From contig OZ245018.1 in assembly GCA_965223825.1 (NCBI GenBank), forward strand, positions 1,171,328 through 1,235,327: a stretch of 64,000 nucleotides of DNA. The letters run 5' to 3'. The DNA is from Gammaproteobacteria bacterium (GTDB taxonomy: Bacteria > Pseudomonadota > Gammaproteobacteria > CAJXQU01). Position numbers and translations under genes: made by a program. The notes under the pieces were generated by a model, which worked only from the letters and a program-made list of their open reading frames with translations, ran no database searches and was not told where the DNA came from. Positions 1 to 64,000 of this stretch are shown one piece after another (the first letter of the stretch is position 1; each line of letters opens with the position of its first letter).

Positions 1-28
1 CTTCTTGTATCCAAAGTAAAATACATGT

Positions 29-43
29 TGGCATAGCTTCTGC
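29..43 (+). promoter_or_regulatory. sigma54 (-24/-12) promoter upstream of flgJ
   Basis: TGGCATAGCTTCTGC: GG(30-31)-N10-GC(42-43), 36 nt before the flgJ ATG. Confidence 0.7.
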
Positions 44-79
44 ATAAACTCACGCAAGTGAAACTGGACAGGAACTAGC

Positions 80-1180
80 ATGACGCCAAATTCTGCAAAC
101 TCTCGGGTATATACGGACTTTTCCGGCCTGGCAAATTTAAAAGCTGCTGCAAAAACGGAGTCGCCAGAGGCGATAAAGCAAGTGGCGAAGGAGTTCGAGG
201 CTTCGTTCGTAGAGATGATGATGAAAAGTCTACGCGATGCGAGCGAGTCGGAGGGTATGCTCGATAACGAAGCGACGCGTATGTATCAGGATATGTTTGA
301 TAAACAGATCGCGGTGGATATCTCTGAGCGTGGTGAGATGGGCATCGCACAGGTGATTGAGAAACAATTGACCAAAGGTCATCAAGCACCGGAAGCGCCA
401 AAAGAACAAATGCCGACGATTGAAAGAGGTCTGTCTGGTTTTGGGCCGTCGAATCAGATCAGACAATTACATGAGCGCGCAAATAATCCATTTAATTCGA
501 CGGGTCTTATTACTGAAAAAGCGCCGTTTGATCTGAATGACAACGTGAATAAATCCACAGCGCAAGTGCAGCCGTTAATTGATCTCAATCAACGATCACG
601 TTCAATTTACGATCAGGCTCGACAAGCGCAAACCGACAAAGCGGTACGCATTCGGGAAGTGAATGTCACGTTGCGCGATGATCCTGTGGCGAACCGAACG
701 ACCTTCAGAACGCCAGAAGAATTTATCGAAACGCTGCGCCCTCATGCTGAGAAAGCGGCAGAAGAATTAGGTGTGAACCCGAATATTTTGATCGCACAGG
801 CAGCGTTAGAAACCGGTTGGGGGAAAAAGGTGATCAAGCATCCAAACGGTGAGACAAGTTATAACTTGTTTGGCATCAAGGCGAATCGGTCTTGGGATGG
901 TGATGCGGTGAGAGTGGGATCGTTAGAGTATCGAAATGGGATCGCTCGACGTGAAGTTTCCCCGTTCCGCGCATATTCCTCGTTTGAAGATAGCTTTAAA
1001 GATTACGTGGACTTTATTAAGAATCAGCCACGTTATGGCGATGCGATCGACAATGCTGGCAACAGCAAATCGTATATAAAAGAACTGCAACAAGCCGGTT
1101 ACGCTACCGATCCGAATTACGCTCGGAAGGTGATTAATATTATGGAACGCGAAAGTTTAAAACCGGCGTGGACAGGGTAA
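80..1180 (+). CDS. flgJ: Flagellar rod assembly protein / peptidoglycan hydrolase FlgJ
   Basis: N-terminal rod-binding motif (VAKEFEASFVEMMMKSLR, MFDKQIA); C-terminal GH73 motifs AQAALETGWG, NLFGIKA, GYATDPNY; precedes flgK. Confidence 0.95.
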   Translation: MTPNSANSRVYTDFSGLANLKAAAKTESPEAIKQVAKEFEASFVEMMMKSLRDASESEGMLDNEATRMYQDMFDKQIAVDISERGEMGIAQVIEKQLTKGHQAPEAPKEQMPTIERGLSGFGPSNQIRQLHERANNPFNSTGLITEKAPFDLNDNVNKSTAQVQPLIDLNQRSRSIYDQARQAQTDKAVRIREVNVTLRDDPVANRTTFRTPEEFIETLRPHAEKAAEELGVNPNILIAQAALETGWGKKVIKHPNGETSYNLFGIKANRSWDGDAVRVGSLEYRNGIARREVSPFRAYSSFEDSFKDYVDFIKNQPRYGDAIDNAGNSKSYIKELQQAGYATDPNYARKVINIMERESLKPAWTG

Positions 1181-1258
1181 TGCGTAAAGTGAATTTAGTG
1201 ATTAGACAAACGAAGAAAGCATCTGATCACATTAATGTGTTAGCACAGGAGGCTAACG

Positions 1259-2893
1259 ATGGCTGATATTCTCGGGATAGGCATTTCAGGATTAAATGCT
1301 GCACAACGTGCGTTATCAACGACGGGAAATAATATTTCTAACGTCAATACGCCCGGTTACACACGACAACGGGTCGATTTGTCCACGCGACAAGACCAAA
1401 ATGTGGGCGGCTTGGCCGTCGGCAAAGGGGTTGATGTGGAAAGTATCAACCGTGTGATGAATGAATTCCTGACCACAAATGTTCGCAACAGCGGAACTAA
1501 TGTTGGCCAGATGACAAGTTACAACACGTATTCATCGCAAATTGATGGGATTTTATCGGATGATGTGTCAGGTCTTTCATCGAGCTTGCAGAGTTTTTTT
1601 GATGCGGTCAATGGCGTCGCAGATGATCCGGCATCAGTGCCCGCACGGCAAGCGATGCTGTCGCAGGCGGAATCCTTAACCGCTAAATTTAATACGCTGA
1701 ATTCCCAGCTTGATCAATTCAACACCGGCGTGAATTCGGAGTTACGAGCGAATGTCGCACGTGTGAATGAGCTGACCCGTAATATTGCGGAGATCAATCA
1801 AAACATTTCGCAATTGAATGGTCGTTCAGATGGGAATGGTTCAAACAGTCTCTATGATCAGCGCGAACAGGCTTTGAATGAATTAGCCTCGTTAGTGGGC
1901 GTGAATTCGACCCAGAACAGTGACGGAACGGTTTCCGTGATGACGACCAGCGGTCAGGTTTTAGTTAGTGGCGTGACGAATATTGAGCTTGATACCAAAC
2001 CCGATCAACTTAATCCATCGCAACTGGATGTGACGTACCGCGTCGGTGGCTCGGACGTGGTGGTGACAAATACGCTATCCGGTGGTGAGATTGGTGGGCT
2101 GATCGAAGTCCGTGAAGACGTCATCGACGAAACCCGAAATGCACTTGGACGACTCGGCGCAGGTTTGGCCTTAGCATTCAATTCGCAACAAGCCTTGGGT
2201 GAAGATCTTGACGGTGTGACAGGTGTGGACTTATTCAGTTTGCCGAGTCCATCGGTCGCTGCCAATGCGGGTGTGACGGGGGTGTTAGATGTTAGCTTTG
2301 ATCCGGCCAGCATTAGCGATCTGACTACGTCGGATTATCGCGTGAGCTATGACGGCACTAACTACACCGCCACACGTTTATCGGATAACACGCAGGTTTA
2401 CAGCGGCGCAGGTACGGCATTTTCTGTGGATGGTTTGGATTTTAATTTCTCCACCGGTGCGGCGGCGGGCGACACGTATTTAGTCCAGCCGATGCAGCAA
2501 GTGGCCAGACAGATCAGCACCGCGACATCTGATCCTCGCGTGATCGCGGCGGCGGGTGTGGGTACCGGTATTGGTGATAATGCGAATGCTTTAGCCATGG
2601 CGGATCTGCAAGTGAATCGAACATTAGAGGGCGGTAACGCCAGTCTGACCGAGGCATACACGCAATTGATCGGCGATGTGGGGAGTAAAGCACGTCAGGC
2701 AAAAACCGGACTGGAATCGATGGAGGCTGTGCAGGCGAGCGCGATCGAAGCGCGCGACAGTGTGTCAGGTGTTAGTCTCGATGAAGAGGCGGCAGATCTG
2801 CTTAAGTTCCAGCAAGCGTATCAAGCGGCAGCGCGCGTGATCGCCGTCGGTAACGAAATCTTCGGCACCTTATTGCAAGCGACAGGGAGATAA
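1259..2893 (+). CDS. flgK: Flagellar hook-associated protein 1
   Basis: GLNAAQRALSTTGNNISNVNTPGYTRQRV N-terminus; SGVSLDEEAADLLKFQQAYQAAARVI C-terminus. Confidence 0.97.
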   Translation: MADILGIGISGLNAAQRALSTTGNNISNVNTPGYTRQRVDLSTRQDQNVGGLAVGKGVDVESINRVMNEFLTTNVRNSGTNVGQMTSYNTYSSQIDGILSDDVSGLSSSLQSFFDAVNGVADDPASVPARQAMLSQAESLTAKFNTLNSQLDQFNTGVNSELRANVARVNELTRNIAEINQNISQLNGRSDGNGSNSLYDQREQALNELASLVGVNSTQNSDGTVSVMTTSGQVLVSGVTNIELDTKPDQLNPSQLDVTYRVGGSDVVVTNTLSGGEIGGLIEVREDVIDETRNALGRLGAGLALAFNSQQALGEDLDGVTGVDLFSLPSPSVAANAGVTGVLDVSFDPASISDLTTSDYRVSYDGTNYTATRLSDNTQVYSGAGTAFSVDGLDFNFSTGAAAGDTYLVQPMQQVARQISTATSDPRVIAAAGVGTGIGDNANALAMADLQVNRTLEGGNASLTEAYTQLIGDVGSKARQAKTGLESMEAVQASAIEARDSVSGVSLDEEAADLLKFQQAYQAAARVIAVGNEIFGTLLQATGR

Positions 2894-2896
2894 TCC

Positions 2897-4054
2897 ATGA
2901 GAATATCAACGTCACAATATTATAATTCTTCACTGGCCGGCTTAAATCGGCAGAATGCTGAATTGAATACGATCCAAAAGCAGATCGCGACTGGATCTAA
3001 AGTGCAAACGGCGGCAGATAACCCCGCGGATGCGGCACGTATTGTTGAGCTGAATCGGAATATCGAACGAAATGAGCAGTATCAACAAAATCAGGATGTC
3101 GCATTCAATCGCTTATCGCAATCTGAAACCGTGTTATCCGCGGTGGATGCAGCCATTCAACGCGCTACAAATTTAATCGCGAATAGCCCAACGGCGGCGA
3201 GTAATACGCGTGTACAAATTGCGCAGCAACTAAAAGACGAATTAGCCATCGTGGTTGATCTGGCAAACACACGCGATACCAATGGCGATTATTTGTATGC
3301 GGGACACCAAGTTGATCAAAAACCGTATTCAACCGATGTTTTAGGCAATGTCGTCAGTAATGGTGATGAAGGACAGCGGCAAATTCAGATCGCGGATCAT
3401 CGTCGTGTGAGTGATGGGGATTCCGGTTTTGCGGTTTTTCAGACGATCCAATCGACGCCAAATGCCGCGAATGCAGGAACAGGTGCATTGAATCGTGGCC
3501 AGGTGATCGATGCATCAGCCTTAACCGGGAATGATTACACGCTGACATACACTGCTGGAACGAATACGGTTGATGTTGTGGATAACGTCACGGCGGCAAC
3601 AGTTTACAGTGGAACCTATACGCCCGGTGGTGCGATCACATTTGATGGCTTAAGCATTTCCTTGAACGGTACCCCTTCTGATGGTGATAATTTCACCCTG
3701 AGTGAAGCTTCCATGTTTAGCACCTTGGAAGATGTGATCGCGACCTTGGACAACCCGGCGGCAACAGCAGCCGATATTCGAACTGCGGTTGATCAAGCGG
3801 CTGCAGAGCTCGCGCTGGAATCGGAGAATTTGACCGAAGTCAGAAATAGTATTGCCAGCCGAATGAGCATGATCAACACCGAGCAAGAAATTAACACGAC
3901 CATGTCGGAGTTAATGAAAGATCACCGATCAGAGTTGAACGATGTGGATATGACAGAGGCGGTTTTACGTCTGCAACAATTCCAAACATCACTGCAAGCG
4001 GCCCAACAAGCGTTTGCACAAACCCAGCAATTGAGTTTATTTAATTATCTCTAA
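2897..4054 (+). CDS. flgL: Flagellar hook-associated protein 3
   Basis: MRIST start, NTRDTNGDYLYAG motif, LSLFNYL end; directly after flgK. Confidence 0.95.
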   Translation: MRISTSQYYNSSLAGLNRQNAELNTIQKQIATGSKVQTAADNPADAARIVELNRNIERNEQYQQNQDVAFNRLSQSETVLSAVDAAIQRATNLIANSPTAASNTRVQIAQQLKDELAIVVDLANTRDTNGDYLYAGHQVDQKPYSTDVLGNVVSNGDEGQRQIQIADHRRVSDGDSGFAVFQTIQSTPNAANAGTGALNRGQVIDASALTGNDYTLTYTAGTNTVDVVDNVTAATVYSGTYTPGGAITFDGLSISLNGTPSDGDNFTLSEASMFSTLEDVIATLDNPAATAADIRTAVDQAAAELALESENLTEVRNSIASRMSMINTEQEINTTMSELMKDHRSELNDVDMTEAVLRLQQFQTSLQAAQQAFAQTQQLSLFNYL

Positions 4055-4250
4055 GTGATTAGCGAGTTAATTCGAAATAAACCGACTGAAATCGACGAGT
4101 AAAATATCATTATTATTTTATATTGATCACAATTGTGTATTACCACGGCAATGTCTTGGAAAGAGAGAACGCAGCCTTTAAGATAGGCAAAAGTCGGCTT
4201 AAAGGCGATTTCTGATTTTTTCTGGGGAGAACGATTAGTGGGGATTATCA

Positions 4251-5282
4251 ATGGCGTCTGTAAAGCCTTCCTATAATACCGAGCGCAGCATGCTGGGTGA
4301 GCAGTTACCATTAGGAGCACCGTTCTCCGTTATTCTAGATGTTAGCGAGCGTTGCAATTTTAAATGCAGCTATTGCTTCCGCGCAGGTAAAATAGACGAA
4401 AGCTGGGGGTTTGCCGCCGCGCGCTCTATCATGTCGTTGGAAACATTCCAACGAGCCGCACAACAACTTAAAGATTTCCCGCAAAAAATTAAACTGATCT
4501 CATTATCCGGTCATGGCGAACCGATGACGAACCCGTTACTTGCAGAAATGGTACGTTATTTATATGTATTGGATGTGGCTGATGAAATTGATATGCACAC
4601 CAATGCATCCCTCCTGAATGATAAAAATATTGCTCCGATCGCAGGGGCAGGTTTTACTAGAATCGTTGTTTCACTTCAAGGCGTGGATGCGGCATCGTAT
4701 CGAAAAACCTGTGCGGCAAAAATTGATTTTGAAAAGTTTTATGGTTATCTGCAGAAACTGTATGCGATCAAAGACGATCGCTTAAAGCTACATATCAAGG
4801 TTGCTGATGTTGCGCTTGGAGAAAATCAGTTATTCAAAGAAAACCAACAAAAGTTTTACGATCTTTTTGGGCCGATTGCCGATCGTGTCTATGTTGAAAA
4901 AACAGTACCTATTTGGGATAACATCGATATCGCAACCGATGGCGTGACGAATAAATTCGATCAAGCGACGGGGGGAACGGATTACTGTTCTCTCGTGTTT
5001 TATAAGCTAATGGTCGATCCCGACGGGGAAATCTATCCATGTACACGCTTACCGCCCCCCATGAGCTTGGGTAATATCTCTGAAACGACACTGCGAGAGG
5101 CGTGGCTGGGCGATCTACGAACGGAATTTTTAAAAGAACATTTGTGTGTTACAAGACAAAAACACAAACCATGTGAAAGTTGTTTCATTCCTATTAATTC
5201 GATTACGTCTCCGAAAGATACGATCGATTCGTATAAAGATGAGATCTTAGATCGGTTCGAGAAAGTATTGGCCGATGAGTGA
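4251..5282 (+). CDS. Radical SAM protein with C-terminal SPASM/twitch-like domain
   Basis: CNFKCSYC (CX3CX2C), SGHGEP, and C-terminal YC..., DGEIYPC, LGNI...L.EAW, CESC. Confidence 0.9.
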   Translation: MASVKPSYNTERSMLGEQLPLGAPFSVILDVSERCNFKCSYCFRAGKIDESWGFAAARSIMSLETFQRAAQQLKDFPQKIKLISLSGHGEPMTNPLLAEMVRYLYVLDVADEIDMHTNASLLNDKNIAPIAGAGFTRIVVSLQGVDAASYRKTCAAKIDFEKFYGYLQKLYAIKDDRLKLHIKVADVALGENQLFKENQQKFYDLFGPIADRVYVEKTVPIWDNIDIATDGVTNKFDQATGGTDYCSLVFYKLMVDPDGEIYPCTRLPPPMSLGNISETTLREAWLGDLRTEFLKEHLCVTRQKHKPCESCFIPINSITSPKDTIDSYKDEILDRFEKVLADE

Positions 5283-6516
5283 AAAGGTAAATTTTGCATG
5301 GCCCGTCACATCGGAAAATGCGCTGGTCTATCAACACTTCCAATCTGAGGTTGATCGACTCGCTAACATTTTAGTTGTTAACCGTATTGTGGTGTTTGGT
5401 GCCGGTATTCGTGGTTGTTGTTTACTTGAAATTTTAGAAAAAAAAGGTTTTGTAAATATTGTCTTTTGTGATAACAACCCTGAAAAACAAGGTAATTTAA
5501 TCAACCACTATGACATTCTTTCGCTGGAAGCGGTTTTGGATTATAGCAACGATCAGGTTTTCCTTATCGCACCAGAAAACAGCCAGTCAATGAGTGAACA
5601 ACTAAACCATTCCGGTTTAAAAGAAGATCAGGATTGGTTCTCTTTTGATATCTCTGTTTATGATGCTTACATTGCTGAATACCATCGGACTGCTTCTAAT
5701 CCATTATTGGTCATGGGTGACTGCGCTTTTTCACATATATCTTTAAATGATGAAAATACTGATCCCCTTGGAAATATGATTAAAGCACAGCTAGGAAGTG
5801 AGCGATGTAAAGTGCTAGCAATGCATGGGATTGGTCACCAAGCAAATTATCATATTATAAATGCCTTGCTTGATCAGGGAGAACGTCCGTCTTCGGTCTT
5901 ATTATTAACGGTGCTGGAAGTATTAACACCCAAAGCGCACATCATGCCTCGGACGCAACATCCGACCCTTATTCAAAACCTAGCCAACACTGTTAAGAAT
6001 CCGAGAGAGTCGTTCATCGACTATGCAAAACTAACTGAAGAAAGGTTTAATCGTTTTCAAGTAGAGTCATTTGCATTATCGACTAATACTTCAAAGTCAG
6101 CTGATGATACAAGTGAAAAGCTATTTATGAAAATGAATTACCTTTTCAAACTTCGTGAAGAAACTGAAGGTGTCGTATATCTAAAAAAAATCATCAGATT
6201 GTTCAATGAACTCGATATTCCGATCACGTTGTATATACCACCTGTGAACTATGAACAGGGTGCACGATATTTCAGTTCGGATTTTAAAACTCAATATGAA
6301 GCTAATTTTGGAAAATTGTTCCAATATTTAGACAATGAGGATTTAAAATACAGTGTTGTCGATGCAAGTTACCTACTTAATGACATTGATTTTGCTGCAG
6401 CAAACACAATTGATGAAACGTCGAACTACATCGGTCGCAAAAAGCAACTGTCGTTCTTAAGTCGATTTGAACCATTTAAACAGTTGTCGGGGCAGGTAGG
6501 GGAATATTGTGATTAA
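5275..6516 (+). CDS. Rossmann-like N-domain fused to an SGNH/DltD-like domain (putative acyl/aminoacyl transferase)
   Basis: VVFGAGIRG...FCDNN N-domain; LLVMGDC resembles SGNH block I GDS; LYIPPVNY and IDETSNYIG resemble the late SGNH blocks; overlaps the genes on both sides. Confidence 0.5.
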   Translation: MSEKVNFAWPVTSENALVYQHFQSEVDRLANILVVNRIVVFGAGIRGCCLLEILEKKGFVNIVFCDNNPEKQGNLINHYDILSLEAVLDYSNDQVFLIAPENSQSMSEQLNHSGLKEDQDWFSFDISVYDAYIAEYHRTASNPLLVMGDCAFSHISLNDENTDPLGNMIKAQLGSERCKVLAMHGIGHQANYHIINALLDQGERPSSVLLLTVLEVLTPKAHIMPRTQHPTLIQNLANTVKNPRESFIDYAKLTEERFNRFQVESFALSTNTSKSADDTSEKLFMKMNYLFKLREETEGVVYLKKIIRLFNELDIPITLYIPPVNYEQGARYFSSDFKTQYEANFGKLFQYLDNEDLKYSVVDASYLLNDIDFAAANTIDETSNYIGRKKQLSFLSRFEPFKQLSGQVGEYCD

Positions 6517-8029
6517 TGTATTGGAGTACCTACAAGCCACAGCAGAAAAATTCCCTAATAAAGTAGCTTTCAGAGATGAGAATAAAAAATTAACTTTTGC
6601 ACAATTGAATCAACAAAGCCAAGATTTTGCATATCGCCTAGTGGATGCATTAGAAGAGAAGGTTCGACAACCCGTTGCTATTTTTTTACCAAAAAGTGTT
6701 GATTGTATCGTTGCTATTTCAGCAACCCTCTACAGTGGTAATTTCTACAGTCCAATCGATACAACGATGCCGAAAGAAAGGTTAAAGAAACTATTCGATA
6801 ACCTTCGTCCTGCTATAATAATAACGAACTCTGATTGCATTGAAGCACTTAAAACGGTTTCACCTGACGCAAGCCTGATAAACATTAGTCAACTGTCGGG
6901 CATGGAATCAAAAAAAAGATCGTTAAAGAACATTCAATGCAAAGTTATTGACGCCGATCCAGTTTATGTCATGTTTACCTCTGGTTCGACAGGTGTACCA
7001 AAAGGTGTTGTTGTTAGTCATCGGTCTGTGATTGATTATATTGAATGGTTGTCAGTAACATTTACTTTTGATGAACGAACGATCTTGGGTAATCAAGCCC
7101 CGTTATTTTTTGATAACTCTATTTTAGATGTCTACACTACATTTAAGAATGCATGTGAAACGGTCATTATTCCAGAAGAAAAGTTTCTCTCACCTAAACG
7201 GCTTTGTCATTATTTACAGGATAAAGAGATCAATTCAATATTTTGGGTGCCGTCAGCATTAGTGTTGATAGCAAACTCGGGTGTGTTAAAAAATAATGCG
7301 CCGGAAAAGTTAAGTCAGATCCTGTTTTGTGGAGAAGTCATGCCAACGAAACATCTGAATACGTGGAGACAAGCAGTCCCAAATGCTCAGTACGCAAATC
7401 TGTATGGACCTACTGAGATTACTGATGTTTGTGCCTATTTTATTATTGATCGAGACTTTAATGATGCTGAGAAGTTACCAATAGGGCATGCCTGCAGGAA
7501 TGCAGAAATCATTGTGTTGAATGAAGATAATAAAAAAGTACTAAACAGTGAAAGTGGTGAGTTGTGCGTAAGAGGGGCATGTTTATCTAGCGGATATTAC
7601 GGAAATATGGAAGTAAGTGCTGATTCATTCATGCAGAACCCGTTAAATACATTATATGAAGATAAAATTTATCGGACGGGCGATCTTGTTTATTATAACG
7701 AACGTGGAGAGTTAGTCTATTTAGGCCGCAAAGATAACCAGATCAAACACCTGGGCTATCGCATCGAATTAGGTGAGATTGAAAGCATTACAATCTCACA
7801 TAACAAAATCAAAAACTGCTGTGCAATGTATGATAGAGATAGTCAGCAGATCATACTGGCTATCACACCAGAGGATGTTGATAAAATTGAATTATATAAT
7901 CATTTGAAAATAGGGTTGCCACGTTACATGTTACCCAGTCTTATCAAGTCGTTACCTAGTCTCCCGCTGAATGCAAATAGTAAAATAGATCGGTTAAAAA
8001 CCTTTGAATTAATGCAGTCTGTTAAATAG
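6509..8029 (+). CDS. Stand-alone amino-acid adenylation enzyme, DltA-like (GTG start)
   Basis: YVMFTSGSTGVPKGV, QAPLFFDNS, FCGE, NLYGPTE, YRTGDL, GRKDNQIKHLGYRIELGEIE, LNANSKIDR. Confidence 0.9.
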   Translation: MINVLEYLQATAEKFPNKVAFRDENKKLTFAQLNQQSQDFAYRLVDALEEKVRQPVAIFLPKSVDCIVAISATLYSGNFYSPIDTTMPKERLKKLFDNLRPAIIITNSDCIEALKTVSPDASLINISQLSGMESKKRSLKNIQCKVIDADPVYVMFTSGSTGVPKGVVVSHRSVIDYIEWLSVTFTFDERTILGNQAPLFFDNSILDVYTTFKNACETVIIPEEKFLSPKRLCHYLQDKEINSIFWVPSALVLIANSGVLKNNAPEKLSQILFCGEVMPTKHLNTWRQAVPNAQYANLYGPTEITDVCAYFIIDRDFNDAEKLPIGHACRNAEIIVLNEDNKKVLNSESGELCVRGACLSSGYYGNMEVSADSFMQNPLNTLYEDKIYRTGDLVYYNERGELVYLGRKDNQIKHLGYRIELGEIESITISHNKIKNCCAMYDRDSQQIILAITPEDVDKIELYNHLKIGLPRYMLPSLIKSLPSLPLNANSKIDRLKTFELMQSVK

Positions 8030-8039
8030 AAACTTTAAA

Positions 8040-8273
8040 ATGATAGAAGATAAAGTATTAGCTCTTCTCAGGGAGCTAAAGCCCTATGAGAAAATTAAAG
8101 AAGATACTGAATTAATAAAAAGTGGAATATTAGATTCGCTAGCTATTTTTAGCCTAGTCACTGAATTAGAGGATGAGTTTAAAATCGAAATTGATGAAGA
8201 TGAAATAACGGCGGCTAACTTTTCAACCCCTTTGCATATTGAAACCCTTATTACAAACAGTAATAAAGTATAG
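8040..8273 (+). CDS. Acyl/aminoacyl carrier protein (DltC-like)
   Basis: GILDSLA phosphopantetheine motif; 77 aa, acidic; directly after the adenylation gene. Confidence 0.9.
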   Translation: MIEDKVLALLRELKPYEKIKEDTELIKSGILDSLAIFSLVTELEDEFKIEIDEDEITAANFSTPLHIETLITNSNKV

Positions 8274-8287
8274 ATAACGAGACGACT

Positions 8288-9133
8288 GTGGTAATAGAAC
8301 CTAACTCACCTATAGAATTAAAATCAAAACTATCAAAACGATCAGTAATATTATTTGGTGCAGGGGGACTTGGGTTAAAAATAGCTAAATATTGTTCTTC
8401 AACAGATATTGAAATAGTCGGCTTTGCAGATTCCCATGCGACAGGCATGGTGGAAGGCTATGAAATATATTCACCGCAAAAGTTAGTAGAAGAATTTCCA
8501 GATGCACATATCATTATTTCATCAAATATTTTTCATGATGAGATTAAGAATAAGCTATTAGACCTTGGGTTTTCTGAACAACAGCTATTTTCGTACAAAT
8601 TATTTATTAAAAATGAGATAACTTGGAACGATCTAGAAAAAACAGCGAGCTGGAATAGAATGAAGATCCGAGTGAATGAAATATCAACATGGATTGATGA
8701 ACATGATAACTCGGTCATTGATTACGGAGCCGGTGAGATGTTTCTTAAAACATTATTAGCAAATAATGTTAAGTATACTCCCATAGATTATATCAAACGA
8801 AATGAAGAAACCATGTTAGTAGATTTGAATGATGGATTGTTTCCGGATATTCAATCCGACGTGACAGTACTAAGTGGAATCTTAGAATTTCTGACATCAA
8901 CGAATAAATTGTTAGAACATGTTTGTAAGAGAACAAAACGTAAACTAATTTTGAGTTACATGACGTTAGATAAGTTTTCAAACATTAATGACAGACGTGC
9001 ATCAGCCTATATAAATGATTACACTGAAAAAGATTTAATTGAAAAAATAGAGAAACATGGGTTTACTCTTAAAGTGAAAAGAATTGACCCTTCACATCAT
9101 GTAAATACGTTATATTTATTTAATAAGAGTTAG
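8288..9133 (+). CDS. Rossmann-like N-domain plus class I SAM-dependent methyltransferase domain
   Basis: ILFGAGGLG...GFADS N-domain; SVIDYGAG, PIDY, LSGILEF methyltransferase motifs. Confidence 0.7.
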   Translation: MVIEPNSPIELKSKLSKRSVILFGAGGLGLKIAKYCSSTDIEIVGFADSHATGMVEGYEIYSPQKLVEEFPDAHIIISSNIFHDEIKNKLLDLGFSEQQLFSYKLFIKNEITWNDLEKTASWNRMKIRVNEISTWIDEHDNSVIDYGAGEMFLKTLLANNVKYTPIDYIKRNEETMLVDLNDGLFPDIQSDVTVLSGILEFLTSTNKLLEHVCKRTKRKLILSYMTLDKFSNINDRRASAYINDYTEKDLIEKIEKHGFTLKVKRIDPSHHVNTLYLFNKS

Positions 9134-9137
9134 CAAA

Positions 9138-10463
9138 GTGAAGTATGCAAATCTAAACTACCTTGGAAGTAAGCTTAATTTAGATACTTCTCTAATTAAT
9201 ATAGGTGATTATTTACAGTCTTTAGCCATATCCTATATATATAAGAAAATGGGCTTGAGCGATGATGATGTATTAAATCTATCTCCTGAAGAAATTATAA
9301 ATTACGAAGCAGAAGAATACATACTTTTGCCTTTGAACTGGGCTTTATTCGAAAAAAAATTCCTAGACGATGATAATAGAATAAATTTACCACATAAAGT
9401 TATACCTGTTTTTTTAAGTATGACTTTGGGTTGTGCTTATAATGATAGTAGCTTTAACTCATTCAATATTCAGTATTTAAAAAATTTCGAACCAATTGGG
9501 TGTAGGGATGAAGTAACATCGACTATTTTGAGACAACATGGTATTAAATCGTATGTCAATGGCTGTCTGACTTCTGTTTTACCTATACGAAAAACAAACT
9601 CTAGCCAAAATAAGATACTACTGATAGACGCACCTAACGAGCTGTATGAGTACATACCGAAAGACTATTTAACTAACTCTGAAGTATTCAACCAACAATA
9701 TTACATTAAAAATTCAATTCCTGTAGAAGATGTAAAAAAATCAATAGTAGATCGTTATCAATATTATTCAGATAACGCAAAAATCATTATTACTTCAAGG
9801 TTACATGCTGCATCACCCGCTTTGGCGATGGGCATTCCTGTTGTTTTTGCAAAATCAAAACTAGATATAAGACTTTCCTGGTTAGACAAGTATTTACCCT
9901 TGTATACAGAAAAAGACTTTTGTCGTATAGATTGGCATCCTAATCCTGTTAATTTTGAGGATGTTAAAGATATGATTATTAGTAATTGTATACGTAGAAT
10001 AACAGAAACATATAATTTCTATTCTGAGAACTTTAGAATAAGTAAATATTTTGAATCACGAAATAAGAATAATTACGATCTATTTGTCGATGTTTTAAAC
10101 AATGGTTATGAAAATGCCATACAATTCTTTAAAGATAAGTATGATAATGACGATGTGTTTGAATATGGAATATGGGGGTTGAATAAATCAGCTGAAAATT
10201 TTTATATTTATATGTGTGAAAATTATAAAAATGCAAAACTAACAATAGCAGTAGATTTATATAAGAAAAATCTATTTCACGGTGTTTCACCAATAGAGCC
10301 TGAAGATATGATTATTTCAAAAATTGAAAACTTAATTGTTTTACCAGTGGGCGCATCAAACATGGCATATGATTATTTTAATAAGAATGGTATATGTGAA
10401 AGTACATATTGTATCTGTGGTGAAACCTATATATCCACATCCAAAATACACACTATTTATTAA
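9138..10463 (+). CDS. Polysaccharide pyruvyl transferase family protein
   Basis: NIGDYLQSLA, PIGCRD, IITSRLHAASPALAMGIPV motifs. Confidence 0.8.
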   Translation: MKYANLNYLGSKLNLDTSLINIGDYLQSLAISYIYKKMGLSDDDVLNLSPEEIINYEAEEYILLPLNWALFEKKFLDDDNRINLPHKVIPVFLSMTLGCAYNDSSFNSFNIQYLKNFEPIGCRDEVTSTILRQHGIKSYVNGCLTSVLPIRKTNSSQNKILLIDAPNELYEYIPKDYLTNSEVFNQQYYIKNSIPVEDVKKSIVDRYQYYSDNAKIIITSRLHAASPALAMGIPVVFAKSKLDIRLSWLDKYLPLYTEKDFCRIDWHPNPVNFEDVKDMIISNCIRRITETYNFYSENFRISKYFESRNKNNYDLFVDVLNNGYENAIQFFKDKYDNDDVFEYGIWGLNKSAENFYIYMCENYKNAKLTIAVDLYKKNLFHGVSPIEPEDMIISKIENLIVLPVGASNMAYDYFNKNGICESTYCICGETYISTSKIHTIY

Positions 10464-10563
10464 GGTGTCGTAATATTCTTAAAAAATCCTTATTCGAAAA
10501 ATAACTAATGAATCAAATATAGAGGTATTTTATCTACATTGTTTTCAATAAAAAGAGGTAATT

Positions 10564-11478
10564 ATGACCAGGCCGGTTATTTCAATTGGAACAAGAGCTT
10601 ATAACGCTGAAAACACAGTCGTTCGTACACTAGACAGTATTCTCGAGCAGAGTATGCCTGGTTTTGAGTACTGGATCGTCAACAATGGCTCAACTGACAA
10701 TACAGGCTCGATATTAGACGAATATGCTAAAAAAGATAAAAGAGTTCATGCGATTCACTTAGACGTTAATCAACCCATGTTCTCAACTCTTGAAATGTTA
10801 ATAGAGCAGGGAAATGGTGAGTACTTTGCCCTTATAGATAGTGATGATTGGCTTGAACCTGAATTCATTCATGAACTACACTTAAATGCTGTTAAACACA
10901 ATGTTCAAATAGCGATTGGTGGTTCTAACTTTCACTATATTGAAAGTGGTAATATCACCCAAAGAGTAAGTGGAACGTCAGGCACTTTTCCTGTTCAATT
11001 AATTCCTGAAATATTTTCAGTTATTTATCGTTTTCTTCGACCTGTTTGGGGGAAGCTATTCTCAGCTGATCTTATTCGAGGGCAGTGGAAAACTATACAG
11101 GAGAATAGACCAAGCTGGTTGAGTTATGGTGGAGATACTTACACCTGTTTTGAATTACTAAAAGCAGCAAATGGTGTTTATTTGTCTGATAAAGTTTTAC
11201 ATAATTATAGTGTTCACACGTCATCGTCCTCTTTTTCATTCAGTCATGAAAGGTTTGCTTCAGATATTTTTTTGCTTGAGCATGCTTTGAAATTTTTAAA
11301 TAGTTTTGGACAGCCTAGCGAAAACAATCTCGACTTTATCTACCGGGTTTTTTGGCATGCAATGATGGATACAATGAAGGTTTTACTTAATGCTGATATA
11401 CCAGAGCAAGAAAAAGTCGAGTATATGGCTAAAATTTTCGATCATCCACACACAAAAATAATGAAAAAGGTAATTTGA
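10564..11478 (+). CDS. Glycosyltransferase family 2
   Basis: AYNAE...LDSILEQ, VNNGSTDNTG, IDSDD (DXD). Confidence 0.9.
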   Translation: MTRPVISIGTRAYNAENTVVRTLDSILEQSMPGFEYWIVNNGSTDNTGSILDEYAKKDKRVHAIHLDVNQPMFSTLEMLIEQGNGEYFALIDSDDWLEPEFIHELHLNAVKHNVQIAIGGSNFHYIESGNITQRVSGTSGTFPVQLIPEIFSVIYRFLRPVWGKLFSADLIRGQWKTIQENRPSWLSYGGDTYTCFELLKAANGVYLSDKVLHNYSVHTSSSSFSFSHERFASDIFLLEHALKFLNSFGQPSENNLDFIYRVFWHAMMDTMKVLLNADIPEQEKVEYMAKIFDHPHTKIMKKVI

Positions 11479-11517
11479 TCATTTATAAAATACTATAAGT
11501 GTAGTATTAATATATTT

Positions 11518-12627
11518 TCAAACGGCATACAGAACAGTATCTAATAATGTCGTACTGTAATGGCGTAGTGAGAAGTCATACTCGGCATTATATTCAGTCA
11601 ATAACTCTGGAAGATTGTACACATCCTCTGGCTTGTGGTAAGCGCAAATAGCAAGTTTTGGTTTGTTCTGTTGTATTATATTTTTAGCGCCAATCAGCGC
11701 TTCTTTTTCAGCGCCTTCAATATCCAGTTTAATCAGCGTAGGTCGTTTATCTTCTGAGTTGAAAAATAAATCTAGATTCGTTACATGGGCAGATACATCA
11801 CCGGCCTTGGATAACTTTGAACTGGCGGATAGGTTACCTTGAAACCTTAGTTCAGCTTCATGACTCCATAGTCCTTTCTTCGTTAATGTTACATTTTTAA
11901 ATCCTCCCAAATTCATTAATGCTTTATTATAATTTTTTGTCTCAATCTCGAACCCGTAATAATGGCGATAACGTTGATTTACAAGTCCTACAAAATCTAG
12001 CATGGTATCACCTGTGAACATGCCGCCATCAACGAAAACTTCTTCAGTTGAAAGGTTGAGTATTTCTTCATCAAAATACATATGATTTTTCGAAGATTCT
12101 AATGTCGATGAAAGTAAGTAACCTTCAATTCTTTTTAGGATAATCTCTTTTGAGATAGGATCTTTGAAAAAATGATACGCCCATTCGTAACCTTCCACAT
12201 GCGGTTGAAAGTCCTTAATTGTCAATTCGTGTATTTGTAATTGTTCAATATAAAAAATCTGTTTTGGATTTATTCCTAATTGCTCTAAATCATTTTTAAT
12301 ACTTTTTGAATGGGCAATCGAGCAAATTATGATGTTAGACTTTTTAAAAGACGTTTTTAACTCTTGTGGGTGAATGATGGGGTGTTCCGATCCCATTTTC
12401 CCACCGGCTAACGAACGGTCACAAAAGCAGGAGGCTTGTATACCATGTTGTGAAAGCCAATTCTCTGTGCGGATACCTAATTCACCTGCACCGTATAGAA
12501 CAAGATCACGTTTTGAAAAAGTGCTTTGTAATTCTTTTATATGAGCATGGAATTCTGAAGTTTTACATTGGGAAATAATATGATCAAATCTTTTGCGAAA
12601 GTCATTCATAAATATTTCTTCATCCAC
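11518..12627 (-). CDS. FkbM-family methyltransferase with Rossmann-like N-domain
   Basis: FVDGGMFTGDT, IKLDIEGAE, PKLAICAYH, LRHY, TVLYA; N-terminal VLYGAGELG...FCD; start may lie slightly downstream (MNDF). Confidence 0.88.
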   Translation of the reverse strand: MDEEIFMNDFRKRFDHIISQCKTSEFHAHIKELQSTFSKRDLVLYGAGELGIRTENWLSQHGIQASCFCDRSLAGGKMGSEHPIIHPQELKTSFKKSNIIICSIAHSKSIKNDLEQLGINPKQIFYIEQLQIHELTIKDFQPHVEGYEWAYHFFKDPISKEIILKRIEGYLLSSTLESSKNHMYFDEEILNLSTEEVFVDGGMFTGDTMLDFVGLVNQRYRHYYGFEIETKNYNKALMNLGGFKNVTLTKKGLWSHEAELRFQGNLSASSKLSKAGDVSAHVTNLDLFFNSEDKRPTLIKLDIEGAEKEALIGAKNIIQQNKPKLAICAYHKPEDVYNLPELLTEYNAEYDFSLRHYSTTLLDTVLYAV

Positions 12628-13526
12628 ACTATTTCAAAATCAAGTATATATTCACAATTTACAAATTCATCAGAATTTGATCGTAGTTGCTCGAGCATGA
12701 CATTTAACTGTGAATTGCAAGCTAATTGATACTGGTTTATTTTTTCAACCATTGAAATCATAAACGACCATTCAAAGTATCTGAATATTGCTGCACTGTT
12801 TGGAAACTTATTGCTTAACCATTCTGTTCGTGTTCGGTAAGACTGCAGGTATTCATCAAGCGTATCGCTCGTGAGTTTGCTGTGATCGGTTGTCCAAGCG
12901 GAATGGTTATTCTCGTGTCGGATAAATGTGTATTTTGACAAGCCATGGTAGGCAATGCGTTGTGCCTTCGCCATGAGTTTATACATCAATGAAATATCAT
13001 CAAACTTTCCTTCAACGGGAAATCTTAGATCTTTGATAAGATTATGTCGAAATAACTTTGTTGGGAAAGCCATGTTATACCGTTTACGCCACATTAATTC
13101 GATAAGTGCTTCCTCAGCGTTCATGATTTTTTTTTCGTTGAAAACCTTATCTTTAGAACCACAAATAGAAAGATCTGCATCGTTTTTAATCATTAAATTA
13201 TAAAGAAAACTAAGGAAATCAAGCTCTGCAATATCATCATCATCGATAAATGTAATGTATTTACCTTGTGCAATATCTAACCCCGTATTCCGTCCATGGC
13301 CAATACTTTCACGAGTTTGATGTATTACTTTTATCCGTGAATCTTTCAGAGCATAGGCATCGCATATCTCACCACTGCGATCAAACGATCCATTATTAAC
13401 AATAATAAATTCAAAATCACGAAAACTTTGATTGATAATGCTATCTATTGCACGACTTACAATCGCCTCACGATTGTAAGTAAGCATGATTACAGAAATC
13501 GTTGTTTTCTGTATTATCTTAGTCAT
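12606..13526 (-). CDS. Glycosyltransferase family 2
   Basis: ISVIMLTYNRE, VNNGSFD, GRNTGL, FIDDDD; start moved to the ATG at 13526, which overlaps the rfbF stop. Confidence 0.88.
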   Translation of the reverse strand: MTKIIQKTTISVIMLTYNREAIVSRAIDSIINQSFRDFEFIIVNNGSFDRSGEICDAYALKDSRIKVIHQTRESIGHGRNTGLDIAQGKYITFIDDDDIAELDFLSFLYNLMIKNDADLSICGSKDKVFNEKKIMNAEEALIELMWRKRYNMAFPTKLFRHNLIKDLRFPVEGKFDDISLMYKLMAKAQRIAYHGLSKYTFIRHENNHSAWTTDHSKLTSDTLDEYLQSYRTRTEWLSNKFPNSAAIFRYFEWSFMISMVEKINQYQLACNSQLNVMLEQLRSNSDEFVNCEYILDFEIVWMKKYL

Positions 13527-14301
13527 CCCATATTTTCCACAAGGCATTACCTTCTTCCCAGAGGCTTTCGAGCATGAATTTATCACGTTGAGTATCCATG
13601 CATTTCCAAAAGCCTTTGTGCTTATGCACACCTAGTTTTCCTTCGCTGCTTAGCTTTTCAAGCGGCTCTCTTTCCAAAATCGAATTATCATCGTCTATGT
13701 ATGAAAAAATGTCAGGTTCCATTATCATAAATCCGGCGTTGATCCAACCTGTGTCTTCTTTAGCTTTTTCTCTAAAGACTGACACATTTTCGTTATCGCC
13801 ATCGATATGTAAAACCCCGAATCTTCCTACAGGTTGAGTTGCTGATAAGGTAGCAATATTATTAGATGATTGATGCTTTTTAATTAATGACGGTAAATGT
13901 ATATCACTCACACCATCGCCATAGGTCAATAAAAAAGTTTCTTCTCCTATGTATTCCTGAATCCGTTTTATCCGACCACCCGTCTGCGTATGAAGGCCTG
14001 TATCGATTACGCTAACACGCCATGGTTCTGCTAAATTGCTATGAACGGTGATTTTATTATTTTTTGAAAAATCAAACGTGATATCGGATCTGTGGAGAAA
14101 ATAATCGGCAAAATATTGTTTGATGACATAGCTTTTATAGCCACAGCAGATAATGAATTCATCAAACCCAAAGTGAGAATAATATTTCATGATATGCCAG
14201 AGTATCGGGGCACCTGCGACTTCAATCATGGGTTTTGGCTTTAAGTGACTTTCTTCACTGATCCGGGTACCCAGTCCACCAGCTAGGATGACTACTTTCA
14301 T
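13519..14301 (-). CDS. rfbF: Glucose-1-phosphate cytidylyltransferase
   Basis: MKVVILAGGLGTRISEESHLKPKPM, TGGRIKR, TYGDGV, FWKCMDTQRDK. Confidence 0.95.
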   Translation of the reverse strand: MKVVILAGGLGTRISEESHLKPKPMIEVAGAPILWHIMKYYSHFGFDEFIICCGYKSYVIKQYFADYFLHRSDITFDFSKNNKITVHSNLAEPWRVSVIDTGLHTQTGGRIKRIQEYIGEETFLLTYGDGVSDIHLPSLIKKHQSSNNIATLSATQPVGRFGVLHIDGDNENVSVFREKAKEDTGWINAGFMIMEPDIFSYIDDDNSILEREPLEKLSSEGKLGVHKHKGFWKCMDTQRDKFMLESLWEEGNALWKIWDD

Positions 14302-14651
14302 AGATTTAGCTACTCGTTAATTGAAGCGGTGTCTAAACTTTCTCATACCTGATTTGTTGACTGGATAACCGCTATCGTTATCTTGATCGCTTCTTATTTG
14401 TGTGAGGCAGTTTAATCGAGTCGTGTTTTGACTCCATTTTCATGATAACGCATTTTACACTGAGTCAGTGTAAGAACAGAATATCGTCAATCAACGATAT
14501 TCAATATTCTGTAAACTATAATAATGGTTTACGACCTTCTAGTATTCAATACAAATGGCGAGTGCTTACTGTGACTGGTTGATCTAATCAAAAGATTCCA
14601 ATGAGAGATCGGCTGATGATAATTTTATTGATTGAAAATCAGCTTCTTAAC

Positions 14652-14684
14652 CCGATCTCCAGTCAATTAGTGACTGGAGATCGG
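14652..14684. terminator. Perfect 14-bp hairpin downstream of the GT41 gene
   Basis: CCGATCTCCAGTCA-attag-TGACTGGAGATCGG, about 60 nt past the stop of 14743..18354(-); no clear U tract. Confidence 0.55.
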
Positions 14685-14742
14685 TGAGTACTTTGTCGTA
14701 GCTAAAGCTATGGCTTTGAATATCAGCTTGTGTTTGAAATGT

Positions 14743-17700
14743 TTATGGTGCAATTCCAGTCAAGCTAATGAGCTTTTCTTTTTCCGTTAGTAGGCGCTTG
14801 GTTAAGATCACTTGCATACTATCGACGGCGCGGGCTTGTGGAAGAATGCGATCAGATGATATGCCGTCTTGTTGCATTTTTACACCGAGTGGGCTGAGTC
14901 TGAAATCAAGGTTGGTTAAATCAAAACGTGCCTCGGTCCATTTCATTGATTCAAACCAATCGGTGTAATACAACCAGCTTCGCTCATTAAAGGCACGTAC
15001 AGTTGCAGGGTTTTGCCATGCGCCATAAGAAAGATCATAAGGTACGCTAATATGAAGTTCGCCTCCGACTTTCAGTAGGTTCAAACAGTTAGTCATTGCG
15101 CTGGAAAGATCCGTAATCTGCTCTAATATGTTGTTCGCAATAATTTTCTCAAATTGATTATTGCTAAAGTTAATTACGCCATATTGCGTACTGATGACTG
15201 TTCTACCAATCAGATCATGATCTGCCAGATCAACGATCGCATCCGTTTTACAATGCTTGTCAATATCAACATTGAGATAGGCTGGGTCGTAATGTTTCCC
15301 ATTACCGATGTTTAGCGTTGTAGGAAGTGTTGAAATATCCTGACGTTCACGAGTCGTTTTATTTGAAAACTCACTATTTAAGCTATTTATCGTTTGATCA
15401 TTATCATCTTCTTCAGTCTTTTGATTTTTTTCAGCAAGATCAGAAAATGCCTTATTCAGGTGCGCCGTGGCTAAGTGTTGCTGAATTATTTTAAATCCCT
15501 GCTCCTCCATTTGTACTCTTGCCGTATCGGATTCCACAAGGTCAAGGCATGTCTCTAGAATGTGATCATACGATACGGCTTTAATAGCAAGTTGATAATC
15601 ATCATTTAGTTCAGAGTTTTCCGTATATTCAGAGATGACAGCTTTTCTATTTCCTAAGAGGTAGGGGAGATCGATTAATTCAAAGTGATTATTATCATCA
15701 ACATGCATGTTGAGAACGACTTTTGATCGTGCAATGTGATCATTTCGTTCTTGCTCTTGCAGTTCATGAATTGACTCGACGTTGAGTCCCTTGTTGACTA
15801 ACGCATCGAGAATCGTGGAATGACGTGCATTCACATAGCCATAAAATAGTACGTCAATATCCTGTTGTTTTTGACTTTCAATATCAGATAAACACGTATG
15901 GTAACCGATAGGAACGTGAATGGCTTCGATACCTTTTTTTTGTAATGTCTGTATATTTTTTTGGCTATTGTCCCACACTGGGAAACGTTTGAATATTTCA
16001 AGCAGTGCGGGTTGCATAATGAAAGTTGAGTCAACAATTCTTTCTAGGTTGTAAAGAATACTGGTTTCTGGAATGTGTTGAAGATCTTCTTCCTTAAGTA
16101 AGTGGGCTCCGAGAATAATATTAATACCATCATCGATCATGGTATTAACCGTGAGTTGTGCATTAAAGCCGAGATCAGTAAAAGCATGTTGTAACAGCTT
16201 GGCAATTTCATCAAAACTTGAGGTCTTACGGCTATAAGCAGGACGAATGATGGTGACGTTAACGTTTAATGCAGCTTGCGCGTGATCTGAAATAGCGACG
16301 TCTTCGATTTGTGCGGTGTTTTCCATAGTGCTTTTCTCTGTTTGCGAGGTTTTCGCCTGTTTTCTGGGTACAACGATATGTTCCGGAGGGAGCGATTTCC
16401 GTTTGTTCTCTTGCATAATGATGAGTAACTGTTGAAAATTTTCTACGTATTGTTTTGTATTAAACAATGCGGAATTTTTACGATTGCCGATCAGTTTATT
16501 ACGTACCTTTTGATAATAATTAGGATCATTTGCCAGCTTTAGGGCCAGGTTTTGATAGCTCTCGATATTATCTGTAATGAGCTCATCCATACCCATTGCC
16601 TGTAATAAACTGCCTGCCACGCGAGATGCAAAACTATTGCCGCTGATAGTGATCAGTGGCAGGCCAATCCAGAGTGCATCACTGGCGGTGGTGTGCGCAT
16701 TACATGGAAAATTATCAAGAAAGAGATCTGCGTTTTGTGCGCGAGATAGATGCATGTCAACGGATTGATGTGGTGCAAAGATGATACGTTCAACATTAAT
16801 CCCGCGTTGCTCGGCTTCTTTATAAAGATTCTCAGTTGCCCATTCATTACTTTCAAATAACCAGAGCACACTGTTAGGTGTCTTATTCAATAAGTCCATC
16901 CAAATATGGAAAATATCGGGCGTGATTTTATAGCTTTGGTTGAAGCAACAAAAAACGAACGCATCTTCAGGTAAACCGCACTCTGATCGCGAAGGTCGAT
17001 GTTCATGCACAACGCGGTGACTGTCATTTACCTGATAGGTATCCGGCATATAGGCAATTTTTTCTGAATAAAAAGGCTGGTGATCATCAGGAATAATGAA
17101 TCGATCTGCGATGATGTAATCAATATGATCAGCCCCCATTGTCCCTGGATAACCCAGGTAATTGACCTGAATCGGAGCAGGGTGATGTGCGAGAATGCCA
17201 GGTCGACATTGTGCTGTATAACCCTTTAAATCGATCGCGATGTCTATGCCCAGTGCGGCAATAATCGTTGCGATCTCAGTATCATTTTTGTCCGTTACAT
17301 CATGAAAATATTTGATGGCTTGTTGAATTCGTTGCCGCATAAATGACTTTGGGTCACTTGTTCCAAAGGAAAAAACATGGATAGAAAAACGTTCTGAATC
17401 CATCAGCTCGAAAAGCTCGCCCATTAAGTAGGCGGTGGCATGGTTGTATAAATCTGCAGATAAAAAAGCAATTTTAATTGGTGCCCCTTCATTTGATGGA
17501 TCTTCCAACTTTTTTGCCTCGACATGGGCGACTAACCCGCTAATGTCTTGGGTCTCACTGGTGGTGACGGTGTTATAAATACGTGCTGTTTTTAAAAAAA
17601 ACTGCGGATCATCAACGATGTTAATGATGGAAAAGGGCGAGATTGCGGATGTTACATCGAGTTTTTCGTTAATATTTAATTGAGTGATCGCTTGATCAAT

Positions 17701-18354
17701 CTCGGATCGCATTTCCTCATAATCACGCCAGTCACACATTTTCATTTGCATATGACAATATTTACTGAGTGCTCCAACCATGCTGGGTTGTATCTCGGTA
17801 GCTGCCTTGAAATGGTGGCTTGCTTGATCAAACTTGTTTTGTGTTGTGAGTAAGTTGCCAAGGTTAAAATGCGCAACGTCTTTGTTTTGATAATCTCGAT
17901 CAATTGCTTCTTGGAAACAATGTATGGCGCCATCAATGTCGCCTTTTTTCATGAGAGCATTACCGAGAACAAAATTGACTTGTTGATGATTGGGCTGACG
18001 TTGTTGTACTTGGTGATAACAGGCGATGGCTTCATCAAGTGCATCATTGCCATGAACTTCTAGAGCGCAACCGAGTTTTAAATGTGCATCCACATAATCT
18101 GGATCGAGTTTAATGCCTTCACGCAATAAACTGATCGCAGCATCGTGTTGCTGCTGATTGATAAGAATGAGTGCGAGGTTGGTAAATACGAGGCCTTGTG
18201 TGCAACCATTTTTGATTAGATCGCTGTAGGCTTTCTGAGCTTGTTGAATATTCCCTTTAATATGCTGTTGAACAGCTGCCTCAATTCGCGATCGCATTCT
18301 TTTTGACTCTTTTTTGTGCTCTATAGTGGCGGCTGCGTCGATCATCGCATTCAT
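14743..18354 (-). CDS. TPR / O-GlcNAc transferase (GT41, SPINDLY-like) fused to a GT-B-like domain and a methyltransferase-like domain
   Basis: N-terminal TPRs; KIAFLSADLYNHAT, DLKGYT, APIQVNYLGYPGTMG, FNQSYKI, DLFLDNFPCNAHTTASDALWIGLP, FASRVAGSLL; then DVLFYG...RSKVVLN and LNIGNG...LNVDI...VPYDLSYGAW. Confidence 0.9.
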   Translation of the reverse strand: MNAMIDAAATIEHKKESKRMRSRIEAAVQQHIKGNIQQAQKAYSDLIKNGCTQGLVFTNLALILINQQQHDAAISLLREGIKLDPDYVDAHLKLGCALEVHGNDALDEAIACYHQVQQRQPNHQQVNFVLGNALMKKGDIDGAIHCFQEAIDRDYQNKDVAHFNLGNLLTTQNKFDQASHHFKAATEIQPSMVGALSKYCHMQMKMCDWRDYEEMRSEIDQAITQLNINEKLDVTSAISPFSIINIVDDPQFFLKTARIYNTVTTSETQDISGLVAHVEAKKLEDPSNEGAPIKIAFLSADLYNHATAYLMGELFELMDSERFSIHVFSFGTSDPKSFMRQRIQQAIKYFHDVTDKNDTEIATIIAALGIDIAIDLKGYTAQCRPGILAHHPAPIQVNYLGYPGTMGADHIDYIIADRFIIPDDHQPFYSEKIAYMPDTYQVNDSHRVVHEHRPSRSECGLPEDAFVFCCFNQSYKITPDIFHIWMDLLNKTPNSVLWLFESNEWATENLYKEAEQRGINVERIIFAPHQSVDMHLSRAQNADLFLDNFPCNAHTTASDALWIGLPLITISGNSFASRVAGSLLQAMGMDELITDNIESYQNLALKLANDPNYYQKVRNKLIGNRKNSALFNTKQYVENFQQLLIIMQENKRKSLPPEHIVVPRKQAKTSQTEKSTMENTAQIEDVAISDHAQAALNVNVTIIRPAYSRKTSSFDEIAKLLQHAFTDLGFNAQLTVNTMIDDGINIILGAHLLKEEDLQHIPETSILYNLERIVDSTFIMQPALLEIFKRFPVWDNSQKNIQTLQKKGIEAIHVPIGYHTCLSDIESQKQQDIDVLFYGYVNARHSTILDALVNKGLNVESIHELQEQERNDHIARSKVVLNMHVDDNNHFELIDLPYLLGNRKAVISEYTENSELNDDYQLAIKAVSYDHILETCLDLVESDTARVQMEEQGFKIIQQHLATAHLNKAFSDLAEKNQKTEEDDNDQTINSLNSEFSNKTTRERQDISTLPTTLNIGNGKHYDPAYLNVDIDKHCKTDAIVDLADHDLIGRTVISTQYGVINFSNNQFEKIIANNILEQITDLSSAMTNCLNLLKVGGELHISVPYDLSYGAWQNPATVRAFNERSWLYYTDWFESMKWTEARFDLTNLDFRLSPLGVKMQQDGISSDRILPQARAVDSMQVILTKRLLTEKEKLISLTGIAP

Positions 18355-18398
18355 GTCGAATCCTTTATTTTTGTTAACTATTCTCTATAACAGGCAAA

Positions 18399-18413
18399 GC
18401 ATGATATGTGCCA
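18399..18413 (-). promoter_or_regulatory. sigma54 promoter for the GT41 gene
   Basis: Minus strand reads TGGCACATATCATGC = GG-N10-GC, about 45 nt upstream of the start codon. Confidence 0.7.
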
Positions 18414-18487
18414 TTGAAAGTTTGCATTTTTGTTACGTAATCAAAAAAGTTTAAAGGTTTTTTCAGGTCGGTCGCTGTAATCCCTGA

Positions 18488-18586
18488 CGCAGTCCAGAAA
18501 GGATGCGGTAACAACTGTAGAAACGGTAAAACAACTATCGGACAAGAATTGTCTGGTATGTCCAACCTAGAAAAGGAGAAAGGACT
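18488..18586 (+). promoter_or_regulatory. Structured 5' leader of flagellin 1 with repeated AGAA-loop hairpins
   Basis: Four hairpins with AGAA loops at 18496, 18519, 18545 and 18569; the 3' part is shared with the flagellin 2 leader. Confidence 0.55.
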
Positions 18587-19405
18587 ATGGCGATAACGAA
18601 CATCTCGCTCACAGCAGGTATGCGTTCAAATTTATTGAGCCTGCAACAAACAGATTCATTACTCACACGAACTCAAGAACGTCTTGCTACCGGCAAAAAG
18701 GTAAATAGTGCGTTAGATAATGCACAGGCATTTTTTGCTGCCAGTGCAAACACGAATCGTGCTGAAAGCCTCGATTTACGTAAAGATGCGATGGGCCAAG
18801 CCATTCAAGTGGTTAAAGCAGCGGATGCAGGTATTACAGCGATCAACTCACTGCTCGATCAAGCTGTGGGTATAGTTGCGACAGCAAAAGGTAGTTTGGC
18901 GAACACGGCAGACGATGCGACATTAGCATCACAATATAACGAAATCATTAGCCAAATTAACGATATCGTTGATGACTCTGGTTATTCCGGTACGAACTTA
19001 CTTAAAGGTCTTGAATCACTGACCGTTGTCTTCAATGCTGCAGGTGATAACTCTCTCACAATAAGCGGTGTGTCTTCAGATACAACTACACTTGCTGTAA
19101 CGACGGCATTTGACGGTGCGACGGGCACAACTCTCGATACGATCACGACCGAAATTGCTGCTGCAAAAAGCACGTTACAATCGACATCGACATCTCTGTC
19201 TGGTTCGTTAGGCGTCATTAATGCGCGTCAAGAATTTACCGACTCGATGGTTAACGTATTGGAAACAGGGGCGGATAAACTTACTTTGGCTGACACGAAT
19301 GAGGAAGGCGCGAACATGCTTGCTCTGCAAACACGTCAGCAATTGGGTACGATATCGCTATCATTGGCGAACCAGTCTGCACAGGCGGTACTGCAGTTGT
19401 TCTAA
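18587..19405 (+). CDS. Flagellin 1 (short, 272 aa, alphaproteobacterial/FlbT-FlaF-associated type)
   Basis: RSNLLSLQQT...TQERLATGKKVNSALDN, SGYSGTNLL, LTLADTNEEGANMLALQTRQQLG, SLANQSAQAVLQLF. Confidence 0.95.
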   Translation: MAITNISLTAGMRSNLLSLQQTDSLLTRTQERLATGKKVNSALDNAQAFFAASANTNRAESLDLRKDAMGQAIQVVKAADAGITAINSLLDQAVGIVATAKGSLANTADDATLASQYNEIISQINDIVDDSGYSGTNLLKGLESLTVVFNAAGDNSLTISGVSSDTTTLAVTTAFDGATGTTLDTITTEIAAAKSTLQSTSTSLSGSLGVINARQEFTDSMVNVLETGADKLTLADTNEEGANMLALQTRQQLGTISLSLANQSAQAVLQLF

Positions 19406-19465
19406 TCATACGTTTAGAGCAATTTACAATTCGATTGGTTTTCTGCTTATCAGGCAACCAATCTC

Positions 19466-19496
19466 AAACGGGGCTTTCGGGCCCCGTTTTTATTTT
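19466..19496 (+). terminator. Rho-independent terminator after flagellin 1
   Basis: AAACGGGGCT-TTCG-GGCCCCGTTT followed by TTATTTT. Confidence 0.85.
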
Positions 19497-19565
19497 GAGC
19501 TGTCTTTATCATGGCGTGTTCTCGACACGTTTCTGACAAAACCCCTGCTTGCGTCAATATTCCGC

Positions 19566-19592
19566 TAAAGTTTTTAATCCGATTGCCGTTAC
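19566..19592 (+). promoter_or_regulatory. sigma28 (FliA) promoter of flagellin 2
   Basis: TAAA(19566-69)-N15-GCCGTTAC(19585-92), compared with consensus TAAA-N15-GCCGATAA. Confidence 0.7.
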
Positions 19593-19719
19593 CTTATTTC
19601 GACACATTCTCACTTTTTGAATGTGGGACGTTCCATGATGGAACGTGTTAAAGGAGTAAGACTATTTAAGCCCGACAAGAATTGTTAGGCAAAGCCAACC
19701 TAGAAAAGGAGAAAGGACT

Positions 19720-20535
19720 ATGGCAACAGGTATCTCAATCTCAGCAGGCATGCGTTCAAACTTATTGAGTCTGCAACAAACAGATTCATTATTGACACGT
19801 ACGCAAGAACGTCTGGCAACCGGTAAGAAAGTAAATAGCGCGTTGGATAATGCGCAATCCTTCTTTACTGCAGCAGCAAACAACTCTCGTGCAGAATCCT
19901 TAGCATCTCGTAAAGATGCGATGGGTCAAGCGATTCAGGTTGTTAAAGCAGCCGATGCTGGTATCTCAGCAATTAACTCATTGCTCGATCAGGCAGCTGG
20001 TATTGTTGCAACAGCGAAAGGTAGTTTGAGTGACACATCTGATGATGCTGCACTCGCAACGCAATATAATGAAATCATCTCACAAATCAACACAATCGTT
20101 GAAGATTCAGGTTACTCTGGTACGAATCTGTTAGACGGTGATGAGTCTCTGACGGTTTCATTTAACGCGGCTGGTGACAACACATTAACGATTAGTGGTG
20201 TATCTTCAGATTCGACTGCGTTAGCGGTGACAACGTCATTTGATGGCGCAACAGGCTCAACTCTGGATACGATCACGACTGAAATTGCAGCAGCTAAGTC
20301 TACTCTGCAATCAACATCAACGGCTCTATCTGGTTCACTTGGTGTAATCAATGCACGTCAGGAATTCACTGATGCGATGATCAATACCTTGCAAACTGGT
20401 GCTGATAAGTTGACGTTGGCAGATAGTAATGAAGAAGGCGCTAACATGCTTGCCCTGCAAACACGTCAGCAGCTGGGTACGATCTCATTAAGTTTGGCTA
20501 ACCAGTCAAACCAAGCAGTATTGAGATTGTTCTAG
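19720..20535 (+). CDS. Flagellin 2 (271 aa), paralog of flagellin 1
   Basis: Same conserved termini; about 85% identical to flagellin 1 by eye, with many synonymous differences. Confidence 0.95.
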   Translation: MATGISISAGMRSNLLSLQQTDSLLTRTQERLATGKKVNSALDNAQSFFTAAANNSRAESLASRKDAMGQAIQVVKAADAGISAINSLLDQAAGIVATAKGSLSDTSDDAALATQYNEIISQINTIVEDSGYSGTNLLDGDESLTVSFNAAGDNTLTISGVSSDSTALAVTTSFDGATGSTLDTITTEIAAAKSTLQSTSTALSGSLGVINARQEFTDAMINTLQTGADKLTLADSNEEGANMLALQTRQQLGTISLSLANQSNQAVLRLF

Positions 20536-20600
20536 AGATTAAAGTAAGTCCAGATTGAAAAGGCGATCAGGATGATCGCAGTACAATCTAAATATAGTGT

Positions 20601-20624
20601 GGGTGGGGGCTGATGTCCTCACCC
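20601..20624 (+). other. GC-rich hairpin without U tract between flagellin 2 and the next ORF
   Basis: GGGTGGGGGC-TGAT-GTCCTCACCC, just upstream of the GGAGG ribosome binding site. Confidence 0.45.
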
Positions 20625-20646
20625 TATCTCACGGAGGAGATACACT

Positions 20647-21441
20647 ATGAGTAACGTAACCGAAGGACTCTCGGTGGTTTCTTCAGTTAATCATCGGCAA
20701 GTCATATCTTCAACTGATCAGAAGCAAACACCCGCAACGGATGAGTTGGGTGGGCGGTCGAATCAGAATCCCGTTTTTCCTGACAAAATTTCCTTATCGA
20801 ATTTTGACATCAGTTATTCGACCATTCAACGTAGAAATGAGTCGACTAACCAAGTGGCAAGTACGATCCGCCAAGCGGATAAAGTGATGTCAGAAGTGGG
20901 CGAATTGATCAAAGAAAAACGTTTCGAAATTGGTCAATATGAAAAGCAATATCCGCCTTTACAGAGTGAAACTTCTGAAAAAGTGGAATTCTTGAATTCT
21001 TTATCATCTCTAAAAAAACAAATCGACGCTTTAACCACCTTGCCTGATCTGAAAGAGGTTGCACGCATCATTGGTGATCCAAGCAAAGAAAGTGGTTCGA
21101 TTGAAAATGAGTACGGTATCTCGCCAGTTAGACAACATGAGATCCATTCTGGCCCGAGTGGCCTAAATATTGCTTCGATCAACTCCGATGCAAATGACAG
21201 TGTAGTCCGACAGTTTGGACAAGATCTTGCAAGAGCAGAACATAAGCTAGAGCGGCGACAACAAGCCTTAGCGACAGATGCAAAACTGTTAGCAAATGAG
21301 TTAAGCATAGGTGAATCAATGGTCAAAACTGAAAAAGAAGCCGAATCAAAAAGCCAGGAAGTCAAGCAAGCCCTGATCGTGATGAATGATGGAGCAAACT
21401 TAATTGGCGAAGGTTCAAAACTACTGGAGAGTTTGAATTAA
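20647..21441 (+). CDS. Hypothetical coiled-coil protein, weakly flagellin-N-like
   Basis: GGAGG RBS; TAATG overlap with flbT; the segment NQVASTIRQADKVMSEVGELI resembles flagellin D1 helices. Confidence 0.75.
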   Translation: MSNVTEGLSVVSSVNHRQVISSTDQKQTPATDELGGRSNQNPVFPDKISLSNFDISYSTIQRRNESTNQVASTIRQADKVMSEVGELIKEKRFEIGQYEKQYPPLQSETSEKVEFLNSLSSLKKQIDALTTLPDLKEVARIIGDPSKESGSIENEYGISPVRQHEIHSGPSGLNIASINSDANDSVVRQFGQDLARAEHKLERRQQALATDAKLLANELSIGESMVKTEKEAESKSQEVKQALIVMNDGANLIGEGSKLLESLN

Positions 21442-21848
21442 TGCCCTTAAAAATTTCCTTAAAACCCCATGAAAAAATCTACATGGGCGGTGCGGTTCTA
21501 CAAAATGGTGGGACGGCAAGTGAGTTGAGTGTTCTCAATGAGGCCACGATCTTACGTGAAAAAGATATTTTGACGGATGAATCAGCAAACAGTCCTTGTC
21601 GACGGATCTACCTGACTATTCAACTCATGTATATGGAGCAAAAAAATCTGGCGCCTTTTCATGAAACATACTGGTCACAGGTTCGTGAGATCGTTGATGC
21701 AGCGCCCAGTTTCACTGAGTTGTTGAGACAAATTAGTGAAGAAATTTTAGATGAAAATTTTTACAAAGCTCTCAAGCTTACTAAGAAACTTATTGATAGA
21801 GAATCAGAGGTACTAAAGCATGCAACATTCTGCAGCGAAGGCGTATGA
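21441..21848 (+). CDS. flbT: Flagellin translational regulator FlbT
   Basis: MPLKISLKPHEKIYMGGAVLQNG, ILREKDIL, SPCRRIYLTIQLMY, YKALK..KKLIDRE. Confidence 0.9.
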   Translation: MPLKISLKPHEKIYMGGAVLQNGGTASELSVLNEATILREKDILTDESANSPCRRIYLTIQLMYMEQKNLAPFHETYWSQVREIVDAAPSFTELLRQISEEILDENFYKALKLTKKLIDRESEVLKHATFCSEGV

Positions 21849-22215
21849 CAGCATAAACAAAGCGGCGATGTCTCCACGTCAGCTGGAAGCCGCTATTTTA
21901 AATCGTGCCGCAGCGATGCTGAAATCAGTTCAGGAAAGTTGGGAACAGGCCGATCACGAAGAGCGATTGTTTAATGCACTTCGATATAACCAACGACTCT
22001 GGAGTGTCTTTCAGGCAGAGTTATCTTCTGATGAAAGTCTTTTACCGAAAAAGTTACGAGAAGATTTACTCTCGATCAGCTTATTTATCGATAAACGCAC
22101 ATTTGAATTGATGGCGATGCCTGAGCGCGAAAAAGTGACTTCGTTAGTTTCCATCAACCAAAATATTGCAGCTGGCTTGAATACCGTACCTGAAAAAGTC
22201 GCAGAGCCAGCATAG
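21820..22215 (+). CDS. flaF: Flagellin regulator FlaF
   Basis: AAKAY, SPRQLEA, ALRYNQRLWSVFQAEL, LPKKLREDLLSISLFIDKRT, LVSINQNIAAGL; overlaps flbT. Confidence 0.9.
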   Translation: MQHSAAKAYDSINKAAMSPRQLEAAILNRAAAMLKSVQESWEQADHEERLFNALRYNQRLWSVFQAELSSDESLLPKKLREDLLSISLFIDKRTFELMAMPEREKVTSLVSINQNIAAGLNTVPEKVAEPA

Positions 22216-22228
22216 CGATGATCATTAT

Positions 22229-22258
22229 CTTCACGGCCAAGAAAAATTGGCCGTGAAG
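22229..22258 (+). terminator. 12-bp hairpin after flaF
   Basis: CTTCACGGCCAA-gaaaaa-TTGGCCGTGAAG. Confidence 0.55.
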
Positions 22259-22534
22259 GTGTGTAATTTAAGAAAGTTATCATTAATTAACAATCCTTAT
22301 GTGAAGGATTGAAAACTCAGTACTCACTTCTCCTACAATCAGCAAAATTTGCACTATAATATTATAAAAATCAGCATGATATGTTGATCGCGTTATTGCA
22401 ATATAACGGTATTGTAGTCAGTCAAAGACCAATTTCAGATCAGTATAAACGTGCTCACACCAAATCGAAATAATCGATAGAAAAAAGGGCATTACGCATG
22501 GGGATAGTGCATTTAAGGGATCATAATTTAGTGG

Positions 22535-23110
22535 ATGAGGTGTATGTTACAGCCTGATCAAAAAGCGGGTTTAGCGATTACAGATCACTATCCGTTGAAG
22601 GTAGAACGCGTCACAGACGGGTTTTCTGATCGGCAAATTTACGACTTAACGTTGTCAGCAAAAGACGTTCTAAATGCGGTGATCACATTGGAACAAATGG
22701 CCGGTGAAAAACCTGACTCAAATGCAAAATCTGACGCTCCAGAACTTTATCGACTAGAACAAAAGCTTGATTTTGTTACAGAATTACTAACGAAGGTCAT
22801 TCAAGCCCAAGCGGGCGTACCAGTGAAGTCTGCGATCAGTTTAAGTGCATCCCAACTGGAATGGACGACAGATAAGCAATATTCTGTGGGAGAATTGTGC
22901 ACTGTTTCAATCCATTTAAGTGCGCGTTATCCGCTCCCGTTAACAGTCCCGTTAAGGCTAAAATTAAGCCAAAACCCAGGGTGCTGTATGGGAGAAATTC
23001 TTCTAAACGATCCGGAATTTTTTGATGATCTAACACGACTGATATTTTTAATTCATCGTCGTCAAATAGCACGAAACCGCATGTTGAAGTCGACGAATGC
23101 AAATGCATGA
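22535..23110 (+). CDS. Atypical (tetrameric-type) PilZ domain protein
   Basis: RLEQKLDFVTELL helix, ISLSASQLEW, and C-terminal LTRLIFLIHRRQIA. Confidence 0.65.
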   Translation: MRCMLQPDQKAGLAITDHYPLKVERVTDGFSDRQIYDLTLSAKDVLNAVITLEQMAGEKPDSNAKSDAPELYRLEQKLDFVTELLTKVIQAQAGVPVKSAISLSASQLEWTTDKQYSVGELCTVSIHLSARYPLPLTVPLRLKLSQNPGCCMGEILLNDPEFFDDLTRLIFLIHRRQIARNRMLKSTNANA

Positions 23111-23274
23111 CAGATTTTTGACCAAATAGTGTTTTAATGTTTTACTTTAACGCTATTAAGGGAGGGTATGATTTAATGAGTGAAAAAAAAGAATTAGTTC
23201 ACACTCATGTCTGCGTACACAACGTAATCCCTACGGACTTACATTCTTTATTCATATAAATAAGGACTTTAATT

Positions 23275-24699
23275 ATGGCCAATGGCAGTGTACTCATCAT
23301 AGAAGATAATGCCGAGCAACGATCTCAAATTAAGGCTGTGCTGGAGTACTTGGAGTATTCGCCAGTCATTGCTGTTGATCACCAAGGGTGGGAACCTCAT
23401 CTAGGCGGAAAAGATAACGCACAGATTTTACTGTTAGGTGGTTGCAGTGAAACACGCAATTTGATGGATGTGTTTAGACGGGTGAAAAAAACCGATCCTT
23501 ACTTACCCATCGTTCTACTTGTCGATAACGACAAAAACAAACCGAATTTTGAATTGGAAACGGGCATCATTGCGAAAGCCAATGTTCCACTTCGTCAAAA
23601 ACAACTGATTACGGTTCTTGAAAAGGTGAATACGTATCGTGAGAACAGGCACGAAGACGGCGCACCGCGATCCTTAGAATTGTTCCGATCACTTGTCGGT
23701 AGCAGTAAAGGGATTCAGCGTGTCAGACGCATGATCGAAATGGTCGCTTCTTCAGATGCCAATGTCTTGATTACCGGTGAGTCCGGATCAGGCAAAGAGG
23801 TAGTTGCTCGCCATATTCATTATCATTCAACACGTAAAAATAAACCTTTCGTGCCGATTAACTGCGGTGCAATTCCACCAGACTTACTTGAAAGCGAATT
23901 GTTCGGTCATGAGAAGGGCGCTTTCACCGGTGCGATCACTTCCCGTCAGGGACGTTTTGAAATCGCCGAAGGCGGCACGCTTTTCCTTGATGAAATTGGC
24001 GATATGAGTCACAGCATGCAAGTCAAACTTCTGCGTGTTTTACAAGAACGTATTTTTGAGCGTGTCGGCAGTAATAAACCGATCAAGGCGGATGTGCGCA
24101 TTATCGCTGCGACGCATGTGAATCTCGAAGAAGCCATTACAGAAGGGGAGTTTCGTGAAGATCTGTTCTACAGATTGAACGTTTTTCCAATCGAAACGCC
24201 TCCCTTACGCGATCGAATCGAAGATTTGCCATTGTTGATTAACGATCTCACTGAACGTTTGGAACATGAAGGTAACGGCAGTATTCATCTGACACCGGCA
24301 ACGATTCAATCGTTAAGTCAATATGGCTGGCCGGGTAACGTGCGTGAATTAGCGAATTTGATTGAACGATTGTCGATTCTTTATCCGAACGGATCAGTGA
24401 ATGTGGGCGATTTGCCTGAGAAGTATCAATCTGATGAATTGATCAGTGATGCAGATGGTGATGAAGCAAGCTTATTAGCACCACCAGATAATGGCATCAT
24501 GCCGCGTTTACCGCACGGTGGTATCGATTTGAAGGAGCACCTTACAACGCTGGAATACAGCATGATCAAACAGGCACTTGATGAGTCTAATTGGGTTGTT
24601 GCGCATGCTGCAAAGCGCTTACAACTGGGCCGAACCACGCTTGTTGAGAAGATGCGTAAATATAATTTGCAACGCCGCGATGAGGCGTCATCCGCTTGA
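23275..24699 (+). CDS. fleQ: sigma54-dependent flagellar master regulator FleQ/FlrA
   Basis: Degenerate REC domain; LFRSLVG, GESGSGKE, GAFTGA, WPGNVREL, and HTH RTTLVEKMRKY; upstream of fleSR. Confidence 0.93.
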   Translation: MANGSVLIIEDNAEQRSQIKAVLEYLEYSPVIAVDHQGWEPHLGGKDNAQILLLGGCSETRNLMDVFRRVKKTDPYLPIVLLVDNDKNKPNFELETGIIAKANVPLRQKQLITVLEKVNTYRENRHEDGAPRSLELFRSLVGSSKGIQRVRRMIEMVASSDANVLITGESGSGKEVVARHIHYHSTRKNKPFVPINCGAIPPDLLESELFGHEKGAFTGAITSRQGRFEIAEGGTLFLDEIGDMSHSMQVKLLRVLQERIFERVGSNKPIKADVRIIAATHVNLEEAITEGEFREDLFYRLNVFPIETPPLRDRIEDLPLLINDLTERLEHEGNGSIHLTPATIQSLSQYGWPGNVRELANLIERLSILYPNGSVNVGDLPEKYQSDELISDADGDEASLLAPPDNGIMPRLPHGGIDLKEHLTTLEYSMIKQALDESNWVVAHAAKRLQLGRTTLVEKMRKYNLQRRDEASSA

Positions 24700-24763
24700 C
24701 ATTAAACTGAGTGAAAAATCATCTCATTCGGCCAAGTCATTGTTCCTCTTGTAGTTAATTATT

Positions 24764-24778
24764 TGGCATAGTCCTTGC
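24764..24778 (+). promoter_or_regulatory. sigma54 promoter of fleSR
   Basis: TGGCATAGTCCTTGC, GG-N10-GC; it lies only about 12 nt before the listed ATG, so the real start may be a downstream Met. Confidence 0.8.
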
Positions 24779-24790
24779 TCATTCTGATAC

Positions 24791-25936
24791 ATGAATCAGA
24801 GTGAGCAAATGACATTGACCAAGCCATCATCAGAAAGCCTGACTTTCCGTGATCTAAGTGATCAGTCTGTCTTATGCCCAGTAAGCACGACTGAGGTTGT
24901 GTCTTCAACCATTGACGCACGTCAACGTGATCAGCAACTTCGACGTTTAACGAATTTATTGAACGGCTTACCCGGTGCGGTTGTCATGCTCGACGGCGCA
25001 GGTCGAGTGCAGCAATGTAATCCAGCGGCAATCGATTTATTAGGTGCGCCATTACTATCTGAGCGTTGGGGGGATGTCGTGAACCGAGCGTTTGCACCTC
25101 GCTGGGATGATGGTCACGATATTTCATTAGTCAGTGGTCGCATGGTTAACATTTCTACTCAAGCGATGATTGATGAGCCGGGTCAGATTTTACTCATCAA
25201 AGATGTTACAGAAACGCGCCAATTACAAACGCAACTGAATCAAGCGAAACGACTCTCCGCAAAAGGGGAAATGGCCGCCGCCTTAGCACACCAGATTAGA
25301 ACGCCTCTTGCTTCGGCAATGTTGTATTTATCTAATTTACAAAACCATCCGTTGGATGATGCTGCGCGTATTAAATTCACTGGAAAAGCCCTATCCAGAT
25401 TGAATCATTTGGAAAAGCTGATCGAAGACATGCTACTTTTTGCACGTGGTGGTCAGTTCGAACTTGAGCCGGTTTCACTGCAAAAACTACTTAATGATTT
25501 ACAACAACAAGTTGCCCCTCACGCTGAACAAGCCGGTTTTACATTTTCCATTCGCTCCCCAATTTTAGATTGTCCGATCCCTGCGAATGCGGCGGCGTTG
25601 TTGAGTGCACTGCAAAACCTAGTTGATAACGCGATTCAAGCGATCGGAAAAGGCGGTGAATTACGACTCGAAACAGACAAAATTAATGATCGAATGGTAC
25701 GAATTTCGCTTATTGATAATGGCCCCGGTATTCCGGATCAAGTTCGCGAACGCTTGTTTGAACCGTTCGTGACAAGCCGGGCAAATGGGACGGGACTGGG
25801 CTTAGCTGTTGTCCAAGCCGTTATTCGGTCACATCAGGGCTCTATTCAACTGCGAGAAACATCCAGCGCTGGTACACGATTTGAAATTACCTTGCCATTG
25901 ATTGGGCAGAAACAAGAAGGAGCGGTGTCACTATGA
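24791..25936 (+). CDS. fleS: PAS sensor histidine kinase FleS/FlrB
   Basis: AFAPRWDDGHDISL, LAHQIRTPL (H box), DNGPG, GTGLGL. Confidence 0.92.
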   Translation: MNQSEQMTLTKPSSESLTFRDLSDQSVLCPVSTTEVVSSTIDARQRDQQLRRLTNLLNGLPGAVVMLDGAGRVQQCNPAAIDLLGAPLLSERWGDVVNRAFAPRWDDGHDISLVSGRMVNISTQAMIDEPGQILLIKDVTETRQLQTQLNQAKRLSAKGEMAAALAHQIRTPLASAMLYLSNLQNHPLDDAARIKFTGKALSRLNHLEKLIEDMLLFARGGQFELEPVSLQKLLNDLQQQVAPHAEQAGFTFSIRSPILDCPIPANAAALLSALQNLVDNAIQAIGKGGELRLETDKINDRMVRISLIDNGPGIPDQVRERLFEPFVTSRANGTGLGLAVVQAVIRSHQGSIQLRETSSAGTRFEITLPLIGQKQEGAVSL

Positions 25937-27273
25937 AACCTGTTGTACTCATTGTCGAAGATGATCTGGATCTGCGTGAAGCGCTAGTGGATACGCTCGA
26001 GCTGAGTGGCTATGCGACGTTGGCAGCAGAAAATGGGCGCGTGGCGTTACAAATCATTGATGAATCACATATCGATCTGGTGGTGAGTGATGTGCAAATG
26101 GACGAAATGGACGGCCACACCTTACTGAAAAATATTAAATCACGCCGAACTGATTTACCCGTGTTATTGATGACAGCATACGGCACGATTCAAAATGCGA
26201 TCAAAGCGATTCAGGATGGGGCGGTGGATTATCTGGTTAAGCCCTTTGAATCGACTGTTCTCGTTAGCAAAGTTGCGCAGATTATGCCGCAAGCTTTGGC
26301 ATCAGAAGATGGTGTTATTGCGACTGATCCGGTTTTCAAAAAAGTCCTTGATATGGCGCGTCGTGTTGGCCCTAGTGATGCCACTGTGCTGATCACCGGC
26401 GAAAGCGGCACTGGGAAGGAAGTGTTGTTCCGGTATTTACATAATCATTCTGATCGACGTGATAAAGACCCTGTTGCGATCAACTGCGCGGCGATTCCTG
26501 ACAACATGCTTGAAGCGATCTTATTCGGTTATGAAAAAGGTGCTTTCACTGGGGCATATAAAGCAAGCCCCGGTAAGTTTGAACAAGCAGAAGGTAGCAC
26601 CATTTTACTAGATGAAATTTCTGAAATGGATTTGAGTTTACAGGCGAAGCTATTACGCGTGTTACAAGAAAAACAAGTTGAACGTTTAGGCAGCAGCCAG
26701 GTGATTGATCTTGATGTGCGGGTGATCGCAACGTCCAACCGTGACATGCGTGAAGAAGTAAAAGCCGGTCGTTTTAGAGAAGATTTATTCTATCGACTGA
26801 ATGTTTTCCCGATCAAAATGCCAGCCTTGCGTGAACGCTCAGAAGATATTGTGCCACTCGCTGAATACTTACTCAGTCGTGCAGCTAAATCAGAGCAGGG
26901 CATGACGATTGAGCTAACGGAAGTGGCGTGCGAAAAACTGCAAAGACACCCTTGGCCGGGAAATGTACGTGAGTTGGATAACGTTATGCAACGTGCGCTG
27001 ATTCTTTCAAATGGTGGTCAGATTTCCGCCGAAGAGTTGATCATGGAGGAGCTTGATCCAGCATTCGCAGAGCGCCTTATGACAACAGGTAATACCGCTG
27101 ATCTAAACCTTGGGGAAAAGGTAAAAGATCAAGAATATCAAATCATACTTGACGCATTAGAAGAAGGTGACGGAAGTCGAAAATATGCTGCTGAAAAACT
27201 CGGCATCAGTCCACGCACGTTACGGTACAAAATCGCAAAAATGCGCGAAAACGGGATTACCATCCCGGCGTAA
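25933..27273 (+). CDS. fleR: sigma54 response regulator FleR/FlrC
   Basis: REC domain (VEDD, SDVQM), GESGTGKE, GAFTGA, LGISPRTLRYK. Confidence 0.93.
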   Translation: MKPVVLIVEDDLDLREALVDTLELSGYATLAAENGRVALQIIDESHIDLVVSDVQMDEMDGHTLLKNIKSRRTDLPVLLMTAYGTIQNAIKAIQDGAVDYLVKPFESTVLVSKVAQIMPQALASEDGVIATDPVFKKVLDMARRVGPSDATVLITGESGTGKEVLFRYLHNHSDRRDKDPVAINCAAIPDNMLEAILFGYEKGAFTGAYKASPGKFEQAEGSTILLDEISEMDLSLQAKLLRVLQEKQVERLGSSQVIDLDVRVIATSNRDMREEVKAGRFREDLFYRLNVFPIKMPALRERSEDIVPLAEYLLSRAAKSEQGMTIELTEVACEKLQRHPWPGNVRELDNVMQRALILSNGGQISAEELIMEELDPAFAERLMTTGNTADLNLGEKVKDQEYQIILDALEEGDGSRKYAAEKLGISPRTLRYKIAKMRENGITIPA

Positions 27274-27297
27274 GTTGGGTGAGATGAGGGAAAAAGC

Positions 27298-27618
27298 ATG
27301 ACGGACATAGCGATTCAATCTGTATTAGCGCAAATGCGTGCGATGCAAGCGCGCGCCACTGGTGGCGTGAGTGCACCGACGCCAGCGCAAGGTGTGAACG
27401 GTGAATTCGCGACGGCAATGAAATCCGCTGTTGATCATGTCAACGCGACTCAACAAGCGGCGGCAGAAAAAACCAAAGCATTCGAAATGGGTAAAGATGT
27501 CGATCTCGGTGATGTGATGGTGAGTTTGCAAAAATCCAATATTGAATTTCAGGCGACCGTACAAGTAAGAAACAAAATGGTCGAGGCGTATCAACAAATC
27601 ATGAACATGCCGATTTAG
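27298..27618 (+). CDS. fliE: Flagellar hook-basal body protein FliE
   Basis: QVRNKMVEAYQQIMNMPI C-terminus. Confidence 0.95.
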   Translation: MTDIAIQSVLAQMRAMQARATGGVSAPTPAQGVNGEFATAMKSAVDHVNATQQAAAEKTKAFEMGKDVDLGDVMVSLQKSNIEFQATVQVRNKMVEAYQQIMNMPI

Positions 27619-27661
27619 GCAGAAACGTGATCAGATGCATAACAAGCGGTAAAGGACACAC

Positions 27662-29347
27662 ATGGCTGAGAATGAAGTAGCGGTTGCGAACAATCCAAAT
27701 CTGATGGGGCAGGTGGTTTCACCGCAAAATCAGACGGCGCAGGTATTGCGTCAGGCAGGATTGTTGATCGGGATTGCAGCGAGTGTGGCACTGGGTGTTG
27801 CGGTTGTTATGTGGTCACAAACACCAAATTTTAGCCTGCTTTACGGCAACTTATCTGATCGGGATGTGAGCTCCGTGATGGATGCGTTGCAGAGTGCATC
27901 AATTGAATACAAAGTCGACGAAGCATCTGGTGGCATTTTGGTCCCAACTGCAAAATTGCATGAAGCACGTATCAAACTTGCAGCCTCCGGATTACCGAAA
28001 AGTAGCAGCATGGGGTTTGAGATGTTGCAGGAAGAGCAAAGCTTCGGAACCAGTCAGTTTATTGAGCAAGCGCGTTATCAGCGGGCGTTAGAAGCTGAGT
28101 TATCACGATCGATTTCCAAAGTAGCAAATGTCCGTAGCGCACGTGTGCATCTCGCATTACCGAAAGCGTCAGTGTTTGCACGTGATCGACAAAATCCGAG
28201 TGCGTCAGTATTGGTTGATCTGTACCCAGGCCGTCGGCTTGAAGAAGGCCAGATCGCAGCGATTGCACACATGGTGGCTGCGAGTGTTCCCAATTTGATG
28301 ATCTCTGGCGTCACTGTTGTTGATCAGGCGGGTCGCTTATTGAGTCGTGCGGGTGAAGCGAATGAATTAACGGTTAGCGCAGAACGCTTTGAATACAGCA
28401 AACGAATCGAAGATTCTTATATCAAACGTATCGAAAATATTCTGCATCCCATCGTCGGAATGGATTATGTCCGTGCGCAAGTGACGGCCGATATCGATTT
28501 TACCGCGACTGAACAAACCAGCGAAATTTACAATCCTGATCTGCCCGCGGTACGTAGCGAACAATTATCTGAAGAACAACGAACCGGCGGTGGTGCAGCG
28601 ATTGGTGTGCCTGGCGCATTAACCAACCAACCACCGGGAACGGCGACAGTGCCTGAAGAAGCGGAAGGTGAGGGTGAAGCCGGTGCTGGCACAGCGAATG
28701 AACAGCAACAATTGCGTAAAAAAGAAACGCGTAATTTTGAACTGGATAAAACCATCAGTCATACGCGCAAAGCCGTCGGAACAATTGAGCGTTTATCTGT
28801 CGCTGTGGTTTTGAACAACCCGATTATTACCGATGATGCCGGTGTTGCAACTCAGCAAGATTATACGCCAGAACAGATCGTTGAATTTACACAGCTGGTA
28901 AAAGATGCCGTCGGCTTCAATGCGGTTCGCGGCGACGCTGTCAGCGTGATCGCAACCAACTTCACAACCGCGGCACCAGCAGAACCATTACCCGAATTAG
29001 CGATATGGGAACAAGCCTGGGTGTGGGATGTTGGTAAGCAAGTATTGGGTGGAATTTTTGTCCTTTACTTACTCTTCGGCGTCTTACGCCCGACGATCAA
29101 AAACATGATGAAAAAACCTGAACCTGTCACGCAACAAGTCGTCATGGTTGGCCCAGACGGAAAACCATTACCGCCTGGCGGTAGTGGTGGTGAACAGGCG
29201 AATGCAGAAGCTGAAAATGTACCATTGCTCGAGCTCGGTGCGTCAACCAGTTACGAAACCAGCTTGAATTCCGTGCGTGATTTCGTAAAAGAGGAACCTA
29301 AGTTAGCTGCGCAAGTTGCGAAAAACTGGGTCGCAACGGACTCTTAA
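27662..29347 (+). CDS. fliF: MS-ring protein FliF
   Basis: GFEML, FGTSQF, RALEAELSRSI, ARVHLALP, GVPGALTNQPP, VGFNAVRGD. Confidence 0.96.
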   Translation: MAENEVAVANNPNLMGQVVSPQNQTAQVLRQAGLLIGIAASVALGVAVVMWSQTPNFSLLYGNLSDRDVSSVMDALQSASIEYKVDEASGGILVPTAKLHEARIKLAASGLPKSSSMGFEMLQEEQSFGTSQFIEQARYQRALEAELSRSISKVANVRSARVHLALPKASVFARDRQNPSASVLVDLYPGRRLEEGQIAAIAHMVAASVPNLMISGVTVVDQAGRLLSRAGEANELTVSAERFEYSKRIEDSYIKRIENILHPIVGMDYVRAQVTADIDFTATEQTSEIYNPDLPAVRSEQLSEEQRTGGGAAIGVPGALTNQPPGTATVPEEAEGEGEAGAGTANEQQQLRKKETRNFELDKTISHTRKAVGTIERLSVAVVLNNPIITDDAGVATQQDYTPEQIVEFTQLVKDAVGFNAVRGDAVSVIATNFTTAAPAEPLPELAIWEQAWVWDVGKQVLGGIFVLYLLFGVLRPTIKNMMKKPEPVTQQVVMVGPDGKPLPPGGSGGEQANAEAENVPLLELGASTSYETSLNSVRDFVKEEPKLAAQVAKNWVATDS

Positions 29348-29375
29348 TTGATTAAGGACGATCAGGACAATAAGC

Positions 29376-30389
29376 ATGGCTGATTCAGGAAAACATACCG
29401 GCGCAGAAAAAGTTGCGGTGCTATTAATGGCGCTCGGCGAAGAGGTCGCTGCGGATATTCTCAGCCACATGGGGCCGAAAGAAGTTCAGCAGGTCGGCGT
29501 GTCGATGGCATCGATGGAAAGCGTGTCGAAAGAAATCGTTGAATCCACGTTAAAAGAATTTATTGGTGCATTACAGAAAGAAACGGGTCTTGGTGTCGGC
29601 GCAGATGATTATGTACGAAATGTCTTAGTCAGCGCGTTAGGCGAAGAAAAAGCCGGTGGCATGATCGATCGTATTTTACTCGGCGGTAACACCAAAGGTT
29701 TGGAATCATTGAAATGGATGGACGCGCGTTCTGTGGCGGAGTTAATCCGCAATGAACATCCGCAAATTATTGCTGTTGTGCTTTCTTATCTCGACAGTGA
29801 TCAATCTGCGCAAATCATCACACAACTTCCAGCGAATACACGTCACGACATCATGATGCGGATTGCTTCTGTGGATGGTGTTCAGCCATCAGCTATGGCG
29901 GAATTGAATGAAATTCTGGAATCGCAATTAAAAGGGACCAACAACGTTAAGTCCTCGGCTGGTTTCGGTGGGGTTAAGTCTGCAGCGAATATCTTGAACT
30001 TTATTGATGGGACGAACAGCAGCTCCATTATGGAAAAAATCAAAGAAATGGACGAAGACCTTGGTGATCAAATTGAAGATCTTATGTTTGTCTTTGCCGA
30101 TCTGGTGGAAATTGATGATCGTGGAATTCAAACCATGTTGCGTGAATTACAAACGGATGTGCTGGTGCTAGCTTTAAAAGGCGCAGAGCCGGAATTACAA
30201 GAAAAAATATTTACAAATATGTCCTCGCGTGCTGCCGATATGTTGAAAGATGATCTGGAGAGTAAAGGTCCAGTAAAAGTGAGTGAAGTCGATGAAGCAC
30301 AAAAAGAAATTCTCGTGATCGCACGTCGACTCGCAGAAGAGGGTCAGATTTCACTTGGCGCCAGTGCTGGCGGCGAAGAAATGATTTAA
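29376..30389 (+). CDS. fliG: Flagellar motor switch protein FliG
   Basis: EHPQIIA, GGVKSAA, MFVF, NMSSRAA, GPVKVSEV. Confidence 0.97.
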   Translation: MADSGKHTGAEKVAVLLMALGEEVAADILSHMGPKEVQQVGVSMASMESVSKEIVESTLKEFIGALQKETGLGVGADDYVRNVLVSALGEEKAGGMIDRILLGGNTKGLESLKWMDARSVAELIRNEHPQIIAVVLSYLDSDQSAQIITQLPANTRHDIMMRIASVDGVQPSAMAELNEILESQLKGTNNVKSSAGFGGVKSAANILNFIDGTNSSSIMEKIKEMDEDLGDQIEDLMFVFADLVEIDDRGIQTMLRELQTDVLVLALKGAEPELQEKIFTNMSSRAADMLKDDLESKGPVKVSEVDEAQKEILVIARRLAEEGQISLGASAGGEEMI

Positions 30390-30399
30390 GGCTGATCAG

Positions 30400-31074
30400 A
30401 TGAGTATTTTAATAAAAGAAACTGATCACTCAAACACGCAGCGGTGGGAATTACCTTCTGTTGAGGGGGACATTTTACAATCATCGACGGTAAATAAACC
30501 GAAGCGCCCACCAACGGCCGAAGAACTTGAAGCGATCCATAAAGAAGCGTACGAAGAAGGGTTTAACCTTGGTCGAAAAGAAGGCCGAACGATTGGACAT
30601 AAAGAAGGGTTTGAATTAGCCAGTCGCGAAATGCAAACGCGCATTGATACATTGAGCGGCATAATTAATGTTCTTAGCGAACCATTAAGACAAGTGGACG
30701 AAGAAGTTGAAAAATCGCTAACGGAAATGGTTCATTTGATCGCAAAACATTTAATTCGTCGAGAATTAAAAACAAACGAAGGTGAGATTATTGGCGTTGT
30801 GCGACACGTCATGAGCCACTTGCCGATATCAGCAAGAAACCCTCGCATACATTTAAACCCTGAAGATATTGATTTGGTAAAAAACGCCTTGTCCATTGAT
30901 GACGATAAAGCCACTTGGCGTTTGGAAGCCGATCCGCTGATCAACCGGGGTGGTTGTTTGGTTGAAACAGAATCTTCCTTTATCGATGCCACCGTAGAAG
31001 CCCGTATCGCAGCTGAAGTTTCTCAAATGCTTGGTGGCGAAAGACAGAATGATCGAGATGATGAACAACGCTGA
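30400..31074 (+). CDS. fliH: Flagellar assembly protein FliH
   Basis: PTAEELEAI, AxxxG/GxxxG repeats, HLNPED, RGGCLVET, IDATVE. Confidence 0.93.
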   Translation: MSILIKETDHSNTQRWELPSVEGDILQSSTVNKPKRPPTAEELEAIHKEAYEEGFNLGRKEGRTIGHKEGFELASREMQTRIDTLSGIINVLSEPLRQVDEEVEKSLTEMVHLIAKHLIRRELKTNEGEIIGVVRHVMSHLPISARNPRIHLNPEDIDLVKNALSIDDDKATWRLEADPLINRGGCLVETESSFIDATVEARIAAEVSQMLGGERQNDRDDEQR

Positions 31075-32419
31075 ACGAACACCTATCTGGCAACAGCGTT
31101 TCGATGAATGTATTGAGCGCTTGCAAAAACCGGCCCCGGTTATCGTTGAAGGAAAACTGACACGGATGGCCGGGTTAACGTTGGAAGCTGAAGGTTGTGA
31201 AGCTGCCGTTGGCGATCGTTGTTTAATAAAAGCCAATAGCGGTAAATCCATTGAGGCGGAAGTAGTGGGTTTTGCGGGTGAGAAATTATTTTTAATGCCG
31301 ATAGGATCAATTGATGGTCTCGCGCCAGGATCACGCGTGATACCCATTGGTCGTGCTGGTGATGTGCCCGTGGGGTATGAATTGCTTGGCCGCGTAATCG
31401 ATGGCACAGGACGCCCATTGGATGGAAAAGGGCCACTTCGTGCAGAGGAAAGTTTTCCATTAAATGGTCGTCGCATTAACCCATTAAAAAGACATCCAAT
31501 CCACGCGCCACTTGATGTTGGTGTACGTGCAATTAACACCTTGTTATCTGTCGGTGGTGGCCAACGTTTGGGTTTATTTGCCCCGAGTGGTGTGGGTAAA
31601 AGTGTGTTGCTCGGCATGATGACACGTTTTACTAGTGCCGATGTGATCGTGGTCGGTCTGATTGGTGAACGAGGTCGTGAGGTAAAAGAATTTATTGATC
31701 ATATTTTAGATGATGAGGCACGTAAACGTTCCGTTGTCGTCGCAACTCCAGCTGATATGCCACCCTTAATGCGTATGCATGGTGCTGCTGTAGCAACCAG
31801 TATTGCGGAATATTTTCGTGATCAAGGTAAGCATGTTTTGTTGCTGATGGATTCTTTAACGCGTTATGCGCAAGCACATCGTGAGATCGCTTTAGCGATC
31901 GGTGAACCTCCGGCCACACGAGGTTTTCCTCCTTCTGTTTTTGCGCAATTACCGCATTTAGTTGAGCGTGCAGGTAATGGTGATGCAGGTGGCGGATCTA
32001 TCACGGCGTTTTATACTGTATTAATGGAAGGTGATGGTAATAGCGATCCAGTTGCTGAATCGGCTCGTGCGATTTTGGACGGGCATGTGTATTTATCACG
32101 ACGCTTAGCGGAGTCAGGGCATTTTCCTGCGATTGATATTGAGGCGTCGATTAGTCGTGCGATGAATCAAATAACGTCGAATGAACATCAAGCGAGTGCG
32201 CGTCAGTTCCGTCATTATTTTTCACTTTATGAACAGAACAAAGACTTGTTAAATGTCGGCGCTTATAAGGCTGGCAGTAATCCTGATCTGGATCGCGCGA
32301 TTACATTACAGCCAGATTTACAAGCATTTTTACAACAAGGAATTGATGAAAAAGTGACCTTACAACAAAGTCTTGATCAGCTCGGTTCAATACTGAGTAG
32401 CAATATCGGCGAATCATGA
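31058..32419 (+). CDS. fliI: Flagellar export ATPase FliI
   Basis: APSGVGKS Walker A, GERGREV, MDSLTRYA, GEPPATRGFPPS, ILDGH; start codon uncertain (31031-31061). Confidence 0.96.
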   Translation: MMNNAERTPIWQQRFDECIERLQKPAPVIVEGKLTRMAGLTLEAEGCEAAVGDRCLIKANSGKSIEAEVVGFAGEKLFLMPIGSIDGLAPGSRVIPIGRAGDVPVGYELLGRVIDGTGRPLDGKGPLRAEESFPLNGRRINPLKRHPIHAPLDVGVRAINTLLSVGGGQRLGLFAPSGVGKSVLLGMMTRFTSADVIVVGLIGERGREVKEFIDHILDDEARKRSVVVATPADMPPLMRMHGAAVATSIAEYFRDQGKHVLLLMDSLTRYAQAHREIALAIGEPPATRGFPPSVFAQLPHLVERAGNGDAGGGSITAFYTVLMEGDGNSDPVAESARAILDGHVYLSRRLAESGHFPAIDIEASISRAMNQITSNEHQASARQFRHYFSLYEQNKDLLNVGAYKAGSNPDLDRAITLQPDLQAFLQQGIDEKVTLQQSLDQLGSILSSNIGES

Positions 32420-32841
32420 ATACACGAACGTCTCGCATGAAAACCATTGTCGGCTTAGCTTCGCGAGAAGAAGATACGGCTGCAAAAGCATTGGCAGATT
32501 CACAACGCTTTCTTGAACAAGTCATGACGCAACGTGCAGAAATGCATCAATGTCGTGCCGAATACGCATCACAATTACTCAATAAAGGCAGCGTACGAAA
32601 CGTTGCAGAAATGAAAAGCACCCGCGTGTTTATTCAACAATTAGATAAAGCACTTCAGCAACTTGATGATCAATTAAAACACGCTGAAAAGCGCAACCAG
32701 CAATGTCTACAATCGTGGTTGAAATTACGTAATAAAACACAAGCGCTTTCGGATATTAAAGGTCGTTATCAAGCAGATGAAGTGCGTGAGCTGGAAAGTA
32801 GAGAGCAATTTGAAACTGATGAGTTGTCACAGCGGAAATAG
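32416..32841 (+). CDS. fliJ: Flagellar export protein FliJ
   Basis: Coiled coil, FIQQLD, REQFETDE; directly after fliI. Confidence 0.85.
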   Translation: MNTRTSRMKTIVGLASREEDTAAKALADSQRFLEQVMTQRAEMHQCRAEYASQLLNKGSVRNVAEMKSTRVFIQQLDKALQQLDDQLKHAEKRNQQCLQSWLKLRNKTQALSDIKGRYQADEVRELESREQFETDELSQRK

Positions 32842-32856
32842 AAAGGAGAATCAGAG

Positions 32857-33609
32857 ATGACACGTTGGAAAGCCTCTGGCATTCATTTATTTATTTGTAC
32901 ATTGATCGCGTTAACCGTGTTGATGGTGATGCTGTATGTTTGGTATCCATCGCCGTATTTCGAAAGCATGGGTGGAAAGGAGTTACTCTTTATTTTACTT
33001 GCGGTGGATCTAACCTTGGGCCCACTGATTACCTTAATTATTTATAACCCGAAAAAGAAAAGTTTGAAAATGGATTTATCGATCATTGGGTTTGTGCAAG
33101 TTGCGGCATTGGCTTATGGTTTGTCGGTTTTGTTTCAAGCCCGACCTGTTTATTTAGTCTTCGCGGTTGATCGCTTTGAAGTAGTCTCGGCGAATGAGAT
33201 TGAACAAGAACATCTTAACAATGTAAAAAATGCAGCGTTTAAAGCATTGCCGATTACCGGACCAAAACTGGCCACTGCACTATTACCAGAAGATGATAAA
33301 ACGCGTGAATTGATTTTATTTTCAGCATTGAATGGTGGGCCAGATATTCAAGCAATGCCAGAATTTTATGTTGATTATGATCAGTCGACAGTTGAGGTGT
33401 TAGAAAGAGCAATGAATTTGGCTGATCGTAATTTGACTGACGAGACGATTAAAAAACAAGTTGATCGATTGGTAGAAAAAGAAAATTATCAAATCAATCA
33501 ATTAAGTATTATACCCGTGAGAACCAAAAATAAATTTATCACGGCGTTGATCGATAACGATACGGCAAGCGTATTGAAACTGGTAGATGTTGATCCTTAC
33601 ACGCTCTGA
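32857..33609 (+). CDS. TfpX/TfpZ (FimB-like) type IV pilin accessory membrane protein
   Basis: HL..., WYPSPYF, VDLTLGPLITL, DLSIIGFVQVAALAYG, ARPVYLVFAVDRFEVV. Confidence 0.8.
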   Translation: MTRWKASGIHLFICTLIALTVLMVMLYVWYPSPYFESMGGKELLFILLAVDLTLGPLITLIIYNPKKKSLKMDLSIIGFVQVAALAYGLSVLFQARPVYLVFAVDRFEVVSANEIEQEHLNNVKNAAFKALPITGPKLATALLPEDDKTRELILFSALNGGPDIQAMPEFYVDYDQSTVEVLERAMNLADRNLTDETIKKQVDRLVEKENYQINQLSIIPVRTKNKFITALIDNDTASVLKLVDVDPYTL

Positions 33610-33809
33610 TTATTCTATTATAAAAATATTTGATAGAAAAAGTAGATCAGGGATAAGGAAAACCATACCCATGAAAACTTGTAGGAGACCTCTTCTTTAA
33701 TCAGCGCGGCTTGATCAAGTTGAGGTTGAGTGGTGCGATTTTTTCGAAGTTAATGTGGCAAGTAAAGGCCTAAAGAAAATTCGATTGATGACTTGAACAT
33801 TTTTATTGA

Positions 33810-35249
33810 TCAATTAAGAATCGAACGTCGGCCCGGATCGGGGTTGATGTTGTCCGATGATACCGTTGGGAGTCTGATCTCAACACTTAAGCCTTTTTCT
33901 ACTCGATTTTGAGCTTTGATCGAACCGGCATGGCTTTGAATCGCACGCTGTGCAATGGTGAGCCCGAGTCCGAAACCACGATAAGCATACTCGGATGGTT
34001 GGCTGCGGAAAAACGGATCGAAAATTTTATCGACATGCGCAAGGGCGACGCCAGGTCCTTCGTCTTCAACTTGGATTTCAACAAATTTATGCGATTTCAG
34101 GTAGCGCAACGTGAGTGTCACGGTACTGCCTTTTTCTGTGTGATGAATTGCATTCCGTAAGACGTTCTCTAATGCACGGTAGAGTAGTTCTCCATAACCT
34201 TCGACGAACGGGCTATCATCAACATCAAAGACGTTATCGATATGACAACCTTGACTCTTCGCTTCAAACCGAGCGGTATCCATGACGGTGTCGATCAGTT
34301 CGATGATATCGATTTTTTCTTTGTAGTACTGGTAAGCAGATGTTTCTGCAGAGAGACCAGACTCGATCTGAGAGAGGGTGAGAACCTCATTGACCAAACT
34401 TTCGAGACGTTGCGTTTCGATTTCAATGCGTTCAAGGCAATGAGGCACGCGTTCAGGTTGTTGTTGAGCAAGGCCGAGGCTTACTTGCAGGCGTGCTAAG
34501 GGCGATCGTAATTCGTGAGAAACATCGTGCAGAAGCATGCGATGAGAGTGGATCAGTTCTTTGATCGAATGTGCAAGACTTTCACTGTTGTCGAACGCTC
34601 TCGAACTGGCCATGTCATGTTTTAGCAATTTATTTTGCGAGAGAATATGTAACGCACCATCAATGTTGCGAACGGGTTTGGTTAATAACCAACTCAATAA
34701 TGCGCTCAGCAGCAATGTAATGAAAATAGCGGGTAACAAATACAGAGATTGATTTGTGAGAAATGTTGATAGTGGCGTATGGGTGAGTGGTTGTAATTGA
34801 GCTGTCGCGATCAAAAGCACTGGTTGTGCATCTTTTGAGGTTGTGTGCTTATCAACGGAGACTAACGGAGGAGAATTGATCGTCGGTTGCGGAATAGCAG
34901 TACTATTTCTTTTGTTATTGAAACGGGTGGGTGTGATTTGTTGCGCCGAAGGTGGTAGCCGACGACCTAATAATTCAATACCGTGATTGTCGAGAATGTA
35001 AACGCTTGCCCAGCTGGGTAAGTATTTTTGCTGTTGCAGGACTTCTAAGGGGATTTCTAACATGGTGCTGCGTTGTACGATCAACTCGCTGGTGCAGAGT
35101 ATTTCTTCGAGTACATTTTCAACGGCACTTTCTCGCGTTAGCTGTTTTCGTTCTAGATCAAGTTGATAAAAATGTGAAACGATGAGTATGGCCAGCAAGA
35201 CAAATGACAGCCAGATCATGATAAGTGTTTTCCAGAACAACCGGTCCAT
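33810..35249 (-). CDS. Membrane sensor histidine kinase, CpxA-like
   Basis: Two TM helices, LLHDVSHELRSPLARL, ENVLRNA, DEGPG, GFGLGL. Confidence 0.9.
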   Translation of the reverse strand: MDRLFWKTLIMIWLSFVLLAILIVSHFYQLDLERKQLTRESAVENVLEEILCTSELIVQRSTMLEIPLEVLQQQKYLPSWASVYILDNHGIELLGRRLPPSAQQITPTRFNNKRNSTAIPQPTINSPPLVSVDKHTTSKDAQPVLLIATAQLQPLTHTPLSTFLTNQSLYLLPAIFITLLLSALLSWLLTKPVRNIDGALHILSQNKLLKHDMASSRAFDNSESLAHSIKELIHSHRMLLHDVSHELRSPLARLQVSLGLAQQQPERVPHCLERIEIETQRLESLVNEVLTLSQIESGLSAETSAYQYYKEKIDIIELIDTVMDTARFEAKSQGCHIDNVFDVDDSPFVEGYGELLYRALENVLRNAIHHTEKGSTVTLTLRYLKSHKFVEIQVEDEGPGVALAHVDKIFDPFFRSQPSEYAYRGFGLGLTIAQRAIQSHAGSIKAQNRVEKGLSVEIRLPTVSSDNINPDPGRRSILN

Positions 35250-35302
35250 ATCAGCTCCTTCTTGTTCTTTTTATTCTATTTTATGTTTTTGCTAACCACG
35301 AA

Positions 35303-35986
35303 CTACCAAATCAATTGATAACCGACTCCCCTTACCGTTTGGATACAAGAGCGGTCATCCTTCAATTGTCCGAGTTTCGCCCGGATACTGCTTAAATGAA
35401 CATCGATGCTTCTGTCGTAAGGGACCAATGCACGTCCGAGTCCTTGCTTGGAGAGTTCTTTCTTGCTTACGACTTTGCCGGCTTGTCTGGCCAGAATTTC
35501 GAGTAAATTGAATTCTGTGCTGGTTAAACTGATGACTTGATCATCCCAACTAACATGGCGCTTCTCGGGCCAGATAGTTAATGAACCGACTTTGATTGGA
35601 TCGGTATTGTCAAGGGATGGAGAGGAGTGAGTACGGCGTAAAATAGCGCGAATGCGCGCAACGAGTTCGCGAGGTGAGCAGGGTTTTGCAACATAGTCGT
35701 CTGCGCCAAGTTCCAACCCAACAATACGATCAACCTCATCTCCCCGTCCCGTAAGCATTAGGACTGGGACTTGGTTGTGCATGCGGATTCGGCTGAGTAC
35801 TTCAATACCATTCAGCCCAGAAATCATGACGTCCAGTACAACCAGCGAAAAATCGCTTTGCATCACTTTATCGATTGCGAGTTGGCCATCCATAACCGTT
35901 GAAACAACGAAGCCCTCTTGTTCGAGGTAATCCTTCATCATGTCAGTCAACTCTGCATCATCATCAACCAGTAGTAGATTGTTCAT
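35303..35986 (-). CDS. OmpR-family response regulator, CpxR-like
   Basis: LLVDDD, LDVM, GLELGADDYVAKP, DRSIDVHLSSIRAKL, TVRGVGY; start set at ATG 35986. Confidence 0.92.
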   Translation of the reverse strand: MNNLLLVDDDAELTDMMKDYLEQEGFVVSTVMDGQLAIDKVMQSDFSLVVLDVMISGLNGIEVLSRIRMHNQVPVLMLTGRGDEVDRIVGLELGADDYVAKPCSPRELVARIRAILRRTHSSPSLDNTDPIKVGSLTIWPEKRHVSWDDQVISLTSTEFNLLEILARQAGKVVSKKELSKQGLGRALVPYDRSIDVHLSSIRAKLGQLKDDRSCIQTVRGVGYQLIW

Positions 35987-36054
35987 GTGAAAATTATTAT
36001 TTTTTTTAAATCGCAATTAGATAACACGGCTTAGAGCTTGTATAGGAAGTGTTT

Positions 36055-36090
36055 TTTACATACTTTCACCCTGTCTTTACATAGCTTAAC
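36055..36090 (-). promoter_or_regulatory. Two tandem CpxR-like boxes (GTAAA-N5-GTAAA type)
   Basis: Minus strand GTTAAgctatGTAAA-gacagg-GTGAAagtatGTAAA, 21 bp apart, upstream of the response regulator. Confidence 0.55.
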
Positions 36091-36145
36091 GTGTCTGTTC
36101 ATGACTTCAGCTTAGCAAAGAATTAAAGAATAATACGTAAAAAGC

Positions 36146-36170
36146 AAAAACGGCCCAAAGGACCGTTTTT
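36146..36170 (-). terminator. Rho-independent terminator after the SRPBCC gene
   Basis: Minus strand AAAAACGGTCC-TTT-GGGCCGTTTTT followed by GCTTTTT. Confidence 0.75.
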
Positions 36171-36196
36171 ACCTATGCGAAGATAGTATGCTCTTA

Positions 36197-36769
36197 TTAC
36201 TTCTCGAGCATGCTCTTCAGGTTAGTTAAGCCAGCTTGATATACCGCAGTAACGGCATTCACAGCGGCATCATCTCCTAGAGCTTCTGGTACATCATGGT
36301 GGCCATGATAAGCGCGATAGAATTTCGCTTTCCAGATTACTTCACTACCACCATCAACTGCTTTTACAGTAACGAAGGGGATGTATTTGTTCACTGGGAT
36401 GACAGGAATTTCAAGGGTTTCGCCATGATCATCGACCGTGCCGACAGATGACATGGCTTTGATTGCATACTTATAAGTCATGCCTTCTTCCTTAAAGACT
36501 TGTAATTCTTCAGTAATTGTATTGCCATCTTCTAATGTCAGTGTGCGTTGGGTGCCTTTTTCATTCGGCCCTGTTGATTCTGTGGCTTTCACGGCGGGAT
36601 GCCAAACATGAAAACTATTGAAGTCTTTCACTGCTGCCCAAACTGTAGCGGGATCGGCATTGATCACAATTTTTTCTTCTACCGTGTGGCGAGGTGGCGC
36701 GTTTGCTGCGATCGCAACGACGGGTAAGAGCACTAACATTGCCATCAGTTGTTTTACTTGATTCTTCAT
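36197..36769 (-). CDS. Secreted SRPBCC-family protein, MxaD-like
   Basis: Signal peptide; VEEKIVINADPATVWAAVKDF..WHPAV, RTLTL, WKAKFYR, VYQAGLTNLK. Confidence 0.8.
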   Translation of the reverse strand: MKNQVKQLMAMLVLLPVVAIAANAPPRHTVEEKIVINADPATVWAAVKDFNSFHVWHPAVKATESTGPNEKGTQRTLTLEDGNTITEELQVFKEEGMTYKYAIKAMSSVGTVDDHGETLEIPVIPVNKYIPFVTVKAVDGGSEVIWKAKFYRAYHGHHDVPEALGDDAAVNAVTAVYQAGLTNLKSMLEK

Positions 36770-37614
36770 AAATCCTAACTCTCCTTAATTCAATTTTTAT
36801 TTTTCTACACTCTGCATTCTTGAAAATGCAACCCAAGATTATATAAGGAAGTCATCCATAACGTCACCTGAAGGATTCCTGTCTTATGCAGAGGTATTTG
36901 TAATCCTCTCAATGAGGTGGGCTCAAATACAAACCAACTCTTATAAAAGGCGTCATGTATGTGGGGGGAATCAGTGGAGGCAAGGAATGCTGAAGATCAA
37001 GGTTTCCTCTTCTAAGAAAATAGGGTGCGTCAACTCAATGACGGCGATAATCGGGATGTGCAGAATGAGCTTAAAAAAAGGCTTAAAAGTAAAAAATATC
37101 AATTAATGTATCGAATGGTATTAAAAGAAAAATTCAATTTTTTCAGGATGGTGAGGAGGGTGGTTTTCGTTGTTCATAGAAAATGAAAACATGACCCTTT
37201 AAAAATTAATTATTATGTTGTTATGTCAAATTATAAAAAATGATAAACAATAATTTCCGCATTAGTACAAAATAAAATTATCAGTAAATAAAGTTATAAT
37301 TTTAAAATCAAAGTAACGTGGTAATTAATGTTAAGTTATTAATTCCAATAAATACAATTACTTAAACTCCAGAAATTGTTCAGAATATACTCCTTGAAAT
37401 AAATCTTATCGATTAATTTTTTGTTTTTATAAGTACTGATTGGTATGAAAAAAATAATTTATATTTGTATCTACCTGTACATAAATCGTAAGTTTTTGTT
37501 TTTAAAACAACTGTGAAATTCAATAGGCAAGACGGGCATATGTCCCGTCTGACGCGGGCAAATATCTGGTTTCTATTTCCATTAGGTTCAGTATATATTA
37601 GCTCCGACGTCGAG

Positions 37615-37701
37615 AAATTGACGGGCATAAAAGTAAATTTATTTTTCTTTAATTTAAGTGCCTGCCTGTAGTTTCTGGGGGGAAACTACAGGCGTCAATT
37701 T
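37615..37701 (+). promoter_or_regulatory. Structured leader upstream of the PKS operon
   Basis: Perfect 12-bp stem GCCTGTAGTTTC/GAAACTACAGGC (37664-37693), enclosed by AAATTGACG/CGTCAATTT. Confidence 0.45.
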
Positions 37702-37906
37702 AAGACATCACCAATACATAACCTCTCGGCGAAAGTATCAATCGTGATCGTCGATGACAGATAAAAATTATTAGCAATGGGGCGGTATTCGCATTTCATT
37801 ATGGCGAACGGTAATTTTTTGCTTGAAGAAATGACGAGTGCTGGTGTTTTTGTAGCTTGATCACATCTCTTTGTATCAGGCCATCGTTATTAAGTAGAGG
37901 AAGCAC

Positions 37907-39280
37907 ATGTCACAGATAAATGAATCAGTTTCAGTTTGTATTGTGGGTGCCGGCGTTGCAGGGCTTGCGATCGCAAAACAGTTACAAGAACGAAGTGTTA
38001 ACTTTGTTTGTTTTGATGCGCGTGACAAACTTGGTGGGATATGGGCATTTACTGACGATCCAAAATTCACTGCTGCTTGGGGAAGACTCAATCAGAATAC
38101 GCCGAGAGGGCGATACGAATTTTCAGATTATCCGATGCCTGATAGCTATCCTGATTATCCTACCAGAGAGCAAGTTCAAAACTATTTAGAAGATTACGCA
38201 AGTCATTTCAATTTCATCGATAAGATCAAACTTAATACGTGGGTCGTGTCTGCCGAACGTTTGGAAGAGGGTGGATGGATAGTTGAAACTTCAGATCAAA
38301 ATAAGAAATTTTACGATTATTTCATTGTTGCGAACGGACATCACAACAAGCCCAATTACCCCGCCTACGTTGCGGACAATAAATTCTCCGGTGAAACACT
38401 GCATTCCAGTCAATATCGTTTTCGTGAACCCTTTGCAGGTAAGAAGGTGATGGTTGTCGGAATCGGCAATAGTGGATCGCAGATCGCTGTTGATGTAAGT
38501 CACGCTGCGGAACAAACCTTCATCTCAACACGTCGAGGTGTATACATTTTACCGCATTATATTTGCGGTTTACGGTTCGATAAACTTTTCGGTTTTGTTG
38601 AATGGTGGTGGGTACATAAAGTCTTGCCGTGGCCTGTCCTGCATTGGATTTCATCTGTGTATTACGGCTTATTTCTAGCAAAAAATGAAAGTTTTGGAAT
38701 GCCTAAACCTGATCACAAAATGTTTGAGGCGTTGCCAACGTTAAGTGAGAATTTTTTTAATCGTGTCGGTGATGGTCGACTTGTGGTCAAGCCAGAGGTC
38801 GATCGGTTAGATGGTAATACGGCCTATTACAAAGATGGTACATCTGAAGAGCTTGACGCGATCATATATAGCACTGGTTTTGATCTGGATTTTCCTTTCT
38901 TTAAAGACGAGACATTGAAACTTCAAGAAAACCGCGTTCCTTTGTTTAAACGCATATTTTCAACTCAGTATCCCGATGTGTGTTTTATCGGTTTATTTCA
39001 AGCGGTGACATTTGGCTTTTTACACATGATGGAGCATCAGTCAAAACTGGTTGCGGAATACATCATCGGTAATTACACCTTGCCATCACAATCAGACATG
39101 TTGCAAGACATCGCTAAAGAGAAAAAACATATCGAAAAAACCTTCACGAAAGTACTGAGAAATAATTATCAGATGATGGGCTCTGTCTATGTACATGATG
39201 TTAAATGCGAAATGAAAAAAGGTATCGCAAGAACCGGGAAAAAACAGGAAGACGTTATGGCCGTTAGATCAGCCGTTTGA
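37907..39280 (+). CDS. Flavin-containing monooxygenase (class B, FMO/BVMO type)
   Basis: GAGVAG, GGIW, FSGETLHSSQY (FxGxxxHxxxY), GIGNSG, STG. Confidence 0.92.
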   Translation: MSQINESVSVCIVGAGVAGLAIAKQLQERSVNFVCFDARDKLGGIWAFTDDPKFTAAWGRLNQNTPRGRYEFSDYPMPDSYPDYPTREQVQNYLEDYASHFNFIDKIKLNTWVVSAERLEEGGWIVETSDQNKKFYDYFIVANGHHNKPNYPAYVADNKFSGETLHSSQYRFREPFAGKKVMVVGIGNSGSQIAVDVSHAAEQTFISTRRGVYILPHYICGLRFDKLFGFVEWWWVHKVLPWPVLHWISSVYYGLFLAKNESFGMPKPDHKMFEALPTLSENFFNRVGDGRLVVKPEVDRLDGNTAYYKDGTSEELDAIIYSTGFDLDFPFFKDETLKLQENRVPLFKRIFSTQYPDVCFIGLFQAVTFGFLHMMEHQSKLVAEYIIGNYTLPSQSDMLQDIAKEKKHIEKTFTKVLRNNYQMMGSVYVHDVKCEMKKGIARTGKKQEDVMAVRSAV

Positions 39281-39340
39281 TTTATTAGATCAGGGATATG
39301 TTCACTCAATTATTAAAATTATGGACAAAAGGCTAAATAA

Positions 39341-40066
39341 ATGATCATTGAAGATGCGGTGGTATTAATAACAGGCGCAGGTCGAGGGCTAGGCTTGGCA
39401 CTGGTGAGAGCATTGTTCAATAAATCGCCTCGATATATTTATGCAGCTATCCGTAATCAGGAGCAGCTTGATGATCTCATTGCTGATTACGGAGATATTG
39501 TAATACCAGTCAGTATGGATGTTACGGATACAGAGTCTATTAATCGTGTAGCAGATCTTGCGCAAGATGTGACCCTGTTAATCAATAATGCTGGCGTCAT
39601 TTCTGAAGGCGATTTGTTTCAAGCAGAACTTGACAATATTCAACGTGAAATGGATGTAAATTATTTCGGAACATTAAATGTCATTCGACGTTTTACTCCG
39701 ATTATAGAAGCCAATGGTGGTGGGGCGGTAATCAATATTTTATCCATCTCTGCACTTGCAAGCGTGCCTGGCATTGGTGGGTATAGCGCATCTAAAGCGG
39801 CTTCTCAATCTCTAACACAATCTATTCGTTATTTATTACAGGATAAATCAATCACTGTGCATGGTGTTTTTCCGGGCCCTATTGATACTGATATGACACG
39901 GGATATGGATGTACGAAAAGCCACATCCGATGATGTCGCCCAGGCGATTGTTGAGCAAGTTGAGCAAGGTGAAGAAGACATCTTTCCTGATGAAATGTCT
40001 CGTCAAGGTGGGCTTTGTTGGCGAAGTGATCCAAAAGTTCTCGAACGTCAATTAGCGATGAGTTGA
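39341..40066 (+). CDS. Short-chain dehydrogenase/reductase
   Basis: TGAGRGLG, NNAG, YSASK. Confidence 0.93.
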   Translation: MIIEDAVVLITGAGRGLGLALVRALFNKSPRYIYAAIRNQEQLDDLIADYGDIVIPVSMDVTDTESINRVADLAQDVTLLINNAGVISEGDLFQAELDNIQREMDVNYFGTLNVIRRFTPIIEANGGGAVINILSISALASVPGIGGYSASKAASQSLTQSIRYLLQDKSITVHGVFPGPIDTDMTRDMDVRKATSDDVAQAIVEQVEQGEEDIFPDEMSRQGGLCWRSDPKVLERQLAMS

Positions 40067-40087
40067 TGGCAATGTTGAATCGAATTA

Positions 40088-43000
40088 ATGGTGGCGCTAA
40101 TGAATGATCAAAATATGCATATGGATAACCTATCACTAGATCAACTCAATCAGTTTACCCTGGCGTTACTAAGAGACGTGACAGGGCTCGGCGAAGATGA
40201 TCTGCGAACTACAACGACGTTTGAAGAGATTAACCTGGAATCTTTAGCGATCACCGCGTTTGTTTCTCGTCTAGCACCGTATTTTAAAGGTTTATCAAAA
40301 ACATTTATTTTTGATTGTCGAAATATCGTGGATGTTAGTCATTACTTGATCAAGAAGCATCCTGAGTCTGTTAAGAATATTAATAATCAAAAAAGCAAAC
40401 AGAGAGAAGCGGAGGAGATAATATCCGAGCAGGGGGGGGTAACTTCTCAAAATGAAGTCGAACACGATTCTGAATGGCCAGAAATCATTCCTCTACATCA
40501 GCTTACGCAACAACAATCAAAAGATGCGATAGCCATCATTGGGATGGATGGACGCTTTCCCGGCGCGGGTTCACTAACCCAATTCTGGGAAAATCTCAGC
40601 AATGCAGAACACGCCATAACAGAAATTCCGTCTGATCGTTGGTCACTTGACGGTTTTTATGAAGAGGGTACGGAATCACGTCGTTCAGGTTTGAGTTATG
40701 CAAAATGGGGTGGTTTTATAACCGATGTTGATAAATTCGACCCACAGTTTTTTGGAATATCTGCGCGAGAAGCAGCGCAAATGGATCCACAAGAGCGATT
40801 GTTTTTAGAAACGGCATGGCACGCAATGGAGAATGCATCGCTGCTGGGTGAGCGAGCTGATAACTTATTACAAGATCGAAGTTATAACATAGGTGTTTTT
40901 GTCGGGCTCACGACCAATACATATAATTTATTGACGTCTGATAACTGGCGAAATGGTGGAAAAGATATTCCAGCTTCTGTGCCTTGGTCCGCAGCCAATC
41001 GTGTTTCATTTGCGCTCAATTTAAACGGCCCGAGTGTCGCAGTCGATACTGCATGCTCTTCCTCTTTGGTTGCATTTCACCAAGCTTGTGAAAGTATTCG
41101 TAACGGTGAGTGTAAAGCAGCGATTACTGGCGGGGTCAATCTTTACTTGCACCCTGCAAAATATATACAACTTTGTCAGTTACAAATGTTATCGCCAACA
41201 GGGCGTTGTCATACTTATGGTAAAAATGCTGATGGGTTTGTACCTGGTGAAGGTGTTGCTGCTGTAGTTCTTAAACCCCTTAGTCAGGCACAAAAAGATG
41301 GCGATCGTGTTTTAGGGGTAGTGCGTGGAACATCGGTAAACCATAGTGGAAGAACAAATGGCTACACCGTCCCGAATGCACAGTCACAAGCACAGTTAAT
41401 AGAATCAGCGCTTAAACCATTTGATCTAGAACCGTCCAGCATTAATTTTATTGAAGCTCATGGGACGGGAACAAAGTTGGGAGATCCCATCGAGTTTACG
41501 GGATTGACCGAAACACTTGCAGGAGAAACTTCAACAGCTCCCTGTGCGATCGCATCAGTAAAATCGAATATCGGACATCTTGAATCAGCGGCTGGGATCG
41601 CCGGTATTCTCAAAGTGTTGTTACAACTACAGAAAAATAAAATTGCACCGTCTCTTGGCTCGAGTGAATTAAATCCTGCACTAGAATTGACGGGCACTCG
41701 TTTCTTCGTTCCTCAAGCAATGACAGATTGGTTGCCTGATCCTGATACGGGTTTGCGACGAGCCGGGGTTAGTTCTTTTGGTGCTGGTGGTACCAATGGA
41801 CATGTCATTATTGAACAGCCTCCTTCAATCGAAAGTCCATCGGAAAATATCAGTGGACATTCTAGTGTTATAACAGAACATGTATTTCCGGTTTCAGCGC
41901 GATCACAAAAACAACTTGATCAACTAATTACAAAACTTGTTGATGATATAACTTCTGATCAGAAATTTAATAACGATAGTAATGCATTCACATCATTGGC
42001 ATACGTACTACAATGTGGTCGGCAACATCACGCTTATCGTTTTATCTGTGTTGCTGATTCAGTTAACAGTTTAGTCAATAAATGTAAAACGTATCTACAA
42101 AAAGATCCGTCTCAGTCTCTAATATCAGATGACATCTATTTTAGTCATGTACGTTCTGATGAAGAAACCCCCATGCAGTCACTGTCTGTTGATGCAAAAA
42201 CACAAGCGCAACAATGGAGTGAAGGTGTACAAGTTAAGTGGTCGACATTGTGGACTGAAAAACCGGTCTTGATCGAGCTTCCTTTATATCCGTTTGCACG
42301 TGAGCGTCATTGGATAAACAGCGGGCCAGAAACAATCACCATGCCGGCTAACGTGACACAGTCGATTTCATCCAATCAAAAGATCACCTTTACATTCACC
42401 GGTGATGAATACTTCTTGCGCGATCACCAAATTGATGGAACGCCTATATTCCCTGCAGCGGCTTATCTAGATTATTTTTATAAAGCCCTTGAGCCGTATA
42501 GCCTCGGAGAAGAGCTGACATTTAAAAATATTACTTGGGCAAATCCATTTCGGCCAGGTGAAATGGATGCATCAGCAATGACAAGTCAGGTCAAAAAAGA
42601 GAAAAGTGATTATGCGCTGGAATTCACTTCAAGCAACCAAGATAAAATCTATTGTAGAGCACGTTGCGCAACTCAAGGTCTTAAAAAAGAAAATGCCGTT
42701 AAAAAATTAACTGAAATAAAAAGTCGATGTACAAACGAAGTATTAGTCTCTGCAAGTTACAACGCTTTTGATTCACTTGAGATGTGCTATGGACCAAGTT
42801 TCCGAGGAATGCAGTCAGCTTGGGTAAGTCCTGATAAAACAGAGGCGCTAGTAGACGTTGTTAACAAAGTGAATTTCAATTCATTAGATTCAGTGCCCGT
42901 CATCGAAGCTGGCATGCTCGATAGTATTTTCCAAAGTAGCTTTGTTTTATCGCGTGCAGTAAGTCCAGATGTGACACACCAGTTTATTCCATACAGTGTT

Positions 43001-46000
43001 AAATCCATTTACGTTAAGCAGCGATTGCCAGAGAAAGTATCAGTTTATGTTCGTGAGAGACGCCAACAAAATGGTAACTGGCGTGTATTTGATTTTAGTG
43101 TTTTCGATCAAAGCGGTGAGCTACTCATTAAAATCGAAGAATTCAGTTTCCGCACTATCGCTCGTTCTATCCAGAACGTAAATAAGGAGAATGATAATGT
43201 CCATTCTCTTTATCAATATGAACCTTACTGGGAACGTTACCAAGTTCATACTGTTCGCCATTCTATTACGAATGGAAAGATTGTTTTATTCGATAACAAT
43301 GATCGATCATTTCAACAACTCCAAGCTTTAAACGAAATTAATAAAGATGCTGTCTGGCAAGTTATTTCTGCAGATCACTTCTTAATTCGAGATGACAATA
43401 CGGTTGAGATGGACTGTAACGAAAACGCGCATTTAGATTTGTTGTGGCGTATGTTTATTACCGAAGGTGGCTTACCAGAAACCTTGCTGTTCAATATCCA
43501 TAATGACGATGAAGATGATCTTAACGAGACAGAATGGGAGAGTTCGGTCGGGTTAAGACAAGTAAAAAACATTATCGAAATTATTCGAAGTTATTGTCAG
43601 AAAACACAATCGCCACGTGTTCATGCTCATATCAATTTTCAACGTAGTGCCAGCGATAATACCTTTCCCCTGGGTATTTCAATCGCTGGTTATCTACGTG
43701 CTTTACATGAAGAAATGCCGAATGTTACGGCGAATATTATTCACACAAAAACAAGATCATCAGAACATCAAAACTTTCCAAATTGGTTAGAAGCAGCATT
43801 TCAAATAGATCGATCAGCTGTTCAAGAATTTAGCTGGAATAACGGAAATCTTGAATTAAAAAAACTCAAGTTAAGGGAGGACACGCCACACGCCTCTTTG
43901 CACGATCATTCGCAACCCATCGCAAACGACGTGATAGTGATTACTGGCGGATCAGGTGCTGTAGCCAGTGCAATAGCCGAGAGCTTTCAACGAACACCAG
44001 GAATACGTTTAGCTCTGATCGGACGTTCATCAGAGAACAATACTATTCAATCGTATATTCAACGTTTACGAAATAAGGGTATCTCAGCGAAATATTGGCA
44101 AGCAGATTGTTCCGATCGCAATAATCTTGCCGAAACACTCGACCGAATCAGAACGCATTTTGGTGCGATCTCTGGCGTTTTCCACTTTGCCGGTATTTTG
44201 AAAGATGCATTTTTTCTACGTCAAGACAGTTCTGACTGGAACGATGTACTTAGAGCAAAAGTTCTCGGTACACACTGGCTAGATGAGCTTACAAAAAATG
44301 ATCCTGTTAAATGGTTTGTTGTGAGTTCAGGTTTAGCTGGCGTTCGTGGTAACGCGGGACAGAGCCTTTATGGACTTGCCAATGCTTGGTTAAACGCTTT
44401 TGTAGAAAAACGACAATTAAACCTTGTCACGTCACATCGTCGTGGGAAAACACTCTCTATTGCTTGGTCTCTTTGGGATACGGAAACTGGAATGAAGCCG
44501 CCACAAAGCATGATCGATCGTTATGCTAAGAAAGGCTTGACACCAATTGATTTAGAGGAAGGGGTAGAGCTTTTCCATACAGTACTTCAATCAAACGACC
44601 TTGTCGTTATACCGGTTAAAGGACAGCGTAGTGCTATTAATGCATTTATTGGCATTAACGGAGCAACGAATACGACGTTAAAAGTACTGGGGAATGAAGT
44701 ATCCGAAAATGAAGCGAAAGATAATTTACTATTAGAAAATACAGAAGTAGACAATAAGATATCAAACATAACTGAATTGCATTTATTGCAAACACAGAAC
44801 GATCAAACTCCAAACTGTCAATGTGCAGTAAATGAGGCTGATCAACATTCTTTATTAATAGATTATCTTGCTGAAAAGCTCTCACAGGTGACGGGGACAC
44901 CAGTAGATAAAATCGATGCTGATGTTTCTTTAGAAGCATTTGGCTTGGATTCAATTCTTGTTATGGAGTTGAACGATCAGCTTGAGCAAGATTTCAGTCA
45001 AATGTCGAAAACGGTTCTTTTTGAAGCAAGAAACTTACGACTTCTAGCTGATTTGTTGATGGATGAACATCCAGAAGATGTTGAAAATTTAACACATCAA
45101 AGAATATCAATTACAGAATCTCAAGCATTTAAAACAGAAGGTTCAACTAATAACGCGATTGAAATTCAAACCAGTTCTGTTGATATTGAAACTCATCACT
45201 CATCTGAAGAAAAGTCTGAGCAGGTTTTTAACGAGTCAGATACTAACCCCAAAAACTTAACGCAAGATACCTTCGATCTTGATCGTCAAAAGAAGGCAAC
45301 AAACCGTGGTGATCAGATTGCGATTATTGGAATCTCAGGTCGTTATCCAGGCGCATCAAACCTTGATGAGTTATGGGAACACCTTTCGTCAGGACATGAT
45401 CTTGTAAGTGAAATTCCCGGTCGTTGGACGCTTGATAACAATCAGAATCAGTTCGGTTCTGAACCCATGTATGCAAAATGGGGAGGTTTTGTTGCTGATT
45501 ATGACTGTTTTGATCCATTGTTCTTTGGTATTTCACCGCGTGATGCTGAACGGATGGATCCGCAAGAACGGCTCTTTCTACAAACGGCTTGGCATACATT
45601 AGAAGATGCAGGTTATACACCTGAGAGTCTTTCTGGTTCACGTGATGATCAACACCTTCGCCGACGTGTCGGTGTCATTGTCGGTGTGATGTATGGCGAG
45701 TATCAGTTGTACAGTGCATCGGGTCAACCGGGCGATACACTGACGAATTCCTCGTATGCATCGATCGCAAATCGTGTTTCCTATTGCTTGGATTTTGACG
45801 GGCCTTCTTTTGCAATCGACAGCATGTGTTCCTCATCGTTGACAAGTATTAGTCTGGCTTGTGATCAACTGCGTAGCGGTCGTAGTGATGCTGTAATCGC
45901 TGGTGGGGTCAATCTTTCCATTCATCCGCACAAATACCGCATGTTATGTGAGCTAAATTTCGCGTCTACTGACGGACGCTGTCGAAGTTTTGGTGACGGT

Positions 46001-47338
46001 GGTGATGGTTATGTTCCTGGTGAAGGTGTTGGTGCCGTATTATTAAAACGTCTCGAAGATGCTGTGAATGATCGCGATCATGTCTATGCGGTAATCCAAG
46101 GAACCGACATCGGACATGGGGCTAAAACCTCAGGTTATACTGTACCAAATGCAGAAGCACAGACGGACGTAATTCGACGTGCATTTGAACGATCAGGTGT
46201 CAATCCTGCACGCTTAAGCTATGTCGAAGCGCACGGCACCGGCACGAGTTTGGGTGATCCGATTGAAGTTCGTGGTCTCACCAAAGCACTCGCGAAACAA
46301 TTTACAGCAGAACAAATCTGTCCCGTCGGATCGATTAAATCTAATATCGGCCATCTTGAGTCGGCCGCTGGAATTGCTGCTTTAAGCAAAGTGTTGTTAC
46401 AGTTACAACATAATAAAATCGCACCTTCTATTCATTCCGATCAGTTAAATAAAAATATAGACTTTTCTAAAACCCCATTTTATGTACAGCGTGATCTAGT
46501 TGAATGGAAAAGCCAAGATCAACAACCACGGGTTGCAGCAATTAGCTCATTTGGTGCAGGCGGGTCTAATGCACATTTAGTGATCGAAGAGTTCATTCCT
46601 AATGAAGTGCAGACCCAAGTACATGAGCCTGATCCGGTAGACAAACAGGCTTGTATATTCTCGGCGAAAACACATTCTCAATTAGCTGAAATGCTACAAC
46701 GATTTGTTGCGTTACTCGATCGAGAAATGCAAGTCGATCCGGATGGCGTGTCACGTCATTTCATGAATTCAAAATACACTTTATCTGATGTGGCTATGAC
46801 TTTAATCAAAGGCCGACGCATGATGAAAACGCGATTAGCATTTACGGTCAGAAATTTCACTGAATTACATGAAGCCATAAATCGTTTTCTTATGATCACG
46901 AATAAGAATGAGGGCAATAAAAAAGTAAAGGATTCATTCAATGAAATGGCCTCACAGAATATTTTTTATGGTGATGTTGAAGCGAAGCTACATACAGGGC
47001 AGTTCGATCAAAAACAACGTGCAGAGCCAGTAGAAATCTTTGCCCAAGATTGGGTGGCTGGGGTTAACAATACAAGTGTATTCAATGACGAAAAATTATG
47101 GCGAAAGGTCTCTTTGCCAGGATACACCTTTCTTCGAAATCGTTATTGGGTGAATGAAGGACAAGATGATATATCACGTGGAAATAATGTGATTGAAAAT
47201 ACGACTCATGATCAAGAAAAAGTGGTCTCACTCTCACCAAAAGTAATCTTGGATAAAGTTTCACGAGGTGAAATGAAACATGAAGAAGCGCGAGAGTATT
47301 TACTTGCATTGAGTCATGGCGGCAATGCCGGTCAGTAG
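40088..47338 (+). CDS. trans-AT type I PKS: ACP-KS-DH-KR-ACP-KS
   Basis: ACP NLESL; KS1 DTACSSS/HGTGT/GHLE; DH HQIDGTPIFP and DSIFQ; KR GGSGAVA/LKD/YGLAN; ACP GLDSI; KS2 DSMCSSS/HGTGT/GHLE; no AT domain; start may be 40100. Confidence 0.93.
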   Translation: MVALMNDQNMHMDNLSLDQLNQFTLALLRDVTGLGEDDLRTTTTFEEINLESLAITAFVSRLAPYFKGLSKTFIFDCRNIVDVSHYLIKKHPESVKNINNQKSKQREAEEIISEQGGVTSQNEVEHDSEWPEIIPLHQLTQQQSKDAIAIIGMDGRFPGAGSLTQFWENLSNAEHAITEIPSDRWSLDGFYEEGTESRRSGLSYAKWGGFITDVDKFDPQFFGISAREAAQMDPQERLFLETAWHAMENASLLGERADNLLQDRSYNIGVFVGLTTNTYNLLTSDNWRNGGKDIPASVPWSAANRVSFALNLNGPSVAVDTACSSSLVAFHQACESIRNGECKAAITGGVNLYLHPAKYIQLCQLQMLSPTGRCHTYGKNADGFVPGEGVAAVVLKPLSQAQKDGDRVLGVVRGTSVNHSGRTNGYTVPNAQSQAQLIESALKPFDLEPSSINFIEAHGTGTKLGDPIEFTGLTETLAGETSTAPCAIASVKSNIGHLESAAGIAGILKVLLQLQKNKIAPSLGSSELNPALELTGTRFFVPQAMTDWLPDPDTGLRRAGVSSFGAGGTNGHVIIEQPPSIESPSENISGHSSVITEHVFPVSARSQKQLDQLITKLVDDITSDQKFNNDSNAFTSLAYVLQCGRQHHAYRFICVADSVNSLVNKCKTYLQKDPSQSLISDDIYFSHVRSDEETPMQSLSVDAKTQAQQWSEGVQVKWSTLWTEKPVLIELPLYPFARERHWINSGPETITMPANVTQSISSNQKITFTFTGDEYFLRDHQIDGTPIFPAAAYLDYFYKALEPYSLGEELTFKNITWANPFRPGEMDASAMTSQVKKEKSDYALEFTSSNQDKIYCRARCATQGLKKENAVKKLTEIKSRCTNEVLVSASYNAFDSLEMCYGPSFRGMQSAWVSPDKTEALVDVVNKVNFNSLDSVPVIEAGMLDSIFQSSFVLSRAVSPDVTHQFIPYSVKSIYVKQRLPEKVSVYVRERRQQNGNWRVFDFSVFDQSGELLIKIEEFSFRTIARSIQNVNKENDNVHSLYQYEPYWERYQVHTVRHSITNGKIVLFDNNDRSFQQLQALNEINKDAVWQVISADHFLIRDDNTVEMDCNENAHLDLLWRMFITEGGLPETLLFNIHNDDEDDLNETEWESSVGLRQVKNIIEIIRSYCQKTQSPRVHAHINFQRSASDNTFPLGISIAGYLRALHEEMPNVTANIIHTKTRSSEHQNFPNWLEAAFQIDRSAVQEFSWNNGNLELKKLKLREDTPHASLHDHSQPIANDVIVITGGSGAVASAIAESFQRTPGIRLALIGRSSENNTIQSYIQRLRNKGISAKYWQADCSDRNNLAETLDRIRTHFGAISGVFHFAGILKDAFFLRQDSSDWNDVLRAKVLGTHWLDELTKNDPVKWFVVSSGLAGVRGNAGQSLYGLANAWLNAFVEKRQLNLVTSHRRGKTLSIAWSLWDTETGMKPPQSMIDRYAKKGLTPIDLEEGVELFHTVLQSNDLVVIPVKGQRSAINAFIGINGATNTTLKVLGNEVSENEAKDNLLLENTEVDNKISNITELHLLQTQNDQTPNCQCAVNEADQHSLLIDYLAEKLSQVTGTPVDKIDADVSLEAFGLDSILVMELNDQLEQDFSQMSKTVLFEARNLRLLADLLMDEHPEDVENLTHQRISITESQAFKTEGSTNNAIEIQTSSVDIETHHSSEEKSEQVFNESDTNPKNLTQDTFDLDRQKKATNRGDQIAIIGISGRYPGASNLDELWEHLSSGHDLVSEIPGRWTLDNNQNQFGSEPMYAKWGGFVADYDCFDPLFFGISPRDAERMDPQERLFLQTAWHTLEDAGYTPESLSGSRDDQHLRRRVGVIVGVMYGEYQLYSASGQPGDTLTNSSYASIANRVSYCLDFDGPSFAIDSMCSSSLTSISLACDQLRSGRSDAVIAGGVNLSIHPHKYRMLCELNFASTDGRCRSFGDGGDGYVPGEGVGAVLLKRLEDAVNDRDHVYAVIQGTDIGHGAKTSGYTVPNAEAQTDVIRRAFERSGVNPARLSYVEAHGTGTSLGDPIEVRGLTKALAKQFTAEQICPVGSIKSNIGHLESAAGIAALSKVLLQLQHNKIAPSIHSDQLNKNIDFSKTPFYVQRDLVEWKSQDQQPRVAAISSFGAGGSNAHLVIEEFIPNEVQTQVHEPDPVDKQACIFSAKTHSQLAEMLQRFVALLDREMQVDPDGVSRHFMNSKYTLSDVAMTLIKGRRMMKTRLAFTVRNFTELHEAINRFLMITNKNEGNKKVKDSFNEMASQNIFYGDVEAKLHTGQFDQKQRAEPVEIFAQDWVAGVNNTSVFNDEKLWRKVSLPGYTFLRNRYWVNEGQDDISRGNNVIENTTHDQEKVVSLSPKVILDKVSRGEMKHEEAREYLLALSHGGNAGQ

Positions 47339-47376
47339 AGATCACCATGTAATTTAGTAAGTTATTGAGGATACAG

Positions 47377-48723
47377 ATGAACAGTAAATTAGTTGGTGTA
47401 ATTGGTGGTGGTGCTTGCGGATTAGGTATCGGCAAAGCATTACGTCAAGCAGGAATTGACTTCGAGATCATTGAGGCCAGTTCACGATTGGGCGGCAATT
47501 GGCAACCTGATGGTCCAGCTTCAAAAATGTATGCATCAGCTCATTTAATCAGTTCACGAAATAATACGCAGTTCACTGATTACAAAATGCCGTTGACCTA
47601 TCCAGCTTACCCCAATCACACACTCTTTTTTGAATACCTGCAAAACTTGGCAAGTGATTTTAATCTTCATGCTGCTGCGCGTTTAAACACGACCGTAACA
47701 AACATGCAAAAAACAGAGGCAGGTTGGCAACTGACTTTTCAAGATGGTACGAGTCAAGACTATGCCTTTGTTGTGGTCGCCAATGGTTTGTTGAGAAAAC
47801 CAATATTTCCAACCGTTTATTCAGATTATAAAGGTGAAAGTCTGCATTCAAGTGAATATAAAAATTCTGATATTTTTAAAGACAAACGTGTGCTGATCGT
47901 CGGTGCTGGAAATTCTGGTTGTGATATTGCCGTGGATGCGACGCATACGGCAAAAAAGGTTTTTCATTCTACGCGTCGTGGTTACCACTATATGCCAAAG
48001 TTCATTAATGGCTTACCGACACAAGAGTGGTTAATGGCACAAGCACCCAACTTTACAGATTCCGATGCCTATTGGGAGCACGTCCAGGCAACATTTAAGA
48101 TGGCTGGTTTTGATGGACAGGATTACGGCTTGCCCGAACCGGATCACAAAATATCCGAATGTCATCCAATCATGAATTCGCAAATACTTTATTACATTGG
48201 CCATGGGGATATTACTCCCAAGCGTGATGTTGAAAAGTGCATCGGTCGAGATGTGTATTTCAAAGACGGTGGAAAAGAAGAGATAGATTTGATCGTTTGG
48301 GCTTCAGGTTATCGAGTTGATCTTCCTTTCTTATCAACGGATCTTTTTGATTGGCAGCAGGAATTGTCCAGCTTGTTTTTACGTATGGTGCCGAAAAATT
48401 TTGATGATGTTCTTTTTGTAGGTTACCTCAATACACCCTCGGGAATAGGGAATATTGTGAATATCCTTAGTCGTTTTGTCGTGTCGTATTTAAATGCTAA
48501 ATCGCAACAATCAGCAGCATGGCACACCTTCCAAGAGATGAAGCTTTATTCGAATAGTCTTGACCTTGGTCAAGATCGTTTTATGAAAACTGACAGACAT
48601 AGTTATGAAGTCGATCTTTGGAAATACATCAAGTCGATAAATTTTATAACAAGTAAATTAAACCAAACTGACGCTGTTGATAACATCCAGATCAGCAATA
48701 CAAATTTACAGTACGGAGCTTAA
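47377..48723 (+). CDS. Flavin monooxygenase, probable PKS-associated Baeyer-Villiger oxygenase
   Basis: GGGACG, GGNW, SAHLISS, YKGESLHSSEY, GAGNSGCDIAVD, RRGYHYMPKFING; lies between a terminal KS and an N-terminal ACP. Confidence 0.88.
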   Translation: MNSKLVGVIGGGACGLGIGKALRQAGIDFEIIEASSRLGGNWQPDGPASKMYASAHLISSRNNTQFTDYKMPLTYPAYPNHTLFFEYLQNLASDFNLHAAARLNTTVTNMQKTEAGWQLTFQDGTSQDYAFVVVANGLLRKPIFPTVYSDYKGESLHSSEYKNSDIFKDKRVLIVGAGNSGCDIAVDATHTAKKVFHSTRRGYHYMPKFINGLPTQEWLMAQAPNFTDSDAYWEHVQATFKMAGFDGQDYGLPEPDHKISECHPIMNSQILYYIGHGDITPKRDVEKCIGRDVYFKDGGKEEIDLIVWASGYRVDLPFLSTDLFDWQQELSSLFLRMVPKNFDDVLFVGYLNTPSGIGNIVNILSRFVVSYLNAKSQQSAAWHTFQEMKLYSNSLDLGQDRFMKTDRHSYEVDLWKYIKSINFITSKLNQTDAVDNIQISNTNLQYGA

Positions 48724-48724
48724 T

Positions 48725-51700
48725 ATGCTTTCGAATTTACCATTCAACGAAGATGGAAAAAGTTTATCTGCTGAGGAAGCATTAAGAAAACTGTCACTCA
48801 TGGAAGAGGTGAAGCTTAACCAAAGCAACCATCAAGATTACCCGCAAACTGATGAAAATAAAGTGGTGGGGAGTAATACTGAAATTGCTAATAAATTAAG
48901 TCATGTCAACGACGAGATGATTGATAACAATGGATCCGTTGCAAAGAAGTTAACTGATGATATTCAGAATATTGTGTTGTCAATTTTGAAGTTAGACAGC
49001 GCTGATTTTTCGGCAACTACACCGTTGATGGATTATGGGCTAGATTCGATCGCAGCCACTGAGATAGGAAACCTGTTCACCAGTCGCTTTGATATTGTTA
49101 TTCCTCCTACTGTATTTTTTGAGTTTCCGGATCTCGAAAGTTTTGTTAATTACCTACTCGAAAATCATCCAGAAGAGTTAAAAGCACACTATCCCCAAAA
49201 CGATGAAGTTCAGGCGGTAATACCAAACAAGGTCGTGCAGCAAGAAACGCAATCACCACCACTAGAGTTACAAGCTACTACGATCAGTAAATCATCTGAC
49301 GTAAATCCTGCTGAGACGACGTCTCGTTTACCGATTGAAAAGGTAAACTCTAGCTCACATGATCAGCTCATAGCGGATCACATGATGGATATTGAAACGC
49401 TATGGAAGTTAAGTTCAGGCCGCGTTGCTGAACGTACGATAAATAATATACAACCGGTCGAGTTTATTTCTTCAGAAAACTCAAATCACGATCAACCCAT
49501 TAAACAGCCAAGTCGTGAATATCTACAAGAGATGAAGTATTTTACTGATCTCGCCAATATTCATTCTATTACGCGACACAATAAACGTGCGCTCGAGTAC
49601 GCTACTTTCGGTGAGGGCCCACCTTTATTGATGCTAGGTGGTCTTCTCATGCACTACAGTGTGATGTGGCTAACTAACATCAAAGCATTGGCGAAAAACC
49701 ATCAGTTGATTATGTTCCATATGCCGGGTTGCGGTGAACTCGAGTTATATGAAGAGATGAGTCTTCAGAGCATCTCTGACGACATTTCTGGTGTATTAGA
49801 TGCACAAGGAATACAAGAACCGATTCCTGTTTTTGGCTGCTCATTTGGAGGTGTACTTGCACAAGCCTTTACCTTAGCTTATCCAGAAAAATGCTCAGCG
49901 TTAGCCGTGGCTGTAAGCACACCTTTTGCTGAGGGTGCGACGGACTTTCAATTGTTAATGAAAGAGTTACAGGTTAGTCCTCATTTTATGGAGCTTAACC
50001 GCGGCTGGCCAATGGCATCGTTACCTGTGTATGAGAAAGTTATTGCAGGGTTTGATTTTAGATCAAAACTAAGATCATTAAATATTCCAGCTCTGGTTGT
50101 TTCAGGTGGTAAAGACCGTTACACCACACCTGAATATTCTCAAATGATGGCTGATAGTTTACAAAATGCAAAATTAATTGAGTTTCCGGATGCTGGGCAT
50201 TTATTAACTTTTTCACATCATGAGGAATTTAATCAAGTCTTAATTGATTTTCTCGCTTCAGTTCAAAAACCACGTCCTACTCGTTCGAAGTCTATAAGAA
50301 ATGATCATTCCGTATTCTTACCGGCAACTAAGAAAACGCTGAATGTAATGAAAGACTATGTGACAACTGGTCAACAAGGCCATTGTGTTATGTTGTCCGA
50401 TCACGCGGCACAACTCGCGCTGAGCTTAAACGTAATATGTAATAAACATAAAGATTCAAAACAGACTTACCGAAGTTATTTTACGACCTCGGTTGAAGAA
50501 GGGCTGGACGCAGCCCTTCGGCTTGCACGACATTATGCGCGGAACACCAACTCGAAGAGTCAAGGTCAGGTCTTATTGATCGGTGCCGGTGAGACATGGA
50601 AAAATCATTTTGATCCGATGCATTCAGGAACAAATGAAGCACTTGTTCCTGGCATTCATTTTGTCGCTAATATTAAGCAAGCTACTAACCTAGTGTCAGA
50701 AAAGGAATTTTGTGCGGTCGTTATTATCAATAACGGATCATTGGAAATCAATGAAGTTGAACAATTCATTCGCATTATCGATGCCTCTTCAAGTCTTAGT
50801 GTTTTATTAGAAAATAATGAACATAAAACGCAACCAAGGGACTGGTTTAGCTACCAGCTAAGCAAACATCTGGATTTAATTGTTCATGGTGAGTGTCTTT
50901 CTGGGTTTCAGGCGCCGGTATCCAGCCTTTCTGTTAATGATTCAATCAAAAACCCGTGGTTAATGACACCAAGTGAAGGCTATGTTCGTCAACCAATGGC
51001 AAGTTTCGGATTGACGTTAAACATTGCATTTGACTATATTTCCGATTATTTCATTCGTGAATTTACTCCTGATCAACTCCAGAAAATCAACAACGTAAAG
51101 GCGAGTCAAGGCGCAACATACCAAGCACACCTTGAGGTTGGAAATATTGGATATGCAAAAGTCGCAAACATGCACGGTTTTGATAGTCGGTTTTATGAGG
51201 CGTATGGTTTACAAACACAAGTAAATCGGCACGGTCAAAGTTCCAGAGCAGTAATTGATTGTCTGTCGAATGTTGGTAGCGCGCCACGTGGGTTGAATCC
51301 GCAAGATGTGATCGAAAACGTCTTAAACAATCACAATGCGTCGCAGGATTATTGGCAAGATCTAACACAACTTATTAAGTCCAAAACAGGTTTTTCTCAT
51401 TGCTTACCTGCATCAAGTCAAACAACAGCAATTGAAACAGCATTGTCCGTGGCTAAGCTTGCATCACCTAAACGTAAAAAAATAGTGTGTTTTACTGGTG
51501 GGGCTGGTTTTACCATGCTTTCTGCAAATAGTGCTAAAGACGGTATTTTCGATCTGTTTAGAAAACCCTTTGAACCGTTGTATCCGCACACACTATTTAT
51601 TGATCCGTTAGACGATAATGCCACTGACATATTAGAGAAAGCATTATTAAGCAACGAACTTGCATTTGTATGGGTTGAAACGATTCAAGTAGAGGGGAAT

Positions 51701-52480
51701 GCTGTTCGATCACTTCCTGAAAAATTAATAACACTAGTAAATCAACATAAGCAACGCGGTGGTTATCTTATTGCTGTTGATGAAACGCAAACTAATGTTG
51801 GCACGGGTCAGTTTTTGCACAGTCATGGTCGGATTACTTCGCCAGATATCGTTGCGATCGCAACAGCGTTAACAGATTCATTTTTCCCTGTTGGTGCTGT
51901 ACTGACAACAGATGCTATCGCTGACGCGATAAAGCAAGAAAATGCAACCTATTTTAAAACAATAACCTCACGCAGTGCGAATCAGCTTTCAGCACATATT
52001 GCATTGAATTCATTGGAACAAATAGATCAACAACAATTAATGCCTAGAGCTGTTGAGATTGGCAAATATTTAAAATCCTCTTTGCAAACCTTGTCTCATG
52101 ATTACCCTCTGCTATGTGACGTAAGAGGTGAAGGGCTCGTGCTTGGTGTTGAGTTTGACCTTTCTGGTTACGACGCTTTTATACAACAAAGTTTTGGATA
52201 TTTCCTATGGGGCGCAATGATGCGAGACCAAATACAGGGTGTCGTTGTGGTTGTGTGTCCAGTACACAATCGAAGTTTACGGATTATGCCGCCTTTAACA
52301 ATAACTAAGGAAGAAGTTGATCTGGTAGTTGAAAACTTACGCAGAAGGCTTGAAGAAGGGGTTGAGAAAATAATCCTCAATTGTGCTGAATATGCTGATG
52401 ATCGAAATGATCCACGCACTGCTGACTTTCTTCGTTCAGCTGTTGCTAACGACAAAAAGATAAAGGTGCAGCATGTCTGA
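48725..52480 (+). CDS. ACP - alpha/beta-hydrolase - tandem class III aminotransferase-like domains
   Basis: GLDSI ACP; GCSFG nucleophile elbow, D (GGKD) and GH; VETIQVEG, DETQT, VRGEGL, LRIMPPL; start moved to ATG 48725. Confidence 0.8.
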   Translation: MLSNLPFNEDGKSLSAEEALRKLSLMEEVKLNQSNHQDYPQTDENKVVGSNTEIANKLSHVNDEMIDNNGSVAKKLTDDIQNIVLSILKLDSADFSATTPLMDYGLDSIAATEIGNLFTSRFDIVIPPTVFFEFPDLESFVNYLLENHPEELKAHYPQNDEVQAVIPNKVVQQETQSPPLELQATTISKSSDVNPAETTSRLPIEKVNSSSHDQLIADHMMDIETLWKLSSGRVAERTINNIQPVEFISSENSNHDQPIKQPSREYLQEMKYFTDLANIHSITRHNKRALEYATFGEGPPLLMLGGLLMHYSVMWLTNIKALAKNHQLIMFHMPGCGELELYEEMSLQSISDDISGVLDAQGIQEPIPVFGCSFGGVLAQAFTLAYPEKCSALAVAVSTPFAEGATDFQLLMKELQVSPHFMELNRGWPMASLPVYEKVIAGFDFRSKLRSLNIPALVVSGGKDRYTTPEYSQMMADSLQNAKLIEFPDAGHLLTFSHHEEFNQVLIDFLASVQKPRPTRSKSIRNDHSVFLPATKKTLNVMKDYVTTGQQGHCVMLSDHAAQLALSLNVICNKHKDSKQTYRSYFTTSVEEGLDAALRLARHYARNTNSKSQGQVLLIGAGETWKNHFDPMHSGTNEALVPGIHFVANIKQATNLVSEKEFCAVVIINNGSLEINEVEQFIRIIDASSSLSVLLENNEHKTQPRDWFSYQLSKHLDLIVHGECLSGFQAPVSSLSVNDSIKNPWLMTPSEGYVRQPMASFGLTLNIAFDYISDYFIREFTPDQLQKINNVKASQGATYQAHLEVGNIGYAKVANMHGFDSRFYEAYGLQTQVNRHGQSSRAVIDCLSNVGSAPRGLNPQDVIENVLNNHNASQDYWQDLTQLIKSKTGFSHCLPASSQTTAIETALSVAKLASPKRKKIVCFTGGAGFTMLSANSAKDGIFDLFRKPFEPLYPHTLFIDPLDDNATDILEKALLSNELAFVWVETIQVEGNAVRSLPEKLITLVNQHKQRGGYLIAVDETQTNVGTGQFLHSHGRITSPDIVAIATALTDSFFPVGAVLTTDAIADAIKQENATYFKTITSRSANQLSAHIALNSLEQIDQQQLMPRAVEIGKYLKSSLQTLSHDYPLLCDVRGEGLVLGVEFDLSGYDAFIQQSFGYFLWGAMMRDQIQGVVVVVCPVHNRSLRIMPPLTITKEEVDLVVENLRRRLEEGVEKIILNCAEYADDRNDPRTADFLRSAVANDKKIKVQHV

Positions 52481-52521
52481 TTTTAAAAAAAAGTGTGATG
52501 AATTGACGTTAGAGGTTTCCA

Positions 52522-55500
52522 ATGTCAACTAAATCAGAGCAAAACTATCCTGTCGCCGTTGTCGGCATGCATGGACGGTTTCCTGACGCGATCGATGTGA
52601 AGGAATTCTGGACAAACCTTTGCGAAGGTAATAACACGATTAAATTAGTACCTGAGGAGCGCTGGGATTGGAAGGAAATTTTCGGATCGTCCGATGATGA
52701 AAGTGAAAAAACATCGATCAATTGTGCAGCATTTATGCCGATGGTGGATCGGTTTGATCATCGTTTCTTTGGCATTTTGCCGCGTGAAGCAGAAGCCATG
52801 GATCCACAACAGAGACTTTTTATGCAGACTGCTTATGCCGCATTAGAGGATGCTGGTTATGCTGCAAATAGTTTGGCTGGAAGTAATACTGGCGTTTTTG
52901 TTGGTATTGGTAATGCTGACTACCCTGGGATGATGAGACGTGAAGGTGCTGCGTTTGATATATATAGGGCGACAGGTCTTGCATTAACGAGTATTGCCAA
53001 TCGTGTCTCGTTTTCTTTGGATATTCACGGACCTAGCGAATCGATCGATACAGCCTGTTCAGGATCGCTAGTGGCAATTCATCGAGCTATCCAATCAATG
53101 CAATATGGTGAGTGTGATCGAGCGATCGTCGGCGGTGTGAATCTATTGGTTGGGCCTGATCTTTTTATTGCCTTTGATAAGGCGGGGATGTTGAGTAAAA
53201 CAGCACGTTGTCGAACATTTGATAAAGATGCGAACGGTTATGTGCGTGGTGAAGGTGTTGCAGCTTTAGTGTTGTGTCCGCTCGAAGAGGCACAAGCAAA
53301 TGGAGATTATATTTACGCGGTAATAAAAGGCAGTGCTGAGAATCACGGTGGCCGGGCGCATAGCTTTACTGCGCCAAATGCGACAGCACAAGCAGAGGTT
53401 GTTAAAACCGCGTGGAAACGAGCGGGGCGAAACTATCATCAAGCCTGCCTTATCGAAACGCACGGAACAGGCACGCCTTTAGGCGATCCGATTGAAATTA
53501 ACGGATTAAAAAAAGTCAGTGAAAATTTTAAAAAATCACAGCCTGAAATTAACCCTATAGCGAATACAATTGCATTAGGCGCATTAAAAAGCCATGTTGG
53601 TCATCTTGAGGCAACGGCTGGTGTGGCCGGTGTGATCAAAGCAATTCTCGCAATGAAATATCGAACTATTCCGCGAAACTTAAATTATCAAACTCTAAAT
53701 CCTCATATTTCATTAGATCAAACACCGTATTACATTCCATCGAGCAATATCACATTAGATCATCAATATTTGTTGACCAGTGGTGTCAGTTCTTTCGGAT
53801 TTGGTGGAGTCAATGCACATATTGTGCTTGAGTCATACGAAAACAGTCTAAGTGATATTTCCGATCAAGAAGCTAACCAAGGTGAAATTAACTATCTGAT
53901 TAAGCTTTCAGCTAAAGATGAAAACGGACTAAATAACCGCATTCAACAAATGATCGAGTTTCTGGAACTAAGCTGTAATGATTCTAAGATCCTACTCTCC
54001 TTCGAAAGTCTAATGAACATGATGCTTGACGCGTTGGACGTTGATCACTCAGCTTTAACTATTTCAGCTTCGACGTTACTTATTGATTTAGCGCTCTCTC
54101 CTCACGATTGGAATAAAGCACTTCATAAACTCAGCTATCAATTAGGTCGTGAAGTTGATTTTAAAGAGATCGTTGATTGCATCACATTGGGTGACGTAGT
54201 TGACGTTGTTCGAAAAGAGAGTCTACGGCAGCGGGGATTAAATTGGAGTGATAAACCAGCAATTAATGCGCGTGTAGCCACACCTGAAATCGAAATACAA
54301 TCTGTTTCAATTGGACATATTGCAGTAACGTTACTTGAGGGCCGTGAGAATTTTAAACATAGATTAGCTTGCGTAGTAAAAAGTAAAATAGAGCTTTTGA
54401 AACTGTTACGTACCTGTCAGGAAAAGCAGAACCAGAACCAGTCTAATAATCAAATTCTGAAACATATCATTAAGTTCGATGATCCAGTCATTGAGAAACC
54501 CGAAAAAATTCTTCAACAAGCAGATATAGAAGAACTTACTAATTGGGCACGATGGTGGGTAGGAACAAAGAATGCCGAATTAAGTTGGAGTATGTTGTAT
54601 CCAACACAATCTAGGCCCAGTAAAACACCACTACCAGCATACCCATTTCAACTAGATAAGATTTGGTATAAGCGTGGCGCTTTGGGTTTAAAAAAAGAAA
54701 AGGATCATGAAAGAACGATAAACAATAATTCAAAAAATATAGCGCCGCGCGAGAATAAACAACTAAAAAATTATTCTGAAGATATGCTTGTTGCATGGAG
54801 AGAGTGTCAAAATTATTCGCAACGTTCAATACCCTCATCCGTACTTAGCATCGCATATTTATTGGACTATGCACGTTATAAATCAAGTAACAAAATCGTT
54901 AAGTTAAGTGAAGTCATTGTCGGGACACCATTCAATATAAATGAGGACGAGTTAGTGTTCTCTGATGTTACGAATGAGCAAGGTCAGTTCTTTCAATGCT
55001 TAAGCTCTGCGGATAAACAAAGAGTTCTTATCCAAGGCAAACGTCTTATAGGTAATCGAACAAGTGGTTCGACAGTAACTTTTGCACAATCGTCAGAACA
55101 ATTAAGGATGAGTGGTGATGAATACGAGCAAGAACTTGATTCATTAAAACTATTAATTGGACCCATTTCTCAGTGGGTAGATAAATGCGAATCGTCTGAA
55201 AATAGTTTGTACCTAACGTTAAAGCTAGATAGTTGGAAAGAAAAACGTGGAACTTTCTGGGTTCCACTCGTTCTGTGCATTTTCTCTGGTATTGCTTATC
55301 TCAGTATAAAGAAAGACAAAACCTTTAAATTGATATGGACGGTTCAATCGATAGTCATGTCCATTAAAGCAGGACAATCCGTTCGGAATCTGCAGATTGT
55401 TCTTGATCCTAAAGATAATACTTGCTCGATATTGATGTTGGATGAAGAGAAGTCAGTTGTGTTGACTATGCAAAACATTACATTACGAGATAGTTCCGTT

Positions 55501-55566
55501 GTACAGATTCTGAAAAAACAGAATTTTTCATTTCGATCCGATAATAAACAAGTAGGTGTCGTATGA
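52522..55566 (+). CDS. Stand-alone trans-AT KS with degenerate ACP-like insert and degenerate DH-like tail
   Basis: DPQQR, DTACSGS, HGTGT, GHLE, SSFGFGGVNAH, LPAYPF. Confidence 0.85.
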   Translation: MSTKSEQNYPVAVVGMHGRFPDAIDVKEFWTNLCEGNNTIKLVPEERWDWKEIFGSSDDESEKTSINCAAFMPMVDRFDHRFFGILPREAEAMDPQQRLFMQTAYAALEDAGYAANSLAGSNTGVFVGIGNADYPGMMRREGAAFDIYRATGLALTSIANRVSFSLDIHGPSESIDTACSGSLVAIHRAIQSMQYGECDRAIVGGVNLLVGPDLFIAFDKAGMLSKTARCRTFDKDANGYVRGEGVAALVLCPLEEAQANGDYIYAVIKGSAENHGGRAHSFTAPNATAQAEVVKTAWKRAGRNYHQACLIETHGTGTPLGDPIEINGLKKVSENFKKSQPEINPIANTIALGALKSHVGHLEATAGVAGVIKAILAMKYRTIPRNLNYQTLNPHISLDQTPYYIPSSNITLDHQYLLTSGVSSFGFGGVNAHIVLESYENSLSDISDQEANQGEINYLIKLSAKDENGLNNRIQQMIEFLELSCNDSKILLSFESLMNMMLDALDVDHSALTISASTLLIDLALSPHDWNKALHKLSYQLGREVDFKEIVDCITLGDVVDVVRKESLRQRGLNWSDKPAINARVATPEIEIQSVSIGHIAVTLLEGRENFKHRLACVVKSKIELLKLLRTCQEKQNQNQSNNQILKHIIKFDDPVIEKPEKILQQADIEELTNWARWWVGTKNAELSWSMLYPTQSRPSKTPLPAYPFQLDKIWYKRGALGLKKEKDHERTINNNSKNIAPRENKQLKNYSEDMLVAWRECQNYSQRSIPSSVLSIAYLLDYARYKSSNKIVKLSEVIVGTPFNINEDELVFSDVTNEQGQFFQCLSSADKQRVLIQGKRLIGNRTSGSTVTFAQSSEQLRMSGDEYEQELDSLKLLIGPISQWVDKCESSENSLYLTLKLDSWKEKRGTFWVPLVLCIFSGIAYLSIKKDKTFKLIWTVQSIVMSIKAGQSVRNLQIVLDPKDNTCSILMLDEEKSVVLTMQNITLRDSSVVQILKKQNFSFRSDNKQVGVV

Positions 55567-57620
55567 AAGCCTATATTTTTCCAGGACAGGGAAGCCAACG
55601 TAAAGGCATGGGCAGTGAATTGTTCTCGAAATATTCAGACTATGTTGGTAAGGCGAATGAGATTCTTGGTTATAGCATTGAGGAGTTGTGCATACGAGAT
55701 ACTAAACACCAGCTAAATTTTACCGCATTTACACAACCGGCTATTTATATCGTGTCAGTATTAACTTATCTAGAGTTATTAGAAACTAAAGCTAAGCCAG
55801 ATTATCTAGCTGGACATAGCATCGGTGAATATGCGGCGTTATTCGCAGCAGGCGTTTTCGATTTCGAAACGGGATTAAAGATAGTGCAACGCCGTGCTGA
55901 GTTAATGTCACAGGCCAAAGGTGGTGGCTTAGCAGCAGTGCTGGGATTAACGGAAAGTGATATTAATTCACTTATAAATGAGTCGCCATTGCTCGGTGTT
56001 GGAATTGCTAATATTAACTCGCCAAGTCAAATCGTTATTGGAGCAGGAAGTGCGACATTAAATAAATTTATCCTTTCATGTGAAGGGTCGCAAGGGCGGT
56101 TCATACCATTAAAAGTAAGCGGTGCATTTCATACAGTACATATGCGAAGTGCTCAAGTTGCATTTCGTAGCTTTTTGAAAACGATAAACTTTAACGCTCC
56201 AACTATACCCGTTATCTCAAACTATTCAGCAACTCAGTATAGTGGTGATGAGTTTGTCAATAATCTTTCATTACACCTTTCAAATTCGGTTCGTTGGACA
56301 GAATGTATCGAGTCATTGTTGTTTAGTGGAGTGGATGATTTTATAGAAGTGGGATCAAACATTTTGATGCCAATGGTTAATGATATTCGTCAAGCCTTTA
56401 ATGTTGAGAAATATTCGAAATCTCATAACCGAAATGTTTCTGATAAAGCTATTGATCAACAAGAAACCATTACAAACAAGTCAACTTTTGCATCACATTT
56501 TGGTTATGAAAGTAATTTAGTTATTGGTGGTGCAGGCTATGGTGGGAATGGTGTTGAGTTAGTTAATAATCTGTTAAATGAAGGTCTATTAACTTTTCTT
56601 GAGACAGATGGTCTTAGTTTAAGTGATGTAGAGAGTTCTATTGATAAGTTAAATAAATTAAAAAACCTAAGTGAAAAATTCGGTGTAAGTGTTTATTACG
56701 ATCCTGAAAACCCTTTAGCATACGAAAAGATACTGTTGATCTGCAGTAATAAGAAAGTCCGGTTTATTGAGCTACGTGGTTTTTTAAGTTCGACAGATTC
56801 TATTATTGATTATCGACAGAAGGGGGGTGTTTGTAATTTAGGTAAACCGCGCAATAGGGTATTACTTAGAACGCAAGGGGTTGATGTAGTTAATGATTTC
56901 CTAATAAACACTCTTATTGATGGTAATGAAGTCCCATTAATTGATGCAATTTGTATGGATAAGTATCGTTTTCAATCAATGGAACATGATTTTTATTCTG
57001 ATTTTGAGAATATTAAAATTGCGTGTGATGAATTTATAAAATCATCCCCTTTATTCGAAAAAATCTTTGTCGGTATTAATGGTTTCCCAGAAAATCAGAA
57101 TGATGAATATGATAGCCACACCCATCAGTTCGATTTCATACACTCCGCATCACTTTTTCTACTTTCCAAAGAGTCAAAGATAAATCAAGAACTTAAAATA
57201 AAGCTGGCGCAGGCTGCACCTCATCAATTTCGTGATGTATCAGATTGGCATTATCCGGAAAGCTCTGTATCAACGCATAGTATCGTTCTTGATCAAACCT
57301 TGTATAACAAAATAGAACGTATTAATTATCAGTATAAGCACAATCAAATCACGGTATCACAATTACGTAAACAAGAAAAAAATTATAGATTATTCAACGA
57401 TTTGTTGCTTGATCAGTGTGAGGGTATGAACGCATTTGAATTAAGACGTTTTGTTCGAAGAAAAATAATAAATGACATCACTAATAGTATTATCAAGTTC
57501 GATACATATATCCCAAATTATATTAATGCAAAGAATAGTATGCATCCGATCGAAGCGGTGAAATTAGCTAATTTGATCGTTAAAAACAATAAATTACTTA
57601 ACTCCAGTAATAGAGGCTAA
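55563..57620 (+). CDS. trans-acting malonyl acyltransferase fused to a degenerate enoylreductase (PfaD-like) domain
   Basis: FPGQGSQ, TQPA, GHSIGEY, SGAFH; the C-terminal half has remnants of the ER/FabK-like fold. Confidence 0.85.
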   Translation: MKAYIFPGQGSQRKGMGSELFSKYSDYVGKANEILGYSIEELCIRDTKHQLNFTAFTQPAIYIVSVLTYLELLETKAKPDYLAGHSIGEYAALFAAGVFDFETGLKIVQRRAELMSQAKGGGLAAVLGLTESDINSLINESPLLGVGIANINSPSQIVIGAGSATLNKFILSCEGSQGRFIPLKVSGAFHTVHMRSAQVAFRSFLKTINFNAPTIPVISNYSATQYSGDEFVNNLSLHLSNSVRWTECIESLLFSGVDDFIEVGSNILMPMVNDIRQAFNVEKYSKSHNRNVSDKAIDQQETITNKSTFASHFGYESNLVIGGAGYGGNGVELVNNLLNEGLLTFLETDGLSLSDVESSIDKLNKLKNLSEKFGVSVYYDPENPLAYEKILLICSNKKVRFIELRGFLSSTDSIIDYRQKGGVCNLGKPRNRVLLRTQGVDVVNDFLINTLIDGNEVPLIDAICMDKYRFQSMEHDFYSDFENIKIACDEFIKSSPLFEKIFVGINGFPENQNDEYDSHTHQFDFIHSASLFLLSKESKINQELKIKLAQAAPHQFRDVSDWHYPESSVSTHSIVLDQTLYNKIERINYQYKHNQITVSQLRKQEKNYRLFNDLLLDQCEGMNAFELRRFVRRKIINDITNSIIKFDTYIPNYINAKNSMHPIEAVKLANLIVKNNKLLNSSNRG

Positions 57621-57623
57621 ACC

Positions 57624-57878
57624 ATGGATCATAATGTGAATGAAATTAAGGCAATTATTGCCACCTTTATTTGTGAAGAACTAAGTGTGGATATGGACGA
57701 TATTGATCCAGAAATGAACCTAGGAGCGTATGGACTTGGTTCTGTAGCGGCGACGACACTCACGGGTATTCTTGAAGATACCTATGATTTAAGTTTGTCA
57801 CCGTTATTAGTGTTTGATTATCCAACGATAGATGCTTTAGCTACAGCGATTGATGATCAGATGAAGGCTGAGAGTTAG
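57624..57878 (+). CDS. Acyl carrier protein
   Basis: YGLGSV (Ser retained), FDYPTIDALA. Confidence 0.85.
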   Translation: MDHNVNEIKAIIATFICEELSVDMDDIDPEMNLGAYGLGSVAATTLTGILEDTYDLSLSPLLVFDYPTIDALATAIDDQMKAES

Positions 57879-57898
57879 ATCGCCAAGGAGAATTTATC

Positions 57899-59668
57899 AT
57901 GTTTCAAAAGACAATAATGACAGCCTCCGAAGTATTAACTGCCGTTGGTACACTTCCTATACAGGACTCATTAACATTAAGAGCTTCATTACATCCAAAT
58001 AAAAAACTTTTTACTTTTCTTGATGATGAAGGATTGGAAAGTGATCAGTTTACCTATCTTGATTTGTGGCAACGTGCAAGATCCGTCGCCGATTACCTAA
58101 TTAGTCGTTCGGAACCTGGTGATCGTGTCCTGCTTTTTTACCCGCAAGGGTTAGATTTTATCGCTGCATTTTTCGGTTGTTTATTATCAAACCGTATTGC
58201 TGTTCCAATAAACTTACCTAACCGTCGACGTGTGGATAAATGCGTTAGCATTATTCTTGATACGGGTGCACATCTTGCGATGGCACCACAAAAGACTTTT
58301 GAAAAAATCAGTGATGGCTTTTCCGGTACAGAAGCTTCTAAGCTTGAGTGGATAATGTGTGAAGACATTCCTCGTGGAGGTTTAACCCCTGTCTTTGGTG
58401 CGCACCGAACAGATACAAATCTCAATGATATCGCATTCCTACAATATACCTCTGGATCTACATCAGCACCCAAAGGTGTGATGGTTACGCATCGCAATAT
58501 CGCAATAAATCTTCAAATGATGCGTGATAGTTGGAGCCTAGATAACCAGACAAATATGGTTTTTTGGCAACCTCATCATCATGATATGGGGTTAATAATG
58601 GGTCAGTTATTACCGGTGTTATTAGGTAATCACACAGTCACTATGTCACCAAATACAGCTGTTAGACAGCCAGCAATCTGGTTGAAGGCAGTATCAGATT
58701 ATCAAGCAAAACTAACTGGTGGTCCTAATTTTATTTACGATCTTGCTGTAACACGATTTTCTGAAAAGCGTTTGCAAGGTGTGGACCTCTCCAGTTGGGA
58801 AATAGCGCCTAATGGTGCTGACGTGGTTCGTTCAACCACACTTGATAGATTTTATTCTACCTTCAAAAATTATGGATTCCGTATGGAAACATTTATGCCG
58901 TGTTACGGGTTAGCGGAAGGGACGTTATTCGTAACAGGTGGGCCGACTCGCCAGATGCCAAAAGATATGCAGGTCGATAAAAAAGTATTAGAACAAGAGA
59001 GGCGTGTAGCAAGGACCAATGATCAATTTGTAGGACGAGTGTTGGTAGGTTGTGGTGAACCAAACTGGGAAACAGAGGTTGCTATTGTTGATCCGGAAGG
59101 TGGTCAGGAGTGTCAGGCTGGCGAGGTCGGTGAAATTTGGGTCAATGGACGTGCTGTTGCTGCAGGGTATTGGAAAAATGAAAAAGCAACACAGAACACT
59201 TTTCACGGAATGATCAGTAGTGAGCCAGATAAACGCTATTTACGCACAGGTGATATTGGATTTATTGGCGATGATAGTCAGCTGTATATTTGTGGGCGCT
59301 TAAAAGATCTTATTATTTGTGAGGGTCGTAATTTACACCCGGAAGATATTGAGTACACAATTCTCGAATCAACAGATCGGTTAAAACCACAAAGTTGTGC
59401 TGTTTTTAGTTATGACAAAGATGATCAACGTCAGGCAATGGTTGCAATTATTGAAACAGATCGTGATTTAAAAAGATGTCTTGCAGAACAAGCTAAAGAA
59501 TTAAGAATAACGATTGGCCGATCAGTCACCGATGCACATGGTGTCGGCTTAAGCCAAATAGTGTTTATTCCACCTGCAACATTGAAAAAAACAACCAGTG
59601 GTAAAGTCCAACGTAGTCTAATGAAAAACCTCTATCTCAATGGCGAATTGGATATTTTACAAACATGA
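57899..59668 (+). CDS. Fatty acyl-AMP ligase (FAAL)
   Basis: AFLQYTSGSTSAPKGVMV, HDMGLI, PCYGLAE, LRTGD, GRNLHPEDIE, KTTSGKVQR. Confidence 0.92.
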   Translation: MFQKTIMTASEVLTAVGTLPIQDSLTLRASLHPNKKLFTFLDDEGLESDQFTYLDLWQRARSVADYLISRSEPGDRVLLFYPQGLDFIAAFFGCLLSNRIAVPINLPNRRRVDKCVSIILDTGAHLAMAPQKTFEKISDGFSGTEASKLEWIMCEDIPRGGLTPVFGAHRTDTNLNDIAFLQYTSGSTSAPKGVMVTHRNIAINLQMMRDSWSLDNQTNMVFWQPHHHDMGLIMGQLLPVLLGNHTVTMSPNTAVRQPAIWLKAVSDYQAKLTGGPNFIYDLAVTRFSEKRLQGVDLSSWEIAPNGADVVRSTTLDRFYSTFKNYGFRMETFMPCYGLAEGTLFVTGGPTRQMPKDMQVDKKVLEQERRVARTNDQFVGRVLVGCGEPNWETEVAIVDPEGGQECQAGEVGEIWVNGRAVAAGYWKNEKATQNTFHGMISSEPDKRYLRTGDIGFIGDDSQLYICGRLKDLIICEGRNLHPEDIEYTILESTDRLKPQSCAVFSYDKDDQRQAMVAIIETDRDLKRCLAEQAKELRITIGRSVTDAHGVGLSQIVFIPPATLKKTTSGKVQRSLMKNLYLNGELDILQT

Positions 59669-60435
59669 AACCGGCTGAGTTTGATCGAACTAAAGTAACG
59701 CCATTAGGTGATGATTTTGTAACTTTAATTTCTAACCCTGATGCTGCTGTGAGATTAGTCTGTTTTCATTTTGCCGGTGGAAGTGCACAAAGCTTTTTAC
59801 CTTGGAGAGATGAGTTTCAGGGGGTCTGTGAGTTAATCGCGGCCGAATTACCTGGGCGAACACGTCGATATAATGAGTCTTTTTACCCATCGATTGCTGT
59901 GGCTGTTGAGAAGTTAGCACAGTCATACTTAAAACTACCACGTAAGCGCACCATTTTTTATGGGCATAGTTTAGGAGCCTTGTTAGCTTATGAAACCACG
60001 CGTTTATTGTCAGATCATGATTGCGCTCCTGAGCATTTAATCCTTTCGTCACGATCTGGACCCGTTAATTTCCCTGTTTCGATTGGCTTACCGGAGTTGT
60101 CAGATGATTCGTTATTAACATATTTAAAAAATCTGGAAGGGACGACAGAGGCCGTTCTTGAAAATAAAACGTTAATGAAGGTGATGCTTCCAATAATACG
60201 ATCAGATTTAGAAATTATTTATGGTTACCAGCATGATGACTCTACGAAAGTCACGATACCTGTGGAAGTAATCGGTGCAATTGATGATCAACACTGTCCA
60301 TTTGAGTCATTAATGGATTGGAAAAATATTACAGATAATTCATTTCGTATACATATGATTCCGGGAGGACATTTTTCTCCGATCAATACGCCCGACATTG
60401 TAAAACAGAAAATTAATCAATTGAGTGTTAGTTAG
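59665..60435 (+). CDS. Type II thioesterase
   Basis: FHFAGGSA, ELPGR, GHSLG, GGHF. Confidence 0.92.
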   Translation: MKPAEFDRTKVTPLGDDFVTLISNPDAAVRLVCFHFAGGSAQSFLPWRDEFQGVCELIAAELPGRTRRYNESFYPSIAVAVEKLAQSYLKLPRKRTIFYGHSLGALLAYETTRLLSDHDCAPEHLILSSRSGPVNFPVSIGLPELSDDSLLTYLKNLEGTTEAVLENKTLMKVMLPIIRSDLEIIYGYQHDDSTKVTIPVEVIGAIDDQHCPFESLMDWKNITDNSFRIHMIPGGHFSPINTPDIVKQKINQLSVS

Positions 60436-60438
60436 TTT

Positions 60439-61146
60439 ATGAATTCAAAACAGTCTCTTGATGAGGTGCAAGTGTTTGTCGTGAAAACCCAAGACTATAC
60501 AAACTACGAACACCTTCATTGCTTGCTTAGTGTTGAAGAAAAAAAACGTGCTGACCGTTTTTTATTCAAGAAGGATAAGCATGATTTTGTCATAGCGCAT
60601 GCTTTAAAAAGAGAGAAGATAGCTGATCAGTTAAATATTAGCGATCCGACATCGATCTATTTTGAGAATTCACCCAGTGGTAAACCTTATCTAAAGGGTT
60701 CGGCCTTGCATTTTAACATTAGTCATTCACATGGTTGGGTTGCCTTGGTCATTTCTCAAAAATCCGAATGCGGAATTGATATTGAGTCATATCAAAATAG
60801 AAGACTTAATCAATTGCCATTATTGATAGATAAAACAATGTCAGAGTTAGAGAAAAGTGCAATTGACAACTCCTCTAACCGTTTATACGCGTTTATTGAT
60901 CGTTGGGTTTTAAAAGAGGCGTATTTAAAAAAGAGTGGGGTTGGTTTGGCAGTAAATTTAAACGCAATTTGTACGGAATTCGATTCAATATCGAATTCGG
61001 ATTACAAAGCGGTTCTTGATAGTAAATTCTATATTAAAAAAAACCAAGATTATTCATTATCTATGTGTATGAGCGATATCGAAAATGTCAGGTTTCACTC
61101 TCATTTAGAAGGAAATCAATTCGAAATACAAAGTCATGCACAATGA
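60439..61146 (+). CDS. Sfp-type 4'-phosphopantetheinyl transferase
   Basis: GKP, FNISHS, GIDIE, WVLKEAYLK. Confidence 0.93.
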   Translation: MNSKQSLDEVQVFVVKTQDYTNYEHLHCLLSVEEKKRADRFLFKKDKHDFVIAHALKREKIADQLNISDPTSIYFENSPSGKPYLKGSALHFNISHSHGWVALVISQKSECGIDIESYQNRRLNQLPLLIDKTMSELEKSAIDNSSNRLYAFIDRWVLKEAYLKKSGVGLAVNLNAICTEFDSISNSDYKAVLDSKFYIKKNQDYSLSMCMSDIENVRFHSHLEGNQFEIQSHAQ

Positions 61147-61178
61147 AAGTTAACTTATCCCGAACTGAGAGGTGACAT

Positions 61179-61988
61179 ATGGGAAATCCATCAGCACAAA
61201 CTGCGAGTGATATCACTGCATTTTTTGATATTAGTGATAAAGAAAGAAAAACTATCGCATGGGAGTATATTATTTTTGAGGCACTAACATTCATTCATTT
61301 TTCACTTGCTTTTATGGGGTATGTTCCTTACTGGACATTTTGTATTGCCGTATTTTGGTATATTCCAAGGTGGATGATCGCACTACATGAGCAACAACAT
61401 TTCTGCACGCCAAAAAATATCAATATCATTACGCGTCACAATCTTCTTATTTTGACACCGTTTCAACTCGGTTATTGTGAAATGCGCGATATTCATATGC
61501 GTCATCACGCTCATGGTGCTACTGAAAAAGATCCTGAGTATTACCATATAAAAGGTCATTGGTTTGCAGGGTTTATTAATGTGTTTTTTTCACCAGAACA
61601 GTCTGTTTATTTTTGGTTAAAAGAAAAAAAAGTGGATGCTGAACTTGTTCGGGGTATGCTGATTCGTTTTAGTTTATTTGTTGCGATTGTTGCTATCTGT
61701 GGTTGGCAAAGTTTGTGGTATTTCATCCCTGTTAGGCTGGCATATGGATCGTGTTTATTTTTCTTCTCTTACTGTTTACACCGTAAAGATGGGGAATATG
61801 GAACGTTTAGTATTCAATATCCAGGTTTTTTACGTAAATTAATGCATATTTTCTATGGGAATACGTTACTGCATAGTGTGAGTGAGCATGATATTCACCA
61901 TGATTATCCACGAGTACCAGGCAATCGTTTAGGAGAGGCGCGTCCGTACTACGTACCTCGACGATCAGCCATGAAGCAAGCATCCTAA
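61179..61988 (+). CDS. Membrane fatty-acid desaturase/hydroxylase family protein 1
   Basis: His boxes HEQQH, HMRHH, HDIHH; hydrophobic segments. Confidence 0.82.
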   Translation: MGNPSAQTASDITAFFDISDKERKTIAWEYIIFEALTFIHFSLAFMGYVPYWTFCIAVFWYIPRWMIALHEQQHFCTPKNINIITRHNLLILTPFQLGYCEMRDIHMRHHAHGATEKDPEYYHIKGHWFAGFINVFFSPEQSVYFWLKEKKVDAELVRGMLIRFSLFVAIVAICGWQSLWYFIPVRLAYGSCLFFFSYCLHRKDGEYGTFSIQYPGFLRKLMHIFYGNTLLHSVSEHDIHHDYPRVPGNRLGEARPYYVPRRSAMKQAS

Positions 61989-62056
61989 TATACTCATTGC
62001 CATTCTCAATTTAGGCATTTAGTCAATAATTACCCGAGACGATTTGGAGAGATAAA

Positions 62057-62902
62057 ATGCATGCTCAACCCTTAAGCGATGATACGATTTTGGCTGCGCT
62101 ATCTAAAAACCCAGAGATGGATATTTCAAGGCTTGAATGGACAAATCTTATTTATATTGTTTTTGTTTATGCTCATTTCGCACTTGGTGTATTCGGTTTT
62201 GTACCGCTGTGGACTTTTTGTATTGGTGCGCCAATGTATGTCGCACGTTGGATGATCGGTTTGCATGAGATCTTGCATTTATTAAAACCGCAAGATATTA
62301 ATCCTTTAATCAGATTGCATTTACTAATAGTGACACCATTTTCACTAGGCTATCGTGAAGTACGAGATATTCACATGCGACACCATGCTTATACGGTCAC
62401 GGACAAAGATCCTGATCTCTACCATATCAAAGGTAATTTCTTTACCTCATTTTTAACAGTACTCATACAACCAGAGATTTCTGCCTATCATTGGGTTCGT
62501 GAAAAAGGATTTGATAGAGAGTTGGCACTTGGGATGACGTTACGGTTTGTATTGTTTACGGTGTTCACTATCAGCCTTGGCTGGACTGCGCTATGGTATT
62601 TTATTCCTGTGAGATTAGCGTATGGAAGTTGTATGTTTTCCATTTCTTTTCCCTTACATCGTCAATCTGGAGAGTACGGGACTTATACACCTAAGTACGG
62701 TCTTTTTTTAGAGACGATAATGGATGTTTTCTTCGGGAGAGCTGCACTTAATACCCTGAGTTATCATGATATTCATCACGACTACCCTCGAATTTCTGCA
62801 TTTAAATTACCTGTCGCAAGAAAATACTATAAACCTAAACCTTCGAGTTTAGCTGACAGATCGTCTATTTCAGAAATGTCTGATATCCGCAAAACGGCTT
62901 AG
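62057..62902 (+). CDS. Membrane fatty-acid desaturase/hydroxylase family protein 2 (paralog)
   Basis: His boxes HEILH, HMRHH, HDIHH; shares DIHMRHHA and WYFIPVRLAYGSC with the upstream gene. Confidence 0.82.
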   Translation: MHAQPLSDDTILAALSKNPEMDISRLEWTNLIYIVFVYAHFALGVFGFVPLWTFCIGAPMYVARWMIGLHEILHLLKPQDINPLIRLHLLIVTPFSLGYREVRDIHMRHHAYTVTDKDPDLYHIKGNFFTSFLTVLIQPEISAYHWVREKGFDRELALGMTLRFVLFTVFTISLGWTALWYFIPVRLAYGSCMFSISFPLHRQSGEYGTYTPKYGLFLETIMDVFFGRAALNTLSYHDIHHDYPRISAFKLPVARKYYKPKPSSLADRSSISEMSDIRKTA

Positions 62903-62912
62903 GAGAGTATTT

Positions 62913-64000
62913 ATGCTCGATTTTACTTCATCGACTGACAATAGCATTTCATCACTCTTATTGTGGATGCGTGATTATGCAAATAATCGATTAAATTCCG
63001 CATTAATGGATGCTCGTCGAAGTATTCCGCCATACATAGTTTTAGATTTCGGTAATAAGGGGTTGCTTGGTTTGCAAGCGCCGGTTAACTGCGGTGGATT
63101 AAATTTAAGTAATGAAGAATGTATGGCTGTTTCGACACAGATAGGCGCGATTGATATGAACCTTGCGATCTTTGTGGGACTGCACAATCACCTCGGGATC
63201 CGACCAATCATGCATTTCAGTAATTCATCAGTTCGAGATGAGTTATTACCTGAAATAGCTTCTGGTCGACAACTTACTGCTTTCGGTTTAACAGAACCTG
63301 GAGCTGGATCGAACGCAGGTGCTATTGAAGGTCAAGCCCAAGCGTTGACGGGTGGAAAGGTAAAACTCAATGGCCATAAAATGTGGATCGGGAATGCGGC
63401 TTGGGCCGGTGTGATCAATGTTTTTTTACGTTATGTCGATGAGCAAGGCAAACCTAATGGAATTAGCGGCTACGTTGTAAGACAAGGTACCCCTGGTTTA
63501 CAGATGGGGCCTGAATTAATGACGATGGGTATGCGTGGAATGGTTCAAAACCGTTTTACCATGAATGATCTTGTGATCAGTGAAGAGCATCAATTAGGTG
63601 CACTTGGACGAGGGTTGGATGTCGCTCAAGATGCGATGATGTACACACGTTTGGCATTAGGTGCAATATTTCTCGGCGGGATGAAACGTTGTATGCAGCT
63701 AATGTTGCGTTATGCAGAACGCCGTATGAAGATTTCTACCGGCCGATTACTCGATCATCCGGTTTCAATGATGCATCTGAGTACATTGACTGCACAATCT
63801 GATGCCCTCGAAGCACTTGTCTTATTTATTAGTCGTGGCTTAGATAAATCGATTTCGATACCTGAGGAATTTCTTATTACGGCAAAAGTATTGGGGTCAG
63901 AGTTTCTCTGGGAAGCGGCAGATAAAGCGAGCCAAATGCTGGGTGGGAGAGGGTATTTAGAGAGTAACGAAATAACAAAAATCCTACGGGATGCACGAGT
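62913..64000 (+). CDS. Acyl-CoA/acyl-ACP dehydrogenase (runs off the window end; absent from the ORF track)
   Basis: AGGAG RBS, ATG 62913; my translation MLDFTSS...RRSIPPYIVLDFGNKGLLG...AFGLTEPGAGSN...LNGHKMWIGN...MGMRG...LGGRGYLE. Confidence 0.88.
   Translation, partial: MLDFTSSTDNSISSLLLWMRDYANNRLNSALMDARRSIPPYIVLDFGNKGLLGLQAPVNCGGLNLSNEECMAVSTQIGAIDMNLAIFVGLHNHLGIRPIMHFSNSSVRDELLPEIASGRQLTAFGLTEPGAGSNAGAIEGQAQALTGGKVKLNGHKMWIGNAAWAGVINVFLRYVDEQGKPNGISGYVVRQGTPGLQMGPELMTMGMRGMVQNRFTMNDLVISEEHQLGALGRGLDVAQDAMMYTRLALGAIFLGGMKRCMQLMLRYAERRMKISTGRLLDHPVSMMHLSTLTAQSDALEALVLFISRGLDKSISIPEEFLITAKVLGSEFLWEAADKASQMLGGRGYLESNEITKILRDAR

Follow-up and report, generated by a model that had tools for sequence, protein, structure and literature searches.

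The locus analysed here raises the question of how a flagellar gene cluster that is ordered on both of its flanks like those of Pseudomonas and Vibrio has come to carry, in the place where the filament genes would be looked for, a set of genes that includes flbT and flaF. The window, by which we mean the whole 64,000-nucleotide stretch that was analysed, comes from a gammaproteobacterial genome in a single contig (3,327,960 bases, or 3.33 Mb; 99.01% complete; GC 0.455), and its features are listed in Table 1. The initial annotation described a chimeric flagellum in which an alphaproteobacterial-type filament module had been swapped into a locus that kept its native basal body and FleQ/FleSR hierarchy; the exchange and the native remainder have held up, and the alphaproteobacterial type has not. 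We consider it likely that the filament genes were replaced in place by a FlbT/FlaF cassette of a non-alphaproteobacterial kind. An ancestor of the genus would have lost fliC-flaG-fliD-fliS(-fliT) from between flgL and tPilZ-fleQ of a Pseudomonas/Vibrio-type polar flagellar locus, and would have gained by horizontal transfer one or more short flagellins, a protein that we call X, FlbT and FlaF.

Table 1. Features of the flagellar locus, in window coordinates
Feature	Positions	Strand	Description
flgJ	80-1180	+	Pfam
flgK	1259-2893	+	Pfam
flgL	2897-4054	+	Pfam
Glycan island	4251-14301		Radical-SAM/SPASM, AMP-binding, pyruvyl transferase, two GT2, FkbM methyltransferase, NTP transferase (Pfam)
TPR+GT41 (GT-B) protein	14743-18354	-	1203 aa; Glyco_transf_41 307.9 bits; TPR ~58-191; weak C-terminal methyltransferase match
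Sigma-54-like site	18399-18413	-	TGGCACATATCATGC; 45 nt upstream of TPR-GT41 gene; 1 mismatch
Sigma-28-like promoter, flagellin 1	18452-18481	+	TAAAGGTT ... CGCTGTAA; weaker match than flagellin 2 promoter
Flagellin 1 5' UTR	18539-18589	+	Inverted repeat CGGACAAGAATTGTCTG, then CCAACCTAGAAAAGGAGAAAGGACTATG
Flagellin 1	18587-19405	+	272 aa; Flagellin_N 50 bits, Flagellin_C 24.8 bits
Intrinsic terminator	19466-19497	+	3' of flagellin 1; 10-pair stem, 6 GC pairs, then TTATTTT
Sigma-28-type promoter, flagellin 2	19566-19592	+	TAAAGTTT-N11-GCCGTTAC
Flagellin 2	19720-20535	+	271 aa; Flagellin_N 53.7 bits, Flagellin_C 23.6 bits
X	20647-21441	+	264 aa; core motif K.YPP(F/L)...S.E(R/K)
FlbT	21441-21848	+	135 aa; Pfam 139.8 bits (cut-off 27)
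FlaF	21820-22215	+	131 aa; Pfam 114 bits (cut-off 23.6)
Terminator-like hairpin	22226-22261	+	3' of flaF; 15 pairs, 7 GC; poor T tail
Downstream flank	22535-33609	+	tPilZ, fleQ, fleS, fleR, fliE, fliF, fliG, fliH, fliI, fliJ, TfpX/TfpZ-family gene (Pfam and NCBIfam)
tPilZ	22535-23110	+	Pfam
FleQ	23275-24699	+	FleQ domain, sigma-54 AAA+ domain, HTH_8
Sigma-54-like site	24764-24778		Between fleQ and fleS
FleS	24791-25936	+	Pfam/NCBIfam
FleR	25933-27273	+	Pfam/NCBIfam

The filament slot and its flanks

Pfam gene content bears out the gene order first read from the DNA, with flbT and flaF inside a fleQ/fleSR locus: two flagellins, X, FlbT, FlaF, tPilZ, FleQ, FleS and FleR occupy 18587-27273, with FlgJKL and the glycan island on the 5' side and FliE-J on the 3' side. 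Three relatives of the same class (G024, G037 and G038) read FlgJ-FlgK-FlgL-FliC-FlaG-FliD-FliS(-FliT)-tPilZ-FleQ-FleS-FleR-FliE-FliF, so that their block from FliC onwards stands where the cassette stands here, and FlaG is kept as an orphan elsewhere in the present genome. The flgJ-flgK-flgL flank is collinear with those of the three relatives (identity 38-50%, 38-41%, 32-36%), and FlgL scores 131-221 bits against class relatives as compared to 53-71 bits, in partial matches, against Hydrogenophilales-type genomes. Identity to class relatives is 54-59% for FleQ, 44-49% for FleS, 55-58% for FleR, 43-54% for FliE, 48-50% for FliF, 57-59% for FliG and 28-29% for tPilZ, with FleQ, FleR, FliF and FliG spanning 48-59%. 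A second locus elsewhere in the genome encodes FliPQR-FlhBA-FlhF-FleN-FliA-Che-MotAB and another cluster FlgA-FlgM-FlgN-YcgR. The regulon outside the cassette is of the gammaproteobacterial type, resembling the polar regulon of Pseudomonas, Vibrio and Legionella (FleQ/FlrA, FleSR/FlrBC, FlhF/FleN, FliA/FlgM) in the gene order of both flanks and in the second locus, and differing from it in the replaced filament block.

The trees, all of them 'quick' IQ-TREE searches run without bootstraps, do not agree on the history of the two parts of the locus, contrary to what congruent vertical descent predicts. FliF places the genus inside its class relatives (support 98), beside G038 and G021 (96), with the Hydrogenophilales-type rows apart (99). 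In the flagellin tree, which was rooted with FlgL, the FliC proteins of the relatives fall outside a clade (96) of all FlbT-linked flagellins, and the flagellins of the genus lie in a subclade (98) with delta, Nitrospirota and Hydrogenophilales rows. Approximately unbiased (AU) tests rejected both congruent topologies, namely one clade of genus flagellins and relatives' FliC (p 0.000246) and one clade of genus and Hydrogenophilales-type FliF (p 3.65e-05; LG+G4, 27 rows, the tested group having been named after the trees had been inspected). Together with the collinear flanks, this incongruence supports a swapped filament segment in an otherwise native locus.

Vertical descent with differential loss would instead put the cassette in a common ancestor shared with the Hydrogenophilales, which belong to the same GTDB class, and make the genus a relict. 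The cassette trees do set the genus by same-class lineages (Hydrogenophilales MAGs and G726 and G788, two FlbT-bearing genomes of the class that the phylum sample adds) and not by another phylum, and the genus, which is alone in its family and has its next relatives only at the level of the class, may branch deep. We nonetheless think this history very unlikely, since FliF nests the genus among relatives that bear FliD and FliS, and these relatives carry FliC-FlaG-FliD-FliS in exactly the same slot. FlbT, moreover, was found in 3 of the 400 scored genomes of the class sample, all of this genus, and in 0 of the 397 others, which represent 239 other families; and the clade of FlbT-linked flagellins spans phyla, which requires transfer somewhere in any case. 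In-place replacement of the filament genes appears to be old within the genus, because the cassette proteins have diverged between its species (59-69% identity; X, 38-46%) to an extent comparable with native FleS (64-65%) and FliF (71-72%).

Cap, chaperone and flagellin genes

The absence of FliD and FliS, which had been claimed for the locus, extends to the genome and the genus. Profile searches of the genome, in which 8,000 bases (640001-648000) read N, returned no match for FliD_N, FliD_C, FliS or FliW, and found FliA and FlgM, along with FlgN, CsrA and FlaG, outside the locus. FlgL and the two cassette flagellins are the only Flagellin_N matches, so that no canonical fliC-fliD-fliS set was found elsewhere to form the filament. 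FlbT is present in all seven genomes of the genus, and FliD_C and FliS in none of the other six. Among 13 FliF-bearing class relatives, by contrast, 12 carry FliD and FliS and none carries FlbT. The sampled genomes of Hydrogenophilales, Desulfobacterota and Nitrospirota are mostly without FliD and FliS: of 21 FlbT-bearing genomes outside Alphaproteobacteria, FliD_C exceeds the cut-off in one and FliS in three. Caulobacter, in our control panel, likewise lacks both and swims.

The two flagellins are 87% identical to each other and about half as long (271-272 aa) as the FliC proteins of class relatives (496-600 aa). Flagellin 1 is of the short D0-D1 type, and the motif SNLLSLQ...LATGKKVNSALDN noted initially was found in it.

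It could be supposed that the cassette builds no working filament at all, either because the flagellum no longer works or is vestigial, or because a diverged cap and chaperone have gone undetected, FlbT and FlaF being then only regulatory. A very diverged FliD can escape HMM searches, a cap gene might lie within the bases that read N, and flagellar decay occurs nearby, as in G021, the nearest FliF relative, which has an apparently split fliF and neither filament module. Such a reading is very unlikely in our view, given that every flagellar gene examined has an intact open frame, that the genome has no flagellin-family genes besides those named above, that the cassette is kept in 7/7 species with promoter-like and leader elements conserved in the three compared, and that the lack of FliD and FliS is shared with the rest of the genus, with most other FlbT-bearing genomes (20 and 18 of 21, respectively) and with Caulobacter.

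Lineage of the cassette

A concatenated tree of flagellin, FlbT and FlaF (48 rows, 533 columns) splits alpha-type from non-alpha clades at SH-aLRT 100. The alpha-type clade is anchored by a G774 flagellin that scores 322 bits to Caulobacter FljL, only one family among the rows labelled 'other class, same phylum' being anchored to Caulobacter in this way, and 3 of 33 FlbT rows with that label fall inside the non-alpha cluster. Nitrospirota, Geobacter/Desulfobacterales/Syntrophales and Hydrogenophilales are the nearest named FlbT relatives, and the cassette belongs, as judged from these trees, to a lineage of FlbT/FlaF modules that is sister to the alphaproteobacterial one and occurs in Hydrogenophilales, Nitrospirota and Desulfobacterota (Geobacter, Desulfobacterales, Syntrophales). 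Within this assemblage the genus groups with the Hydrogenophilales-type cassette at SH-aLRT 91 in both the FlbT and the concatenated trees, while the flagellin tree leaves the relation unresolved; the sister relation is moderately supported, and for this reason no donor is named. The transfer may also have run in the other direction.

A cassette drawn from an alphaproteobacterium and working exactly as in Caulobacter or rhizobia is extremely unlikely. In its favour, most work on FlbT and FlaF concerns that class, 74 of the 77 FlbT-positive genomes in the phylum sample come from classes of the phylum other than that of the genus, and the solved structures nearest to flagellin 1 are the Caulobacter FljK/L/M/N filaments. 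Against it, that match reaches only 72 bits (to FljK) as compared to the 322 bits of a true alpha-type flagellin, FlbT scores under both NCBIfam equivalog cut-offs (117.2 vs 153 and 105.1 vs 125), the 80 best-matching named FlbT loci include none with an alphaproteobacterial label, the X core occurs in 0 of 62 alpha-type and 5 of 5 same-class FlbT genomes, and the fully supported split separates the Caulobacter-anchored clade from that of the genus. FlaF, for its part, exceeds the cut-off of NCBIfam NF009435 (120.8 bits against 91).

Protein X and the proposed assembly circuit

Between flagellin 2 and flbT lies X, which matches no Pfam or NCBIfam model and appears to be a divergent flagellin paralogue with a YPPFP..S.ER motif. 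Alignment of profiles with hhalign joins X to the short flagellins over 245 columns (probability 97.95%, E 3.1e-13), a Flagellin_N match is found in 4 of 27 members of the X family, and a Foldseek search with the AF2 model of X (pLDDT 73.6) had flagellins as its top matches, all at E >= 0.01 and none reaching 0.001; the X of the window and its own flagellins have no pairwise similarity (BLASTP E 2.3). One phmmer pass placed 41 homologous ORFs directly 5' of flbT in 39 of 80 loci, and 596 clusters were found among 1.84 billion representatives. The protein is not universal in this type of cassette, since its core is missing from 5 of the 13 FlbT-bearing genomes of the delta and Nitrospirota groups. 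X is predicted to be translationally coupled to flbT because its stop codon overlaps the flbT start (TAATG), and flaF overlaps flbT in turn by 29 nt. A search of the + strand between flagellin 2 and X gave no terminator-like site. It is unlikely that X is the bulk filament subunit.

As in the polar regulons of Pseudomonas, Vibrio and Legionella, a sigma-28-type promoter precedes flagellin 2, and a similar site, TAAAGCTT-N11-GCCGCTAG, precedes the FlgM match by 187 nt. Another precedes the FlaG match by 161 nt, and a regex scan gave 41 sites of this type genome-wide. A TAAAG(G/T)TT ... CCG(A/C)TAC element aligns 5' of the flagellin genes of three species of the genus, and columns of the 5' UTR are invariant over six flagellin leaders from these species, while sequence farther upstream diverges. 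By analogy, this conserved leader may be the target of FlbT, an idea whose Caulobacter source is reportedly the work of Anderson and Gober in 2000.

The TPR+GT41 protein is a candidate flagellin glycosyltransferase with the architecture of FlmG, a TPR and GT enzyme of Caulobacter described as binding flagellin through its N-terminal TPR and carrying a C-terminal GT-B domain (PMC7591256; 10.1101/2023.12.03.569772). In delta and Nitrospirota loci, homologues scoring up to 468 bits adjoin the FlbT cassettes; class relative G040 also has one, of 228 bits, within its flagellin locus. The glycan island, with a GC of 0.31-0.38, may, to judge by its position, supply the flagellin glycan, and both it and the glycosyltransferase may have arrived with the cassette. 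The sigma-54-like site upstream of the glycosyltransferase gene is suggestive by position alone, since the window holds no excess of such sites (44 vs 54.5 expected from shuffles).

A mechanism can be proposed from these elements (the sigma-28-type promoter, the conserved leader, the flagellin homology of X and its coupling to flbT) and from work on Caulobacter, where FlaF is described as a flagellin secretion chaperone and FlbT is said to repress translation jointly with FljJ, a regulatory flagellin, until secretion relieves the repression (PMC7591256). FleQ, followed by FleS/FleR with sigma-54, would drive formation of the native hook-basal body. FliA (sigma-28), freed from FlgM, would then transcribe the flagellin genes with probable read-through into X-flbT-flaF; FlaF would take the place of FliS as export chaperone; FlbT and a flagellin-like partner, for which we propose X, would block translation of flagellin mRNA through the leader until the partner is exported through the finished hook; the TPR-GT41 enzyme would glycosylate flagellin ahead of export; and the filament, in the absence of FliD, would extend from the native FlgK/FlgL junction, with X also a candidate cap or nucleator. 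We give the steps from FliA transcription to FliD-free growth about an even chance of being right. The hybrid sigma-54/sigma-28/FlbT circuit that was put forward initially is thus far suggested by promoter-like motifs and gene content.

Accounts of the Caulobacter crescentus module name FlbT, FlaF, FljJ and FlmG, with FlaY as a FliD analogue (PMC7591256, PMC13277936, 10.1101/2024.09.25.614892). The present cassette shares with it short flagellins of about 270 aa beside FlbT/FlaF, an adjoining TPR and GT-B glycosyltransferase, the lack of FliD and FliS, an extra flagellin paralogue (here X) and a conserved flagellin mRNA leader; it differs in its separate lineage, in the core of X and its coupling to flbT, and in its upstream control by FleQ/FleSR/FliA/FlgM, as compared to CtrA/FlbD. 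FlaF/FlbT has been called a possible analogue of the CsrA-FliW checkpoint (PMC4894983), and flagellin control here, as read from the genes, would resemble that of Bacillus and Campylobacter in being post-transcriptional and coupled to export; the proteins, however, are unrelated, FliW is absent and CsrA is not linked to the locus.

Precedent for flagellar gene transfer between proteobacterial classes is provided by Fla1 of Rhodobacter sphaeroides, which is described as a flagellar system of gammaproteobacterial origin in an alphaproteobacterium (PMC7277832). In that account a whole system was acquired and coexists with the native one, whereas here the filament segment alone appears to have been exchanged within a native locus. 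What the present locus adds is a flagellin-like protein, X, which was undescribed before and which the initial annotation had listed simply as an ORF, and an arrangement in which, because only the filament segment was exchanged, the foreign flagellins must assemble on the native hook junction.

Gene content of the locus and of the genome

The order of genes that the initial annotation had read around the flagellins, FlbT/FlaF and FleQ/FleSR was confirmed by Pfam and NCBIfam scans, as listed in the table, and the flagellin motif that it cited is present. The two short flagellins are 87% identical to one another and both exceed the cut-offs for Flagellin_N and Flagellin_C (26.6 and 23 bits), flagellin 1 with 50 and 24.8 bits and flagellin 2 with 53.7 and 23.6 bits; the window flagellin also aligns full-length to the solved Caulobacter flagellins. 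FlbT spans profile positions 1-125 of 125 in Pfam PF07378 (139.8 bits vs a cut-off of 27) and falls below the NCBIfam equivalog cut-offs of NF009432 and NF001995 (117.2 vs 153 and 105.1 vs 125), scores that are consistent with a divergent, non-alphaproteobacterial branch. FlaF matches both Pfam PF07309 (114 bits vs 23.6) and NCBIfam NF009435 (120.8 vs 91), and FleQ has the FleQ/FlrA combination of a FleQ N-terminal domain, a sigma-54 AAA+ domain and a Fis-type HTH (PF06490, PF00158 and PF02954, with 44.1, 253.9 and 48.2 bits).

Features of the window (coordinates in nucleotides)
Feature	Position	Strand	Remarks	Basis
FlgJ	80-1180			Pfam/NCBIfam
FlgK	1259-2893			Pfam/NCBIfam
FlgL	2897-4054			Pfam/NCBIfam
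Glycan island	4251-14301		10 kb, low GC	Pfam
TPR+GT41 protein	14743-18354	-	1203 aa	Pfam
Sigma-54-like site	18399-18413	-	before TPR-GT41 gene	
Flagellin 1	18587-19405		272 aa	Pfam
Sigma-28-type site	19566-19592		TAAAGTTT-N11-GCCGTTAC, before flagellin 2	motif scan
Flagellin 2	19720-20535		271 aa	Pfam
X	20647-21441	+	264 aa, no family assigned	
FlbT	21441-21848			Pfam
FlaF	21820-22215			Pfam
tPilZ	22535-23110			
FleQ	23275-24699			
Sigma-54-like site	24764-24778	+	before fleS	
FleS	24791-25936			
FleR	25933-27273			
FliE, F, G, H, I, J	27298-32841			
TfpX/TfpZ-family gene	32857-33609		directly after fliJ	NCBIfam
Polyketide-type gene cluster	37907-63998			

The genome itself is a single contig of 3,327,960 bases, 99% complete. 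The absence of fliD and fliS held through a genome search, which extended to fliW: profiles for FliD_N, FliD_C, FliS and FliW had no matches in the genome outside positions 640001-648000, and Flagellin_N matches are confined to FlgL and the two flagellins. FlgM, FliA, CsrA and FlaG are present elsewhere in the genome, which has a second flagellar locus (FliPQR-FlhB-FlhA-FlhF-FleN-FliA-CheYZAB-MotAB) and a third (FlgA-FlgM-FlgN-YcgR). The FlaG gene is an orphan (L182, 1452057-1452329, 36 bits), distant from every other flagellar gene and preceded by a sigma-28-like site at 1451896; it may be the sole survivor of a replaced fliC-flaG-fliD-fliS block, or it may be associated with the cassette of flagellins, X, FlbT and FlaF. 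Two further features lie downstream in the window. The TfpX/TfpZ-family type IV pilin accessory gene (251 bits, cut-off 200) occupies the place where fliK is usual in such loci, and the large polyketide-type cluster encodes a 2416-aa KS-DH-KR-ACP-KS protein, a 1267-aa ACP-hydrolase-aminotransferase and a 1014-aa KS protein, together with two flavin monooxygenases, a stand-alone acyltransferase, an AMP-ligase, a thioesterase, a PPTase and two fatty-acid desaturases.

The filament segment and its flanks

The source genus, of which seven genomes are available, is the sole member of its family, and the next relatives sampled share only the class. FlbT is found in all seven genomes of the genus; FliD_C and FliS are found in none of the other six, which places the genus outside the FliD/FliS-dependent type of filament module. 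Both FliD and FliS are encoded by 12 of the 13 FliF-bearing class relatives. The exception, G021, has fliF in two pieces and lacks FliD, FliS and FlbT (L108); by FliF it and G038 stand nearest to the genus among the class relatives, and its flagellar system may be decaying. In the three nearest relatives whose loci were annotated (G024, G037 and G038), the order is FlgJ-FlgK-FlgL-FliC-FlaG-FliD-FliS(-FliT)-tPilZ-FleQ-FleS-FleR-FliE-FliF, the places of FliS in G024 and G038 coming from a separate FliS profile search, and FliC is 496-600 aa long. These loci hold no counterparts of X, FlbT or FlaF. Identity between the window and the class relatives is 38-41% for FlgK, 32-36% for FlgL, 28-29% for tPilZ, 54-59% for FleQ, 44-49% for FleS, 55-58% for FleR, 48-50% for FliF and 57-59% for FliG; the window flagellins align to the relatives' FliC over ~135 N-terminal residues only, with 24-28% identity.

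The initial annotation had envisaged that the filament segment was swapped while the rest of the locus remained native, and had proposed comparing trees of the filament proteins with those of the basal body. The trees, all quick searches with SH-aLRT support only, are incongruent. In the FliF tree (48 rows, 536 columns, outgroup of Desulfobacterota and Nitrospirota rows) the genus lies inside the class relatives (support 98), adjoining G038 and G021 (96), and four Hydrogenophilales-type rows form a separate group (99). By identity, too, the closest FliF proteins outside the genus belong to class relatives without FlbT (50-51%), followed by Hydrogenophilales-type FlbT carriers (43-46%) and Desulfobacterota and Nitrospirota carriers (31-38%). 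The flagellin tree (79 rows, 276 columns, rooted on four FlgL) had one ORF per Desulfobacterota or Nitrospirota locus and excluded ORFs of <230 aa, those of >420 aa from these two phyla, and Desulfobacterota rows beyond 22. Here the relatives' FliC (99) falls outside a clade of all FlbT-linked flagellins (96), within which a subclade with support 98 and a branch length of 1.29 unites the Desulfobacterota, Nitrospirota, Hydrogenophilales-type and genus rows, with no resolved internal order. A tree constrained to unite the genus flagellins with FliC of the relatives is worse by 72.9 log-likelihood units (AU test, p 0.000246). Constraining the genus FliF to group with that of the Hydrogenophilales-type rows lowers the log-likelihood by 75.3 units (p 3.65e-05) in a test of 27 rows under LG+G4, in which the group was chosen after the trees had been seen and from which identical rows, 11 extra Desulfobacterota rows and 4 of the 10 Desulfobacterota/Nitrospirota rows were dropped.

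With the same flanks in the relatives, incongruent FliF and flagellin trees and two AU tests, the proposal of an exchange stands: as far as sequence comparison can tell, the filament segment has been exchanged in place inside a gamma-type FleQ/FleSR locus. We also considered that FlgL had been transferred together with the cassette, and rejected this, FlgL being closer to the class relatives (131-221 bits) than to Hydrogenophilales-type genomes (53-71 bits, partial matches); its sequence marks it as native. The TPR-GT41 gene was likewise set aside as proof of co-transfer, homologues being found in a class relative as well (G040). GC content is 0.31-0.38 in the glycan island, ~0.43-0.44 in the filament cassette and 0.455 in the genome, and the low value of the island relative to both suggests a separate, possibly later acquisition than that of the cassette.

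Affiliation of the cassette

What did not survive is the description of the filament module as alphaproteobacterial. Among the best 80 named FlbT loci from species-representative genomes (46-64% identity) none carries an alphaproteobacterial label; they include two "Gammaproteobacteria bacterium" MAGs of the same genus, and are otherwise from Nitrospirota/Thermodesulfovibrionales, Geobacter/Geotalea, Desulfobacterales, Syntrophales and Hydrogenophilales (Tepidiphilus, Hydrogenophilus), with a few broad labels. FlbT occurs in 3 of the 400 scored genomes of an even sample of the class, all three of this genus, and in 77 of the 401 genomes of a phylum sample, i.e., the source genome, two others of the same class (G726 and G788) and 74 of other classes. 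One family of these 74, represented by G774, has a flagellin that matches Caulobacter FljL with 322 bits (72 bits for the window flagellin), on the strength of which the group was taken as alpha-type. An FlbT tree of 122 rows leaves 30 of the 33 same-phylum rows from other classes out of the cluster to which the genus belongs, and groups the genus (99) with the Hydrogenophilales-type rows (SH-aLRT 91). For a concatenated tree of flagellin, FlbT and FlaF, the 75 loci with all three genes were reduced by five duplicates and the Desulfobacterota rows thinned to 18, giving 48 rows and 533 columns; alpha-type and non-alpha rows are split with support of 100 on both sides, and the genus again joins the Hydrogenophilales-type rows, at 91.

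This split, the labels of the best 80 loci and the sub-cut-off equivalog scores of FlbT set the cassette of the window apart from the Caulobacter-type FlbT/FlaF cassette. It belongs instead with the non-alpha cassettes of Hydrogenophilales, Desulfobacterota and Nitrospirota, a grouping defined in this analysis rather than a published family, by the order short flagellin-X (with a YPPFP core)-FlbT-FlaF, by clade membership and by the lack of FliD/FliS. Judged from these comparisons, the cassette is best described as a distinct cross-phylum type of FlbT/FlaF filament module. Across the 21 FlbT-bearing genomes outside Alphaproteobacteria, FliD_C exceeded its cut-off in one and FliS in three. The single FliD-bearing genome, a Tepidiphilus MAG (G047; L025), has FliD and FliS paired on a different contig from its FlbT/FlaF cassette, which may mean that it has two filament systems, that it has been caught in an intermediate state or that the bin is mixed.

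The flagellin-like component X and filament control

With X as query, a single phmmer pass recovered 41 ORFs from 39 of the 80 loci, and almost all of them stop where flbT starts; in the window the X stop overlaps the flbT start (TAATG), and the last 29 nt of flbT are shared with flaF. An alignment of the family shows the core I(V)K.YPPFP..S.ER...L..F..LR.QID.LT.PP. Window X matches no Pfam or NCBIfam family and has no BLASTP similarity to flagellin 1 (E 2.3); among 27 members of its family, four match Flagellin_N and one Flagellin_C, and no other relevant family was found. A first hint of a flagellin origin came when an iterated HMM search from X drifted into true flagellins. Profile-profile comparison (hhalign) aligned the X family with the short flagellins from end to end, over 245 columns (probability 97.95%, E 3.1e-13), on which ground we regard X as a flagellin homologue. 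An AlphaFold2 model (pLDDT 73.6) has a disordered stretch at residues 1-50 followed by long helices, and Foldseek against the PDB ranks flagellins and FlgL at the top, the best being Caulobacter FljK (E 0.01), with no match at E <= 0.001. The iterated search being unusable for counting, members were counted with a profile of the core only, which matched 596 clusters at E <= 0.001 when run against 1.84 billion representatives; most of these are 200-285 aa long and carry the core between residues 60 and 135. At the level of whole genomes, the core occurs in five of five same-class FlbT carriers and in 8 of 13 Desulfobacterota, Nitrospirota and Hydrogenophilales-type carriers (one match being weak; it is missing in the other five), but in none of the 62 alpha-type carriers scanned out of 74; the X profile had no convincing match in 33 alpha-type loci. 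Some Nitrospirota and Desulfobacterota cassettes have a shorter ORF of ~158 aa in the X position (e.g., L019:9505-9981), with neither the YPPFP core nor a Pfam match.

A clear terminator follows flagellin 1, none follows flagellin 2, and a hairpin follows flaF, which together suggest a flagellin2-X-flbT-flaF transcript. The sigma-28-type pattern is also found before flgM and the orphan flaG, among 41 sites genome-wide. An element TAAAG(G/T)TT...CCG(A/C)TAC and a leader, with an inverted repeat GACAAGAATTGTC and then CCAACCTAGAAAAGGAGAAAGGACTATG, are conserved before the flagellin genes of three species, and the sequence between element and leader diverges across species. Sigma-54-like sites are not above chance in number in the window, just two being suggestive by position. 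If these are real, the TPR-GT41 protein, which from its domains has an FlmG-class architecture (TPR at ~58-191, GT41 with 307.9 bits), would be produced ahead of the flagellins that depend on sigma-28, a timing that would echo that reported for Caulobacter FlmG in passages of PMC7591256.

According to the same passages, in Caulobacter FlaF is a flagellin secretion chaperone, FlbT and a flagellin paralogue repress flagellin translation until the paralogue is exported, and flagellin is glycosylated by a TPR+GT-B enzyme and then exported. By analogy, FlaF would take the place of FliS as secretion chaperone, FlbT with a flagellin paralogue, an FljJ-like role for which we propose X, would block flagellin translation until the paralogue had left the cell, and the TPR+GT-B enzyme would modify flagellin ahead of export. 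That X is the partner of FlbT is plausible, if somewhat short of probable, given its homology to flagellins, its translational coupling to flbT and an N-terminus that is disordered, as in export substrates; a complex prediction from the FlbT and X alignments (score 0.00, mark 0.32) is evidence neither way. That X is instead a cap or nucleator replacing FliD seems rather unlikely; in Caulobacter the FliD role falls to FlaY, as listed in a table of PMC13277936 and stated in 10.1101/2024.09.25.614892.

What the sequences show directly is which genes are present and which are missing, the order in which they lie and the conflict between the trees. A broader reading is tentative and open to considerable doubt. 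The flagellin-X-FlbT-FlaF block, with the TPR glycosyltransferase, may be a self-contained, horizontally portable and FliD/FliS-free filament kit that fits an unrelated native hook junction and has moved among Nitrospirota, Desulfobacterota, Hydrogenophilales and this genus. X would be its key part, either by being exported and so signalling to FlbT that the hook is complete, or by serving as the cap or nucleator in place of FliD.

Public records already contain annotated FlbT/FlaF genes from outside Alphaproteobacteria. In the literature searched, FlbT/FlaF control without FliD/FliS is handled as an alphaproteobacterial matter, and no treatment of these genes outside that class was found; in the papers examined that name FlbT together with Geobacter or Gammaproteobacteria, it stands in a reference list or refers to Caulobacter; the available portion of a 2026 preprint on ancestral flagella has FlaF-FlbT solely as a co-presence pair and does not mention Desulfobacterota or Nitrospirota. 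Relative to that literature, the cross-phylum module type and an undescribed flagellin-derived component appear to be new, caught as an apparent in-place replacement in a FleQ/FleSR locus. Here FlbT/FlaF without FliD/FliS reaches at least three other major lineages via a distinct sister cassette type, and neither should the presence of FlbT/FlaF be taken in annotation as alphaproteobacterial nor a missing FliD or FliS as an incomplete flagellum. X, conserved and translationally coupled to flbT, is a concrete candidate for explaining how filaments outside Caulobacter grow without a FliD cap. The filament end appears to be exchangeable as a unit within an otherwise native locus, and foreign flagellins that must polymerise on a native FlgK/FlgL junction and pass a native export gate would amount to a natural compatibility experiment.

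What the first reader, a model, noticed from the sequence alone, without database searches (positions are those of the whole stretch)
37907..64000. Compact non-colinear trans-AT PKS with fatty-acid starter and heavy oxidative tailoring
Seen: only three KS domains on two proteins, but two flavin monooxygenases, an SDR, two desaturases, an acyl dehydrogenase, FAAL, TEII and a dedicated PPTase, all on one strand. Inference for the order: FAAL loads the free ACP; desaturases and the dehydrogenase act; the stand-alone KS (52522) extends onto the N-terminal ACP of the large PKS; then KS-DH-KR-ACP; then KS|oxygenase|ACP-hydrolase release. From memory, the toblerol cluster of Methylorubrum extorquens (epoxide/cyclopropanol polyketides) is a similarly small oxygenase-split trans-AT system. 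This may be a new member of that family with a different, more unsaturated tail. That comparison is unverified.
Basis: partly seen in the sequence, partly recalled or inferred. Interest (0 to 1): 0.82.

Follow-up and report, generated by a model that had tools for sequence, protein, structure and literature searches.

The report
Toblerol-type polyketide cluster, desaturase-bearing variant
This is a complete 14-gene operon for a small lipid-like polyketide, related gene for gene to the toblerol cluster of methanol-using bacteria, but it ends in two rare iron enzymes and a dehydrogenase that the toblerol cluster lacks, so its product is probably a new relative of the toblerols.

Summary
All listed genes are present on the + strand as one tightly packed operon (37907 to 64499, about 500 bases past the window end), and no further PKS gene follows. 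20 of 28 related loci show the same run PKS, oxygenase, ACP-hydrolase-PLP-fold protein, KS, AT, ACP, FAAL, TE. One of these loci (Methylobacterium sp. R2-1) matches the published TobC/TobE docking residues almost letter for letter. The host is itself a methylotroph.

- The trans-AT gene carries a PfaD-like ER part.
- The "stand-alone KS" carries a histidine-less DH fold.
- The ACP-hydrolase protein ends in two tandem class-III aminotransferase folds. The one that can be aligned to a solved enzyme lacks the Schiff-base lysine in every member examined, so no amine should be expected.

What is new:
- The window belongs to a separate, well-supported clade in which the second oxygenase is a free gene at the operon head.
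- The tail of the operon is PPTase, DES1, DES2, ACAD, instead of DUF3047 and Rieske-P450.
- DES1/DES2 form a very small uncharacterised family.

Product and step order remain inferred.

The parts
37907..39280 (+). FMO1: class-B flavin monooxygenase (457 aa). It is the counterpart of the oxygenase domain that is fused to the C-terminus of the TobE-like protein in most relatives.
   Evidence: Pfam FMO-like 3.2e-77. It is 46-53% identical to the C-terminal part of the fused ORFs, or to the next gene, in related loci, and 70% identical to the head gene of L024. GxGxxG motifs and FxGxxxHxxxY are present.
39341..40066 (+). Stand-alone SDR (241 aa).
   Evidence: Pfam adh_short 1.7e-40. NCBIfam NF006118 scores 283.5 bits against a cut-off of 279. 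A homologue lies upstream of the PKS in L013, L015, L024 and L031, and at the tail in Methyloligella L036.
40088..47338 (+). TobC-like megasynthase (2416 aa): ACP, KS, DH, KR, ACP, KS, C-terminal docking helices.
   Evidence: Pfam domains. Catalytic motifs intact. It is 35-51% identical over the full length to the PKS of related loci. The C-terminal motif P..IL.KV..G.M...ARE.LLA is shared with the TobC docking domain.
47365..48723 (+). FMO2: TobD-type oxygenase (452 aa), lying between the megasynthase and the ACP-hydrolase gene.
   Evidence: Pfam FMO-like 5.4e-51. It is 55-75% identical to the gene in the same position in all related loci that cover it. The literature assigns Baeyer-Villiger oxygen insertion to this group.
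48725..52480 (+). TobE-like protein (1251 aa): N-terminal docking helix, ACP, alpha/beta hydrolase, a cryptic class-III-aminotransferase-like domain, then a second class-III aminotransferase fold without the Schiff-base lysine.
   Evidence: Pfam PP-binding, Abhydrolase_1, Aminotran_3. AF2 model of window 50294-51301: pLDDT 80.9, and every hit shown in the Foldseek listing is a class-III aminotransferase-fold enzyme. In the alignment to putrescine aminotransferase the window has Thr where the Lys stands. That position is T, S or M in 10 of 10 proteins and T or S in 24 of 24 loci.
52522..55566 (+). KS with flanking subdomain and a C-terminal DH-like double hotdog that has no catalytic His (1014 aa).
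   Evidence: Pfam KS domains. Cys179, His314 and His361 are present. AF2 model of residues 640-1014: pLDDT 69.2, Foldseek top hit MlnB DH 5hst at 6.2e-12. The 11-sequence alignment A2 has no invariant His.
55563..57620 (+). Trans-acting malonyl acyltransferase fused to a PfaD-like (ER-like) part (685 aa).
   Evidence: Pfam Acyl_transf_1. NCBIfam fabD 278 bits against a cut-off of 260.9. PfaD family match at residues 307-424, E 7.9e-12, far below that family's cut-off. GHSIG and AFHT motifs present.
57624..57878 (+). Free-standing ACP (84 aa).
   Evidence: Pfam PP-binding 4e-14. A homologue lies between AT and FAAL in the related loci.
57899..59668 (+). Fatty acyl-AMP ligase (589 aa).
   Evidence: Pfam AMP-binding plus the DIP2-like C-domain. 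The best NCBIfam names are fatty-acid--AMP ligases, all below their cut-offs. It is 50-71% identical to counterparts in related loci.
59665..60435 (+). Type II thioesterase (256 aa).
   Evidence: Pfam Thioesterase 2e-31. GHSLG motif and C-terminal GGH.
60439..61146 (+). Sfp/HetI-type phosphopantetheinyl transferase (235 aa).
   Evidence: Pfam ACPS and AASDHPPT_N. A weak HetI match, below its cut-off.
61179..61988 (+). DES1: small membrane di-iron enzyme of the FA_desaturase superfamily (269 aa). Reaction unknown.
   Evidence: Pfam FA_desaturase 9.8e-14. Three His boxes and two long hydrophobic stretches. Only 30 relatives were found by the word-indexed search. Absent from 5 of 5 genomes that carry tob-type clusters. 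Same position in metagenome contig L042.
62057..62902 (+). DES2: paralogue of DES1 (281 aa, 47% identical to DES1 in alignment A4).
   Evidence: Pfam FA_desaturase 3.7e-13. The only named match is CrtW ketolase at 29.1 bits against a cut-off of 350. DES2 is P0084 in alignment A4. DES1-DES2-ACAD is also found in L042 and L043.
62913..64000 (+). ACAD-family flavoprotein. The first 362 of 528 codons lie in the window; the gene ends at window coordinate 64499.
   Evidence: Pfam Acyl-CoA_dh_N/M/1. The full length is read from L001:2414-4000. Catalytic Glu in FEGPTE. 25 of the 120 listed relatives are fused to an ACP and 9 carry FAAL parts.
33810..36769 (-). Divergent upstream genes: sensor kinase, OmpR-type response regulator, SRPBCC/Polyketide_cyc2 protein. 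Whether they belong to the cluster is not shown.
   Evidence: Pfam. The kinase has no counterpart at E <= 1e-40 in 6 of 6 congeners. No homologue of the SRPBCC protein was seen in the related loci.

Best explanation
The stretch 37907-64499 is one operon that encodes a toblerol-family trans-AT polyketide assembly line in a RuMP-type methylotroph.

Shown:
- Homology and synteny with the toblerol-type clusters.
- Intact catalytic motifs.
- A conserved TobC/TobE-type docking pair.
- A distinct clade with its own gene arrangement and its own tail genes.

Inferred course:
1. The FAAL adenylates a fatty acid and loads the free ACP.
2. The ACAD-family enzyme, whose relatives are often fused to ACP and FAAL parts, dehydrogenates the ACP-bound chain. 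The two membrane di-iron enzymes DES1 and DES2 oxidise or desaturate the chain further.
3. The KS/pseudo-DH protein condenses the chain with malonate. The AT supplies the malonate to the N-terminal ACP of the megasynthase, and the product is left as a beta-keto thioester.
4. KS-DH-KR-ACP adds a unit and leaves an enoyl group.
5. The last KS, docked to the ACP-hydrolase protein, adds a third unit.
6. The TobD-type oxygenase FMO2 inserts oxygen next to the beta-keto group (Baeyer-Villiger reaction). The hydrolase domain cuts the resulting ester, so the chain leaves with a terminal alcohol.
7. FMO1 carries out a second oxygenation.
8. The SDR and the tandem PLP-fold module finish the head group, which in toblerols is a cyclopropanol. 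The lysine-less module is not expected to transaminate.
9. The TE is an editing or release enzyme, and the PPTase primes the four carrier domains.

The product is expected to be a toblerol-like oxygenated lipid alcohol whose tail differs from that of toblerols A-H.
For: Gene content and domains.

Synteny:
- The genome-contig scan gave 30 loci.
- 2 of them (Streptomyces, L032 and L033) matched the ACP only and were dropped.
- Of the other 28, 20 show the whole run PKS, FMO2, ACP-HY-PX, KS-X, AT, ACP, FAAL, TE.
- The remaining 8 are cut by contig or locus ends and are collinear as far as they reach.

Link to the characterised cluster:
- The C-terminus of the L015 (Methylobacterium sp. R2-1) PKS carries every TobC residue named in PMC11221535 (T2252 to R2278).
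- The N-terminus of its next-but-one protein carries the named TobE residues, except E for D at position 23.
- The window keeps the motif on both partners.

Oxygen insertion and ester cleavage giving the toblerol terminal alcohol: passages of PMC7586987 and PMC6174933.

Pseudo-DH.

Lysine-less tandem PLP folds.

Separate clade: in a FastTree of 60 ACP-HY-PX proteins the window's protein sits in a 15-row clade (local support 100). That clade holds all 7 rows linked to DES genes and has no fused oxygenase.

Same tail order PPT, DES1, DES2, ACAD on metagenome contig L042, at 44-71% identity.

ACAD relatives fused to ACP (25 of 120 listed) and to FAAL parts (9 of 120).

Host methylotrophy: 6 PQQ alcohol dehydrogenase genes, one hexulose-6-phosphate synthase gene and 2 Fae genes above their cut-offs.

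Kept in the population: a 156-kb DNA contig of another run carries the whole 20 kb that was laid, with 108 differences.
Against: - No product is known, and no enzyme of this cluster has been assayed.
- The order of modules is inferred, apart from the TobC/TobE-type junction.
- The original toblerol paper and all supplements were not available, so I could not compare with its published pathway scheme. I also could not find the "C" (condensation) domain named in the figure legend of PMC11221535. No condensation domain was found by Pfam in any protein of the window's cluster.
- The solved docking complex 8RAJ was not among the PDB matches to the window's N-terminal stretch at E <= 10. The docking link therefore rests on motif conservation read by eye.
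- The PfaD-like part of the AT protein matches only positions 9-126 of 444, far below the cut-off, so ER activity is doubtful.
- DES1/DES2 chemistry is open: only a remote CrtW match.
- Co-occurrence of DES genes with the cluster is direct for one contig (L042). For the others it is inferred from equal contig lengths in two tables.
- Expression evidence is weak. The contigs come from one RNA-Seq library and no silent-stretch control was laid.
- The lysine-less state of the first, cryptic PLP fold rests on the absence of an invariant Lys in A5, not on a residue-level alignment.
Confidence: 0.8

Rival explanations
1. The cluster makes an aminated lipid. The class-III aminotransferase domain would convert a released aldehyde or ketone into an amine, as in PKS-linked transaminases.
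For: - Pfam Aminotran_3 at 5.4e-36 on residues 860-1223.
- PDB relatives include putrescine aminotransferase and PigE.
- Sources name relatives "aminotransferase class III".
Against: - In the alignment to putrescine aminotransferase, the position of the lysine in LAKALGGG is Thr in the window.
- That position is T, S or M in 10 of 10 aligned family proteins and T or S in 24 of 24 loci, including the toblerol orthologue L015.
- The SGT phosphate-binding motif reads SQT or SNV.
- From my recall of the abstract, not from a call, the toblerols carry no nitrogen.
Confidence: 0.07
2. The tail genes FAAL, ACP, TE, DES1, DES2 are an alkyne or polyyne cassette of the JamABC/polyyne kind. The product would be an acetylenic fatty acid, only loosely coupled to the PKS.
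For: - The gene set FAAL, ACP, desaturase-family enzymes and thioesterase is the one I recall for the jamaicamide alkyne starter and for bacterial polyynes (recalled, no call).
- The genes are adjacent.
Against: - FAAL, ACP and TE are part of all 20 complete tob-type loci, which have no DES gene in the stretch fetched. DES1 was not found in 5 of 5 such genomes. The cassette is therefore not defined by the desaturases.
- The DES profile finds only 153 clusters in 1.84 billion proteins, so ordinary fatty-acid desaturases do not match it.
- The only named match is a carotenoid ketolase.
- I could not compare with JamB-type sequences, because none was at hand.
Confidence: 0.08
3. The cluster is a silent or decaying horizontally acquired island without a product.
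For: - Only 1 of 7 genomes of the genus, family and order as held carries the ACP-HY-PX gene.
- The upstream kinase is also unique to this genome.
Against: - All 14 ORFs are open and their catalytic motifs are intact.
- The stretch is held at about 99.5% identity on a 156-kb contig of another run, and 20 rows from 9 studies hold it or a part of it.
- Contigs of an RNA-Seq library cover 29 of 30 bins of the 20 kb laid. This is weak, because no control stretch was laid.
Confidence: 0.05

Closest known systems
Toblerol (tob) trans-AT PKS cluster of Methylorubrum extorquens AM1 (Ueoka et al. 2018, not held; described in PMC11221535, PMC6174933, PMC7586987)
   Same: - Same core genes in the same order: TobC-like ACP-KS-DH-KR-ACP-KS, TobD-like oxygenase, TobE-like ACP-hydrolase-PLP-fold protein, KS-X, AT-ER, ACP, acyl ligase, TE.
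- Conserved TobC/TobE docking motif.
- The host is a methylotroph.
   Different: - Identity is only 30-55% (L015).
- The second oxygenase is a free gene at the head of the operon instead of a C-terminal domain of TobE.
- A PPTase lies inside the operon.
- The tail is DES1-DES2-ACAD. The Methylobacterium orthologue instead has DUF3047 and a Rieske-P450 fusion after the TE, and it has no DES or 528-aa ACAD homologue.
- The window sits in a separate clade in the ACP-HY-PX tree.
Oxygen-insertion modules of the oocydin and pederin pathways (OocK/PedG with KS, pseudo-DH, ACP)
   Same: - FMO-type oxygenases are encoded next to PKS modules that leave a beta-keto group.
- A KS is followed by a DH fold without the catalytic histidine, as described for the modules that precede pedG/oocK.
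   Different: - Here the KS/pseudo-DH has no ACP of its own.
- There are two oxygenase paralogues, about 30% identical to each other.
- Which module each oxygenase serves is not known.
- No sequence comparison with OocK or PedG was possible.
FAAL-ACP-acyl-ACP dehydrogenase proteins of cyanobacteria and others (named "acyl-CoA/acyl-ACP dehydrogenase" by their sources)
   Same: The 528-aa ACAD is 41-49% identical over nearly its full length to these proteins. 25 of the 120 listed relatives carry an ACP and 9 carry FAAL parts. This fits action on a FAAL-loaded acyl-ACP.
   Different: In the window the three functions are separate genes. The position of the double bond or other reaction is unknown.
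CrtW beta-carotene ketolase (NCBIfam NF045690)
   Same: Same superfamily, similar size (about 260-280 aa) and His-box layout. It is the only named family that DES2 touches.
   Different: The score is 29.1 bits against a cut-off of 350. DES1 has no NCBIfam match. The gene context is a PKS, not carotenoid genes. This is not a membership.

Membership tests
Toblerol-type trans-AT PKS cluster | TobC-like megasynthase that ends in a KS with a C-terminal docking domain | tested here: met
   Domains ACP-KS-DH-KR-ACP-KS. The tail SPKVILDKVSRGEMKHEEAREYLLAL is aligned by eye with the L015 tail, which carries all the TobC residues quoted in PMC11221535.
Toblerol-type trans-AT PKS cluster | TobD-like FAD oxygenase encoded directly after the megasynthase | tested here: met
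   FMO2 at 47365-48723. It is 55% identical to the gene in the same position in L015 and 55-75% identical to it across the loci.
Toblerol-type trans-AT PKS cluster | TobE-like protein that starts with a docking helix and an ACP, followed by hydrolase and PLP-fold domains | tested here: met
   Pfam domains. 61 relatives with bit scores above 700, all carrying the same Pfam domains except one truncated protein that lacks Aminotran_3. The N-terminal LSAEEALRKL matches ISAEEALSML of L015.
Toblerol-type trans-AT PKS cluster | Second oxygenase domain (OXY) | tested here: met
   Present as the free gene FMO1 (37907-39280). It is fused to TobE-like proteins in 16 loci, is the next gene in 7, and lies at the operon head in L024 and in the window.
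Toblerol-type trans-AT PKS cluster | Accessory set KS-X, AT-ER, free ACP, acyl ligase, TE in that order | tested here: met
   X is a DH-like fold.
Toblerol-type trans-AT PKS cluster | Condensation (C) domain listed in the legend of Fig. 1 of PMC11221535 | tested here: inconclusive
   Pfam found no condensation domain in any protein of the window's cluster. I could not see the figure, so I do not know which Tob protein carries it.
Toblerol-type trans-AT PKS cluster | Product is a cyclopropanol-bearing polyketide alcohol | not testable with these tools
   Needs chemistry.
Class-III (fold type I) PLP aminotransferases | Schiff-base lysine after the seventh strand | tested here: not met
   The window has Thr opposite the Lys of putrescine aminotransferase. 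The position is T, S or M in 10 of 10 proteins and T or S in 24 of 24 loci. The fold is met.
PKS dehydratase domains | HxxxGxxxxP catalytic histidine | tested here: not met
   This row concerns the C-terminal domain of the 52522-55566 protein. The fold matches DH domains, but no His is invariant in 11 sequences. The DH inside the megasynthase does have the motif.
Alkyne/polyyne FAAL-ACP-desaturase cassettes | Desaturases of the JamB/polyyne clade | not tested
   No reference sequence was available from a tool. The indirect evidence is against it.

The most novel reading that the evidence does not exclude
DES1/DES2 are a new functional class of membrane di-iron enzymes that work on a carrier-bound polyketide starter. 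Together with the ACAD they give a new, more oxidised or unsaturated cyclopropanol lipid. Methylotrophs would use this lipid against the PQQ/lanthanide methanol dehydrogenases of competitors, since cyclopropanols are stated to inhibit MDH (introduction of bioRxiv 10.64898/2026.05.05.723055). In addition, the lysine-less tandem aminotransferase-fold module, shared by the whole toblerol family, would be the still unknown catalyst that builds the cyclopropanol head group without classical PLP chemistry.
Probability: 0.15. Interest if true: 0.8.

Novelty: new variant of a known kind. Interest (0 to 1): 0.5.

Why it matters
- Toblerols are the only characterised products of this odd, fragmented kind of trans-AT PKS. 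How their cyclopropanol is made is, as far as I could read, still open.
- This window shows that the family has a second, well-separated branch in other methylotrophs, with a different tailoring set. That branch is a ready source of new analogues and offers a natural comparison for working out which genes make which part of the molecule.
- The "PLP enzyme" part of every family member examined, the toblerol orthologue included, is a tandem pair of aminotransferase folds, and the alignable one lacks the catalytic lysine. This narrows what that module can do, and it can be tested directly with purified protein.
- The DES family is so small (two 50%-identity clusters score far above the rest among 1.84 billion proteins) that its function can probably be learned only from this kind of cluster.

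Tried and rejected
Ideas and searches that led nowhere:
- Host identity. I first read the host as Legionella-like, from Sel1 repeats, a eukaryote-type kinase and about 40% GC, and read the legionellol paper. That cluster is of a different kind. The host has methylotrophy genes, so I dropped the idea. A search for DotH/IcmK found nothing, but its control was silent too, so it says nothing.
- Rfam at gathering thresholds: no hit in the window.
- PDB search with the N-terminus of the ACP-hydrolase protein: ACP structures only, and 8RAJ was not among the 41 hits.
- Promoter and terminator scans of 36700-37950 and behind the ACAD: no more sites than in shuffles, no terminator.
- ESM Atlas for DES1: only "fatty acid desaturase domain" clusters, nothing more specific.
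- NCBIfam on 10 distant DES relatives: 2 faint CrtW matches, 8 with nothing.
- Context of distant DES relatives (27-36% identity; L045, L046): a hybrid kinase-receiver gene and a MetA-type porin gene, no PKS. This gave no functional lead.
- SRPBCC gene upstream: no homologue in related loci, so it is not counted as part of the cluster.
- DUF3280 as a conserved neighbour: present next to the cluster in the window's genome and about 2 kb from the tob orthologue in G001, but absent from G002-G004. No consistent link.
- Island borders: the genus relatives are too divergent to define them. GC of the cluster (0.35-0.43) is not clearly different from its surroundings.
- Literature. Searches for "toblerol" with "desaturase" (2 papers, 1 listed, unrelated), for "toblerol" with names of methylotroph genera (none of the 10 papers listed, of 1,105 found, holds "toblerol"), and for "toblerol" alone (15 papers, 14 listed) found no description of this variant. 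These searches cover only the held library. The original paper and the review PMC8518990 are not held, and supplements are closed.
- Complex prediction was not used. The one junction I claim has a solved homologue, so a pass would add little.
- RNA contigs: one RNA-Seq run covers most of the stretch, but contigs cannot show level, strand or ends, and no silent stretch was laid.

Full report
WHAT IS THERE

From 37907 to 64499 (the last gene runs about 500 bases past the window end) fourteen genes lie on the + strand, with gaps of -4 to 68 bases. Pfam and NCBIfam give the following:

1. A flavin monooxygenase (FMO1).
2. An SDR.
3. A 2416-aa PKS reading ACP-KS-DH-KR-ACP-KS.
4. A second flavin monooxygenase (FMO2).
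5. A 1251-aa protein with an ACP, an alpha/beta hydrolase and a class-III aminotransferase domain.
6. A 1014-aa KS protein.
7. A 685-aa FabD-type acyltransferase. It scores 278 bits against a cut-off of 260.9 and carries a partial PfaD-like region.
8. An 84-aa ACP.
9. A fatty acyl-AMP ligase (FAAL).
10. A type II thioesterase (TE).
11. An Sfp/HetI-type phosphopantetheinyl transferase (PPTase).
12. and 13. Two FA_desaturase-family proteins (DES1, DES2).
14. A 528-aa acyl-CoA-dehydrogenase-family protein (ACAD).

The catalytic motifs I looked for are intact. Behind the ACAD come convergent Sel1/TPR and DUF3280 genes and then a two-component pair, so no further PKS genes follow. It omitted the AT gene and two cryptic domains described below.

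THE HOST

The window lies in a 3.33-Mb single-contig genome. I first took it for a Legionella relative. That was wrong. The genome has six PQQ-dependent alcohol/methanol dehydrogenase genes above the TIGR03075 cut-off, a hexulose-6-phosphate synthase gene and two formaldehyde-activating enzyme genes. It is therefore a RuMP-type methylotroph. Only 1 of the 7 genomes held for its genus, family and order carries the ACP-hydrolase gene.

THE LINK TO TOBLEROL

- A protein search with the ACP-hydrolase-aminotransferase protein found 61 strong relatives, all with the same Pfam domains except one truncated protein that lacks Aminotran_3. Many carry an added FMO domain. Those that bear a name come mostly from methylotrophs (Methylophaga, Methyloligella, Hyphomicrobium, Methylosinus) and Pseudomonas.
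- A scan of one genome per species gave 30 loci. Two Streptomyces loci matched only the ACP and were set aside.
- Of the other 28, 20 show the full run PKS, FMO2, ACP-HY-PX, KS-X, AT, ACP, FAAL, TE in the window's order. The remaining 8 are cut short by contig or locus ends and are collinear as far as they go.
- The paper on the toblerol docking domains (PMC11221535; passages read) names the residues of the TobC C-terminus and the TobE N-terminus. The PKS of locus L015 (Methylobacterium sp. R2-1) ends with exactly those residues at those positions, counted back from R2278. The protein after its oxygenase starts with the named TobE residues, except E for D at position 23. L015 is thus the toblerol cluster or a very close orthologue.
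- The window is collinear with L015 at 30-55% identity and keeps the docking motif on both partners.
- The figure legend of that paper lists the same set of functions: acyl ligase, oxygenase, KS, AT, ER, KR, ACP, PLP enzyme, hydrolase, TE and an unknown domain X. It also lists a condensation domain, which I did not find in the window.

DOMAINS THAT PFAM DOES NOT NAME

1. The last 375 residues of the KS protein. A model built from 11 orthologues (pLDDT 69.2) matches trans-AT PKS dehydratase domains, with MlnB DH at E 6.2e-12 as the top hit. No histidine is invariant in the alignment, and the HxxxGxxxxP motif is absent. KS, pseudo-DH, ACP modules are what the literature describes ahead of the oxygenases PedG and OocK.
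2. The 336 residues between the hydrolase and the Pfam aminotransferase hit. They fold (pLDDT 80.9, pTM 0.82) like class-III aminotransferases: every hit shown in the Foldseek listing is an enzyme of that fold. The protein therefore ends in two tandem aminotransferase folds.
3. The second of these folds. It aligns to E. coli putrescine aminotransferase with Thr where the Schiff-base lysine stands. The position is T, S or M in 10 of 10 aligned family proteins and T or S in 24 of 24 loci, L015 included. The first fold has no invariant lysine near the canonical place either. A transamination step is therefore unlikely, in this cluster and in the toblerol cluster.

WHAT SETS THE WINDOW APART

Position of the second oxygenase:
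- In 16 loci it is fused to the C-terminus of the TobE-like protein.
- In 7 loci it is the next gene.
- In the window and in L024 it is the first gene of the operon, before the SDR.

The tail of the cluster:
- The Methylobacterium orthologue continues after the TE with a DUF3047 protein and a Rieske-P450 fusion, followed by a transposase.
- The window continues with PPTase, DES1, DES2, ACAD.
- DES1 was not found in 5 of 5 genomes with tob-type clusters.
- The 528-aa ACAD has a full-length orthologue only in Methyloligella among those five.
- A 28.4-kb metagenome contig (L042) has the window's order from the ACP-hydrolase gene to the ACAD at 44-71% identity. A second contig (L043) has DES1-DES2-ACAD.

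The clade:
- In a tree of 60 ACP-HY-PX proteins the window's protein falls in a 15-row clade (local support 100). That clade contains all 7 rows I could link to DES genes and has no fused oxygenase. The fused, toblerol-like forms are in the sister clade of 45 rows.
- For five of the seven links the evidence is only that the two proteins are reported on contigs of equal length. One more is the window's own protein (P0001), which is linked directly.

The DES family:
- The word-indexed search found 30 proteins.
- A profile search of 1.84 billion cluster representatives found 153 at E <= 0.001 and 29 at E <= 1e-30. Only two scored above 300 bits.
- The nearest named family is the carotenoid ketolase CrtW, far below its cut-off.

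The ACAD family:
- It is wider, with 176 proteins at E <= 1e-40.
- It is often fused to an ACP (25 of the 120 listed) or to FAAL parts (9 of 120).
- Some sources call it acyl-ACP dehydrogenase.
- This supports action on the FAAL-loaded acyl-ACP.

HOW IT MOST LIKELY WORKS

Shown: the parts, their intact motifs, the conserved TobC/TobE-type junction and the family relationship.

Taken from the literature: oxygenases of this group insert oxygen into beta-ketoacyl thioesters, and the terminal alcohol of toblerol arises from such an insertion followed by ester cleavage.

Inferred:
1. The FAAL loads a fatty acid on the free ACP.
2. The ACAD and the two di-iron enzymes modify the chain.
3. The KS/pseudo-DH extends the chain onto the N-terminal ACP of the megasynthase.
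4. KS-DH-KR-ACP adds an enoyl unit.
5. The last KS extends the chain onto the ACP of the hydrolase protein.
6. FMO2 performs the Baeyer-Villiger step and the hydrolase releases an alcohol.
7. FMO1, the SDR and the lysine-less tandem module shape the head group.

I cannot say which of the two non-reducing modules each oxygenase serves. I also cannot say what DES1 and DES2 do chemically.

STANDING IN NATURE

- The 10-kb core is held, in whole or in part, by 20 rows from 9 studies of public runs.
- One DNA contig of 156 kb carries the whole 20 kb laid, with 108 differences.
- Contigs of one RNA-Seq library cover 29 of 30 bins. This is a weak hint of expression, because no silent stretch was laid as a control.

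NOVELTY

The kind is known. antiSMASH already labels Pseudomonas relatives "Toblerol A-H, 45%" (table passage of PMC13745667). The branch with the free head oxygenase and the DES1-DES2-ACAD tail was not described in any paper that my searches reached. The original toblerol paper and all supplements were out of reach, so I cannot exclude that they mention it, or that they mention the missing lysine. I rate this a new variant of a known kind, of moderate interest.

Noticed in passing
window 27662-32841: Flagellar genes fliF, fliG, fliH, fliI and fliJ lie directly upstream of the region.
   Followed up: no
window 33810-36769 (- strand): A sensor kinase, an OmpR-type regulator and an SRPBCC/Polyketide_cyc2 gene are transcribed divergently from the cluster. 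The kinase has no counterpart at E <= 1e-40 in 6 of 6 congeners. They may have arrived with the cluster or may regulate it.
   Followed up: partly
L003:1442-2502 (- strand), 1.1 to 2.2 kb past the window end: The genome's single DUF3280 gene and an overlapping 152-aa gene of no family lie just behind the cluster. A DUF3280 gene also lies about 2 kb upstream of the toblerol orthologue in G001, but G002-G004 have none. The 152-aa protein has a 41% identical homologue upstream of the PKS in Methyloligella (L005:255-770).
   Followed up: partly
whole genome G000: The genome has six PQQ alcohol/methanol dehydrogenase genes above the cut-off and two more strong matches, one hexulose-6-phosphate synthase gene and two Fae genes. 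That is an unusually large set of PQQ dehydrogenases for a 3.3-Mb genome.
   Followed up: partly
L053:5239-8338 (- strand), Methylobacterium sp. R2-1: After the TE, the toblerol orthologue carries a DUF3047 protein and a Rieske-cytochrome P450 fusion, followed by a transposase. This may be the source of the oxidative tailoring in toblerols.
   Followed up: partly
window 46039-46387 and 54427: Contigs of two DNA runs replace about 347 bases inside the last KS of the megasynthase with 344 unlike bases. All four runs laid lack 6 bases at 54427, in the linker of the KS/pseudo-DH protein. This is strain variation, possibly recombination within the KS.
   Followed up: no
L045:8395-10524, L046:988-3158: Distant relatives of DES1/DES2 (27-36% identity) lie directly after a hybrid receiver-histidine kinase gene and near a MetA-type outer-membrane channel gene, not in PKS clusters.
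   Followed up: partly
window 8000-14000 and 14743-18354 (- strand): A low-GC stretch (0.32-0.36, against 0.41-0.51 around it) and a 1203-aa ORF on the - strand were not examined.
   Followed up: no
L003:4909-7900: Two Sel1-repeat proteins and a eukaryote-type Ser/Thr protein kinase lie downstream of the cluster. These first misled me towards a Legionella-like host.
   Followed up: no
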